Shown: positions 1 to 23,483 of the stretch, piece after piece
Numbering within the stretch: position 1 is the stretch's first letter
Layout: every line of letters starts with the position of its first letter
DNA from: a virus
Length of the DNA stretch: 23,483 nucleotides
UHGV virus genome: UHGV-0227276
Reading direction: 5' to 3' (one strand)
The notes under the pieces: model-generated
Seen by the model: the letters and a program-made list of their open reading frames with translations, nothing else
Database searches by the model: none
Told to the model about the DNA's origin: nothing
Translations under genes and position numbers: made by a program

Positions 1-20
1 GAGGCACCGACGCAGATCAT
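1..20 (-). CDS. 5' end (about 6 codons) of the gene downstream of T, at the position of P2 tail gene U; continues beyond the window
   Basis: ATG at 20-18 on the minus strand overlaps the T stop codon as ATGA; too short to assess by sequence. Confidence 0.2.
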
Positions 21-2926
21 CATTCAGACGCAGCCAGGACAAAGTGCGCAGGATATTGCGCGGGACGTGGCACGCCAGCTTGATGAACGTGAACGCAGGC
101 TGCGGCAGCAACGCCCATCATTCCGGCAACAACGGCAGCCAGTGCAGCGGTATTTCTCCGGCTGGTCACATTTGCCGGGCCGTTAACAATTTCCGGCCCG
201 TTTTCACCGACGATGCCAAACTGCCCGCGCGGGATATACCCGCCGCTGTCATACATCCCCGCAAAGCCATATCCCCATGATGGAAAACCACCCGATGGCA
301 TCATCACTTTACCGTCTGCATTCACCGTCGCAGGTTGCTGACGCGTCACGCTTTCCGGCAGTTTTGCCTTTGCGGCCTCTTTACTGACAATGCCGAGCTT
401 CTCCAGCAACCAGGAAACGCCGGATTTCAGGGAGTCCAGCGGATGCATGACCATATTCAGCCCTTCCGCCAGTGCCTCCCCGAATCGCCGCCCCATTGCC
501 GCTGCGCTCTGCAGTTCGGCAGAGGTCGACTTAACGGGCGTCAGCAGATCAGTAAACCAGCCCCACAGCGCCTGCACTTTGTCGCCAATCCACTGGAACA
601 CGGGCTTAAGCGGTTCGAACGCTGCACTGATGGGACCTGCCGCCGCTTTGAATCCTTCCACCACGCCACCGAGAAATGCGGTGATAGGTTGCCAGTATTT
701 CCAGACAACCAGCGCCACGCCCGCCAGTGCAGTAACCACAAGACCTATCGGACTGAGCAGAGCACCTAACAGACCAGATATGGCATACAGGGCAACGCGC
801 AGCATCGCCAGCGAACCGGATGCCAGCACACGCAGCACCGTACCTGCGGCGGTCAGTCCACCGCGCAGTATCGCCAGAGGATTCATAAACATCACAGCAA
901 CAGCACGTAAACCGGATAATCCAGACCGCAAAAGTGCAACCGGCGCACCTGCTACAGTTTTCAGGACATTTCCCGTCAGTGATGCCGTGCGGCGCAAAGA
1001 CGACAACGGCGCAGTAAGTAAACCCGCAGCATTGCCCGATGAAGCAAGCCCGCGTCGCAGCAGTGCCAGTGGTGCGCCAGCCAGCCAGGACAACGCGTTG
1101 CTGGTTCGAGTTACTGCTGCCGTAACGGAAGGTAACGTTTTGATACCCAGCACAGAGAATCCCAGACGGATGACTGCCAGCGGCCCCAGCACTGCAGCCA
1201 GCGCCACCGCTAAGGTGCCGAGGCCCACTGTCACAGCAGCCACAACCGCTGCTACTTTCATCAGTGTGCCCGTCAGTTCCGGGTTAGCTTCCACCCAGCG
1301 GCGCAACGCCCCCGTGACGCTTTTCACCGTGTACAGAATATCCATCAGCGGCTGGCGCAGCGTTTCGCCCAGGCTGCTGAAGGTGTTCTGCGCTCCGGTT
1401 TTGACCAGCAACCACTGAGCAGAAAGTGAATCCTTGTTAATGTCGGATTCTTTCTGCATGGAGCCAAGCGCATCATTGCCCGCTGTCAGTTTTAACTGAC
1501 GCTGCAGTTCCGGCAGGTTGTTTGCCAGTTTCGCCGCGTCATCGCCAAACTCTTTACCAAACAACATAGTCATGGCAGACAGGCGCTTGTCCTGCGGCAG
1601 CGCGTTTACCTTCTCCAGCACGCGCTGGATGGTTCCCATCGCATCCTTCGTCATCTGCTTTTCAATCACTTCAGGATTGAGTTTCAGCAGATTCATCCCT
1701 TCAAAGAAACTCTTGCTTTGCATGGTGGCAATGGACAATTCACGCACCATCGCGTTTGCTGCACTGGCTGCAACCTCTGGCGCAGCGCCCAGTGTCAGGA
1801 AGGTGGAACCCAGCGCCGCCGCTTTACGATAATCCAGACGGTCAGCCACACCGCCCAGACGTTGCATCACATCAATGATGTCTGCCCCTTTCGACATGGC
1901 GTTATCATCCAGATAGTTCAGCGCATCACCGAGCTGTTCAATATTGCGGGTGGGGATTTTGTAGAGCTGGGCGATTTTCCCCAGACTTTCTGACAGTTCA
2001 TCCGCTGGCAGCTCAAAGGCTGTTGCCGCCTTTGCTGCCGTACTGGCGAAGGCCAGCAGGTCACGTTTCTGATCTTCCCAGCTGTCGTCAGGGTTTGCGA
2101 CGTTCATGCGCGCACCACCTTCAACCAGTGCAGCGAAGTCCACCGCACCGTTTTCCATCGGCAACTGTTCGCTGGCAGCCTTGATGGCATCCTGCATTTC
2201 ATAAAAACGTGCAGTGCGGTTGCCATTATCGTCACGCAGACCATTGACCTGCTTTGCCACACCTTTCATGGCATCTTCCATGCTGGTATAGCTTTTTACT
2301 GCCGCCATCACTGGTGCACCCATTGCCAGCCCTGCAGCCGTGGTGGTGGCTCCGGCACCTGCAATACGATCACGCACCTCCAGCGAACGGGCATAACTGG
2401 CACGCGCTGCATTCATCCTGCGCTGAGCTTCCCCCAGTCGCTTCAGCCGCGCCTCCTGTTTCGAAAGTTCCTGGTTATAACGTGATGTTTCACGGGCTAA
2501 ACGGGCAGTTGCTCCCGCATCGTCTTTCGCAGAAATTCCCGCCCGGTACAGTTCAGCACGCACAAGCGCCGTCTGCCGCTGCAGCTTTTTCTGGCGTTCT
2601 TCCAGGCGCTGAACAGCCAGCCGTTGACGGCCCAGAGCAACAACCTGACGTTGCGAAGGCGGCCCCATCGCTCCCAGTTCCTGACTGAGCAAATTTGCAC
2701 GCTGGCGGGCATAGTTCAGCCTGTCGCCTAATTTCTGATTTTCTGCCTGCAGCTTTCGGAAGCTGTCCAGACTGCTCCCGGCCTGATCAAGCTGCTTTAT
2801 TGCATCGCGGGATTTTTTGACAGCAGCAGCCAGTTCTCTTGAACTGGCCTGCGCAGATCGAAATGGGCGGGTGAGCTTGTCAACCGCATTAAGAATGACC
2901 TGCAGACGCAGGTTGTTATCACTCAT
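20..2926 (-). CDS. T: tail tape measure protein (P2 gpT-like), 968 aa
   Basis: Very long ORF directly downstream of E/E'; coiled-coil-like N-terminal half rich in A/Q/R/L, central hydrophobic Gly/Ala/Leu-rich stretches; position matches the P2 FI-FII-E-T-U-D operon. Confidence 0.9.
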   Translation of the reverse strand: MSDNNLRLQVILNAVDKLTRPFRSAQASSRELAAAVKKSRDAIKQLDQAGSSLDSFRKLQAENQKLGDRLNYARQRANLLSQELGAMGPPSQRQVVALGRQRLAVQRLEERQKKLQRQTALVRAELYRAGISAKDDAGATARLARETSRYNQELSKQEARLKRLGEAQRRMNAARASYARSLEVRDRIAGAGATTTAAGLAMGAPVMAAVKSYTSMEDAMKGVAKQVNGLRDDNGNRTARFYEMQDAIKAASEQLPMENGAVDFAALVEGGARMNVANPDDSWEDQKRDLLAFASTAAKAATAFELPADELSESLGKIAQLYKIPTRNIEQLGDALNYLDDNAMSKGADIIDVMQRLGGVADRLDYRKAAALGSTFLTLGAAPEVAASAANAMVRELSIATMQSKSFFEGMNLLKLNPEVIEKQMTKDAMGTIQRVLEKVNALPQDKRLSAMTMLFGKEFGDDAAKLANNLPELQRQLKLTAGNDALGSMQKESDINKDSLSAQWLLVKTGAQNTFSSLGETLRQPLMDILYTVKSVTGALRRWVEANPELTGTLMKVAAVVAAVTVGLGTLAVALAAVLGPLAVIRLGFSVLGIKTLPSVTAAVTRTSNALSWLAGAPLALLRRGLASSGNAAGLLTAPLSSLRRTASLTGNVLKTVAGAPVALLRSGLSGLRAVAVMFMNPLAILRGGLTAAGTVLRVLASGSLAMLRVALYAISGLLGALLSPIGLVVTALAGVALVVWKYWQPITAFLGGVVEGFKAAAGPISAAFEPLKPVFQWIGDKVQALWGWFTDLLTPVKSTSAELQSAAAMGRRFGEALAEGLNMVMHPLDSLKSGVSWLLEKLGIVSKEAAKAKLPESVTRQQPATVNADGKVMMPSGGFPSWGYGFAGMYDSGGYIPRGQFGIVGENGPEIVNGPANVTSRRNTAALAAVVAGMMGVAAAACVHVHQAGVPRPAQYPAHFVLAASE

Positions 2927-3355
2927 CGTTGGCCCCGCTTCTCTGAATCGCTTTATACCGCCATTCCAGCACTTCGGTCAGCGGCATAACGTCAGTAACG
3001 GATGGCGGCCAGTGAAAAATGGTGGCGATATCTGCCACCAGATCGTCAACCGTCAGGCTGTCGGTAAACCGGCAAGCACCGACTTCTTCAATAAAAAAGT
3101 GACAACCTCAACCGACATGGCAGTGAGATCTGCCGGGTCCATCTCTGCAATTTCCTGTGCAGTCAGTGCCGGACTGGAGATGCGGGGGATCACGGTCATC
3201 ATCGCGTTTACATCCATATCCATAATGGCCTGCAGGCGTGTACCGCGCAGCGCACCGGACTGCGGTTTACGCAGCACAATTTCGGTGATTTCTGTTTTAC
3301 CGCGCTTGATGGGGGTATCCAGTTGAATGGTCTTTTCAGTCTGCTTATCGCTCAT
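2919..3355 (-). CDS. tail assembly chaperone E+E' made by programmed -1 ribosomal frameshift (about 142 aa)
   Basis: Slippery heptamer T_TTT_TTA on the minus strand (plus coords 3092-3098) near the end of E; the -1 frame is open for 57 codons and stops at TGA 2921-2919, overlapping the T start codon. Confidence 0.6.
3053..3355 (-). CDS. E: tail protein E (P2 gpE-like), 100 aa
   Basis: ORF MSDKQTEKTIQLDTPIKRGKTEITEIVL...; small ORF between tail tube and tape measure genes, as in P2. Confidence 0.85.
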   Translation of the reverse strand: MSDKQTEKTIQLDTPIKRGKTEITEIVLRKPQSGALRGTRLQAIMDMDVNAMMTVIPRISSPALTAQEIAEMDPADLTAMSVEVVTFLLKKSVLAGLPTA

Positions 3356-3409
3356 TTTGCTGTCCTGTCAATTGGGTTCTGGCGCGGTATCCCGCGCCGT
3401 TCAGATATA

Positions 3410-3925
3410 TCAGAGGCCGAGGGCGTTGCGGTGCGCTTCCATCAGGTCCACACCGTCCACAATTTCCACCATGTTGATAAGGTCCACTTCATAGAGCACC
3501 TCACCATTGATGGTCAGCTTCGCGTAGCTGTTGGTACTGGTCACTTTGGTGGTGTTGCTTTCGCCCGTCTTCCACTCGCCGGAATCCACTTCTTTGTGAC
3601 GTCCACGCACGACAAGCTCCACGGCCTGCACTTCCCCGGTATCGTCACGCTGAATAGAGCCGGTAAAGCGCAGCTGGATGCCATCCACCGTGGCTTTACC
3701 CATCTGTTTAAACAGCAGCAATTCAGTACCACCAATGGAAAATTCTGTGTCCAGCGCACTGTCATCAAGCCCCAGATCCACATCCACCGCACCCGGCATT
3801 CCGCCGCCGCGATACTTCTCATATTTGCGGGTAAATTTCGGCAGCGTCAGCGACTCAACGATCCCCTGCCAGTTGTTCCCGTCGTTAAACAGGTTCAGGT
3901 GTTTTAATTTGCGTGGTAAAGCCAT
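3410..3925 (-). CDS. FII: tail tube protein (P2 gpFII-like), 171 aa
   Basis: ORF MALPRKLKHLNLFNDGNNWQG...; follows the sheath gene as in P2. Confidence 0.9.
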   Translation of the reverse strand: MALPRKLKHLNLFNDGNNWQGIVESLTLPKFTRKYEKYRGGGMPGAVDVDLGLDDSALDTEFSIGGTELLLFKQMGKATVDGIQLRFTGSIQRDDTGEVQAVELVVRGRHKEVDSGEWKTGESNTTKVTSTNSYAKLTINGEVLYEVDLINMVEIVDGVDLMEAHRNALGL

Positions 3926-3934
3926 GTTGTCCCC

Positions 3935-5107
3935 TTACGCGCTGACCTGGCTGGCGAAATTCACCAGGTACTGATCGGTGATGCGCTGACGCAGCATCAG
4001 GTTTTCAAGTGGCGGCACTGGCGTGTAGTCGTAGTCGATGGTGAGTTTTCCGGCTTTCAGCGTGTCTTTGTCGTTCACCGACTCATCCAGCCAGCAATCA
4101 CCACCAATGAGATAGCCCTGACTGACCAGGCTGCGCATTTTGGCGCGGATACCTTCGATAATGTCGCGGGCCAGCGACGGGTTAAGCGGTTTATCCACCG
4201 CCCACATGTGTGCTTCTGCCATCGTGTCCATCAGCACCTGCGCCGTGCGGGTGTAGTTTTCGAAGGCAAAGAGCGGGTCATCACTCAGGCAGCGGGAACC
4301 CCAGAAGCGGAAACCGTCTTTACGCACAAGCGTGGTGACGTCGTTCTGGTTCAGCAGACCTGCATCGGTTGCCGGGTCCTGCAGATCCCAGAACACATCT
4401 GCAGAAATTCCGGTGACACCGTTCACGCCCACGTTGGACAGGCTTTTGTGCCATCCGGTCTGCTCGTCAATTTTGGCGCGCAGACCAAGCGCACGGGCGG
4501 TGGCATATGCCGTTGCTTCGGCATTCAGCACCGTGTCCCAGCCAGTAAAGTCAGGCCAGATCAGCATCCCTTCGCGCTGGCTGAAGTTTTCACGGTAAGT
4601 GATCGCCTCCTGTATCGTCTTGCAGCCATACGCTGACAGGTAAGCAAACCCACGCAGGCTTTGCGCCACGCTCAGCAACTCAGTAGCTACCGCCTTGGTG
4701 TCGTGACCAGGTACACCCAGAATGCGCGGTTTAACGCCGAGCTGTGACTGGGCAGATAACAGGGCTTTCATACCTGTTTTTTTACCTTCAGCAGTCACTG
4801 CGCCGATGATATTGGTCGTGGTTTCGTCTTCCGTTTCACCCTGCGGCACACGCACAACAACGGTCACGGGTTTTGCCTGGTCAGCGATGGCATCCAGCGA
4901 ACGGGCCAGCGTGCCGGACTCACCCGCTTTACCGCTGGCAGTCAGCACATCAGTGATCAGTACGGGTTTATTAAGAGGAAACATTTTTGCATCGGCATCA
5001 TCGCCCGTGCAGACCATGCCCACGATGGCGGTGCTCACCGTGGTAATGGATCGGGTGCCTTCGTTGACTTCAACAACGCGCACCCCGTGGTGGTAATCCT
5101 GAGCCAT
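3935..5107 (-). CDS. FI: contractile tail sheath protein (P2 gpFI-like), 390 aa
   Basis: [29 protein letters not shown]...; size and position typical of the myovirus sheath gene. Confidence 0.9.
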
Positions 5108-5182
5108 AAGGCAGTCTCTCCGGTTGTAGAGGGGGTCTGCCTATGTTCTGGTTGATACACGCAGGGTGCACGCGATGGGTTT

Positions 5183-5200
5183 TGTATGGAAAATGGCACA
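5183..5200 (-). promoter_or_regulatory. candidate Ogr-type late-promoter activator site (TGT-N12-ACA) for the FI operon
   Basis: TGT atggaaaatggc ACA dyad centred about 84 bp upstream of the FI start codon, consistent with a -55 activator site and a roughly 30-nt leader. Confidence 0.5.
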
Positions 5201-5211
5201 ACGACGGGGCG

Positions 5212-5234
5212 AAAAAATCCCCGCAGGCGCGGGG
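5212..5234 (-). terminator. rho-independent terminator after the V-W-J-I-H-G tail-fibre operon
   Basis: Minus strand reads CCCCGC-gcct-GCGGGG stem-loop followed by TTTTTT, just downstream of the G stop codon. Confidence 0.5.
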
Positions 5235-5241
5235 CAGGAAT

Positions 5242-5751
5242 TTAAATTTCTGGTAGTTTGGGCCAGTTAATATCAGGGGCTGTGCTGATATCTATTGCTG
5301 CTACCACGTCGATATAGTCAAGAACGGAATCGAGCTTTACTGTTTCTTCCGCAGTTAATTTTCTTCCCGCCTGCAATTTTAGTTGAATCAGAACAATGGA
5401 AGACATGGCATCATCAATCAGTGACTGGCGTTGCAGTTCAGCCCCTTCCACTGCTGCGTTATGTTGCGCTTTGGTATCCGTCACCCATTTCTCACCATCC
5501 CACTTATCGTATGGTGTTAACGGAGCAATAGTGGTTGTCTTTTCAGGGTAATCTCCCGGCACTGTGATTTCTTTTGAGTCCCCCGTTTCGGTGTTATAGA
5601 CGATTTCACCGCGATGGTCTGGCACATATTCCCATGATCTCAAATCCAGAGTTCGACAAGACACATAACCTGACTTATATGAACCAGGAGCATCTAAACA
5701 CGCTCTGATTCCATCACCAACGCTACATACACGAGGGAGTATTGGTAACAC
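5242..5751 (-). CDS. G: tail fibre assembly protein (Tfa/gpG-like), 5'-rearranged: residues 18-169 are Tfa-like, the first 17 codons derive from an inverted segment
   Basis: C-terminal ...TAEETVKLDSVLDYIDVVAAIDISTAPDINWPKLPEI and central SWEYVPDHRGEIVYN resemble lambda Tfa as I recall it; codons 10-16 of the annotated N-terminus are encoded by a 20-bp inverted-repeat copy. Confidence 0.7.
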   Translation of the reverse strand: MLPILPRVCSVGDGIRACLDAPGSYKSGYVSCRTLDLRSWEYVPDHRGEIVYNTETGDSKEITVPGDYPEKTTTIAPLTPYDKWDGEKWVTDTKAQHNAAVEGAELQRQSLIDDAMSSIVLIQLKLQAGRKLTAEETVKLDSVLDYIDVVAAIDISTAPDINWPKLPEI

Positions 5752-5812
5752 AGGTGGGAGCGAAACCCGTCCACGAAATATTGCATTTAACTATATCGTG
5801 AGAGCTGCGTAA
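5723..5812 (+). other. displaced 3' end of tail fibre gene H (29 codons plus TAA), on the opposite strand to H
   Basis: Plus-strand frame continues from the repeat (LIPSPT) into LHTRGSIGNTGGSETRPRNIAFNYIVRAA and ends TAATG, overlapping the start of the Tfa N-terminal fragment. Confidence 0.55.
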
Positions 5813-5952
5813 TGGATAAAGCCGTATTAAATAGCGAACTTATTGCCACGAAGGCGGGGAATATTACCGTCTATAACTATGATGGTGAAACACGGGAATA
5901 TATTTCTGAATCAACTGAATATCTTGCTGTTGGCGTCGGTATTCCCGCACAT
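5812..5952 (+). pseudogene. detached 5' fragment (47 codons) of the tail fibre assembly gene, on the opposite strand to G
   Basis: MDKAVLNSELIATKAGNITVYNYDGETREYISESTEYLAVGVGIPAH resembles the Tfa N-terminus (lambda Tfa ...[32 protein letters not shown], from memory); joining it to G codon 18 onward restores an in-frame 200-aa Tfa. Confidence 0.6.
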
Positions 5953-7489
5953 TCGTTGGTGATGGAATCAGAGTCCCTCCGGAATCGGCAGCATCAAGCC
6001 CCCGGCCTTGCGTATATGCTTTTCTGAAGATTGCCGCCAGTTCCCATTCCTCTTTTGAATCATACCCATCGTTGGCTACAACCATATGGCGGTGTTTTTC
6101 CAGCATTCCAGCCTGAAGGCTCAATAAAGCACGCCCAGCATCAATACCACGCCCATCATCCCAGCCACGAATAAACTCACCACGTAAATCAGGCAATTTA
6201 TTTGTCGGATAAACCTTTGCCAGTTTGGGATATTCTTCAGCCGAAAAAGCCGCTCCGTTGCATTTCAGCCAGCCTGTCGGTGGAGTGGCAGAAGGCCACG
6301 GAACAGGGACACCAACAGGTAATGCAGAGCCATCCCCTAAACCAAGATAATCAAGAACGCCCTGTGCGCTGGGCCTGCTAAGAATGGTACGCCCAACACT
6401 TGTCAGTGCAGTTAAGGCAGCTCGATCTTCCCCTGTAAAATAAGGGAGTTTATCTTTTGATGTAGAAAGCCCTGCCAACGCCGTTAAAGTAGCATCCTTT
6501 GGCTGCTTCCCCGCAAGGGAGTTAGTTATTGTCGTGGCAAAGTTCGGATCATTCCCCAGCGCCGCTGCCAGTTCGTTCAGCGTATCCAGTGCCGCAGGTG
6601 CAGAACCCACCATTGCTGCAATTGCCGATTTCACAAAAGCGGTAGTGGCAATCTGTGTATTGTTGACCGACTGCGCCGCCGTGGGAGCTGTTGGCGTTCC
6701 GGTGAGTGCCGGACTCGACAGCGGCGCTTTTTGTGCCAGTGCATTGTTAATGGTGGTACTGAATTTCGGATCATTGTTAATGGCTGCGGCTATTTCTTTC
6801 AGCGTGTCCAGGGTGGCTGGCGCACCATTAATAAGAGCCGTCAGAGCCGCCTGAACAAACGCGGTGGTCGCAATCTGCGTGGTGTTATTCCCTGCTGCTG
6901 GCGTTGGCGCTTTGGGTGTCCCGGTAAACGTCGGACTTTCTTTGGGTGCATACTGTGAATGCGGGTCCGGTGCGGCAAGATGTTTTGCCATCAGGTCATC
7001 CACGTACACCTTCAGCTCCAGTACCTTATCATCCACATACTTGCGGGTTGCCAGCACGACGGCAGGGTCGATTTTCAGGGTGATATTGTCCGTGCTGCTG
7101 GTTATCAGCACCATGCGCACGGTCTGGGTACGTCCGCTGCCTTCAGCCAGTTGCGGCTTATAGCTTTCCGGGCAGTTTCCCACGGCAATCAATGCCCCGG
7201 ACTCATCAAACAGGCCCACTTCACGTATCCACCAACCGCCCTCGTTTTCAGGGATCACCTGTTCAGCAATAATCTGGCTGCTGTTCTGCGGGTCGATATA
7301 GAGCATATTCAGCGCAGCCCGGCGTTTCTCATTTACCAATGCTGTCTGCTTGGCGTCCGGCGTTGGCAATGTTCCGCCGCCATCGCCGACCGCCATATGG
7401 GTAATTTTTAAAGGCACACCGAGCGCGGCGGCGCTGGCAAGTTTCGCCGCGCCAATATCCGTCAGCAGGGTATAAAATTTTGTGCTCAT
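5864..7489 (-). CDS. H: tail fibre protein (P2 gpH-like), 541 aa; last 29 codons are antisense of the detached tfa fragment
   Basis: N-terminus MSTKFYTLLTDIGAAKLASAAALGVPLKITHMAVGDGGG; internal tandem repeats; C-terminal WLKCNGAAFSAEEYPKLA...LPDLRGEFIRGWDDGRG tail-fibre domain; start overlaps the I stop (ATGA). Confidence 0.85.
   Translation of the reverse strand: MSTKFYTLLTDIGAAKLASAAALGVPLKITHMAVGDGGGTLPTPDAKQTALVNEKRRAALNMLYIDPQNSSQIIAEQVIPENEGGWWIREVGLFDESGALIAVGNCPESYKPQLAEGSGRTQTVRMVLITSSTDNITLKIDPAVVLATRKYVDDKVLELKVYVDDLMAKHLAAPDPHSQYAPKESPTFTGTPKAPTPAAGNNTTQIATTAFVQAALTALINGAPATLDTLKEIAAAINNDPKFSTTINNALAQKAPLSSPALTGTPTAPTAAQSVNNTQIATTAFVKSAIAAMVGSAPAALDTLNELAAALGNDPNFATTITNSLAGKQPKDATLTALAGLSTSKDKLPYFTGEDRAALTALTSVGRTILSRPSAQGVLDYLGLGDGSALPVGVPVPWPSATPPTGWLKCNGAAFSAEEYPKLAKVYPTNKLPDLRGEFIRGWDDGRGIDAGRALLSLQAGMLEKHRHMVVANDGYDSKEEWELAAIFRKAYTQGRGLDAADSGGTLIPSPTNVREYRRQQQDIQLIQKYIPVFHHHSYRR
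6470..6934 (-). repeat. diverged tandem duplication of about 76 codons inside H
   Basis: PTFTGTPKAPTPAAGNNTTQIATTAFVQAALTALINGAPATLDTLKEIAAAINNDPKFSTT... is followed by PALTGTPTAPTAAQSVNNTQIATTAFVKSAIAAMVGSAPAALDTLNELAAALGNDPNFATT... Confidence 0.7.
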
Positions 7490-8091
7490 GGATTCACTCT
7501 CATTGTGTCAATAACATGGACCGCCCCGCCTTCATGCGCGGTGCCGCCGGAAATAATTGTTTCGTTGATATACGGATAGATCGTGATTTCTTCGCCAAGA
7601 TAGCTGGCGGCTCCCACCCAATGCGGGCCGCTGGTCTGCAGGTTGATGGACATGCCGATCATGTGACGGCTACATGGTTTGGCATCGCTTATCAGTCGCT
7701 CAAGTTCCAGATAGGTATCTTCAGTGATGCCCTGGTCCTGCACGCCGATATCCAGACGAAACGTGCCCGGTGTCTCTCCGGTCTGCCACCACTCAATAAT
7801 GCGGATCAGAAAGCCGAACGGCTCCACCACCCGCCGCACGGCACTGGTGGTCCCTTTATGCTGATGAATATAAAAAGCATCCTTCACCACCTGGCGCTTG
7901 ACGCTTTCTGTCCAGCCCTCATCCCAGCGATCCACAGAGAACGCCCAGGCGAGATAAGGTAGGAAACTGACCGGACAGGTTGCCGGATTCCACAAGTCAC
8001 GCAGCGGCACCTGCAGATCAGAAATCCCGCTACAGGTCTGCGCCAGTCGGCGCTCCAGTGAAGTTGAACCCGGTGGCAGCAGACTATTCAT
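7486..8091 (-). CDS. I: baseplate assembly / tail protein I (P2 gpI-like), 201 aa
   Basis: ORF between J and H with overlapping stop/start codons, as in P2 V-W-J-I-H-G. Confidence 0.85.
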   Translation of the reverse strand: MNSLLPPGSTSLERRLAQTCSGISDLQVPLRDLWNPATCPVSFLPYLAWAFSVDRWDEGWTESVKRQVVKDAFYIHQHKGTTSAVRRVVEPFGFLIRIIEWWQTGETPGTFRLDIGVQDQGITEDTYLELERLISDAKPCSRHMIGMSINLQTSGPHWVGAASYLGEEITIYPYINETIISGGTAHEGGAVHVIDTMRVNP

Positions 8092-8992
8092 CCGTTCCTC
8101 CGTTGGTTACGCTCCACTGCGTACATGATGCGGCCTGTGTTTTGTTCAGGACCACATCAGCCAGCGGTGAAGCCAGCTCCACACGTTGAACCCCCTCAAC
8201 ATGCAGCGCGGCAAAAATGGCACTACGGCGAATATCCCGACCAAGCCGCGTCTGACTGGCGATGTACTTCTGCAGGCTGGCTTTTGCCGCTGCCATTACC
8301 GGCTCTGCTTCGGGCCCCGGATAGAGAAAAATGGTGGCTTCCACGCGGTACGGGATGATTTCTGCGCTGCGAACCGTAAGACGGTCAGCCACCGGGCGGA
8401 CGTTCTCACTGTTCAGGGCTTTCTCCACCACATCCAGCAGGTCTTTTTCTGCTGTTCCGTCGCCTTCGCGGCTAAGGACAGTCAGCACCACCTCTGCAGG
8501 TGCCGGGCTGGTTGCACTGGCATCCGCCACCCGACCGTCGGCGCTTCGGGCATGAAATTCATAAGCTGCAGTTGGCCCCGCAACTGAAAGCCCTTCAAAG
8601 GCTGCAGGCACACGCAGGCGTAACGCTTCATCACTTTCCATCACTGCCGCAACGGGCGGCACAGCGTCATTATCAGCAGGCGTCACCGTCAGGCGTTTCA
8701 CGTTGTAATTGGCAGCGAGCTGGTCCAGATCGCTCCCTATGGCATAAGCCGCCATCACCGCCTGCGCGGCTTCGTTAATGCGCTGGCGCAGAAGCAACTC
8801 ACGATAAGCGTTCTCCTGCAACAATTTGGTGACGGGTTCAGATTCCAGTTCCAGCGTGCGGATCACTGCTTCCTGCTCATCTTTCGGATGAAGCGCCACA
8901 AATTCTGCCTTGCGTTCGGCAAGCAGCGTCTCAAAGTCCGGCACATCCACAATTTGCGGCGCAGGCAACTGCGAAAGGTCAATCACTGCCAT
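8084..8992 (-). CDS. J: baseplate assembly protein J (P2 gpJ-like), about 302 aa
   Basis: ORF 8084..9031; likely true start is the internal MAVIDLSQLPAPQIVDVPDFETLLAERKAEF at 8992, giving the P2 J size; overlaps W and I. Confidence 0.85.
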   Translation of the reverse strand: MAVIDLSQLPAPQIVDVPDFETLLAERKAEFVALHPKDEQEAVIRTLELESEPVTKLLQENAYRELLLRQRINEAAQAVMAAYAIGSDLDQLAANYNVKRLTVTPADNDAVPPVAAVMESDEALRLRVPAAFEGLSVAGPTAAYEFHARSADGRVADASATSPAPAEVVLTVLSREGDGTAEKDLLDVVEKALNSENVRPVADRLTVRSAEIIPYRVEATIFLYPGPEAEPVMAAAKASLQKYIASQTRLGRDIRRSAIFAALHVEGVQRVELASPLADVVLNKTQAASCTQWSVTNGGTDE

Positions 8993-9338
8993 TCTCTGCT
9001 CCTGTTGATACGGAAAGGGACACAGGCACACCGTTATTCCGCCGCCCGGTCAGCTCCACCACCATTGAACCGTCAAAATTGCTGTTGATGGTGATGGAAT
9101 CCAGCGTCAGCCGTGGCTCCCAGCGACTCAGCGCCACATACACTGCCGACATGACCTGCAGGCGTAACGCCGGATTTTGTGGCTGATCTATTAAAGCCGA
9201 CAGCAGGGAACCATATTCCCGGCGGGCAATGCGGCTACCCTGCGGTGTCAGCAGAATGTCCCGCACCGACTGGCGCAGATGGTCAATATCAGTAATAGCT
9301 TTACCGCTGGTATTGTTCATCCCGATATAAAGCGTCAT
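8979..9338 (-). CDS. W: baseplate protein W (P2 gpW-like), 119 aa
   Basis: Small ORF between V and J; MTLYIGMNNTSGKAITDIDHLRQSVRDILLTPQGSRIARREYGS... Confidence 0.85.
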   Translation of the reverse strand: MTLYIGMNNTSGKAITDIDHLRQSVRDILLTPQGSRIARREYGSLLSALIDQPQNPALRLQVMSAVYVALSRWEPRLTLDSITINSNFDGSMVVELTGRRNNGVPVSLSVSTGAENGSD

Positions 9339-9913
9339 ACCGGGCCTCCGGTTGTGTCGCCGCCTTTCAGGACGCCAGTATGCTGATGCGCATCAACCAC
9401 GATCCCGTTAGAACTCATTGCACCGCCGCCCTGGGTAACGCCACCATTGATCACCACTTCGCTGTTAATACGCGTGCGGTCAGCCTCCAGCACAAACTCA
9501 CTGGTTTTCAGGGTGATGTTGTCGGCAGCCTCAATGACCATGGATTTGATGCCCCTGACATACCAGCGCCCGGTGGCGGGTTCGTATTCAAACCAGCCAC
9601 CGTCAGGATGTTCTGTCACGCAGGCGTCCGCCGACGTCGACGGTGGTGCGAACTGATTCGAATAGACAGCGGGCAGCGCAAAGGCGGTCTCCAGATTGCC
9701 GCCCAGACTCAGCAGCACCACCTGCTCACCTTCCGATGGTCGCCACCATGTCCGGGCATTCCCGGCACGCAGGGTCAGCCAGCTGATCCAGTTGGTTTCG
9801 AGGTCGCCAGTTTTCACCCGGCAAAGCCAGTTTTCCCGGTCCACTTCGGTGACTACACCTGTGCGGATCAGGTTGGTGATAAGGCGCATGATTTCGGTTA
9901 ATTGTGCGTTCAT
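9335..9913 (-). CDS. V: baseplate spike / assembly protein V (P2 gpV-like), 192 aa
   Basis: First gene of the V-W-J-I-H-G operon; MNAQLTEIMRLITNLIRTGVVTEVDRENW... Confidence 0.85.
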   Translation of the reverse strand: MNAQLTEIMRLITNLIRTGVVTEVDRENWLCRVKTGDLETNWISWLTLRAGNARTWWRPSEGEQVVLLSLGGNLETAFALPAVYSNQFAPPSTSADACVTEHPDGGWFEYEPATGRWYVRGIKSMVIEAADNITLKTSEFVLEADRTRINSEVVINGGVTQGGGAMSSNGIVVDAHQHTGVLKGGDTTGGPV

Positions 9914-9959
9914 TCACTTAATTTGCCACGCTACCGATTCTCAGTCAGATGGTGTAAAT

Positions 9960-9977
9960 TGTTCTGCATATGGCACA
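9960..9977 (-). promoter_or_regulatory. candidate Ogr-type late-promoter site (TGT-N12-ACA) for the V operon
   Basis: TGT tctgcatatggc ACA dyad about 55 bp upstream of the V start; shares the ATGGC-ACA half with the FI site. Confidence 0.4.
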
Positions 9978-10701
9978 ATTTACATGTAAAATGGAAAAAT
10001 TAATGGCTAATAAATCTTCCTTTACCACTAAAAAAAATGACATTAAACCTGATCCGATAATTGCAATATTAGAGAAAAGAGCCAAATCAGCCCGAATCAC
10101 CATGCTTGTTTTTATCTACTTAATATTTACAGCTATGTTGCTTGTCTTTAGTGGCGTAGTAATGATGAAATCAAAAAATGACAACCCTTTCAAATCTTTC
10201 ATTAATATGCTTTATACTCCAAATGGAGTTGATTTTAGTAATTTCATTCCCAAAACCTCCCAAAACAATATCACATTACCTCTAAAAAAAGAGGAAAAAA
10301 GAGTAGAGGAAGGGACAAATCAAGACGAATTGGAACAATTCGTAAAAAGCATAAACATTAAGTCAAGAATAATGGATTCATATCTTTCATGGAAAAGCCC
10401 ATCACAAGAACTAGCAGAATCTGTTGCATCGATAGTGATTAGCCTAACGCTCTTAATTTTTGTCGGCTTCGTGATGAAAGCATCAATAATGTTTATTAAA
10501 TATCACATGCAGATTGGGAATGATTATGATAACCAAAAAATAGCCTATTTATTAAGCAAAGGAGATATTGATGTTTTCGAAAAAACATTAGGCTGCTTAA
10601 GAACACATAATATCACATTCGAAAAAACTCCGAATTTACCTCAAGAAAAAATAATTGATGGCTTAATAAATGCCTTGAATATATCAAAGAAAAACCAATA
10701 A
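9970..10701 (+). CDS. hypothetical two-transmembrane-helix protein (AT-rich moron between V and S), up to 243 aa; start uncertain (alternatives 9991 or 10003)
   Basis: Only plus-strand gene in a minus-strand late block; strongly AT-rich; predicted TM helices ITMLVFIYLIFTAMLLVFSGVVMM and VASIVISLTLLIFVGFVMKASIMFI; annotated first ATG overlaps the V promoter dyad. Confidence 0.6.
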   Translation: MAQFTCKMEKLMANKSSFTTKKNDIKPDPIIAILEKRAKSARITMLVFIYLIFTAMLLVFSGVVMMKSKNDNPFKSFINMLYTPNGVDFSNFIPKTSQNNITLPLKKEEKRVEEGTNQDELEQFVKSINIKSRIMDSYLSWKSPSQELAESVASIVISLTLLIFVGFVMKASIMFIKYHMQIGNDYDNQKIAYLLSKGDIDVFEKTLGCLRTHNITFEKTPNLPQEKIIDGLINALNISKKNQ

Positions 10702-10739
10702 CAACATCACTGATGTAAATATATTACTATATAGAAAAC

Positions 10740-11186
10740 CTAATTATGCAACCAGTTAAATAGAATTTCTTTCAAGACAGATGGCACCAGGTCATTTACC
10801 CCTAATAGCCGCCGTGCAATGTAACGGACCTCCGGTCCTTTACGGCTGACGCGATCACGTAAGCCGTAGTGATGAACACGGGCAATACGCTGCACCTTAC
10901 CTTCAAACTGCACGCTGGCAGAGTCGGCGCTGGCGGCAGTTTTCAGGTATTTTGTGGTGCGCAGCTTTGCAAACATCTGACGTTTGATGCGCCCCTTTTT
11001 ACTGCGTGCTGTTACCCGTCGCGGTTCATAGCTGCTGCCGTCAGGGTTGCGCTGCATCCTGATATTCTGCTGCTGTGTCCGGCGCAGTTCCTGCGCCAGC
11101 TGGCGCATCATGCGGCTTCTCGTGGCTGGCTCCAGATTCGCCAGCAAGGCACTCAGCCAGTCGTCCACCTTCTGCAGTTCAGCCAC
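10740..11186 (-). CDS. S: tail completion protein S (P2 gpS-like), 148 aa
   Basis: MAELQKVDDWLSALLANLEPATRSRMMRQLAQELRRTQQQN...; overlaps R stop; position R-S-V as in P2. Confidence 0.8.
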   Translation of the reverse strand: MAELQKVDDWLSALLANLEPATRSRMMRQLAQELRRTQQQNIRMQRNPDGSSYEPRRVTARSKKGRIKRQMFAKLRTTKYLKTAASADSASVQFEGKVQRIARVHHYGLRDRVSRKGPEVRYIARRLLGVNDLVPSVLKEILFNWLHN

Positions 11187-11631
11187 GTTTCACCGTCCAC
11201 ATTTCTTCAGGTTCATCAGGTTCCGCTACCGCTTCAACGTTCGACACACTGCCGTCAGTGCTGACCACCACACGCTCCGTCAGCTGCAGGTTAAGGCTGA
11301 TATCACAGACATCGTTGCGCAGAATATCCACCTCAAAGGTGAATAGTTTTTCCCGTAACGCCGGGTTATTGATGGCATCGGGCTGGTTATCACGCAGCCA
11401 CAGCAAAACCGGGGCCATCAGCAGATTCTGGTCGCCGCTGAAATCCTCAATCACCACGTTGAGGGTATAACGGTACTCCCATGACATGGAGCTGGCCCCC
11501 GTGGCAACCAGCGAACCGTTATCCACAAACAGATGCAGTTTGTCCGGGTTATTGCGGACATAAGGCACTGCTTTATTGAGGGCGTGGCGCAGGGACTGTG
11601 GTTTGTTCACTGTTTCGCTCCTGACACGCAA
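11179..11631 (-). CDS. R: tail completion protein R (P2 gpR-like), 150 aa
   Basis: ORF between the lysis cassette and S, as in P2. Confidence 0.8.
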   Translation of the reverse strand: MRVRSETVNKPQSLRHALNKAVPYVRNNPDKLHLFVDNGSLVATGASSMSWEYRYTLNVVIEDFSGDQNLLMAPVLLWLRDNQPDAINNPALREKLFTFEVDILRNDVCDISLNLQLTERVVVSTDGSVSNVEAVAEPDEPEEMWTVKRG

Positions 11632-11863
11632 TAATCATGTCCACTTTGTCTGCACAGACCGCCCAGGCGGCCTCCGTTTCATCCAGCAATGCGTTCAGAT
11701 CACCGTTAGTGCGCGGCGCTGCCTGCTCCAGCCGACACGGCGTCACTCGCGGACAACCACTGACGGTAAGCTGCACCTCCGGTGAGTGCCGGACGTTCCC
11801 GCAGCCGGATAATGTCAGCAGGCAAAGGAGTATCAGCCCAGCGGCGTAAATCCTCGTTCTCAC
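11573..11863 (-). CDS. lysC: outer-membrane spanin lipoprotein (LysC/Rz1-like), 96 aa, embedded in the +1 frame of lysB and overlapping R
   Basis: Signal peptide with lipobox LLTLSG-C (MRTRIYAAGLILLCLLTLSGCGN), Pro-rich C-terminus; starts inside lysB. Confidence 0.6.
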   Translation of the reverse strand: MRTRIYAAGLILLCLLTLSGCGNVRHSPEVQLTVSGCPRVTPCRLEQAAPRTNGDLNALLDETEAAWAVCADKVDMIIACQERNSEQTTVPAPRPQ

Positions 11864-12134
11864 GTTTCAGTTCCTCGATCCGGCGTTGTCGTTGTCTCAG
11901 CAGTGCGCTGGTCTGTTCTGCTTCGGCGTAGAGCCGCGCCTGCTCCCGGTTGTTGGTTTCAGCCAGAATGGACAGACCGATCAGCTGGCTGTTTTTCTTC
12001 GTCAGTTCTTGCGCTTTACTTTTCAGCGCCGCGCGCTGCGTTTCGATGGTGTGGCTGGCGCTGTTAAGCCGCCACGACTGCCAGCCCAGCGCAACTAGTG
12101 CCAGCGCCACCACTACTGCCAGCGCACGCGTCAT
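11706..12134 (-). CDS. lysB: inner-membrane spanin (LysB/Rz-like), 142 aa
   Basis: N-terminal TM helix ALAVVVALALVALGW followed by a charged coiled-coil region; directly downstream of the endolysin. Confidence 0.7.
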   Translation of the reverse strand: MTRALAVVVALALVALGWQSWRLNSASHTIETQRAALKSKAQELTKKNSQLIGLSILAETNNREQARLYAEAEQTSALLRQRQRRIEELKRENEDLRRWADTPLPADIIRLRERPALTGGAAYRQWLSASDAVSAGAGSAAH

Positions 12135-12646
12135 AGTCCAGCTCCTTTAAGGCACCAGGCCATCTCCCGCGCACGGCGGTTATCCAGCCCCTGATTAAAC
12201 ACACCTCTCACATAAACCCAGCGCGGCAACTGTCGGCATGCATCCGCCCAGCGCCGCTGATTGAGCAATTTCACCAGCGTGGAACTACAGGCATTGCCCG
12301 TCCCCACGTTGAAGGCAAACGACACCGTAGCGTCATACACCTTCTGCGGCGGCTGTTGCTTCACACACCTTTCCAACGCCCGCTCCACTCGTAGCACGTT
12401 GGAGATCAGCCCTTCAGCTGCCTGTCGTTCCGTAATAATTTTGCCGGGAATGACGCCCGACGTATTACCAATGCCGTCGGTCCAGACACCCGCGCTGCAC
12501 TGATACGGCTGCAGACGACAGCCTTCATAATCAGCGATCAGTTTCAGTCCCTCCTCGGAGGTGTGAAGCTGCTGAAACCCCGGCAGCGTGGCAGCAATAG
12601 CCAGCACGGCCCCGACAAGGCAGCGTTTAACGATTGATGGATTCAT
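12131..12646 (-). CDS. K: endolysin, lysozyme-like (P2 gpK-like), 171 aa
   Basis: EGCRLQPYQCSAGVWTDGIGNT matches the E-x8-(D/C)-x5-T catalytic spacing of T4-type lysozymes; hydrophobic N-terminus. Confidence 0.85.
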   Translation of the reverse strand: MNPSIVKRCLVGAVLAIAATLPGFQQLHTSEEGLKLIADYEGCRLQPYQCSAGVWTDGIGNTSGVIPGKIITERQAAEGLISNVLRVERALERCVKQQPPQKVYDATVSFAFNVGTGNACSSTLVKLLNQRRWADACRQLPRWVYVRGVFNQGLDNRRAREMAWCLKGAGL

Positions 12647-12842
12647 AGTCCTCCCGCGAGATCTGCCCGTCGCGCAGAAGCTGGTAGGCTTTGTGTTTGT
12701 AGTACCAGTTGATAGCCAGCATCAGCACACCGATCATCAGGCCGCCCAGCGTTGAGGCATCCTTGATGGACAAATCGCCCAGCCAGGCCAGCACGACGGC
12801 GATGCAATACGTGATAAAAGCGCTGATTCGCTCAAGCGTCAT
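12627..12842 (-). CDS. holin (P2 gpY position), 71 aa
   Basis: Two hydrophobic helices (ISAFITYCIAVVLAWLG, LGGLMIGVLMLAINWYY) and a charged C-terminus; immediately upstream of the endolysin. Confidence 0.6.
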   Translation of the reverse strand: MTLERISAFITYCIAVVLAWLGDLSIKDASTLGGLMIGVLMLAINWYYKHKAYQLLRDGQISREDYESINR

Positions 12843-12845
12843 AAT

Positions 12846-13049
12846 TCAGTCCCATAGCTGGACGGTCTGTACGGTGGTGGTTGTCGGAATGTCCGGCAGC
12901 TCCACCTGCAGCCCGTGAGGTAAAAAGGGGCCGTATTCGGCAAGCCCCGGATTTGCCTTCAGTACCTGCTCCGTGACACCCTGCGTGCGCCCGTAATGAC
13001 GCCAGCAAAGTGCGTCCACCGTGTCATACTGATGCGCGCGCACTTTCAT
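12846..13049 (-). CDS. X: tail protein X (P2 gpX-like), 67 aa
   Basis: 67-aa ORF between L and the holin, same size and position as P2 X. Confidence 0.75.
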   Translation of the reverse strand: MKVRAHQYDTVDALCWRHYGRTQGVTEQVLKANPGLAEYGPFLPHGLQVELPDIPTTTTVQTVQLWD

Positions 13050-13576
13050 CAGATAAGCTCCACTGTGCAGTGCGGCGCATCCTGCACCCGGCTGATGGCC
13101 CAGCGGGCGTCACGCCATAAATCACCGCTTGCTTCCGCCAGTTCCTCGCCTCGCTTCGCACCGGATGCCGTGGCGTCATAGTCCTGGTAACGTTCGTTGA
13201 GCATGGCGCGTGCCCAGCAGTAAACCGCGTTGAAATAGTGCTGAATGCGCTCGCTTTTGCCGTCCAGTTGTTCCGCCGGGACTTCTGCCAGCGAGGCATA
13301 CCCCAGCATCTGCTGGCGTCTGCGAAACTCATACAGCTCTGCGTTGACCTCCGAAATTGCCGACAGGGCAACCTGTTTTAAACGCGGCTGCGTCACCGTG
13401 CCGTCAGTGCGCATCACACTGCGAAACTCCGACAGGTCCACATCAGGCCAGAACGGCGTATTCCTGATGATTTCCGCCTGTTCCGGTGCCTGTTCTGGCG
13501 CAACAAACTTCATGCTGCTTTCTCCTGAAATAGAGGGCGGTGGACGGGGTTTTGATGTGGCAGTGCCTTTCGCCAC
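13049..13576 (-). CDS. L: head completion protein L (P2 gpL-like), 175 aa (possible internal start at MKFVAPEQ)
   Basis: ORF downstream of terminase small subunit M, as in P2 O-N-M-L. Confidence 0.8.
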   Translation of the reverse strand: MAKGTATSKPRPPPSISGESSMKFVAPEQAPEQAEIIRNTPFWPDVDLSEFRSVMRTDGTVTQPRLKQVALSAISEVNAELYEFRRRQQMLGYASLAEVPAEQLDGKSERIQHYFNAVYCWARAMLNERYQDYDATASGAKRGEELAEASGDLWRDARWAISRVQDAPHCTVELI

Positions 13577-13608
13577 CCCGTGCCGCCCGTGCGCGGGGGC
13601 ACGTTCTG

Positions 13609-14259
13609 TCAGCGGCTGTCATTGCGCAGTCTGCGCTCCAGCTGCTGTTTGTCTTTTTTCACGCCACAGCGGGGATCGAGCTGTAACGCATGGTTGAGAT
13701 GATTAAGGGCAGACGCCGGATTTCTTTCACTCAGGACAGCGCCAATCGCTTTATGCAGACGCGCCCGTGACTGGTCCGGCATATCCATACCGTCTGTCAG
13801 CTCCAGGGTCTTCAGCAACAGATCGGCATCAAAGCCGGTGGCGGCAAGCATTGCGCTCTGGGCTGCATCTGCCATTTCCTCTGCCAGCACGGTCTGCACG
13901 TTGCGGTTACCTAACGGCATCACCCAGCCATGACGCAGGGCGTGACGCCCGATCTCCAGCGCCCCGGCATAATCTCCGGCATCAATGCGCCACAGCATCA
14001 CGTACATCAGCACGTCATCCTGTTGAGCGCCTCCGGCAGCCAGGACACCCTCCGCCCAGGCGGCGTACTTCGGCAGCAGCTCCACCTTGATTTCCGCTTT
14101 TTTGACCGTGGACTGAACGCCCTTGAGACGGCGGCGGTCTTCCGCCAGTTGCAGCAGTATCAGGTCATAGCCCGACGCGTGGCGAACGCTGCCGCCCTCG
14201 CGGGCGGCCTGTTCAGCCTGAACGCGCAGGCGATGCTGCCGTGCGGGACTCAGGCTCAT
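13609..14259 (-). CDS. M: terminase small (endonuclease) subunit M (P2 gpM-like), 216 aa
   Basis: ORF between N and L, as in P2. Confidence 0.8.
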   Translation of the reverse strand: MSLSPARQHRLRVQAEQAAREGGSVRHASGYDLILLQLAEDRRRLKGVQSTVKKAEIKVELLPKYAAWAEGVLAAGGAQQDDVLMYVMLWRIDAGDYAGALEIGRHALRHGWVMPLGNRNVQTVLAEEMADAAQSAMLAATGFDADLLLKTLELTDGMDMPDQSRARLHKAIGAVLSERNPASALNHLNHALQLDPRCGVKKDKQQLERRLRNDSR

Positions 14260-14262
14260 GAA

Positions 14263-15321
14263 TTACGCTCCGGTTTCTGCTGCTGCGGCGCTGAAGTCGC
14301 CAATCTGGATGTTTTCCACCAGTGCGGCGCAGCGGTAGTCCTCAACCACATAGGCTTCGTTAACGGATTCAAAGTTTTCAATCCGGTCACGTTTCGGGTT
14401 GTCGATAACTGAGCGGCGGCGGGTGTCTTCCTGCCAGTAGATGGACAGGTTATCCAGACGGGTGATCAGCAGTGCATTCGGCGGGAAGAACGGCGCACGC
14501 ACGGCCTGCAGGCCACCCATGCGTTTCTGACTGATGATCATATCGGCAGCCAGTTTTTCACTGTTTTCCTGCTCTTTGTTGACCAGCGGGAAATACTTGT
14601 CAGACAGCAGTTCACGACCGCAAATCACCACCAGATCGTCATCGTCCTGGTAGACCACATCGATAAGCTCATTGACGGCATCCATCACCACGGCGTCCAG
14701 GTTGGCATATTCGCCACCTTTCCCGACTTTCACCGCACCCGGTGTGGTTTCACCGCCCGTGGTGGTGCTGCCCATGACGTGATCCGGTGCATCTTCACGG
14801 ATTTTCTGCAGCCAGCCTTTGTTCACATCCTGCAGCAGCGGGTTTTCGCTACGGTTGGAGGTTTTCGCACGCTTCACGCCGTTAAAGCCGATCATGATGC
14901 GGTCCAGAGCCTGACGTTTCACGATGGCGTCACGGATGCGCACCTGGAAATCCTGAAACTTCGCCCACAGGTCCAGCTTCGCGTAGGTCAGCACCGTGTC
15001 AAAGTTGGTCTGCTCGCATTTATATTCCACATCGACCATCAGCGTCGGATCGACAGGTTCACGCTCTTTCGCGGTGGTGTCAGTGGTTCCGGCAATGGTG
15101 CTGCCAACTCCCAGCCCCAGCAGCTGACCGGACTGCTCAGTCACTGGCGTGACGTTAATCAGCGTCAGGAAAGCGGCGGACTGCTGGATCTGGTCTTCCA
15201 GCGTCTGCTGCACAGACGGCTCCACGGTGAACTTGCTGGACAGTTCTTCAACTGCCACACCGTTCAGACGCGCCAGCTGCTGCAGGTAAGCGTTAAAAGC
15301 AAAGCGGGTATTCTTCTTCAT
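14263..15321 (-). CDS. N: major capsid protein N (P2 gpN-like), 352 aa
   Basis: MKKNTRFAFNAYLQQLARLNGVAVEELSSKFTVEPSVQQ...; size and position match P2 gpN. Confidence 0.9.
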   Translation of the reverse strand: MKKNTRFAFNAYLQQLARLNGVAVEELSSKFTVEPSVQQTLEDQIQQSAAFLTLINVTPVTEQSGQLLGLGVGSTIAGTTDTTAKEREPVDPTLMVDVEYKCEQTNFDTVLTYAKLDLWAKFQDFQVRIRDAIVKRQALDRIMIGFNGVKRAKTSNRSENPLLQDVNKGWLQKIREDAPDHVMGSTTTGGETTPGAVKVGKGGEYANLDAVVMDAVNELIDVVYQDDDDLVVICGRELLSDKYFPLVNKEQENSEKLAADMIISQKRMGGLQAVRAPFFPPNALLITRLDNLSIYWQEDTRRRSVIDNPKRDRIENFESVNEAYVVEDYRCAALVENIQIGDFSAAAAETGA

Positions 15322-15337
15322 CGGGTTTTGTGCTCCA

Positions 15338-16171
15338 TCAGCAATTGGTCAGAGTGTCAGCGGGGGCGTTACCGCCTGTTGCACGCTGGCGGTAGTCCTG
15401 GCGACTGTCTTCATGACTCAGCTTGTCCACCAGTTCGTTAAAGGCGGTTTGCTGTGCCTGCAGGGCAGTCTCCAGCTCAGACAGGCGTTCTTCCTGCTCA
15501 GACAGGGATTTTTCGGTGCGTGCGCTCAGGTTCTGCTGCTCAGTGGCGACCAGCTCCACAGCCTTATGCACATCAGAGAACCGGGCGTCATCGGACTGCT
15601 CTTTTTTGGTAAACAGCGCCGTGACGCGGGCAAACAGGGACGGTTTGTCGTCCTGGATTTCTTCCAGTTCGATCACCGTTTCCTCTGCAGCGGTAAAGAG
15701 ATTGGCAGGATTCTGCTTGCGGTTTGCCAGCGGGTTATGGGCTGCACTGGCGCTGAATGTCAGCATTTCCGTACCCAGACTGGCAGGGTCATCAGTGGCA
15801 GCCAGGCCGACCAGATAGGCTTTGCCCGTATCAGCGAACTTCGGGCTGACTTCCATAGAGGTGAATAATTTCTGGCCTTTTTTCACCAGTTCCACCAGGG
15901 ACTCCGTTGGCTCAACGTCGGCATACAGCGCCATCTTGCCTGCCAGCGGACCTTCCGTGATTTCTTCAGCAAACAGCGCCGTCACCTTGCCGTAGCGGTT
16001 AAAGGTGCTGTCCGGCAGATAAGACTTGATGTGCTCAAGGTTAATCAGCGCGGTATACACCGCCGGGTTGTAGCTGGCTGCCATCTGTTCCAGCCATTCA
16101 CGCTGGATTTCGCGTCCGTCGGTGGTGGCACCTTCCACCCCGATGCGAAAACGCTTTGCTTTCACTGTCAT
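15338..16171 (-). CDS. O: capsid scaffolding protein O (P2 gpO-like), 277 aa
   Basis: MTVKAKRFRIGVEGATTDGREIQREWLEQMAASYNP...; acidic coiled-coil C-terminal half; first gene of the head operon, divergent from P. Confidence 0.85.
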   Translation of the reverse strand: MTVKAKRFRIGVEGATTDGREIQREWLEQMAASYNPAVYTALINLEHIKSYLPDSTFNRYGKVTALFAEEITEGPLAGKMALYADVEPTESLVELVKKGQKLFTSMEVSPKFADTGKAYLVGLAATDDPASLGTEMLTFSASAAHNPLANRKQNPANLFTAAEETVIELEEIQDDKPSLFARVTALFTKKEQSDDARFSDVHKAVELVATEQQNLSARTEKSLSEQEERLSELETALQAQQTAFNELVDKLSHEDSRQDYRQRATGGNAPADTLTNC

Positions 16172-16249
16172 GAGCCGTGCTCCGTTAGAAAAAACTTACT
16201 GGAGCCTTATGGTTGCGGTGATGGGGGCAGTGAAACAATGCGCGGTATT

Positions 16250-16267
16250 TGTACCGACAACCACACA
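16250..16267 (-). promoter_or_regulatory. candidate Ogr-type late-promoter site (TGT-N12-ACA) in the divergent O/P control region
   Basis: TGT accgacaaccac ACA centred about 87 bp upstream of the O start codon. Confidence 0.45.
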
Positions 16268-16313
16268 AACCGCAGGCGGGGAAAGCCTTCATTCAAGGCT
16301 GTAGGTTTGTGCC

Positions 16314-18080
16314 ATGAACACCACACTGACACCCGCAGATCTCGATCCCCGTCGGCAGGCCATGCTGCTGTACTTTCAGGGATACCGCGTAGCCCGCATT
16401 GCTGAAATGCTGGGCGAGAAAGTTGCAACCGTTCACAGCTGGAAAAAACGCGACAAGTGGGGTGACTATGGGCCGCTGGATCAGATGCAGCTCACCACCG
16501 CCGCACGCTACTGCCAGCTCATTATGAAGGAGCACAAAGAAGGGAAAGATTTCAAAGAGATTGACCTGCTGGCGCGCCAGTCGGAGCGCCATGCGCGGAT
16601 CGGCAAGTTTAACAATGGCGGCAACGAAGCCGACTTAAACCCTAACGTCGCCAACCGCAACAAAGGCCCGCGCCGTCAGCCGGAAAAGAACGTTTTCACC
16701 GATGAACAGATTGAGAAGCTGGAAGAAATCTTCCATTCCTCCATGTTCAACTACCAGCGCCACTGGTGGGAAGCCGGAAAAACCAACCGCATCCGCAACC
16801 TGCTGAAGTCACGCCAGATCGGCGCGACCTTCTATTTTGCCCGTGAAGCCCTGATTGACGCCCTGCTAACCGGGCGTAACCAGATTTTCCTTTCCGCCAG
16901 CAAGGCTCAGGCCCACGTCTTTAAGCAGTACATCATCGACTTCGCCAAAGAAGTGGAGGTGGAGCTGAAAGGCGATCCGATGGTGCTTCCTAACGGGGCC
17001 ACGCTGTACTTCCTCGGCACCAATGCCCGCACGGCCCAGAGTTACCACGGCAACCTGTATCTGGATGAATATTTCTGGATACCGAAATTCCAGGAGCTGC
17101 GCAAAGTGGCTTCCGGTATGGCTATTCACAAAAAATGGCGACAAACCTATTTTTCCACGCCATCCAGCCTGACACACAGTGCTTATCCGTTCTGGTCCGG
17201 TGCGCTGTTCAACCGAGGGCGCAACAAAGCCGATAAGGTGGACATCGACCTGTCCCACAGCAATCTGGCCCCCGGCCTGCTGTGCGCAGACGGGCAGTAC
17301 CGCCAGATAGTCACTGTGGAAGATGCGGTGCGCGGCGGCTGTAACCTGTTCGACCTCGACCAGTTGCGCATGGAGTACAGCCCGGACGAATACCAGAACC
17401 TGCTGATGTGTGAGTTCGTGGACGATCTCGCGTCTGTGTTCCCACTCAGCGAGCTGCAGGCGTGCATGGTGGACAGTTGGGAAGTCTGGACCGACTTTCA
17501 TGCACTGGCCCTGCGCCCGTTTGGCTGGCGCGAAGTGTGGATCGGATATGACCCGGCGAAAGGTACGCAGAACGGCGACAGCGCCGGATGCGTGGTGGTG
17601 GCGCCGCCAGCCGTGCCGGGCGGTAAGTTCCGCATTCTTGAGCGTCACCAGTGGCGCGGAATGGACTTCCGCGCCCAGGCTGACGCCATCAAAAAACTGA
17701 CCGAACAGTACAACGTGACCTATATCGGTATCGACTCAACCGGCGTTGGTCACGGGGTTTACGAGAACGTGAAAGCGTTTTTTCCTGCCGTCCGGGAGTT
17801 TGTCTACAACCCCAACGTTAAAAACGCCCTGGTACTCAAGGCCTACGACATTATCAGCCACCGCCGTCTGGAGTTTGACGCCGGACACACCGACATAGCG
17901 CAGTCCTTTATGGCAATCCGTCGCGCCACCACCGCCAGTGGCAACCGCCCGACCTATGAAGCCAGCCGCAGCGAAGAAGCCAGCCATGCCGATCTGGCAT
18001 GGGCAACAATGCACGCACTGTTTAACGAACCGCTGCAGGGCGAATCCGCCAATACCAGCAATATTGTGGAGATTTTTTGA
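16314..18080 (+). CDS. P: terminase large (ATPase) subunit P (P2 gpP-like), 588 aa
   Basis: MNTTLTPADLDPRRQAMLLYFQGYRVARIAEMLGE...; size matches P2 gpP; followed by the portal gene with ATGA overlap. Confidence 0.9.
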   Translation: MNTTLTPADLDPRRQAMLLYFQGYRVARIAEMLGEKVATVHSWKKRDKWGDYGPLDQMQLTTAARYCQLIMKEHKEGKDFKEIDLLARQSERHARIGKFNNGGNEADLNPNVANRNKGPRRQPEKNVFTDEQIEKLEEIFHSSMFNYQRHWWEAGKTNRIRNLLKSRQIGATFYFAREALIDALLTGRNQIFLSASKAQAHVFKQYIIDFAKEVEVELKGDPMVLPNGATLYFLGTNARTAQSYHGNLYLDEYFWIPKFQELRKVASGMAIHKKWRQTYFSTPSSLTHSAYPFWSGALFNRGRNKADKVDIDLSHSNLAPGLLCADGQYRQIVTVEDAVRGGCNLFDLDQLRMEYSPDEYQNLLMCEFVDDLASVFPLSELQACMVDSWEVWTDFHALALRPFGWREVWIGYDPAKGTQNGDSAGCVVVAPPAVPGGKFRILERHQWRGMDFRAQADAIKKLTEQYNVTYIGIDSTGVGHGVYENVKAFFPAVREFVYNPNVKNALVLKAYDIISHRRLEFDAGHTDIAQSFMAIRRATTASGNRPTYEASRSEEASHADLAWATMHALFNEPLQGESANTSNIVEIF

Positions 18081-19114
18081 TGGGAAAGAGTAAGAAGAAC
18101 CGCGCTGCGGCGACGAAACAGATCCAGCTTAAAAGTCAAACTACAGCCGAAGCATTCAGCTTCGGCGATCCCGTTCCTGTTCTGGACCGCCGAGAACTGC
18201 TGGATTATGTGGAATGCGTACAGATGGACCGCTGGTATGAGCCGCCCGTCAGCTTTGACGGACTGGCGCGCACCTTCCGCGCTGCCGTTCATCATAGTTC
18301 CCCGATTGCAGTAAAGTGCAACATTCTGACCAGCACCTACATCCCTCACCCGCTGCTCAGCCAGCAGGCTTTTTCGCGTTTTGTGCAGGACTATCTGGTA
18401 TTTGGTAACGCCTACCTGGAGAAACGCACGAACCGCTTCGGTGAAGTTATCGCCCTTGAACCTGCCTTGGCAAAATACACCCGACGCGGGTTAGACCTGG
18501 ATACCTACTGGTTTGTGCAATACGGTATGACCACGCAGCCATATCAGTTCACGAAAGGCAGCATCTTTCATCTGATGGAACCGGACATCAACCAGGAGAT
18601 CTACGGCCTGCCCGGTTATCTTTCTGCTATTCCATCCGCCCTGCTCAACGAGTCTGCCACGCTGTTCCGCCGCAAGTATTACATTAACGGCAGTCATGCA
18701 GGCTTCATCATGTATATGACCGACGCCGCGCAGAACCAGGAAGATGTGAACAACCTCCGCAACGCGATGAAAAGCGCCAAAGGCCCTGGCAACTTCCGCA
18801 ACCTGTTTATGTACTCGCCTAACGGCAAAAAGGACGGGCTTCAGATCATCCCGTTGTCAGAAGTCGCAGCGAAAGATGAATTTCTGAACATCAAGAACGT
18901 GAGCCGGGACGACATGATGGCTGCACACCGCGTACCGCCTCAGATGATGGGAATTTTGCCGAATAATGTTGGGGGGTTTGGGGATGTGGAGAAGGCAAGT
19001 CGGGTATTTGTTCGTAATGAATTAATACCTTTGCAAAAACGTTTCGAAGAATTAAATTTATGGCTAAAAAATAATATTATTACATTCAAAGAATATCAAC
19101 TATCCCTAGACTAA
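18077..19114 (+). CDS. Q: portal (capsid) protein Q (P2 gpQ-like), 345 aa; last ~30 codons AT-rich
   Basis: MMGKSKKNRAAATKQIQLKSQTTAEAFSFGDPVPVLDRRELLDYVE...; C-terminal LIPLQKRFEELNLWLKNNIITFKEYQLSLD uses AT-rich codons unlike the rest of the gene. Confidence 0.9.
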   Translation: MMGKSKKNRAAATKQIQLKSQTTAEAFSFGDPVPVLDRRELLDYVECVQMDRWYEPPVSFDGLARTFRAAVHHSSPIAVKCNILTSTYIPHPLLSQQAFSRFVQDYLVFGNAYLEKRTNRFGEVIALEPALAKYTRRGLDLDTYWFVQYGMTTQPYQFTKGSIFHLMEPDINQEIYGLPGYLSAIPSALLNESATLFRRKYYINGSHAGFIMYMTDAAQNQEDVNNLRNAMKSAKGPGNFRNLFMYSPNGKKDGLQIIPLSEVAAKDEFLNIKNVSRDDMMAAHRVPPQMMGILPNNVGGFGDVEKASRVFVRNELIPLQKRFEELNLWLKNNIITFKEYQLSLD

Positions 19115-19119
19115 TTAAT

Positions 19120-19140
19120 AACCACCTCTATGAGGTGGTT
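19120..19140. terminator. hairpin between convergent Q and cargo gene (possible bidirectional terminator)
   Basis: AACCACCTC-tat-GAGGTGGTT, a 9-bp stem directly after the Q stop codon. Confidence 0.4.
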
Positions 19141-19161
19141 AACAAGAATAAACCTAATTAA

Positions 19162-20547
19162 TTACTCATCTACTCTGATTTTTTGTTTTTTATTATTTTG
19201 AGTTAAGACATTTATGGTAATAGATGTATACGGATGAAAGTCAGGCACTATACTTTTAACCTCTCCATTTTCAAGAAAATGATGTGCTATTGAAGGAAAT
19301 AAATCAGGATCTACAGGATATTTAGCATTAGGATTATGATACATATTTAAACCTTCTGCCCATGTTTCTGTAATATCGCCTTCTTTCACTTCAAAACTAA
19401 ATGCTGCTGGATATAATGCCTCTGGGTCATGATCATGGCAGTAACCACTCCTAAATAATCTAAGGTCACTTCTTCCAAAACCAGCCAGTTTTCCCATCCG
19501 ATTAAACTTCGATATAGTACCACTATTAGAACTAAGGACGGCCGAAATATTTTCAGACTCATCCAAGAAGAAAAAGCCTGAAGGAATTTCCTTTTTCTCA
19601 AATTGATGCGATATAATTTTCTTAGTTGCTAAACTGTAACATCCATCTTCAGATTTAACATGCTCATAGCGAATACCATAAAGATACTGCCAAAGTGCAC
19701 TATGGGACCAAATCATAGAGTTTGGTTCATGAAAATCAGCAATTGCGAAAATTAAAGGATTCCCCTTAACATGTTCTAGATCCCAGTATCGAGTTTTCTT
19801 TTTCAGTTTAGAATAGAGAGAACTTCCAAATTTAATCGGCATATAATTCTCTATTTTCTCTAGCAATTCTTCCTTACTTTTAGGTTCAGATAGCATTTCA
19901 GATGATTGATTAATATCATTCCCTGTTGGATTAACCGTTACAGCTTCAATGCAAATAGTATTACCATACTTACGTGCCACATAATCAGGGGCATTAAACT
20001 GCCTATCTAGCCAAAAGTGTTCCTCTCGTAAATATGCGAAAAGATATAACTCCCATAGCCGGGCATCAAAACCTGTTGTCTGAAACTGCTCTATAAAATT
20101 CCCGTCGACATCCTCAAAATGATTCATCATTTCCTTGATTATCCCTGTTGCAGGCGACCAGTTCGCATATTTACCAAATAATGAAAAATGATGATGAAGT
20201 TTATCTGGTGTAACTATAGGTGTGAATAAATCCATTGCTTTATAAGTTTCATCACCTTGTGGAAATACTTTTACGTTTAATTTAGTATGCTTCCGCATTA
20301 ATTTCTTTAGTTTTGCTCGTGCAGAATTCATTTCTGAAACACTAGTAAATAGGTCAATACATCTATATCTCCCACTTAAGTCTCTTGCTAAAACAATACC
20401 GCTATAATCTTCATCAATTTGATCCAATAATAGTGCCCCTAGCAGGAACTCTCTCGGACTACAGTACCACTCAAACTCATAGCCTAAAAGTTCAGTATTT
20501 GGCATTCTGGTCCAATCAACAAAAGCATTAAACCTCTCTTTACTCAT
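19162..20547 (-). CDS. hypothetical 461-aa cargo protein, AT-rich, no motif recognised; candidate accessory/defense gene
   Basis: Long uninterrupted ORF in AT-rich DNA between Q and the cos-like site; no Walker A or other motif recognisable by eye. Confidence 0.6.
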   Translation of the reverse strand: MSKERFNAFVDWTRMPNTELLGYEFEWYCSPREFLLGALLLDQIDEDYSGIVLARDLSGRYRCIDLFTSVSEMNSARAKLKKLMRKHTKLNVKVFPQGDETYKAMDLFTPIVTPDKLHHHFSLFGKYANWSPATGIIKEMMNHFEDVDGNFIEQFQTTGFDARLWELYLFAYLREEHFWLDRQFNAPDYVARKYGNTICIEAVTVNPTGNDINQSSEMLSEPKSKEELLEKIENYMPIKFGSSLYSKLKKKTRYWDLEHVKGNPLIFAIADFHEPNSMIWSHSALWQYLYGIRYEHVKSEDGCYSLATKKIISHQFEKKEIPSGFFFLDESENISAVLSSNSGTISKFNRMGKLAGFGRSDLRLFRSGYCHDHDPEALYPAAFSFEVKEGDITETWAEGLNMYHNPNAKYPVDPDLFPSIAHHFLENGEVKSIVPDFHPYTSITINVLTQNNKKQKIRVDE

Positions 20548-20634
20548 TTTTTTTATATCAAGAAAGCGTTAGCTCTGTAGTGCATGTCTATGCCGCATGA
20601 GATCGCATGATCGTTTGAGGATCGTTTTTGCTAA

Positions 20635-20659
20635 GGCCCGCCAGAACTGGCGGGCTTTT
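20635..20659 (+). terminator. rho-independent terminator-like hairpin inside the repeat-bounded segment
   Basis: GGCCCGCC-agaact-GGCGGGC followed by TTTT on the plus strand. Confidence 0.45.
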
Positions 20660-20704
20660 GCGTAGATCATGCAGGTGCATGAAAACCACTACATAAAGCG
20701 GGCA

Positions 20705-20723
20705 GGCGTGGCGGGGATACGAG
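20705..20723 (+). other. cos-like motif (resembles the 19-nt cohesive end of 186/P2), in inverted polarity relative to Q/P
   Basis: GGCGTGGCGGGGA... matches the first 13 nt of the 186 cohesive end as I recall it (GGCGTGGCGGGGAAAGCAT; P2 GGCGAGGCGGGGAAAGCAC); located between A and Q where P2-like cos lies. Confidence 0.4.
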
Positions 20724-20749
20724 CGCGCGTATTTGGTCGTTACTTAGCT

Positions 20750-20824
20750 TTTTTTTATCAATAGATTAAGCTAACTTAAGTCTTTTTAGGAAAAAATATT
20801 TTTTCGTGATGAGGTAGAAAGATG
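20750..20824 (+). promoter_or_regulatory. AT-rich promoter-like region with GAGG Shine-Dalgarno and ATG (20822), currently pointing away from the cargo gene
   Basis: AT-rich tract then GAGGTAGAAAG-ATG, reading in frame into the right-hand repeat copy (MSFLDIKKMSKERFNAFVD...) and ending after 41 codons. Confidence 0.35.
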
Positions 20825-20940
20825 TCTTTTCTTGATATAAAAAAAATGAGTAAAGAGAGGTTTAATGCTTTTGTTGATTCAAGGGCTCGTTGTTCAACCT
20901 TGCTGACGCCAGAAGCAAGTTCAGACGCCAGCAACGTTTC

Positions 20941-21174
20941 TTAATGCAGCCAGCTGTCGTCTTCCCACACCTTCTGCATAATTTTCATCACTTGTTTTCT
21001 TTCTTCGTCCAGTTGCAGTCCGGTTAGTTCCACACCGTTAGAGCTACCTTTGCGAATGCGAATTACCGTTTTGGGATACAGGGGGCGCAGATTGCGGTAA
21101 AGCTCGGATTCAAGGGCGTCCAGGGTAGACTGGCTAATCTTCTGCTCTTTATCGATCATTATTTCAATGCGCAT
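20941..21174 (-). CDS. DinI-family protein (DNA-damage-inducible protein I-like), 77 aa
   Basis: MRIEIMIDKEQKISQSTLDALESELYRNLRPLYP...IMQKVWEDDSW follows the DinI pattern (E. coli DinI MRIEVTIAKTSPLPAGAIDALAGELSRR...ILQETWESADDW, from memory); GAGGTGA Shine-Dalgarno 5 nt upstream. Confidence 0.8.
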   Translation of the reverse strand: MRIEIMIDKEQKISQSTLDALESELYRNLRPLYPKTVIRIRKGSSNGVELTGLQLDEERKQVMKIMQKVWEDDSWLH

Positions 21175-21184
21175 AAAAGTCACC

Positions 21185-21373
21185 TCAGCTGATGACATCC
21201 ATTGAGCGGTTGTATTCGTGGGTTCTGATTTTTGCCATGAGTTCATCAGTCAATTCAGAAACCCACTGCAGAGCCAGCCCCTTCTCTTCATCACTACACT
21301 CACTAGCCGCTACAAGCTTAAGAAAAAAATCAATGCGCTGGAGCTTCAAAGACTCCAAAAAATAGTCCTGCAT
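21185..21373 (-). CDS. hypothetical 62-aa protein, first gene of the LexA-box operon (possible Tum-like antirepressor part)
   Basis: GGAGGAAAG Shine-Dalgarno then ATG (MQDYFLESLKLQRIDFF...); ends 10 bp before the DinI-like start. Confidence 0.45.
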   Translation of the reverse strand: MQDYFLESLKLQRIDFFLKLVAASECSDEEKGLALQWVSELTDELMAKIRTHEYNRSMDVIS

Positions 21374-21416
21374 CTTTCCTCCTATGACACCACACGCAAT
21401 GCTGTATGCATAACCA

Positions 21417-21432
21417 CTGTTTATATTTACAG
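21417..21432 (-). promoter_or_regulatory. LexA (SOS) box
   Basis: CTGTTTATATTTACAG fits CTGT-N8-ACAG with an AT-rich core, 44 nt upstream of the 62-aa gene start. Confidence 0.6.
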
Positions 21433-21526
21433 TATATAATAATCTTACTGATGTAAAACGATTTTTTACGTTCATCAGCCTGATATGCCTGGTATTATTA
21501 AGAGCACGAATTGTTAACCCGCGTAA

Positions 21527-23137
21527 TTAATACAGGTTCCGCCACTGATCATCTTCCTGCAAACGCTGGTTCCGATAGAAGATACGCAGGCCTGCTCCTG
21601 ACGGAATACTGCCTCCGCGAAGGAGTAAATCGACCTCTTTCTCGCTGCCATCAAATCCTCTGGACTTCAGCTCATACACGAGCTGCAGTCGCTGATGGTC
21701 TGTAATTCGCTGTTTGTAGTCTTTACGCCGTTTCGGTTTCACCAGGCGTAACCTTGCTGCCAGTTCCCGGCGCTCTTTTTTGCTCATACTGTGCAGGTAA
21801 TCGTGCAACTCCTTGTCATCCATGCTGGTAATGTCCGTTCTGGGGTCCCCATCAGCTGATTTATCTTTCTCCTGTTGGTTCAAATTTTCAGCAAGGGGAC
21901 AGTTATTGCCACGAGTCCAAGGGGCGCAAGCGCCCTGGTCGGCTGCCGCCTCCTGAACGTCAACGGCTTTACGAACCATTTTCCACTTCACTGCATGAGT
22001 GCAGATCTTGCCCTCTGCAATGGGTGACCAGATGCCATAAATACGAATACCGTGATCGCCATAGGCGGTCGGCTCTTCGTTGATTTCATAAGCGGTTCTG
22101 ATGAGGTGATATTTACGGGGAACCAGTACGCCGCCCTGCTTCATGATGTAGGTGGCAAAGCAACCAGCATCAGCTGCAGCCAGAATGGCATCAAGGCGCG
22201 GGTTATCCAGTACCGGCGCACCTGCTTTTTTGTCACCCTGTTGCCTTGCCGCCTGACCAGCCAGCAATCGCAGTTCACGGTAAGCCTGACGCCCCGGAAT
22301 GCCAAAGAAGCGGAATTGCTGAACACGATGCAGAGACGCCCAGGCATTAACGTATTCAGCGTTATCACGCAGAGATTTACCCGTTTCCTTGCTGATCTCG
22401 CCAGCCAGACCACGCCCGTCAATGTTCTTACTGATATATTTCGCGATGTAGCTTGTCGGCGTTCCTTTACGCGGGTTAATCAACTCAGACTTAAAGCGCG
22501 GCCCAGTGTTATTGCCCAGCTCCTCGCGGTCTTCACGGATGGCAAACTTACGCAGTAATGCAGTGATGGCGCGGCGGTCTTTTTTGCGCATAAAACACAA
22601 CAGGTGCCAGTGAACTGTACCGTCATGATGCGGCTCAGCCACCCGCACGCCATACCAGCGCAATCCGGCTTTGTGCATCGCCTTACGAAATGCAGCAAAC
22701 ATGCCGACCAGATAGTCGCTGCTTTGTCTTACCGTCGAGTTTGTCCAGGTCGGGTTGGGTCTGCCGTTATTGAGCGTGGAATGGAAACGCGACGGACAGG
22801 TGATAGTGTAGAAAACGGCGCAGTCACTGCGCATTTCCGCGATAAGCTCCAGACCTTTAACACAGGCCATCATCTCATTGCGGCGATGCGCCGGGTTGCT
22901 GCTGCTGGCGTTTACCACATCTTCCATATCCAGCGTGTCGCCGTCTTCGTTCACCAGTTCATGAGAACGGAAAAACTCCAGCGACTTACGGCGCTGCTCA
23001 CGTTTATGCATCACGGCTTCATAGCTGACATAGGGGGATGCTTTTTTGCTGACCAGGCAGACAGCACGCAACTGCTCTTCCCGCCATTCGCAACGCATCT
23101 TCCATAATTTCCGATACCACCAGTCGGCACACAACAT
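21527..23137 (-). CDS. A: replication initiation protein A (rolling-circle initiator, P2 gpA-like), 5'-truncated in this arrangement (536 aa ORF)
   Basis: VHWHLLCF (HUH-like) and YIAKY paired-tyrosine motif; reading frame closes 16 codons upstream of the annotated start, exactly at the edge of a 52-bp inverted repeat. Confidence 0.85.
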
Positions 23138-23384
23138 ACGCGTGCCTTGATGCAGCTTGTGGTGATTTGTATGCCACCGATGACGTTAAGCCAGAAGAAA
23201 TCCGCAAGACATGGGAAAAGGTGGCAGCGGAAACCCTGCGTCTGGATGTCATCCCGCCTGCGTTTGAGCAACTCCGTCGGAAAAGAAACCGCCGTAAACC
23301 CGTGCCCTATGAACTCATTCCGGGTTCGCTGGCGCGTATGTTGTGTGCCGACTGGTGGTATCGGAAATTATGGAAGATGCGTTG
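23091..23384. repeat. 52-bp perfect inverted repeats (23091-23142 and 23333-23384) flanking a 190-bp segment inside the 5' part of gene A
   Basis: Exact reverse-complement match CGCGTATGTTGTGTGCCGACTGGTGGTATCGGAAATTATGGAAGATGCGTTG; both copies encode [15 protein letters not shown] on opposite strands. Confidence 0.9.
23143..23332 (+). other. inverted fragment of the A coding region (63 codons) lying on the opposite strand to A
   Basis: Plus frame ...[52 protein letters not shown] runs in frame into the repeat-encoded [15 protein letters not shown]. Confidence 0.45.
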
Positions 23385-23483
23385 ACTCATTTCAGGCAGA
23401 ATCAGCAGGCCGTCCAGCCCTACATGGCTTGCCATAAAACGAAAAGATGCAGATAGCTGGCTGTCGCGTACATGCTCCAGTCG

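Follow-up and report, generated by a model that had tools for sequence, protein, structure and literature searches.

Are the inverted, repeat-bounded segments of this prophage sequence switches, mutations of its lineage, or faults introduced while the sequence was produced? The window (the whole stretch of DNA that was analysed, 23,483 nt) is a P2-family Escherichia coli prophage, 99.96-100% identical to one in E. coli SCU-484, and its open reading frames map onto the genes of this sister prophage. In SCU-484 every affected gene is intact and each repeat arm is single-copy. The evidence on real events versus an artefact leans to an artefact.

Geometry of the flipped segments

A repeat search of the window found exactly three pairs of inverted repeats, all with arms that are 100% complementary (20, 52 and 52 nt), and so recovered the three perfect repeats that an earlier note on this DNA had described at the same coordinates. 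The number of perfect 20-nt inverted pairs, at most 400 nt apart, expected by chance in 23.5 kb is about 8.5e-6. The arms of the three sites are unrelated in sequence to one another. The three events counted in the earlier note are all present, but a fourth flipped block at the left edge of the window had been overlooked. The note had also missed the losses of 4 and 51 bp, the two private substitutions near junctions and the lack of junction microhomology described below.

1-102: fourth flipped block, cut by the window edge; reverse complement of tape-measure gene T (SCU-484 locus L001, 2274-2375)
5703-5722 and 5954-5973: site 1 pair, 20-nt arms with 231 nt between them
5703-5722: site 1 left arm, an inverted extra copy of the 20-nt flank, which opens the 251-nt flipped block 5703-5953
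5723-5953: site 1 flipped spacer, 231 bp; end of H and start of Tfa, now on the wrong strand
5954-5973: site 1 right arm, native position, collinear with the rest of H
20514-20565 and 20828-20879: site 2 pair, 52-nt arms with 262 nt between them
20514-20565: site 2 left arm, 52 nt, native position; codons 3 to about 20 of the native cargo gene PD-T7-1
20566-20827: site 2 flipped spacer, 262 bp; first two cargo codons, upstream region and cos core
20705-20723: cos core, polarity reversed inside the site 2 spacer
20828-20879: site 2 right arm, inverted extra copy
23091-23142 and 23333-23384: site 3 pair, 52-nt arms with 190 nt between them
23091-23142: site 3 left arm, 52 nt, native position within replication gene A
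23143-23332: site 3 flipped spacer, 190 bp; about codons 204-266 of gene A
23333-23384: site 3 right arm, inverted extra copy

Each of the three complete sites is a two-junction copy-back, in which the window departs from the reference, carries the reverse complement of a nearby block (251, 314 and 242 nt at sites 1, 2 and 3, respectively) and then re-enters the reference. The perfect inverted repeat results from an overlap of 20 or 52 nt between the copied block and the departure point. Re-entry skips 0, 4 and 51 nt, with net length changes of +20, +48 and +1 relative to the reference. At site 1 the join has zero gap, the return being to the base that exactly adjoins the entry point. The reconstruction from L001 is exact: window 5703-5953 is the reverse complement of L001 8077-8327, window 20566-20879 that of 22869-23182, and window 23142-23384 that of 25398-25640. 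The geometry matches, against an intact prophage, the flip plus inverted duplication of one flank that had been proposed from the window by itself. In the edge event, the junction at 102/103 joins L001 2477, about 200 nt further along the tape-measure gene, which implies a flipped spacer of about 203 bp. The duplicated flank is not always on one side: it is the right one at site 1, and probably at the edge event, but the left one at sites 2 and 3. At either end of the window a junction is about 100 nt away, and the joins contain no N runs.

Affected genes and their repair

The site 1 spacer holds the last 29 codons and the stop of the tail-fibre gene H, the TAATG stop/start overlap, and the first ~47 codons of the tail-fibre assembly gene Tfa. 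At site 2, junction 20879|20880 conceals a 4-bp loss (CTCG, L001 23183-23186) next to cos, and at site 3, junction 23384|23385 conceals a 51-bp in-frame loss of 17 codons of gene A, QDQVKRLSTLVAAHMSM. Flipping each spacer and dropping one arm, the repair proposed in the earlier note, does recover the genes, but the reference is not fully restored at site 2 (4 bp) or site 3 (51 bp). The repaired Tfa (200 aa) and cargo protein (469 aa) are identical to those of SCU-484, the repaired H (541 aa) has one private change (A503S), and the frame of repaired gene A is open as far as the window edge.

The window has a single copy of GGCGTGGCGGGG (20705-20716, + strand). To have the polarity of P2 with respect to gene Q, it would need to be on the - strand, in agreement with the earlier suggestion that a flip brings cos back to its canonical polarity. 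The promoter that feeds the repaired cargo gene in the earlier note is at best putative: no sigma-70 consensus was found in a scan of the intact cos-cargo intergenic region. An Rfam scan of the window gave no match. The right breakpoint of site 2 is about 15-20 nt from a natural cargo-swap boundary, a proximity that is relevant only in a mixed sample.

Relatives and junction sequences

Relatives of the prophage, at 84% to 100% identity, are all in the uninverted, single-arm state, which by outgroup comparison is the ancestral one; the polarity of the window is derived. The junctions and orientation of the window are found in 0 of the 584 complete E. coli genomes that carry at least 80% of the prophage. 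Conservation of the arrangement in related phages, the finding that the earlier note had set against its own reading, was looked for and is thus not seen in these genomes. Eight independent contigs carrying the cargo gene all have the reference arrangement (0/8 with that of the window). The exact junction sequences have no match in viral, genome and metagenome contig collections, and no junction-spanning product (chimeric H, truncated A, chimeric T or a Tfa-N fusion open reading frame) is on record. No junction is shared by any of four sequence collections, and the events are private to the window. NZ_OY754834 was considered as a second case and rejected; its prophage is 97% identical and carries instead a simple inversion of 609 bp, with 7-9 nt of homology at its junctions.

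Once the flipped sites are set aside, the differences from SCU-484 in 23.4 kb are two substitutions and the length of one homopolymer. The homopolymer, at position 10030, is A8 in the window and A9 in SCU-484; A8 is a natural allele, whose open reading frame was seen only on contigs under 2 kb. The sequence thus comes from a real lineage, and the hypothesis that the SCU-484 record was edited to give the window is rejected. The two substitutions, the only private ones in the window, lie 30-34 nt from junctions (P ~5e-4). One, at 5983 (H A503S), is 10 nt past the right arm of site 1, and scans of the contig collections gave no match to this allele. The other, at 66, is within the edge block 1-102; the change does not bring a 17-nt imperfect inverted repeat near it closer to its partner.

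Across the six junctions of the three complete sites, microhomology amounts to 0, 3, 0, 0, 1 and 2 nt, no more than expected by chance (P=0.25), and none of the breakpoints in the reference has a latent inverted repeat. Switches guided by a latent quasi-palindrome are rejected on this ground. Together, these two results describe blunt joins that resemble an algorithmic join. The three blocks occupy three places in SCU-484, and so branching of an assembly graph at the blocks through intragenomic repeats is not supported for an isolate. No convincing rule was found that ties the arms (20, 52 and 52), the losses (0, 4 and 51) and the block sizes to an assembler k-mer or a cloning design.

Weighing the origins of the copy-backs

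Mu and P1 have Gin and Cin switches at the H/Tfa tail-fibre junction. A set of programmed inversion switches, with an invertase or recombinase driving phase variation of the tail fibre, of cargo expression and of replication, would resemble these systems, as well as Salmonella Hin and invertons, in having short segments between inverted repeats, one of them at the junction of tail-fibre and assembly genes. At site 2 a flip with both arms kept even restores the full cargo gene and cos polarity. However, the known systems have arms that are conserved in all relatives, two functional orientations and a recombinase nearby, and the window has none of these. The relatives have one arm copy and one orientation only, never that of the window (0/584 genomes, 0/8 contigs). 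In the annotation of the intact sister prophage, all genes listed across the region are P2 structural, lysis, replication or cargo genes; none in it or next to it encodes a recombinase. Flips with both arms kept restore only two of four genes (H and cargo), with Tfa stopping at residue 56 and gene A interrupted, and the arms of different sites are unrelated in sequence. A programmed invertase switch is effectively refuted and its probability is close to nil; the earlier note had likewise argued against a classical invertase switch, a view borne out by the single arms and opposite orientation of the relatives and by the missing recombinase gene.

The four copy-backs are probably an artefact of assembly or amplification, not a biological switch; the earlier note had not chosen between real events and an artefact. 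None of their junctions occurs in the 584 genomes, the eight contigs or the collections, and the nearly identical SCU-484 prophage is intact with single-copy arms. Four complex events set against zero ordinary substitutions are far from known mutational spectra, and in a prophage that is otherwise pristine every one of the four destroys an essential function (T, H/Tfa, cos/cargo, A). The same reading is suggested by the blunt joins, by two of three arms being exactly 52 nt, by the sizes of the flipped blocks (251, 314 and 242 nt), by the private substitutions that hug the junctions, and by the proximity of both window ends to a junction (~100 nt). Substitutions close to junctions are, however, also expected from error-prone template switching in vivo.

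The geometry, the private nature of the events, the derived polarity and the missing microhomology are observed; the artefactual origin and its kind are inferred. In the leading version the fault would lie at assembly level, where blocks of read size or minimum contig size may have been misoriented and butt-joined; the 52-nt arms would be unmerged overlaps of fixed length, such as a graph with k=53 leaves (k-1), and errors at block ends would account for the substitutions near junctions. Misoriented short contigs are alike in being few-hundred-bp flips in place, with leftover overlaps that appear as inverted duplications, small gaps lost and errors at ends. The window differs from them in having no Ns at its joins, a third arm of 20 nt instead of 52, and a zero-gap join at site 1, a clean cut that is unexpected for two independent contig ends. 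Its blocks are also not repeats in SCU-484, and thus the assembly graph of an isolate would have no repeat-driven reason to break there. The literature located on contig orientation errors describes them in general terms and does not show the exact signature of the window.

In a second version, chimeric molecules would have arisen by strand switching in vitro and become dominant in a low-input library. Chimeras of this sort form in multiple displacement amplification (MDA) when the strand-displacing polymerase changes template (PMC1855051), and those described by Lasken and Stockwell (2007, PMC1855051) are also nearby inverted joins in an E. coli genome with intervening deletions. They are single junctions, however, whereas the window events have two each, so that two switches about 250 nt apart would be required per event. 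Furthermore, 93.5% of nearby inverted-segment joins in MDA have at least 2 bp of complementarity (PMC1855051), compared with 2 of the 6 junctions here (P=2.4e-4 at the published rate), where complementarity does not exceed chance.

Real mutation, in the form of a burst of local template-switch events (four-point model; dupINV/dupINVdel) in one very recent lineage, is the main rival, possible but unlikely. Template-switch mutations (Ripley; four-point model of Loytynoja and Goldman) leave the template at point 1, copy points 2-3 as the reverse complement and return at point 4, with no more than a few hundred bp between the points; where point 3 lies behind point 1, an inverted repeat with a flipped spacer results, and such a structure can be made in one step (10.1101/2021.11.26.470150). 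The three complete sites fit exactly, each being reproduced by a reverse-complement copy of the adjacent fragment and two switch points. The pattern also matches the CNV-flanked inversions of Collins et al. (2017, PMC5338099), with site 1 corresponding to INVdup (20-nt duplication) and sites 2 and 3 to dupINVdel (52 nt duplicated, 4 or 51 nt deleted), although that class is from the human germline, is kb to Mb in size and is supported by reads, whereas the events here are 0.2-0.3 kb and are known from the assembled letters. Site 1 returns to the base exactly adjoining its entry point, the A8 allele places the window in a real lineage, and both private substitutions, for synthesis in the + direction of the window, fall within a switched tract or shortly after it, which fits error-prone synthesis. 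One possible form would be one aberrant episode of error-prone prophage replication, with two template changes per site and 242-314 nt copied.

Against this, to obtain four events but no ordinary substitution within 23 kb, an extraordinary process confined to the prophage would be required, and background divergence of the usual kind is absent. The copied fragments (242-314 nt) are two to three times longer than the longest local events reported (90-125 bp), which are usually tens of nt. Microhomology and a pre-existing quasi-palindrome, usual though not obligatory at switch points, are absent from the junctions. The polarity of the duplicated flank is mixed between sites, the exact length of 52 nt shared by two arms would have to be coincidental (roughly a few percent by estimate), and nothing comparable is seen among the 584 related prophages.

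In-silico editing of a real prophage, whether deliberate or accidental (simulated structural variants or a file-handling error), is quite improbable. It would account for the blunt joins and the two identical arm lengths, and also for the lack of any junction product in the collections searched, which do contain the natural alleles of the flanks. However, the net length changes (+20, +48 and +1) follow no simple rule, and a random simulator would yield neither the clustering of substitutions at junctions (P ~5e-4) nor window ends close to events.

Improbable as well, and not favoured by the present evidence, is the specific reading that takes all four events as real and traces them to one shared, catastrophic episode of error-prone replication, a sub-kilobase bacterial analogue of chromoanasynthesis with a 52-bp-armed invertible cos/PD-T7-1 cassette as a by-product. 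The traces of such an episode would be blunt copy-backs with two switches each, about 250-300 nt long and accompanied by nearby point mutations, and homologous recombination could then flip the cassette, turning PD-T7-1 back on. If real, this would be clustered, long-tract, homology-free template switching in a bacterial prophage, together with an invertible cassette that arose in one step around cos and a defence gene, and would be of interest for mutational mechanisms. If, as is more probable, the copy-backs are an artefact, the record misstates a well-known prophage, in which four essential functions seem to be broken when they are not. Records with the same fault might then be flagged by a compact signature: blunt joins, private substitutions ~30 nt from them, and a perfect inverted repeat that surrounds a flipped spacer and is represented in all relatives by one arm.

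Identity of the prophage and anatomy of the inverted blocks

The window consists of P2-family prophage sequence, written in the orientation opposite to the late genes. From the left end, the order is tape-measure gene T, tail genes, sheath, Tfa (tail-fibre assembly) and H (tail fibre), then baseplate genes I, J, W and V, lysis genes and head genes, followed by terminase P (+), portal Q (+), a cargo gene, cos, a DinI-like gene and replication gene A. Of 5,426 complete E. coli genomes, the one with the closest relative is that of strain SCU-484 (NZ_CP051744.1), whose prophage has all genes intact and annotated. The DinI-like gene (20941-21246, - strand; Pfam PF06183, E=1.3e-22), between gene A and cos, is intact and untouched by the events. 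The cargo gene (19162-20547, - strand; native start within 20566-20827) lies between cos and Q. Its product matches the defence protein PD-T7-1 over the full length (PADLOC E=1.3e-196), with no Pfam domain found. Other contigs carry different cargo (Mrr_cat, ASCH) on the far side of cos; where their homology to the window ends, the right breakpoint of site 2 is ~15 nt away.

Three perfect inverted-repeat pairs, with arms of 20, 52 and 52 nt separated by 231, 262 and 190 nt, are present exactly as described in the earlier note (chance expectation for such pairs ~1e-5). By BLAST and base-by-base reconstruction, the window is the SCU-484 prophage but for four places.

Inverted blocks relative to the SCU-484 prophage (W, window position; L, position in the SCU-484 locus; rc, reverse complement)
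Left-edge event: W1-102 = rc(L2274-2375), within gene T; joined to L2477
Site 1 (5703-5973, H/Tfa): W5703-5953 = rc(L8077-8327), 251 nt, then L8308 onward; L8308-8327 (20 nt) present twice, inverted; 0 nt lost
Site 2 (20514-20879, cos/cargo): L22920, then rc(L22869-23182), 314 nt, then L23187; 52 nt duplicated; 4 nt (CTCG) lost
Site 3 (23091-23384, gene A): L25449, then rc(L25398-25639), 242 nt, then L25691; 52 nt duplicated; 51 nt lost

The left end of the window falls in the middle of a fourth flipped block, with the outer arm expected to lie outside; owing to this block, the T ORF is a 968-aa chimera rather than 1,025 aa. The architecture proposed in the earlier note is correct but has to be extended to four events, to two deletions that were hidden and to two substitutions linked to junctions. 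In the terms used for CNV-flanked structural variants (PMC5338099), site 1 is an INVdup and sites 2 and 3 are dupINVdel; in the four-point template-switch model, two switch points with a single reverse-complement copy between them describe each site. The six junctions that can be seen in full have 0, 3, 0, 0, 1 and 2 nt of microhomology (sum 6 versus 4.1 +/- 2.4 for random pairs, P=0.25), and no latent inverted repeat is found at any breakpoint of the intact reference. The joins are effectively blunt.

Gene repair and cos polarity

With each spacer (the segment between arms) flipped and the extra arm removed, Tfa (200 aa) and the cargo protein (469 aa) are identical to those of SCU-484, H is 541 aa with one private change (A503S, from the substitution at w5983), and the gene A reading frame stays open as far as the window edge, minus 17 residues. 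This upholds the gene-level statements made previously, from which the 4-bp and 51-bp losses had stayed hidden. The cos core GGCGTGGCGGGG occurs once in the window, on the + strand within the site-2 spacer. In P2's own record cosL is on the strand opposite to Q; thus the window's cos is inverted, and flipping gives back canonical polarity, as had been claimed. A sigma-70 consensus was searched for upstream of the cargo gene and not found. A chimeric H ORF (5864-7489, - strand), the last 29 residues of which are antisense of Tfa, has exactly the native length (541 aa); this appears to be coincidence, no mechanistic reason having been found.

Distribution in relatives and background divergence

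Site-spanning queries matched thousands of related E. coli records, none collinear across any junction. With the whole window as query, 584 genomes cover 80% or more of it, and in all of them the match breaks off at identical junction coordinates; related phages are therefore not seen to share the repeat-bounded arrangement as a conserved state, the finding that the earlier note had named as telling against its reading. Eight independent cargo-gene contigs (NCBI, ENA, Logan) all have the reference arrangement at site 2, two long ones also at site 3. None of the viral, GTDB-representative and metagenome collections contains the junction sequences, and no record was found of the four junction-dependent gene products. 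Judged from these sequence comparisons, the events are derived and private to the window.

Another E. coli genome (NZ_OY754834.1, 2750-3356) carries an independent, plain 609-bp inversion in gene A; homology at its junctions amounts to 7-9 nt, and in the RefSeq annotation the gene is split into three pseudogene pieces. One breakpoint lies 12 nt from the site-3 arm, probably by coincidence (~10% by rough estimate).

Outside the events, only three positions differ from SCU-484. One is a homopolymer at w10030, A8 in the window versus A9 in SCU-484. A8 is the natural allele, since the 243-aa ORF that it opens (9970-10701, + strand, opposite strand inside the late-gene block; no Pfam or PADLOC match) recurs exactly on 12 independent contigs; hence the window did not arise by editing the SCU-484 record. 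The SCU-484 annotation at this locus is only 179 aa, and its A9 copy probably contains a frameshift or a sequencing error. The other two, w66 and w5983, are the only substitutions; their alleles are private (carried by 0 of 1,037 and 0 of 67 E. coli records that match there), and they lie 34 and 30 nt from junctions (chance probability ~5e-4).

Origin of the events

A programmed switch is almost certainly not the explanation: in relatives a single arm and a single orientation are seen and a recombinase gene is absent, in agreement with the earlier view that this is not a classical invertase switch. Flipping the spacers while retaining both arms restores H and the cargo gene, the latter as anticipated for site 2, but Tfa then ends at residue 56 and the gene A frame is broken. 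Switching would be conceivable at site 2 only, and presumably just through general homologous recombination between its 52-bp arms.

The four events are probably an artefact of sequence production. Four complex events stand against no ordinary substitution, the joins are blunt, two arms are equal in length, the flipped blocks (251, 314 and 242 nt) are about as long as a read or a minimum-size contig, private substitutions occur near block ends only, and four essential functions are lost in an otherwise pristine prophage. Each window end is also ~100 nt at most from a junction: the start lies 102 nt before one and the end (23483) 99 nt after one, which is unlikely for random ends and suggests that the window is a whole contig, its ends tied to the process behind the events. 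Mis-orientation at assembly, in which short blocks would be reversed and fixed-length overlaps left unmerged, fits most of these arguments; however, there are no Ns at the joins, site 1 has a zero-gap join, one arm is 20 nt, and the blocks are single-copy in SCU-484. Amplification would account for the local inverted joins, but at least 2 bp of complementarity is seen in 2/6 junctions here versus 93.5% of nearby inverted MDA joins (PMC1855051; P=2.4e-4). The geometry, and the substitutions close to junctions, agree with a real burst of template switching, yet such a burst is unlikely: the event density would be unprecedented, the tracts are 2-3 times longer than local events on record, microhomology is lacking, polarity is mixed, and equal arm lengths would be coincidence. 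In-silico editing as a source of the events is considered improbable. The flipped blocks are neither a conserved nor a functional element of P2-type phages, and are most likely no biological feature at all.

What the first reader, a model, noticed from the sequence alone, without database searches (positions are those of the whole stretch)
20514..20879. Promoter and cos-like segment bounded by 52-bp inverted repeats, pointing away from the cargo gene
The cargo gene start codon and first 11 codons are duplicated in inverted orientation 262 bp away. The enclosed segment carries an AT-rich promoter-like tract, a GAGG Shine-Dalgarno and an ATG that currently read into the decoy copy (41-codon ORF), i.e. 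an OFF state. Flipping the segment would place promoter, SD and an in-frame ATG (MSFLDIKKMSKERF...) ahead of the cargo gene. This could be an invertible ON/OFF switch or the scar of an inversion-duplication event.
Basis: seen in the sequence. Interest (0 to 1): 0.75.

Follow-up and report, generated by a model that had tools for sequence, protein, structure and literature searches.

The report
Private inversion scar, not a switch
The 52-bp inverted repeat is real, but it comes from a one-off flip-and-copy rearrangement (one of four in this window, absent from every related genome) that cuts a known phage-defence gene off from its promoter; it is most likely an artefact or a dead-prophage lesion, not an evolved on/off switch.

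Summary
In detail: perfect 52-nt inverted arms (20514-20565 / 20828-20879) enclose 262 bp. That segment carries a terminator hairpin, a P2-type cos site and the AT-rich leader, Shine-Dalgarno and first start codon of the cargo gene, all pointing away from the gene. The cargo is PD-T7-1, a known anti-phage gene, in the known P2 defence hotspot between gpA and portal gpQ. All related genomes examined (24 complete E. coli genomes by match geometry, four of them read directly, plus 9 cargo-bearing contigs) have the opposite ("ON") orientation. The four read have one copy of the 52-mer and 4 bp where the window has the second arm. So the window is not one state of a conserved invertible element. 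It equals the native sequence with a 314-bp block inverted, 52 bp duplicated and 4 bp lost.

The same window holds three more lesions of this type (1-102, 5703-5956, 23143-23384). One also has an exactly 52-nt arm, and each breaks a phage gene. Otherwise the window is base-for-base identical to its closest relatives. Junctions are blunt, no invertase is annotated in the relatives, and neither the novel junctions nor the rearranged proteins occur in any public collection searched. Whether the scars are in the organism or only in the sequence cannot be settled without reads.

The parts
19162..20547 (-). Cargo gene, a PD-T7-1 anti-phage defence protein. Here it is a 461-aa ORF starting at the internal Met9; the native annotated product is 469 aa (WP_000008839.1).
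   Evidence: PADLOC PDLC04073 E=1e-195; no Pfam domain; identical to residues 9-469 of the SCU-484 protein; 32-44% GC against about 50-55% for the phage backbone.
20514..20565 (.). Left 52-nt arm: native sequence in its native place (18 nt of leader, Met9 ATG, 10 further codons and 1 nt).
   Evidence: It is present once, at the same place, in S88, ExPEC XM and SCU-484.
20566..20827 (.). 262-bp interior, 100% identical to the relatives but in reverse orientation.
   Evidence: Its reverse complement directly follows the single 52-mer in S88. Window 20566-20879 equals the minus strand of SCU-484 23400-23713, 314/314.
20630..20661 (+). GC-rich hairpin (GCCCGCCAG/CTGGCGGGC) followed by TTTT. In relatives it faces the gpA-DinI operon as its terminator; here it is flipped.
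   Evidence: Inverted repeat I3 and sequence. The terminator role is inferred, and the consensus scan did not list it.
20705..20723 (+). P2-type 19-nt cohesive-end sequence (cos), pointing toward gpA instead of toward portal gene Q.
   Evidence: Alignment to the annotated P2 cosR/cosL junction; conserved block 20566-20729 in 82 phage records; opposite strand in all native loci.
20730..20827 (+). AT-rich native leader of PD-T7-1, with GAGG at 20811-20814 and the native first ATG at 20822; it now points away from the gene.
   Evidence: Sequence; composition; contiguous with the gene in all relatives. The promoter is inferred only.
20828..20879 (.). Right 52-nt arm: an ectopic inverted copy, absent from relatives, which have CTCG (4 bp) here.
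20822..20944 (+). 40-aa chimeric ORF: 19 native N-terminal residues of PD-T7-1 fused to out-of-context sequence.
20941..21246 (-). DinI-like gene, the last gene of the early operon and the native right flank.
   Evidence: Pfam PF06183 E=1.3e-22; annotated as DinI-like in relatives.
23091..23384 (.). Sister lesion D: 52-nt perfect arms 23091-23142 / 23333-23384 around a 190-bp inverted interior inside gpA. About 51 bp are lost and gpA is split at residue 268/269.
5703..5973 (.). Sister lesion B: 254-bp inverted block with 20-nt arms 5703-5722 / 5954-5973. It destroys the tail-fibre C-terminus and the tail-fibre-assembly N-terminus.
1..102 (.). Sister lesion A: inverted block in the tape-measure gene, cut by the window start. 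The tape-measure C-terminus is replaced.

Best explanation
The repeat is the footprint of a single inversion-with-duplication event private to this sequence, not an evolved invertible element. The native locus is the P2-like defence hotspot in this order: portal gene Q, then PD-T7-1 on the opposite strand with its AT-rich leader, then cos, then the terminator of the gpA-DinI early operon. In the window, the 314-bp block made of the first 52 bp of the PD-T7-1 start region plus the leader, cos and terminator was re-inserted backwards. The original 52 bp stayed in place, which creates the two arms, and 4 bp were lost at the far breakpoint.

Consequences (inferred): PD-T7-1 loses its leader, SD and first 8 codons, so it is OFF unless read through from the early operon. 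The leader now drives only a 40-codon chimeric ORF and antisense transcription into the DinI/gpA operon. cos and the terminator are reversed.

Three further lesions of the same design hit the tape measure, the tail fibre and gpA in the same window, while the rest of the sequence is identical to close relatives. I therefore judge the whole set most likely to be non-biological: introduced during library preparation, assembly or later handling of the sequence (about 60%). Otherwise they are genuine break-and-rejoin lesions in a dead prophage (about 30%). Either way the arms exist by accident. At most they could allow rare RecA-dependent re-inversion. The confidence given (0.88) is for 'accidental scar, not an evolved switch'; the split between artefact and real lesion is much less certain.
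For: 1. All relatives with this cargo have the opposite orientation. This holds for 24 complete E. coli genomes by match geometry (two pieces, 88% coverage, span 48 bp shorter than the query), of which S88, ExPEC XM and SCU-484 were read directly. It also holds for 9 of 10 further contigs (the tenth ends before the junction) and 8 IMG/VR contigs. In the genomes read there is one copy of the 52-mer and CTCG where the window has the second arm.
2. SCU-484 and the draft GCA_014752185.1 are otherwise identical to the window. SCU-484 differs by two SNPs and one homopolymer indel. The draft differs by one SNP over the 19.9 kb it covers. Yet the window carries four 240-314-bp inversions.
3. Two of the events have arms of exactly 52 nt.
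4. All seven junctions have only 0-3 bp of microhomology, and no motif is shared among the breakpoints.
5. Every event truncates a gene.
6. The only two private SNPs lie 36 and 27 bp from junctions, P about 6e-4 by chance.
7. The novel junctions and the rearranged-state gpA, tail-fibre and tape-measure proteins are absent from every collection searched. Native controls are found.
8. The annotations of the near-identical prophages list no invertase, only the phage integrase.
Against: I cannot name a standard artefact that produces this exact pattern. De Bruijn misassembly would need shared k-mers at the junctions. Long-read fold-back errors affect contig ends. The variable loss at the second breakpoint (0, 4 and about 51 bp) and the SNPs beside the junctions look like untidy real repair rather than a tidy manipulation. 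No reads are available. If real, the structure could still behave as a low-frequency switch, because 52 bp of perfect homology is enough for RecA (established knowledge, not tested here).
Confidence: 0.88

Rival explanations
1. These are genuine chromosomal lesions (a sub-case of the best explanation, given separately because it differs on whether the DNA exists). The prophage suffered several paired breaks, some staggered by 52 or 20 nt. The excised pieces were filled in and rejoined backwards by an end-joining route, leaving inverted duplications on one side and small deletions on the other. The result is a decaying, non-inducible prophage with its defence gene silenced.
For: The structure fits the staggered-break model of inversion breakpoints exactly: the duplicated arm stays at one breakpoint, its inverted copy lies at the other, and there is loss at the second break. 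The private SNPs sit next to junctions, as expected from error-prone fill-in. Deletion sizes are irregular (0, 4 and about 51 bp).
Against: E. coli lacks classical end joining (established knowledge). Four such events against at most two substitutions and one indel is an extreme ratio. Two identical 52-nt staggers need a defined enzyme, and nothing points to one: no shared motif was found. Nothing similar appears in 5,426 complete E. coli genomes at this locus.
Confidence: 0.28
2. It is a functional phase-variation switch. The 52-bp arms let the segment flip, by RecA or an unidentified recombinase, toggling PD-T7-1 between OFF (as here) and ON, and reversing cos at the same time.
For: The anatomy is right. 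Flipping restores 314 bp of exactly native upstream sequence, including the SD and the full 469-aa reading frame. 52 bp of perfect homology exceeds the minimum for RecA recombination (established knowledge). Defence genes are costly, and phase-variable control of them is known elsewhere (my knowledge, not tested here).
Against: No relative has a second arm. The diagnostic two-armed ON junction has 0 hits in IMG/VR and the JGI metagenomes. No invertase is annotated in the near-identical prophages. The arms are made of coding sequence copied at the moment of the rearrangement. Identical lesions in gpA, the tail fibre and the tape measure show a non-specific process.
Confidence: 0.05
3. The repeat is a chance resemblance, or a normal conserved feature of cos regions in P2-like phages.
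For: None beyond the fact that cos regions contain short symmetric elements.
Against: The chance expectation is about 1e-23. The second arm is absent from the relatives read directly and from the 82 phage records that share the cos block.
Confidence: 0.01

Closest known systems
Promoter invertons such as E. coli fimS (a 314-bp element with 9-bp inverted repeats, flipped by FimB/FimE) and Bacteroides invertible promoters
   Same: A roughly 300-bp segment carrying the expression signals of the adjacent gene lies between inverted repeats, and its orientation decides ON or OFF.
   Different: There is no dedicated recombinase. The arms are 52 bp of duplicated coding sequence rather than short recombinase sites. 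The second arm is absent from all relatives. Only one orientation of the two-armed form exists anywhere. Sister lesions sit inside genes. (The fimS details are from my own knowledge.)
Inversions with inverted duplications at their breakpoints (the staggered-break model described for Drosophila and Anopheles inversions)
   Same: The anatomy is identical: a unique sequence at one breakpoint is found duplicated and inverted at the other, junctions are blunt, and there is a small loss at the second break.
   Different: That model is described in eukaryotes with end joining, for kb-to-Mb inversions. Here there are four events of about 250 bp in one E. coli prophage. (The comparison is from my own knowledge; no paper was read for it.)
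P2-like prophage defence hotspot between gpA and gpQ next to cos (Rousset et al. 2022, PMC9122126; Vassallo et al. 2022, PMC9519451), with cargo PD-T7-1
   Same: The underlying native locus is a textbook member: position, adjacency to cos, AT-rich cargo, and a PD-T7-1 HMM match at E=1e-195.
   Different: In P2 itself, old and tin sit on the gpA side of cos. Here the cargo sits on the Q side. In this window the leader, cos and terminator block is inverted.
Inverted chimeras from strand-displacement amplification, or other sequence and assembly artefacts
   Same: These are local strand switches over a few hundred bp, private to one sequence, several per 20 kb, with poor consensus near the junctions.
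   Different: Such chimeras normally appear as single strand switches in a minority of reads and often show microhomology. Here the switches come in matched pairs and are fixed in the consensus. (From my own knowledge.)
Gin/Cin/Hin invertible segments of Mu, P1 and Salmonella
   Same: DNA inversion in a phage context. One sister lesion even lies at the junction of the tail-fibre and tail-fibre-assembly genes.
   Different: Those are kb-sized segments with roughly 26-bp crossover sites and a serine invertase plus an enhancer. None of these features is present.

Membership tests
Site-specific invertible promoter (inverton / phase-variation switch) | Inverted repeats flank the segment | tested here: met
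   52-nt perfect arms.
Site-specific invertible promoter (inverton / phase-variation switch) | A promoter lies inside the segment | tested here: inconclusive
   The segment holds the AT-rich native leader with SD and start codon. No sigma-70 consensus hit was found, and the best lenient match is 7 of 12.
Site-specific invertible promoter (inverton / phase-variation switch) | A dedicated recombinase is encoded nearby | tested here: not met
   The annotations of the near-identical prophages in SCU-484 and S88 list no invertase, only the phage integrase beyond the window. The window's own ORFs were not scanned individually.
Site-specific invertible promoter (inverton / phase-variation switch) | Both arms are conserved in related genomes | tested here: not met
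   The relatives read directly (S88, ExPEC XM, SCU-484) have one arm, with 4 bp CTCG at the other site. The other 21 complete genomes give the same match geometry. No cargo-bearing contig holds either novel junction.
Site-specific invertible promoter (inverton / phase-variation switch) | Both orientations of the two-armed element are observed | tested here: not met
   The novel junctions J1 and J2 and the predicted two-armed ON junction each have 0 hits: J1 in IMG/VR and JGI metagenomes, J2 in the GTDB species representatives, the ON junction in IMG/VR and JGI metagenomes. The native junction was found as a control. Read-level heterogeneity is not testable here.
P2-like defence hotspot #1 carrying PD-T7-1 | Cargo lies between replication gene A and portal gene Q, next to cos | tested here: met
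   Gene order P, Q, cargo, cos, DinI, A. cos was verified. The definition comes from PMC9122126 and PMC9519451.
P2-like defence hotspot #1 carrying PD-T7-1 | The protein matches the PD-T7-1 model | tested here: met
   PDLC04073, E=1e-195, residues 1-449 against profile positions 4-449 of 452.
P2-type cos site | Similarity to the 19-nt cohesive end and its flank, at the expected position | tested here: met
   14 of 19 identical to P2 cosL, plus the conserved flank AGGTGCAT.AAAACC...AAGCGGGC. The block is conserved in 82 P2-like phage records. Cleavage itself is not testable here.
Inversion with breakpoint inverted duplication (structural lesion or artefact) | The interior is identical to relatives but reversed; a unique flank is duplicated in inverted orientation at the far breakpoint; no pre-existing repeat | tested here: met
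   Exact reconstruction against SCU-484 and GCA_014752185.1. The same design is seen at three more sites.
Inversion with breakpoint inverted duplication (structural lesion or artefact) | Physically present in the organism's DNA (rather than only in the sequence file) | not testable with these tools
   No reads are available and the source is unknown. The rearranged-state proteins are absent from the public gene index.

The most novel reading that the evidence does not exclude
The four lesions are real and record an undescribed mutational process in E. coli prophages: paired, staggered cuts (twice exactly 52 nt apart) whose roughly 250-bp fragments are rejoined backwards without homology. As a by-product, one of them has created a de novo, RecA-reversible inverton that silences the PD-T7-1 defence gene and reverses the phage packaging site.
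Probability: 0.06. Interest if true: 0.65.

Novelty: not a real feature. Interest (0 to 1): 0.12.

Why it matters
If the switch reading had held, it would have been the first phase-variable control of a defence gene in the P2 hotspot, coupled to reversal of the packaging site. It does not hold, and the practical value lies elsewhere. First, the native locus is an ordinary, already described PD-T7-1 cargo in the P2 defence hotspot. Second, this window contains at least four private inversions that break genes. Any other finding drawn from this window (truncated gpA, odd tail-fibre C-terminus, short ORFs at junctions, other inverted repeats) should be read as a consequence of these rearrangements, not as biology. 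Third, long perfect inverted repeats made of coding sequence should be checked against close relatives before being called invertons.

Tried and rejected
- **Source sequence:** I looked for the window's own source among 5,426 complete E. coli genomes, INPHARED phages, IMG/VR, JGI metagenomes, the GTDB species representatives and the exact-protein index. No record holds the window's arrangement.
- **Flipped two-armed state:** I searched for the junction this state would carry. It has 0 hits.
- **Site-specific enzyme:** I compared all breakpoints with each other and with the P2 ori nick site. There is no shared motif. One 7-nt resemblance (CGCCTCG at the 4-bp deletion) is not repeated at any other breakpoint, so I treat it as coincidence.
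- **Template switching or homologous recombination:** Rejected as the origin, because the junctions have 0-3 bp of microhomology and relatives have no pre-existing repeat.
- **De Bruijn-graph misassembly** (52 = k-1): Considered and set aside, because the novel junctions share no k-mers with the native sequence. Reads containing them would have to exist.
- **SCU-484 as the exact parent:** Rejected, because the window has A8 where SCU-484 has A9. The draft GCA_014752185.1 matches that position.
- **Consensus promoter in the AT-rich tract:** None was found.
- **Pfam domain in the cargo protein:** None was found.

Full report
**1. The observation**

The window contains a perfect 52-nt inverted repeat, 20514-20565 and 20828-20879, with 262 nt between the arms. 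About 1e-23 such pairs would be expected by chance in 23.5 kb.

The left arm overlaps the start of a 461-aa minus-strand ORF (19162-20547). It covers 18 nt of leader, the ATG, ten further codons and 1 nt.

The enclosed segment has three parts, from left to right:
- a GC-rich hairpin followed by TTTT (20630-20661);
- the sequence GGCGTGGCGGGGATACGAG (20705-20723);
- a 22-40% GC tract ending in GAGG (20811-20814) and ATG (20822).

That ATG opens a 40-aa ORF, MSFLDIKKMSKERFNAFVD followed by 21 unrelated residues.

**2. What the parts are**

The neighbours are terminase gpP (16314-18080), portal gpQ (18077-19114), a DinI-like gene (Pfam PF06183, E=1.3e-22) and replication endonuclease gpA. This is a P2-like prophage.

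The 19-mer and about 32 nt of its flank align to the junction of the annotated right and left cohesive ends of phage P2. The block 20566-20729 is conserved in 82 P2-like phage records, with conservation ending about 5 bp past the 19-mer. So the cos call is right.

The cargo protein matches the PADLOC model of PD-T7-1 at E=1e-195 and has no Pfam domain. PD-T7-1 is a single-gene defence system found by functional selection (PMC9519451). The position between gpA and gpQ next to cos is the known P2 defence hotspot (PMC9122126, PMC9519451).

The promoter is only inferred. No sigma-70 consensus match passed the scan, and the best lenient match is 7 of 12.

**3. Comparison with relatives**

Twenty-four complete E. 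coli genomes carry this cargo at this site. In all of them the match splits into two collinear pieces covering 88% of the query, across a span 48 bp shorter than the query. Reading S88 and ExPEC XM directly gives this order:
- the 52-mer occurs once;
- the reverse complement of the 262-bp interior follows it directly;
- then come 4 bp (CTCG);
- then the right flank.

Against SCU-484 the relation is exact. The window equals native[..23451], plus the reverse complement of native[23400..23713], plus native[23718..].

Nine of ten further contigs that encode the same protein have the native join and neither novel junction; the tenth ends before the junction. Eight IMG/VR contigs also hold the native join.

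In the native arrangement:
- the leader, SD and first ATG read into the gene (annotated as 469 aa, MSFLDIKKMSKERF...);
- cos points toward Q, as in P2;
- the hairpin's T-run faces the gpA-DinI operon.

Flipping the window's interior rebuilds exactly that arrangement. The window is not the other state of a conserved invertible element, because the relatives have no second arm.

**4. It is one of four**

A whole-window scan found a second perfect inverted repeat, again exactly 52 nt (23091-23142 / 23333-23384), enclosing 190 nt inside gpA.

Base-by-base comparison with SCU-484 shows four strand-flipped blocks and almost nothing else. The only other differences are two SNPs and one A8/A9 homopolymer difference.

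| Event | Window block | Arms | Loss at far breakpoint | Damage |
|---|---|---|---|---|
| A | 1-102 (cut by window start) | not visible | not visible | tape-measure C-terminus replaced |
| B | 5703-5956 | 20 nt | 0 bp | tail-fibre C-terminus and tail-fibre-assembly N-terminus destroyed |
| C | 20566-20879 (the finding) | 52 nt | 4 bp | PD-T7-1 leader detached; cos and terminator flipped |
| D | 23143-23384 | 52 nt | about 51 bp | gpA split at residue 268/269 |

The draft genome GCA_014752185.1 is identical to the window over 3589-23483, including the homopolymer. The only exceptions are events B, C and D and one SNP.

All seven novel junctions have only 0-3 bp of microhomology, and the breakpoints share no motif. 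The two private SNPs (positions 66 and 5983) lie 36 and 27 bp from junctions, which has a chance probability of about 6e-4.

**5. Is the arrangement found anywhere else?**

No. The evidence is as follows:
- The two novel junctions of event C have no exact match: J1 in IMG/VR and the JGI metagenomes, J2 in the GTDB species representatives.
- The junction that a flipped two-armed element would carry has none in IMG/VR or the JGI metagenomes.
- No phage record and no complete E. coli genome covers more than the collinear blocks.
- The proteins that exist only in the rearranged state are not in the 153-billion-gene index. These are gpA (536 aa), the tail fibre with an altered C-terminus, and the 968-aa tape measure.
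- As a control, an intact lineage-specific protein is found in about 20 contigs, and the four places shown all have native gene sizes.

**6. Explanation**

The arms are a by-product of one inversion-with-duplication event. They are not recombination sites that evolved to be flipped.

Several origins are excluded:
- Site-specific or homologous recombination would need pre-existing repeats, and the relatives have none.
- Template switching would need microhomology, and the junctions have almost none.
- Chance is excluded by the 1e-23 expectation.

The design fits a staggered break that is filled in and rejoined backwards. One native arm stays in place, its inverted copy lies at the far breakpoint, and there is a small loss at that breakpoint.

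Four such events against one or two substitutions is an extreme ratio. All of them break genes, two share an identical 52-nt duplication, E. coli lacks classical end joining, and public data show no trace of them. Together these point more to a technical origin (library, assembly or later handling of the sequence) than to biology. I put this at about 60% technical, 30% real lesions in a dead prophage, and 5% a switch in any functional sense.

I could not name a standard artefact that gives exactly this pattern. The irregular deletions and the SNPs beside the junctions are what untidy real repair would look like. Only reads can settle this.

**7. Consequences if the DNA is real (inferred, not tested)**

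- PD-T7-1 is separated from its leader, SD and first eight codons. It could be expressed only from Met9, by read-through from the early operon across the now-reversed terminator.
- The leader drives a 40-codon chimeric ORF and antisense transcription into the DinI/gpA operon.
- cos is reversed but complete.
- The prophage cannot replicate or build tails.
- The 52-bp arms could support rare RecA-dependent re-inversion. That would restore a native 314-bp upstream region and leave a 52-bp decoy beyond the terminator. This makes it an accidental inverton, not a regulated one.

**8. Verdict**

The underlying locus (PD-T7-1 in the P2 hotspot next to cos) is already known. Interest is low. The main value is the warning that this window carries at least four private rearrangements, which will generate spurious findings elsewhere in it.

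Noticed in passing
window 23091-23384: A second perfect inverted repeat of exactly 52 nt (23091-23142 / 23333-23384) encloses a 190-bp inverted piece of gpA. About 51 bp are lost and gpA is split at residue 268/269, so the peptide [15 protein letters not shown] is encoded on both strands.
   Followed up: yes
window 5703-5973: A 254-bp inverted block with 20-nt arms lies at the junction of the tail-fibre and tail-fibre-assembly genes. The tail fibre keeps its 541-aa length by coincidence but has a foreign C-terminus. A private SNP at 5983 lies 27 bp from the junction.
   Followed up: yes
window 1-102: The window starts inside another inverted block (the reverse complement of SCU-484 prophage sequence about 100-200 bp away) within the tape-measure gene. 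A private SNP lies at position 66. The left boundary is outside the window.
   Followed up: partly
window 9970-10701 (+): An AT-rich 243-aa ORF sits on the opposite strand between baseplate gene V and tail gene S. It has no PADLOC hit. S88 carries an AIPR-family (abortive-infection-like) gene at the same spot, and SCU-484 has this ORF frameshifted by an A9 versus A8 homopolymer. This looks like another variable cargo slot of this prophage family.
   Followed up: partly
window 19162-20547 (-): The PD-T7-1 homologue also matches the PADLOC PD-T7-5 model over residues 105-428 (E=1.4e-56), which suggests the two named systems share a core domain. It has no Pfam domain.
   Followed up: no
window 20566-20729; P2 NC_001895 ends: Conservation of the terminator and cos block among P2-like phages stops about 5 bp beyond the 19-nt cohesive end. 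The variable cargo here therefore begins right at cos on the portal (Q) side, whereas P2 itself carries old and tin on the gpA side of cos.
   Followed up: partly
window 20879|20880 (native ...AACGCCTCG|CAAGG): The breakpoint beside the 4-bp deletion shares 7 nt (CGCCTCG, cut at the same position) with the annotated P2 ori nick context GCGCCTCG|GAGTCC. No other breakpoint shows it, so it is probably coincidence.
   Followed up: partly

Follow-up and report, generated by a model that had tools for sequence, protein, structure and literature searches.

A P2-family cos site in inverted polarity, very probably within a private inversion-duplication, in an E. coli prophage sequence

Results

Gene neighbourhood of cos

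The window, i.e. the whole stretch of DNA analysed here (UHGV virus genome UHGV-0227276; 23,483 nt), is a P2-family prophage that reads in reverse of the P2 map. On its + strand lie gene P for the terminase ATPase subunit (16314-18080) and the portal gene Q (18077-19114), which sets the polarity expected of cos. On the - strand lies a gene for a protein of 461 aa (19162-20547), which PADLOC matched to the anti-phage defence system PD-T7-1 over the full length of the profile (E 1e-195; residues 1-449 on profile positions 4-449 of 452). On the far side of a cos-like motif at 20705-20723 there is a DinI-like gene (20941-21174, - strand; PF06183, 1.3e-22, and the annotation of the identical sequence), and then a small ORF and gpA (from 21527 to 23137 and beyond, - strand). 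The motif, placed by the original prediction between A and Q where a P2-like cos is expected, indeed has DinI and gpA on one side and PD-T7-1, Q and P on the other, i.e. it lies between the A/DinI side and the portal gene as in the P2 family.

By contrast, the 1.4-kb gene between cos and Q, which had been called atypical, turned out to be a known defence gene, the cos-adjacent cargo PD-T7-1, in a documented hotspot. In P2 and 186 the gap between cos and Q is about 170 bp; Fels-2, 813R9 and 500465-1 have a gene there, a different one in each. In P2-like phages the A-Q interval adjoining cos is a known insertion hotspot for defence genes (Rousset et al. 2022, PMC9122126; Vassallo et al. 2022, PMC9519451), and PMC5694545, with reference to Dodd & Egan 1996 and Nakayama 1999, specifies the position from cosL to Q. 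PD-T7-1 is a single-gene anti-phage system, and protection on expression has been shown for the family (PMC9519451). The gene in the window agrees with this pattern, i.e. it is a lone defence gene between cos and Q with an AT-rich leader of its own, and this protein is encoded at the corresponding position in at least 14 further loci; the window copy differs from these other hotspot copies in that an inversion has severed it from the leader. Judging from these comparisons, a cargo gene between cos and Q is ordinary for the P2 family.

In two E. coli genomes with PD-T7-1 between cos and Q, an additional cargo gene was present between cos and DinI, i.e. a DUF4145 gene in MS8345 (locus L021, 2160-2900) and a gene for a hypothetical protein in H15 (locus L022, 2269-2604). 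Thus, the lineage of MS8345 and H15 has cargo on both sides of cos.

Identity of the cos motif

The + strand at 20705-20723 reads GGCGTGGCGGGGATACGAG. The record of phage 186 begins with GGCGTGGCGGGGAAAGCAT, which is annotated as cos at positions 1-19; the window 19-mer matches it at the leading 13 of 13 nt and at 15 of 19 nt overall, and it matches the P2 cohesive end, GGCGAGGCGGGGAAAGCAC, at 14 of 19 nt. In Fels-2 and in Escherichia phage vB_EcoM-813R9 the full 19-mer is the same (19/19), and it conforms to the 19-nt P2-family cohesive-end type GGCG(A/T)GGCGGGGA.... The similarity extends well beyond the overhang. The 19-nt cos cleavage region, in which the top strand of the P2 map is the + strand of the window, forms part of a 164-bp conserved cos region (20566-20729) that extends 139 bp to the A side and 6 bp to the Q side. 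Over these 164 bp the window shows 100% identity to vB_EcoM-813R9 in its cos region (ON470620.1; E 5e-78) and 93-99% identity to many Peduoviridae of Klebsiella, Salmonella and Yersinia. Among phages with differing cargo, homology stops at 20729.

Aligning the cos area to P2 and 186 was a check that the original prediction had proposed. When the window was aligned jointly with P2 and 186, both with their ends circularised, a core of ~56 bp at 20674-20729 was common to all three sequences, with the layout TGCAT.AAAACC...AAGCGGGC, followed by the overhang and then GCGCGC. This core corresponds to a 55-bp conserved cos core that passages in PMC5694545 and PMC9594776 attribute to Ziermann & Calendar 1990. 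Repeated GCATG/TGCAT motifs were observed at 20582-20615 and 20666-20681 in the A-side arm of cos at positions that are kept in P2 and 186; these repeats are candidates for elements bound by the small terminase subunit.

A 13-mer with at most 2 mismatches is expected ~0.7 times per window, and a GC-rich motif that arose by chance and is no cos site could in principle resemble the 186 end. However, the exact 13-mer occurs a single time in the window, the exact 19-mer is common to Fels-2 and 813R9 within 164 bp at 100% identity (E 5e-78), and the alignment to the annotated P2 and 186 cos sites reaches into the flanking core; a chance origin is therefore extremely improbable. The assignment of the motif as a P2/186-type cos was borne out by the 13 nt identical to 186, the 164 bp identical to 813R9 and the core aligned with P2 and 186. 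We conclude that 20705-20723 is the true cos of an E. coli prophage of the P2 family (Peduoviridae) and the Fels-2 type, at which the gpM/gpP terminase would nick in a staggered fashion to give 19-nt 5' cohesive ends.

In its flanking core and its position between the A/DinI side and Q, this cos is like those of P2, 186, P4 and Peduoviridae of the Fels-2/PSP3 type, which have 19-nt 5' cohesive ends. It differs from them in two respects that are found in the window sequence only, i.e. its orientation relative to Q and P is reversed and it is flanked by a 52-nt inverted duplication; the relatives are without this duplication.

Polarity of cos

The P2 and 186 records begin, on the top strand, with the GGCG overhang; Q/W follows shortly downstream and is encoded on the other strand. 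The GGCG strand points away from A/DinI and toward the 3' end of Q in P2, 186, Fels-2, 813R9 and 500465-1. In the window, by contrast, the GGCG strand runs from the Q side toward DinI, and the polarity is thus not canonical. When Fels-2, 813R9 and 500465-1 are turned to the orientation of cos in the window, their order is A(+), DinI(+), cos, cargo, Q(-), P(-), while the window has P(+), Q(+), cargo(-), cos, DinI(-), A(-), i.e. everything except cos is reversed. The claim that the cos polarity is opposite to that of the packaging genes was therefore upheld against all five phages.

The inverted block

The closest genome, E. coli SCU-484 (NZ_CP051744.1, locus L005), served as the reference. Window positions 95-23483 are 100.0% identical to SCU-484, although in pieces. 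Around cos, window 19001-20565 is collinear with SCU-484, the 314 bp at 20566-20879 are the exact reverse complement of L005 23400-23713 (100%), and from 20880 the window resumes at L005 23718 with flanks that are 100% identical. The window is thus made up of the reference up to 23451, the reverse complement of reference 23400-23713 and the reference from 23718 onward. At the right edge of the block 4 bp (CTCG, L005 23714-23717) were lost, and neither junction has microhomology.

The 52 nt at L005 23400-23451 are present twice in the window, once per orientation. Because the original 52 nt were kept while a reverse-complemented copy lies inside the flipped block, the two copies form a perfect 52-nt inverted repeat. 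The left arm (20514-20565) is the original copy and consists of 18 nt upstream of PD-T7-1 and its first 34 nt; the right arm (20828-20879) is an additional copy of the PD-T7-1 5' end in inverted orientation and is absent from all other sequences examined. That cos lies inside a repeat-bounded segment, as had been noted from the sequence, was thus confirmed.

Besides the duplicated 52 nt, the flipped block contains the entire conserved cos region and a 98-bp AT-rich stretch (20730-20827, + strand), which in all other genomes is directly upstream of PD-T7-1 and here points toward DinI. A promoter scan of 20350-21300, the AT-rich stretch included, found no sigma-70 consensus; from its constant position upstream of PD-T7-1, the stretch is presumed to be the promoter and leader of this gene. 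Within the cos region, a GC-rich hairpin followed by TTTT (20630-20661, + strand) aligns with the stretch of 186 that holds the terminator t95b (NC_001317), and we infer that it would be the terminator that ends the operon on the A/DinI side. A simple terminator scan passed over this hairpin because its tail has only 4 T.

The duplication created a chimeric ORF of 40 codons (20822-20944, + strand), in which the N terminus of PD-T7-1 is joined to the antisense of the region downstream of DinI. RefSeq has PD-T7-1 as 469 aa, with its start at an ATG that precedes MSKERF by 8 codons; in the window this ATG is at 20822-20824 on the + strand, while the start of MSKERF is at 20545-20547 on the - strand. 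Because the upstream ATG was moved across the inversion, only the 461-aa form of PD-T7-1 is possible in the window.

Three further inversions and three point differences

The only other structural differences between the window and SCU-484 are three more flips of the same type. Window 1-102, in the tape-measure gene (T), is the reverse complement of L005 2805-2906, and the tape-measure ORF (20-2926) encodes 968 aa rather than the 1025 aa of SCU-484. Window 5703-5956, which reaches from the tail-fibre gene, at its 3' end, into the first part of the fibre-assembly gene (H/G), is the reverse complement of L005 8605-8858; it has a 17-20-nt inverted duplication, and the length of the fibre ORF is kept (541 aa) while its C terminus is scrambled. 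The event inside gpA occupies window 23142-23384, which corresponds to L005 25929-26171 in reverse complement; ~50 nt were duplicated in inverted orientation and 48 bp were lost, and gpA, the gene for the replication endonuclease, is split so that a 536-aa ORF remains at 21527-23137. The inverted blocks are 243-314 bp, and their junctions are blunt or have 1-3 nt of microhomology. A role of the gpA nickase or the origin in the event in gene A was set aside as improbable, since the P2 origin is near the 3' part of A and the event is in the N-terminal third.

No inverted repeats were found at the breakpoints in the SCU-484 reference, and of the 40 genes annotated in the identical region of the reference, none is a recombinase or invertase. 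Site-specific recombination was rejected on these two grounds.

The window and SCU-484 have just 3 point differences in 23 kb. Two of these are private substitutions, one at 66, inside the first inverted block, and one at 5983, ~30 nt from the second; the alleles were found in 0 of 1,054 and 0 of 72 genomes with those stretches, respectively. Both are within ~65 nt of a breakpoint, for which we estimate a chance probability of about 0.001, and from this closeness we conclude that the substitutions and the flips arose in one process. The third difference is in a poly-A tract at ~10022-10029, where the window has A8 and SCU-484 has A9. A8 is a common natural allele that is present on 12 other contigs, which shows that the window is not simply SCU-484 with errors but derives from a distinct, real relative.

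With A8 an ORF of 243 aa (9970-10701, + strand) is intact; it occupies a second cargo position, which lies between the baseplate gene V and the tail/virion-morphogenesis genes. The exact 243-aa protein was found on 12 short metagenome/Logan contigs and had no PADLOC match. The shorter annotation of this ORF in SCU-484 (179 aa) may reflect a frameshift.

The arrangement in other genomes

The canonical cos strand together with a single copy of the 52-mer was present in 6 of 6 complete E. coli genomes that carry PD-T7-1 as cargo (ExPEC XM, SCU-484, S88, MS8345, H15 and 33-6), as well as in 8 of 8 further NCBI/ENA/Logan contigs that take in cos and code for an identical PD-T7-1. A search of 5,426 complete E. 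coli genomes gave 1,285 records that match 19100-21300, none of which is collinear over the region. The cos piece and the DinI flank were joined on one strand in 0 of these 1,285 E. coli records; such a record would outrank the 19% matches. In the same genomes the right-hand junction was spanned by 0 of 489 records. Moreover, both the left junction (left repeat arm to cos) and the right junction (right repeat arm to the DinI side) are absent from IMG/VR, JGI metagenomes and GTDB genomes, and no phage record has the window arrangement of the region. Likewise, none of the altered proteins, i.e. the 541-aa tail fibre, the 968-aa tape measure, the 536-aa gpA fragment and the chimeric 40-aa ORF, is on record. 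By these searches, the cos inversion is private to the window sequence.

These observations bear on whether the window could represent a distinct phage lineage with a natively reversed cos, i.e. an alternative ancestral architecture. The orientation itself speaks for such a lineage, and nothing further does. The flanks are 100% identical to those of prophages with the canonical orientation, and the flipped block brings along 52 nt of the cargo gene, which is explained only by a recent local flip; we therefore give this possibility almost no weight. Inverted polarity as a trait of a phage lineage was rejected because otherwise identical prophages are canonical and are without the second repeat copy, and because the window has three more flips in essential genes. 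Instead, the cos polarity is reversed because a local 314-bp block is flipped in one sequence only. In total, it is very probable that a genuine cos lies inside a private, unprogrammed inversion-duplication, a conclusion that applies alike to a technical and an in vivo origin.

Discussion

Does the arrangement reflect a programmed switch?

A perfect inverted repeat around ~260 bp that includes the upstream region of a gene bears a superficial likeness to a programmed inverton. In such a system the 52-nt repeats would serve as recombination sites, and flipping of the 262-bp cassette would toggle PD-T7-1 expression together with the polarity of cos; the leader, facing away from PD-T7-1 in the present orientation, speaks for such a system. 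With invertible promoter switches (fimS, hin and the gut 'invertons') the window shares a segment of ~260 bp that lies between inverted repeats and holds the upstream region of a gene. However, an inverton needs both arms in both states, and the 52-mer is single-copy in 14 of 14 other loci with PD-T7-1. Moreover, the junction of the second copy was in none of the collections searched and the other genomes have only the canonical orientation. Unlike the known switches, the window has repeats that are absent from its relatives, no invertase or recombinase in the region, and a second arm that newly duplicates coding sequence and came with the loss of 4 bp; finally, sister events of the same geometry wreck essential genes. 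Thus, a programmed switch is very unlikely.

Technical or in vivo origin

Having set aside a programmed switch, we consider that an unprogrammed inversion-duplication process would have acted four times on a sequence with almost no divergence. The inverted block, the flanking inverted duplication, the small deletion, the 0-3 nt of microhomology and the substitutions at breakpoints resemble both dupINVdel/INVdup template-switch rearrangements and the inverted chimeras of strand-displacement amplification. The geometry fits technical chimeras, such as those from strand-displacement amplification or from library or assembly errors, or sequences that curated sets exclude. It also fits replication template switching in vivo with error-prone synthesis.

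We somewhat favour a technical source, i.e. chimeric amplification or assembly, over template switching during replication in the cell. This preference is based on the extreme ratio of complex events to point changes, the uniform blocks at the scale of fragments, the rarity of blunt-joined inversions in E. coli and the lack of a counterpart in the genomes searched. On the other side, the junctions are clean and the quality of the sequence is otherwise very high (3 differences in 23 kb), which is unusual for a poor assembly, and the natural A8 allele indicates that the window is not mere SCU-484 plus noise, which keeps an in vivo origin alive.

Alternatively, four micro-inversions could have arisen in vivo in a mutational burst by template switching (fork stalling or microhomology-mediated) in a prophage that was being inactivated, in which case the inverted cos would be physically present in a chromosome. 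The dup-INV-del and INV-dup geometry with 0-3 nt of microhomology agrees with such a burst, as does the gathering of the private substitutions at breakpoints that error-prone synthesis predicts, and the A8 allele, which is missing in SCU-484, points to a real sibling strain as the source. Yet a ratio of four complex events to 1-3 point changes within 23 kb would be extraordinary for natural divergence, the events were found in no other genome or contig searched, and the narrow range of sizes (243-314 bp) resembles an artefact at the scale of fragments or reads. Moreover, E. coli is not known to possess end-joining, and it seldom gives rise to blunt-joined inversions. On balance, a burst in the cell is the less likely of the two origins.

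Consequences if the rearrangement is physically real

If the rearrangement exists in a chromosome, the cos cassette would be unbroken and might still be cleaved, with the direction of packaging reversed. Cleavage would be expected because all the conserved sequence is in the flipped block and because, as described in the older P2 literature, P2-type terminase acts on monomeric circles. The finding that cloned cos fragments are functional in plasmids (PMC9594776) leads to the same expectation. Our search of the open-access literature gave no usable text on monomeric circles as the substrate of P2 packaging or on the orientation of cos. The sister events disrupt T, H/G and A, and for this reason the prophage would not be viable and would make no particles unaided.

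PD-T7-1 would be cut off from its leader, which would face DinI, and silencing of the gene is predicted. Because the hairpin at 20630-20661 is on the wrong strand, transcription from DinI would continue across cos and enter PD-T7-1. In folding predictions this read-through RNA forms a perfect 52-bp stem over the start codon of PD-T7-1 (z -11.7). Conversely, the PD-T7-1 leader, in which the promoter is a predicted one, would drive the 40-codon ORF at 20822-20944 and antisense RNA into DinI.

A more far-reaching scenario, which we consider unlikely, is that a real burst of four micro-inversions occurred in one E. coli lineage, and that RecA could flip the cos bounded by the 52-nt repeats and thereby couple PD-T7-1 expression to packaging polarity; the segment would then be a newborn, accidental invertible element.

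Implications

The cos site is a known element, as is the hotspot with PD-T7-1, and on the evidence of the sequence comparisons the inversion is most likely an error or an accidental rearrangement and not a new phage design. The main value of the finding is in quality control, i.e. the inverted cos marks a 23-kb sequence with four local inversion-duplications that are unshared by relatives. Because they are unshared, the repeats, the truncated T, H/G and A genes and the odd gene order should not be taken as biology without support from reads. If the rearrangement is real, it would represent an unusual mutational signature in a prophage, i.e. clustered micro-inversions with substitutions at their breakpoints, and it would provide a natural test of whether a P2-type cos functions in either orientation.

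Follow-up and report, generated by a model that had tools for sequence, protein, structure and literature searches.

Does an operon that joins a LexA box, a short reading frame of 62 codons and a DinI-like gene serve a prophage as its switch from DNA damage to induction, in the way that tum serves coliphage 186? The question was raised by positions 20,941–21,434 of the virus genome UHGV-0227276, the whole stretch of which (23,483 nt) was analysed and is referred to below as the window. The source of the window is a P2/186-like (Peduoviridae) prophage, along which tail, capsid, terminase and portal genes are followed by a cargo gene, the operon and gene A. Tum of 186 is an established anti-CI factor, which binds CI and keeps it off its operators and is expressed from the LexA-repressed promoter p95 (PMC7708051); in Fels-2 and PSP3 tum is split by a stop codon, and the upstream PSP3 gene carries the antirepressor activity (PMC3121763, Lemire et al. 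2011; the activity is cited there as a personal communication). The operon of the window belongs, with high probability, to a prophage of the Fels-2/186 type (Peduoviridae) and is its SOS operon, controlled by LexA and present in the split TumA/TumB form. As such it is already known: it is the described split tum of Fels-2 and PSP3, the mechanism, by which DNA damage leads to prophage induction with no cleavage of the repressor, is textbook-adjacent, and its recognition adds little.

Layout of the operon

Control region and both genes are read from the minus strand: the LexA box (TACTGTAAATATAAACAGTG, 21434..21415), which overlaps the putative promoter; gene 1 (tumA-like, 62 aa, 21373..21185), a predicted CI antirepressor; and gene 2 (tumB-like or DinI-like, 77 aa, 21174..20941; Pfam DinI). 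Replication gene gpA was located at 21527..23137 (Pfam Phage_GPA, 6.5e-111). The preliminary description had assigned the operon to a genome position equivalent to that of 186 tum, and this was borne out: it lies directly downstream of gene A, as p95-tum does, and before the cos/portal end, portal and terminase genes being found further downstream; the same order after gene A was observed in 186 (p95-tum), PSP3 and Fels-2. The genes had been described as tightly spaced and each provided with a Shine-Dalgarno (SD) sequence, in agreement with the gap of 10 nt between gene 1 and gene 2, with the presence of AGGAGG 4 nt upstream of the ATG of gene 1, and with GAGGTG as the SD of gene 2. Since this SD of gene 2 shares nucleotides with the stop codon of gene 1, translation of the tumB-like gene is probably coupled to that of the tumA-like gene. 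The box was indeed found upstream of the genes; its distance to the ATG of gene 1 was measured as 43 nt and replaces the earlier value of 44 nt.

Other readings of this segment were discarded. A 96-aa ORF from 21475 was rejected as gene 1, its start being upstream of promoter and box in non-conserved sequence; a 101-aa ORF from 21246 was rejected as gene 2, for it shares sequence with gene 1 in a different frame and its DinI domain starts at residue 38. A hairpin at 21179–21196, covering the tumA stop codon and the SD of the dinI-like gene, was no better than shuffles (z −1.6) and was not retained as a regulatory element; the search for Rfam RNA families found none in the window.

LexA box and putative promoter

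The motif CTGT-N8-ACAG was present in one copy in 23.5 kb (21417–21432; 0.30 expected), and the 20-mer consensus TACTGTATATATATACAGTA, with up to 3 mismatches allowed, gave a single match in the window (21415–21434), one that was reached in 0/100 shuffles. All 3 mismatches of the box to the 20-mer consensus are outside of the CTGT/ACAG cores, and both cores are intact; the near-consensus SOS box noted earlier is thereby confirmed. Fels-2 and the natural E. coli contexts L007/L008 have the very same box, and a similar one precedes 186 tum, PSP3 tumA, Fels-2 STM2728 and the homologues of Yersinia vB_YenM_06.16-2 and Cronobacter ESSI-2. Alignment of the upstream regions of 22 species displayed the box as a conserved footprint between variable flanks; conserved were a TTTAC-A hexamer, TATACTGT...AAACAGTG and the SD, and the remainder varied.

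A putative sigma-70 promoter (21429..21457, minus strand) was placed here on the grounds of its resemblance to 186 p95 and of its conservation. Its −35 hexamer would be TTTACA (21457..21452), separated by a 17-nt spacer from the −10 hexamer TACTGT (21434..21429), which is located inside the LexA box and forms its left arm; an alternative −10 hexamer, TATACT (21436..21431), would leave a spacer of 15 nt. The annotated layout of 186 p95, TTCACA-N18-TACTGT, is matched by this arrangement. A strict sigma-70 consensus scan of the promoter region gave no promoter, the hexamers being weak, and it is for this reason that the promoter is only inferred.

A further conserved element, TATAyATACAGT, was observed 3–5 nt downstream of the LexA box, between box and SD; in the window it occupies 21401–21413 (minus strand), reads TTATGCATACAGC, and is also present at the aligned position in loci L019–L038. 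It resembles the right half-site of LexA but has no CTGT partner at the proper spacing.

DinI-like protein

The product of gene 2 starts with MRIEIMIDKEQ... and matched Pfam DinI (PF06183) at 6.5e-23 over the full profile (positions 1–63 of 63; 81.3 bits vs a cut-off of 24.2), so that the earlier assignment of the second gene to the DinI family, with the coding span 21174..20941, is correct. Identity was 78% with PSP3 TumB and 42% with residues 72–145 (C-half) of 186 Tum; the E. coli DinI structures 1GHH/7YWA were matched at 2.7e-6. Against the host-DinI equivalog NCBIfam NF007893 the protein scored 42.7 bits, below the cut-off of 111, and gene 2 is therefore, judged by its profile scores, a phage DinI-like paralogue and no chromosomal dinI.

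The 62-aa protein and its relation to Tum

With Fels-2 STM2728 the 62-aa protein shares 98.4% identity; it matched phrog_698 at 3.6e-38. Its alignment to the N-terminal domain of 186 Tum, envisaged in the preliminary description, failed at the level of single sequences (BLASTP vs 186 Tum and vs PSP3 TumA: no alignment) and succeeded at the level of profiles. The family HMM, built from 30 diverse representatives, scored 34.9 bits on 186 Tum residues 6–48; hhalign of family residues 5–45 vs 186 Tum 5–45 gave 94.5% probability and E 7.6e-8, with identity of about 20% between the 62-aa protein and 186 Tum over 41 columns. The family to which the 62-aa protein belongs, phrog_698, was hit by the N-terminal 70 residues of Tum at 6.7e-6, and the 62-aa protein in turn matched the Tum-N families phrog_8554 and phrog_1993. 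With the same-family HMM of the 62-aa protein a Yersinia phage 'tum protein' obtained 37.6 bits; PSP3 TumA obtained only 4 bits with the family profile. The motif common to the 62-aa family and Tum-N is roughly h-E-s-h-x-L-Q/E-R-I-D/E-h-h-a-R-L-v-A-x-x-x-C-x-x-x-D-K/R-E-h-A-L-x-W-I-A-E-L. These comparisons support the view that the 62-aa protein is homologous to the antirepressor (N-terminal) half of 186 Tum, a relationship visible to profile methods only.

AlphaFold modelled the 62-aa protein (pLDDT 85.7) as two helices, H2-22 and H28-61, that form a hairpin. A profile search with the protein against PDB sequences gave no match; Foldseek of the model vs PDB returned generic helical hairpins only (ExoVII small subunit, designed bundles), all at E > 0.7 and uninformative. 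Pfam, NCBIfam and PADLOC provided no family. In RefSeq and phage records the gene appears as 'hypothetical protein' or under the erroneous name 'levan regulatory protein', and PGAP labels the module 'DinI-like family protein | hypothetical protein'; with a profile that connects it to the N-domain of Tum, annotation pipelines could name the 62-aa gene, and this is the practical value of the finding.

Homologues in Enterobacterales are numbered in hundreds (66 cluster representatives at 50% identity). The median dN/dS of the 62-aa ORF was 0.07 (27 comparisons, dS about 1, that is, at synonymous saturation); the ORF is under strong purifying selection across species and is therefore a real gene.

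Some proteins of the TumA family (P0147, P0152, P0155, P0172, P0177, P0181; loci L048, L063) possess a glycine-rich C-terminal tail with the end ...NPQxGGxxSGGGxLQ, which might be a degradation or processing tag; the window protein is free of this tail.

Distribution of the module

The survey comprised 49 loci, each from a different Enterobacterales species and each encoding a TumA-like protein, that were found with a narrower family alignment; a broad family alignment was without a conserved stretch and was discarded as query for related loci. A box of the TACTGT-N8-ACAGT type was present 15–51 nt upstream of the start in 43/49 loci, the chance expectation being 1–2 by a rough, uncomputed estimate, and gpA was located just upstream in nearly all of the 49. 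The DinI-like gene followed downstream in 20/49 loci and was absent in 29/49; LexA box and TumA therefore constitute the constant core of the module, and the DinI-like gene is optional. The 500-nt module was found in 1,083 of 5,426 complete E. coli genomes (about 20%).

TumA-like genes devoid of the partner were noted in loci L039–L063 and in the phage loci L013 and L014. A subfamily of TumA with a GTG start (61 aa, beginning VNDLFMESLALQRIELMARL) has its LexA box only 18 nt upstream and was never seen with a DinI-like partner.

Terminator, cargo gene and inverted blocks

Downstream of the operon the window carries PD-T7-1 (461 aa, 19162–20547, minus strand; PADLOC 1e-195; phrog_8571), a validated single-gene anti-phage system (PMC9519451). 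It occupies the gpA-gpQ slot, a known defence hotspot of P2-like prophages (PMC9122126). Other cargo fills this slot in relatives: Fels-2 has a 243-aa protein there, and a TIR-domain protein and a protein with a Hypoth_Ymh domain were also seen.

An intrinsic terminator (GGCCCGCCAGAACTGGCGGGCTTTT, 20635..20659) was located on the plus strand, where its U-tract is found (fold −23.4 kcal/mol, z −5.0). In natural relatives (L007) the terminator belongs to the operon strand and is separated by about 135 nt from the stop codon of the DinI-like gene; it ends the operon, and the cargo gene then follows. On the operon strand of the window the hairpin remains and the U-tract is gone: the terminator points the wrong way because it is inside an inverted block of 314 nt. 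Two perfect 52-nt inverted repeats are present (arms 20514–20565/20828–20879 and 23091–23142/23333–23384), and compared with the natural contexts L007/L008 the blocks 20566–20879 (314 nt) and 23142–23384 (243 nt) are inverted, with one 52-nt arm duplicated. The second inversion splits gene A, its N-terminal part being on the plus strand (23167–23385); with gene A interrupted in this way, the prophage may, as its sequence stands, be incapable of replication. Neither inversion touches the LexA box or the two genes. The search, which covered the first region, found the window arrangement of the first inversion in 0/5,426 complete E. coli genomes. Both repeats have the same arm length, and it is therefore plausible that the inversions are an artefact of assembly or construction rather than biology.

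In E. coli S88 (L068 409–2849) the SOS module and PD-T7-1 are 100% identical to those of the window, and the annotation lists gene A as a pseudogene with a frameshift; some carriers of the module may therefore be replication-defective prophages.

CI repressor and its pairing with TumA

The immunity region is outside of the window, and the presumed target CI was seen only in near-identical natural contexts. Natural genomes with identical module and cargo have an immunity region of the 186 type and encode CI (PF07022 + PF16452; Phage_CI_repr, Phage_CI_C), Apl/Cox, CII and Fil; ON470620 carries cI/cox/cII/fil. Covariation of TumA and CI was analysed in 35 prophages (595 pairs), taken from loci L019–L067 (TumA at about 10001, CI 4–8 kb upstream) and also L004, L015 and L017. 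The Spearman coefficient was 0.03 for the N-terminal and 0.07 for the C-terminal domain of CI. TumA proteins of 98–100% identity are paired with CIs whose N-terminal domains are 68–71% and C-terminal domains 27–53% identical; in the case of 100% identical TumA, CIs of 44% overall identity were found alongside (N-terminal domain 68%, C-terminal 27%). Conversely, CIs with identical N-terminal domains stand alongside TumAs only 48% identical.

Such absence of covariation is unexpected for a highly specific protein pair and suggests free shuffling of modules and/or broadly reactive antirepressors. If CI is the target of TumA, the comparison of domain identities indicates that a conserved surface of the N-terminal domain is probably recognised, and TumA may be cross-reactive. 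A tentative and rather doubtful extension of this would make the antirepressors of the TumA family generalists, directed to a surface that is conserved in the DNA-binding domain of CI, with modules exchangeable between immunity types and the DinI-like partner dispensable; if this were true, a single damage signal could cross-induce all the 186-like prophages that share a cell. The lack of TumA–CI covariation is a small lead on antirepressor specificity and prophage cross-talk, and the only lead beyond the known.

Proposed mechanism and alternative explanations

The suggestion of a two-gene or split Tum-like SOS module is sustained by the profile link to Tum residues 5–48, by the match of the DinI-like protein to the C-half of Tum, by the 186-like position and by the 186-type cI/apl/cII switch of natural genomes that carry this exact module. 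SOS induction and antirepression would be as in the literature on the relatives (Fels-2, 186 Tum, PSP3 TumA), and on this analogy the operon should work as follows. In the lysogen, LexA bound to the box that overlaps the −10 hexamer would keep the operon off; upon DNA damage RecA would be activated, LexA would undergo self-cleavage and the promoter would fire. The 62-aa helical-hairpin protein would then accumulate, bind the non-cleavable 186-type CI and block operator occupancy, whereupon the early lytic promoter would open and the prophage would be induced. The co-translated DinI-like protein would be an accessory modulator, presumably on RecA filaments, tuning strength or duration of the SOS signal. 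That this TumA allele binds its own CI, and that the DinI-like protein has this tuning role, we infer from the relatives.

An SOS-regulated operon of another purpose is unlikely; in it the 62-aa protein would be no CI antirepressor and, as a moron-like product, would act on host SOS or on the cargo (PD-T7-1). The TumA and CI sequences without covariation would be in accord with this, as would the position of the module, which borders the gpA-gpQ defence hotspot (PMC9122126) and directly precedes PD-T7-1, and the deletions of Gifsy dinI homologues that were without effect on induction (PMC3121763). Against it speak the clear profile homology to that half of Tum which, by the 186 annotation, full-length Tum requires for inhibition of CI; the retention of the gene beside the LexA box whatever cargo follows; the strong terminator between gene and cargo in natural genomes; and the report that Fels-2 is controlled by an antirepressor mechanism like that of 186 (PMC3121763). 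It is very unlikely that the module is the vestige of a defective prophage, lacking a function of its own and able at most to cross-induce resident P2-like prophages in trans. Here the breakage of gene A in the window by the 243-nt inversion with duplicated arm would be taken at face value, together with the frameshift annotated in gene A of E. coli S88 beside a 100% identical module; cross-talk by trans-acting antirepressors is documented for Salmonella prophages (PMC3121763). Both genes of the operon are intact, however, and dN/dS of 0.07 points to continuing selection across species; the inversion of gene A is absent from the natural contexts L007 and L008, the terminator-side arrangement was met in 0/5,426 complete E. 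coli genomes, and the breakage of gene A may therefore be a sequence artefact.

It is extremely improbable that the match to the LexA box is an AT-rich palindrome that arose by chance, with both ORFs constitutive or otherwise regulated. The bare 16-mer CTGT-N8-ACAG, expected 0.30 times in the window, would by itself leave room for chance; this is countered by the 20-mer match that none of the 100 shuffles reached, by the conserved position of the box in 43/49 species, by its persistence while the flanks diverge and by the experimentally observed damage induction of the Fels-2 copy (PMC2225428). In the microarray work on Salmonella cited, Fels-2 STM2727 was up 5.5–14.8-fold with the mutagen MX, among genes of the LexA regulon, and STM2726-2727-2728 was flagged as an operon. 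The split TumA/TumB operon under LexA control is thus preferred.

Comparison with known systems

Fels-2 is closest to the window: it has the identical promoter and LexA box, its gene pair (STM2728/STM2726.1, the latter STM2727) aligns almost base for base, and the spacing is the same. The difference is in the slot of the third gene, which in Fels-2 holds a 243-aa protein with the length of 186 Orf97 and in the window PD-T7-1; the CI of Fels-2 is 60% (L017) or 44% (ON470620) identical to the CIs of natural E. coli contexts. PSP3, like the window, has tum split into two genes, which follow gene A and are preceded by a LexA box; the genes are named tumA/tumB there, and tumA is annotated as 'similar to 5' end 186 tum; UV induction of prophage'. 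In contrast to Fels-2, the TumA of PSP3 is very divergent from the 62-aa protein, and the PSP3 box is nearer to its start codon.

In the annotated record of 186, promoter p95, LexA site and tum are likewise arranged directly downstream of gene A; both halves are fused in one Tum of 146 aa, and the distance from box to start is about 19 nt vs 43 nt in the window. An internal GTG start of 186 tum leads to a free DinI-like protein of 76 aa, annotated as 'truncated Tum' that 'modulates SOS induction'. Like the operon, the dinI-gfoA/gftA-irsA loci of Gifsy-1/2/3 bring together a LexA box with genes for a DinI homologue and for a small antirepressor, which inactivates a non-cleavable repressor (PMC3121763); they differ in that dinI comes first, the order thus being reversed, and in that they belong to lambdoid phages with another repressor family. 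A literature search on TumA/TumB by name returned unrelated papers only.

Follow-up and report, generated by a model that had tools for sequence, protein, structure and literature searches.

The right end of the window, the 23,483-nucleotide stretch analysed here as a whole (UHGV virus genome UHGV-0227276), carries a perfect 52-bp inverted repeat inside the replication gene A. This repeat is the by-product of a strand flip; it is not an element and has no function. It is the scar of a one-off strand switch, one of four in the window and seen in no other genome searched; rather than a biological element it is probably either an artefact of amplification or assembly or a mutation private to this sequence. 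Gene family, kind of rearrangement and probable artefact are each known already, and nothing in the arrangement is new as a system. The window comprises a P2/186-like (Peduoviridae) prophage from the tape-measure gene to gene A, and its collinear blocks are 100% identical to Escherichia coli SCU-484 (NZ_CP051744.1).

Anatomy of the rearrangement in gene A

A repeat search over positions 22500–23483 reported a single inverted repeat, the arms of which (23091–23142 and 23333–23384) are 52 nt long, 100% complementary and 190 nt apart. Chance cannot account for a perfect match of this length. An earlier note, made from the letters of the window, had recognized both the repeat and the splitting of gene A at this place, and the two observations are confirmed. 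The region is composed of the following segments.

21527–23137, minus strand: C-terminal remnant ORF of A, 536 aa, equal to residues 269–804 of the intact protein, with HUH-type motif and YIAKY
23091–23142, minus strand: left arm, A sequence that has kept its native place and orientation, 100% identical to and collinear with SCU-484 up to 23142
23143–23332, plus strand: 190-bp spacer, inverted A coding sequence, about residues 203–265 (63 codons)
23333–23384, plus strand: right arm, inverted duplicate of the left arm, in place of 48 bp of different A sequence (SCU-484 locus L004, 28641–28688)
23383–23483, minus strand: upstream A coding sequence in native orientation, residues about 154–186, ending at the window edge

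On the plus strand the spacer together with the right arm encodes residues about 211–283 of the intact 804-aa SCU-484 protein. The 190-bp segment is the exact reverse complement of SCU-484 A (100%), in agreement with the previous assignment of this segment as A coding sequence lying on the wrong strand. When the window is compared by BLAST with the SCU-484 prophage locus (L004), the region falls into three pieces, each of them 100% identical.

Window up to 23142: L004 up to 28449, collinear (window 21001–23142 checked)
Window 23142–23384: L004 28398–28640, reverse complement
Window 23383–23483: L004 28689–28789, collinear

Accordingly, 239 bp of A (28450–28688) are swapped for the reverse complement of an overlapping stretch of 243 bp (28398–28640), with the net result that the 190-bp spacer is inverted, 52 bp (28398–28449) are doubled in opposite orientation and 48 bp are deleted. 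The earlier note had described the event as a simple flip accompanied by an extra copy of the repeat; this description is incorrect, as 48 bp of A are also lost and the segment as a whole is longer by 1 bp. Microhomology at the junctions of this event amounts to 1 bp (G) and, at junction 2, to 2 bp (TG). In the window the rearranged junctions read …CATACGCG/TGCCTTGATG… and …GATGCGTTG/ACTCATTTC…, and are also given as …CACAACATACGCG/TGCCTTGATGCAGC… and …GGAAGATGCGTTG/ACTCATTTCAGG…; those of the intact arrangement read …CATACGCG/CCAGCGAACC… and …CACCTGATCC/TGACTCATT…. The anatomy of the rearrangement is thus given directly by the alignments. What is new in the window matches its neighbouring sequence exactly in reverse complement, and a single excursion to the other strand followed by a return suffices to produce it. 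Correction of a quasi-palindrome was considered and rejected, because the 48 bp that disappeared do not resemble the arm as an imperfect copy would, and the spacer is itself inverted.

The terminal inverted repeats bound a unit of 294 bp, as they would in an IS or a MITE, and a small mobile element of this kind inserted into A was therefore considered. Every base within and between the arms is, on the contrary, A sequence and 100% identical to the opposite strand of SCU-484; there is neither foreign DNA nor a target-site duplication, and the net gain in length is 1 bp. With all of the sequence being A-gene DNA and no target-site duplication present, insertion of an IS or MITE is refuted as an explanation, and we assign it next to no probability.

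The intact gene A and its remnant

In E. coli SCU-484 the intact A protein consists of 804 aa and is annotated as 'replication endonuclease'. A Pfam search places the Phage_GPA domain (PF05840) at its residues 188–510, covering profile positions 1–321 and hence the full length. In the ORF of the window only positions 78–321 of 321 are found; the first 77 positions are absent and the domain is not full-length. The 536-aa ORF lacks the 268 N-terminal residues, and the A codons upstream of it are either inverted or deleted. The deleted 48 bp (L004 28641–28688) encoded QDQVKRLSTLVAAHMS, so that 16–17 codons are gone.

Alignment of SCU-484 A with P2 gpA (NP_046795.1, 761 aa) is collinear over SCU-484 residues 53–626, i.e. 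about 600 residues, with 32% identity and an E-value of 2e-81. P2 ARLFNDEWW (211–219) aligns with SCU-484 ARMLCADWW (266–274), and P2 YIAKY (450–454) aligns with the YIAKY of the window, which is found at residues 230–234 of the 536-aa remnant. The window sequence HHDGTVHWH aligns with HHDGTPHWH of P2 gpA, and thus the HUH-type motif and both active-site tyrosines (YxxxY) are present. By these alignments MLCADWW begins at residue 269 within a longer protein and does not mark a natural start. The earlier note had proposed that its reading of an interrupted gene be given up if homologues of about 536 aa beginning at MLCADWW were to exist; instead, the homologues are about 761–804 aa long and collinear through the region, this being the case for P2 gpA, for SCU-484 A and, among the matches listed, for 119 of 120 IMG/VR loci.

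The remnant shares with P2/186-type gpA the region of the HUH-type motif and the paired tyrosines (Y450 and Y454 in P2), and a putative ori-like sequence lies inside the gene. It differs from this protein type in that the gene is split and that the first 268 residues and 77 domain positions are missing from the ORF. Proteins of the P2/186 type comprise about 760–805 aa and have an N-terminal region contiguous with the catalytic core, whereas the window ORF has 536 aa and this continuity is lost. One could nevertheless regard the 536-aa ORF as a naturally short A protein with an internal start, comparable to A* of phiX174, in which case nothing would be broken, and an ATG preceded by a weak AAGG does open a long ORF that holds the catalytic motifs. 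This ORF begins, however, at position 78 of 321 of the Phage_GPA domain, the homologues are collinear and 761–804 aa in length, and the upstream A codons are present in scrambled form. As a description of the locus a natural short A is rejected on the domain start, the homologue lengths and the scrambled upstream codons, and we consider it extremely improbable.

Departure from intact A occurs exactly at the arm edge (23142/23143), and the stop codon follows 43 nt beyond. The statement that the A frame closes 16 codons upstream of MLCADWW is therefore correct in that 16 codons are followed by a stop, and slightly loose in placing the closure exactly at the repeat edge. Likewise, deletion of 23333–23384 combined with reversal of 23143–23332 does yield, as proposed, a frame that is open to the window edge, and yet the product falls 17 residues (QDQVKRLSTLVAAHMSM) short of the real protein. 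The frame of this reconstruction stays open because the missing 48 bp and 3 microhomology bases add up to 51 nt, a multiple of three.

A putative ori-like sequence is located within A at about 21899–21925 on the minus strand (GCCCCTTGGACTCGTGGCAATAACTGT). It is identical in 21 of 27 positions to the P2 ori around nick position 29892 and lies in homologous codons; the P2 nick site is found 1,858 nt into A. The ori-like sequence sits in the intact part of the gene and is untouched by the rearrangement. Cutting and joining by gpA was rejected as the cause of the event, since the ori-like sequence is more than 1.1 kb away from the repeat and the 14 breakpoint contexts contain neither an ori-like nor a common motif.

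P2 gpA acts in cis. It is also essential and introduces a site-specific nick at the origin, according to the annotation of P2 (NC_001895). If the rearrangement were real, the N-terminal A fragment would run from a start outside the window to residue about 186, enter antisense arm sequence and stop after 26 codons, with ORF 23307–23435 as its visible end, and the second part would be the 536-aa remnant lacking part of the conserved domain. With an essential, origin-nicking and cis-acting initiator split in this manner, the prophage could then not replicate. The earlier conclusion that A is non-functional or internally started is borne out insofar as A is split in the sequence as it stands; a natural internal start is rejected as described above, and the inference of a defective prophage is doubtful, because the A event is one of four similar events in a window otherwise identical to a sequenced strain and the window ends lie about 100 bp from junctions, so that the organism itself may not carry the rearrangement.

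Uniqueness of the arrangement and sister events

Outside the window, the right arm was met in none of the genomes searched. This part of A is carried by 1,221 of 5,426 complete E. coli genomes, and coverage of the rearranged 684 bp reaches 80% in not one of the 5,426. Searches with junction 27–29-mers of the A event gave no match in GTDB species representatives, IMG/VR or JGI metagenomes, with the normal junction, as a positive control, being found in at least 120 IMG/VR contigs. The 52-mer is present in both orientations in none of 120 IMG/VR loci (among the matches listed, with 8 mismatches allowed); the relatives contain the spacer in the sense orientation only and without a second arm. An exact-product look-up of two new ORFs, the 536-aa A remnant and a chimeric 541-aa tail fibre, returned no record for either of them. 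The uniqueness of the arrangement is in this way a direct observation.

These searches bear on the possibility that the segment is a programmed invertible one, i.e. an inverton or phase switch with the 52-bp arms as recombinase sites and an orientation that toggles A. A perfect inverted repeat does flank a short intragenic segment, and arms of 52 bp could in principle permit rare RecA-dependent flipping. Against this, the right arm is absent from relatives (0 of 120 listed IMG/VR loci; 0 of 5,426 E. coli genomes at the threshold of at least 80%), both arms are ordinary A coding sequence, and if just the spacer is flipped, the frame remains shifted by +1 and runs into stops, so that neither orientation encodes A. 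No invertase is annotated in the 35-kb prophage region of SCU-484, where the only recombinase is the phage integrase, located at the far end and outside the window. The resemblance to Hin/Gin/Cin and fim-type invertons is confined to inverted repeats flanking a short segment; in contrast to these systems, the arms in the window are not conserved, there is no recombinase, the alternative orientation is not observed and a flip would not restore the gene. As a conserved system the inverton is refuted by the absence of the arm, the frameshift on flipping and the lack of an annotated invertase, and we regard it as very unlikely.

The event in A is accompanied by three further local inversions, each of them a stretch replaced by the reverse complement of SCU-484 sequence.

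Event 1, 1–102: reverse complement of L004 5274–5375; part of the tape-measure gene, truncated where the window begins
Event 2, 5703–5956: reverse complement of L004 11074–11327; 254 bp inverted, spanning the border between tail-fibre gene and tail-fibre-assembly gene; 17–20-bp inverted duplication on the right side
Event 3, 20566–20879: reverse complement of L004 25869–26182; 314 bp inverted, 4 bp lost

Event 3 contains a 52-bp inverted duplication (20514–20565 / 20828–20879), the same overlap length as in the A event. It is located at the 5′ end and in the upstream region of the PD-T7-1 gene, whose first two annotated codons are replaced. Altogether, the four events affect A, the genes for tape measure, tail fibre and tail-fibre assembly, and PD-T7-1 at its 5′ end; every other gene annotated within the window is intact. 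No complete E. coli genome contains event 2 or event 3, and neither was found in the scanned collections (GTDB representatives, IMG/VR and JGI metagenomes). Over all seven junctions the microhomology is 1, 0, 3, 0, 0, 1 and 2 bp, which is about chance level. The four local inversions fall within 22.6 kb of aligned window, whereas a scan of 120 related IMG/VR loci, about 0.8 Mb when aligned with the prophage of SCU-484, revealed none.

Beyond the inversions, two SNPs and one homopolymer indel are the only differences between window and SCU-484. The SNP at position 66 is a private transversion inside the inverted piece of event 1, 36 nt from the junction, and that at 5983, also a private transversion, is found 27 nt from a junction of event 2 and changes A to S in the tail fibre; 31-mers containing the two private SNPs have no match in IMG/VR. 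The indel is an intergenic A8 versus A9 homopolymer at 10030.

The two ends of the window lie 102 and 101 bp from inversion junctions, and the right arm (52) and the terminal piece (99) together measure 151 bp. This suggests that the window is a whole contig with ends tied to junctions. Contigs of related drafts frequently terminate within A, close to the same position.

An independent inversion inside A was found in a related prophage of a complete genome, E. coli GPT21-003_1 (NZ_OY754834.1; locus L003, 3250–3856). This inversion is clean, comprises about 609 bp and shows junction overlaps of 7 and 2 bp; 12 bp separate its right boundary from where the 52-bp arm begins, and A is annotated in that genome as three pseudogene pieces.

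Origin of the strand switches

With respect to where and when the rearrangement arose, we infer and lean towards an origin outside the cell, either in a strand-displacing or chimera-forming amplification or library step or in the misjoining of small pieces during assembly. In the A event, copying would run along the gene to 23142 and then switch to the opposite strand, resuming 191 nt ahead; it would return through the spacer and 52 nt past the point of departure, thereby generating the second arm, and rejoin the original strand 48 nt further on. The outcome is a gene A cut into an N-terminal fragment and the 536-aa C-terminal ORF. With an origin outside the cell, gene A of the organism would probably be the intact 804-aa gene. 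A technical origin is favoured because four scars are combined with almost no other change relative to SCU-484 and with contig-like ends about 100 bp from junctions, because two unrelated events share an overlap of exactly 52 bp and the SNPs adjoin junctions, and because the ends of related draft contigs recur inside A near the same point.

Chimeras of this general type are known. Strand-displacement amplification produces mostly local, inverted chimeras with 0–21 bp of junction complementarity at a rate of about one per 10–22 kb (PMC1855051). The events in the window are similar to MDA chimeras (Lasken & Stockwell 2007, PMC1855051) in being local and inverted, in their short or missing complementarity and in their frequency of about one per 10–22 kb. 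In contrast to the window, where paired junctions restore the strand and are fixed in the consensus, MDA chimeras are single junctions in individual reads. Their junction microhomology is also higher than the chance-level values of the window, at least 2 bp having been reported for 77% of junctions. Counting against an artefact is furthermore that each event needs two switches which return close to the start, and random chimeras should not be fixed by consensus assembly at normal coverage.

Two computational origins were evaluated in addition. The overlap of k-1 expected from a de Bruijn graph (k=53) fits the 52-bp arms and thus event 3 and the A event, the fourth, but neither event 2, with overlaps of 3 and 20 bp, nor the appearance of the new junction k-mers. 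An in-silico operation of the type 'flip and add repeat' is not favoured, as the consumed lengths (239 against 242 bp and 266 against 314 bp) do not fit overwriting or insertion and the SNPs cluster at junctions. Minor alternatives, the in-silico origin among them, take up the remaining weight.

The main rival to a technical origin is replicative template switching in vivo (fork stalling and template switching, MMBIR-like), by which the four local inversions would have arisen, possibly in one burst, leaving A as a true pseudogene and the prophage as multiply defective in A, tape measure, tail fibre and tail-fibre assembly. Template-switch and fold-back mutations, including FoSTeS/MMBIR, usually involve excursions of tens of bp. 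A four-point model of template switching is said to go back to Löytynoja and Goldman in 2017. The geometry found here, in which the strand is left, the other strand is copied nearby and the original strand is regained nearby, is the classic template-switch signature. As in known template-switch mutations, a stretch has been exchanged for the reverse complement of sequence close by, a change that a single excursion with return can describe, and point changes lie near some of the junctions; unlike them, the window has excursions of 243–314 bp, microhomology at chance level and four events in 23 kb. The private point changes adjoin two junctions, as they would after error-prone synthesis following a switch, and the independent inversion inside A of NZ_OY754834.1 also speaks for events in vivo. 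Loss of a cis-acting, host-killing replication gene could moreover be selected.

On the other hand, four complex events against two SNPs are far from normal mutation spectra, and the background is zero events in about 0.8 Mb of relatives. The occurrence of the identical 52-bp overlap in two events, together with ends about 100 bp from junctions, indicates a technical cause; microhomology does not exceed chance, and no junction is shared with any other genome or metagenome searched. Switching in vivo is nevertheless kept as an explanation because the paired junctions restore the strand, microhomology is at chance level and no simple assembler model accounts for all four events. We consider it possible and clearly the less probable of the two origins. 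A more specific and unlikely version would be that the four inversions are the real result of one replication catastrophe confined to the prophage, a small bacterial analogue of chromoanasynthesis. An aborted induction might have been its cause: the cis-acting initiator would have nicked and fired the origin in situ, the element would have been scarred as forks collapsed and strands were switched repeatedly, and the cells would have survived through the destruction of A.

Biologically, the case is minor: at best a prophage replication gene has been inactivated by a rearrangement private to this sequence, and more likely the scar is technical. If the events were real and confined to the prophage, they would represent an unusual record of clustered template switching. 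For annotation, the case calls for caution, as a perfect intragenic inverted repeat mimics a switch or mobile element and it is the comparison with a 100%-identical genome that exposes it as a by-product of a strand flip. Neither the label 'defective prophage' nor the label 'element' should be given to this sequence without read-level support.

Two genes at cargo positions of the window are worth recording. An ORF of 179 aa at 10162–10701 on the plus strand has no Pfam and no PADLOC match; it is flanked by the baseplate gene V and gene S but runs on the other strand, and this place is a P2-type cargo position. The ORF at 19162–20547 on the minus strand (461 aa; 469 aa as annotated in SCU-484) has no Pfam match and is identified by PADLOC as the anti-phage defence protein PD-T7-1 (PDLC04073, E=1e-196). 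Its gene has the portal gene Q on one side and, on the other, the DinI-like gene that lies upstream of A, and this interval is a known cargo hotspot in P2-like phages.
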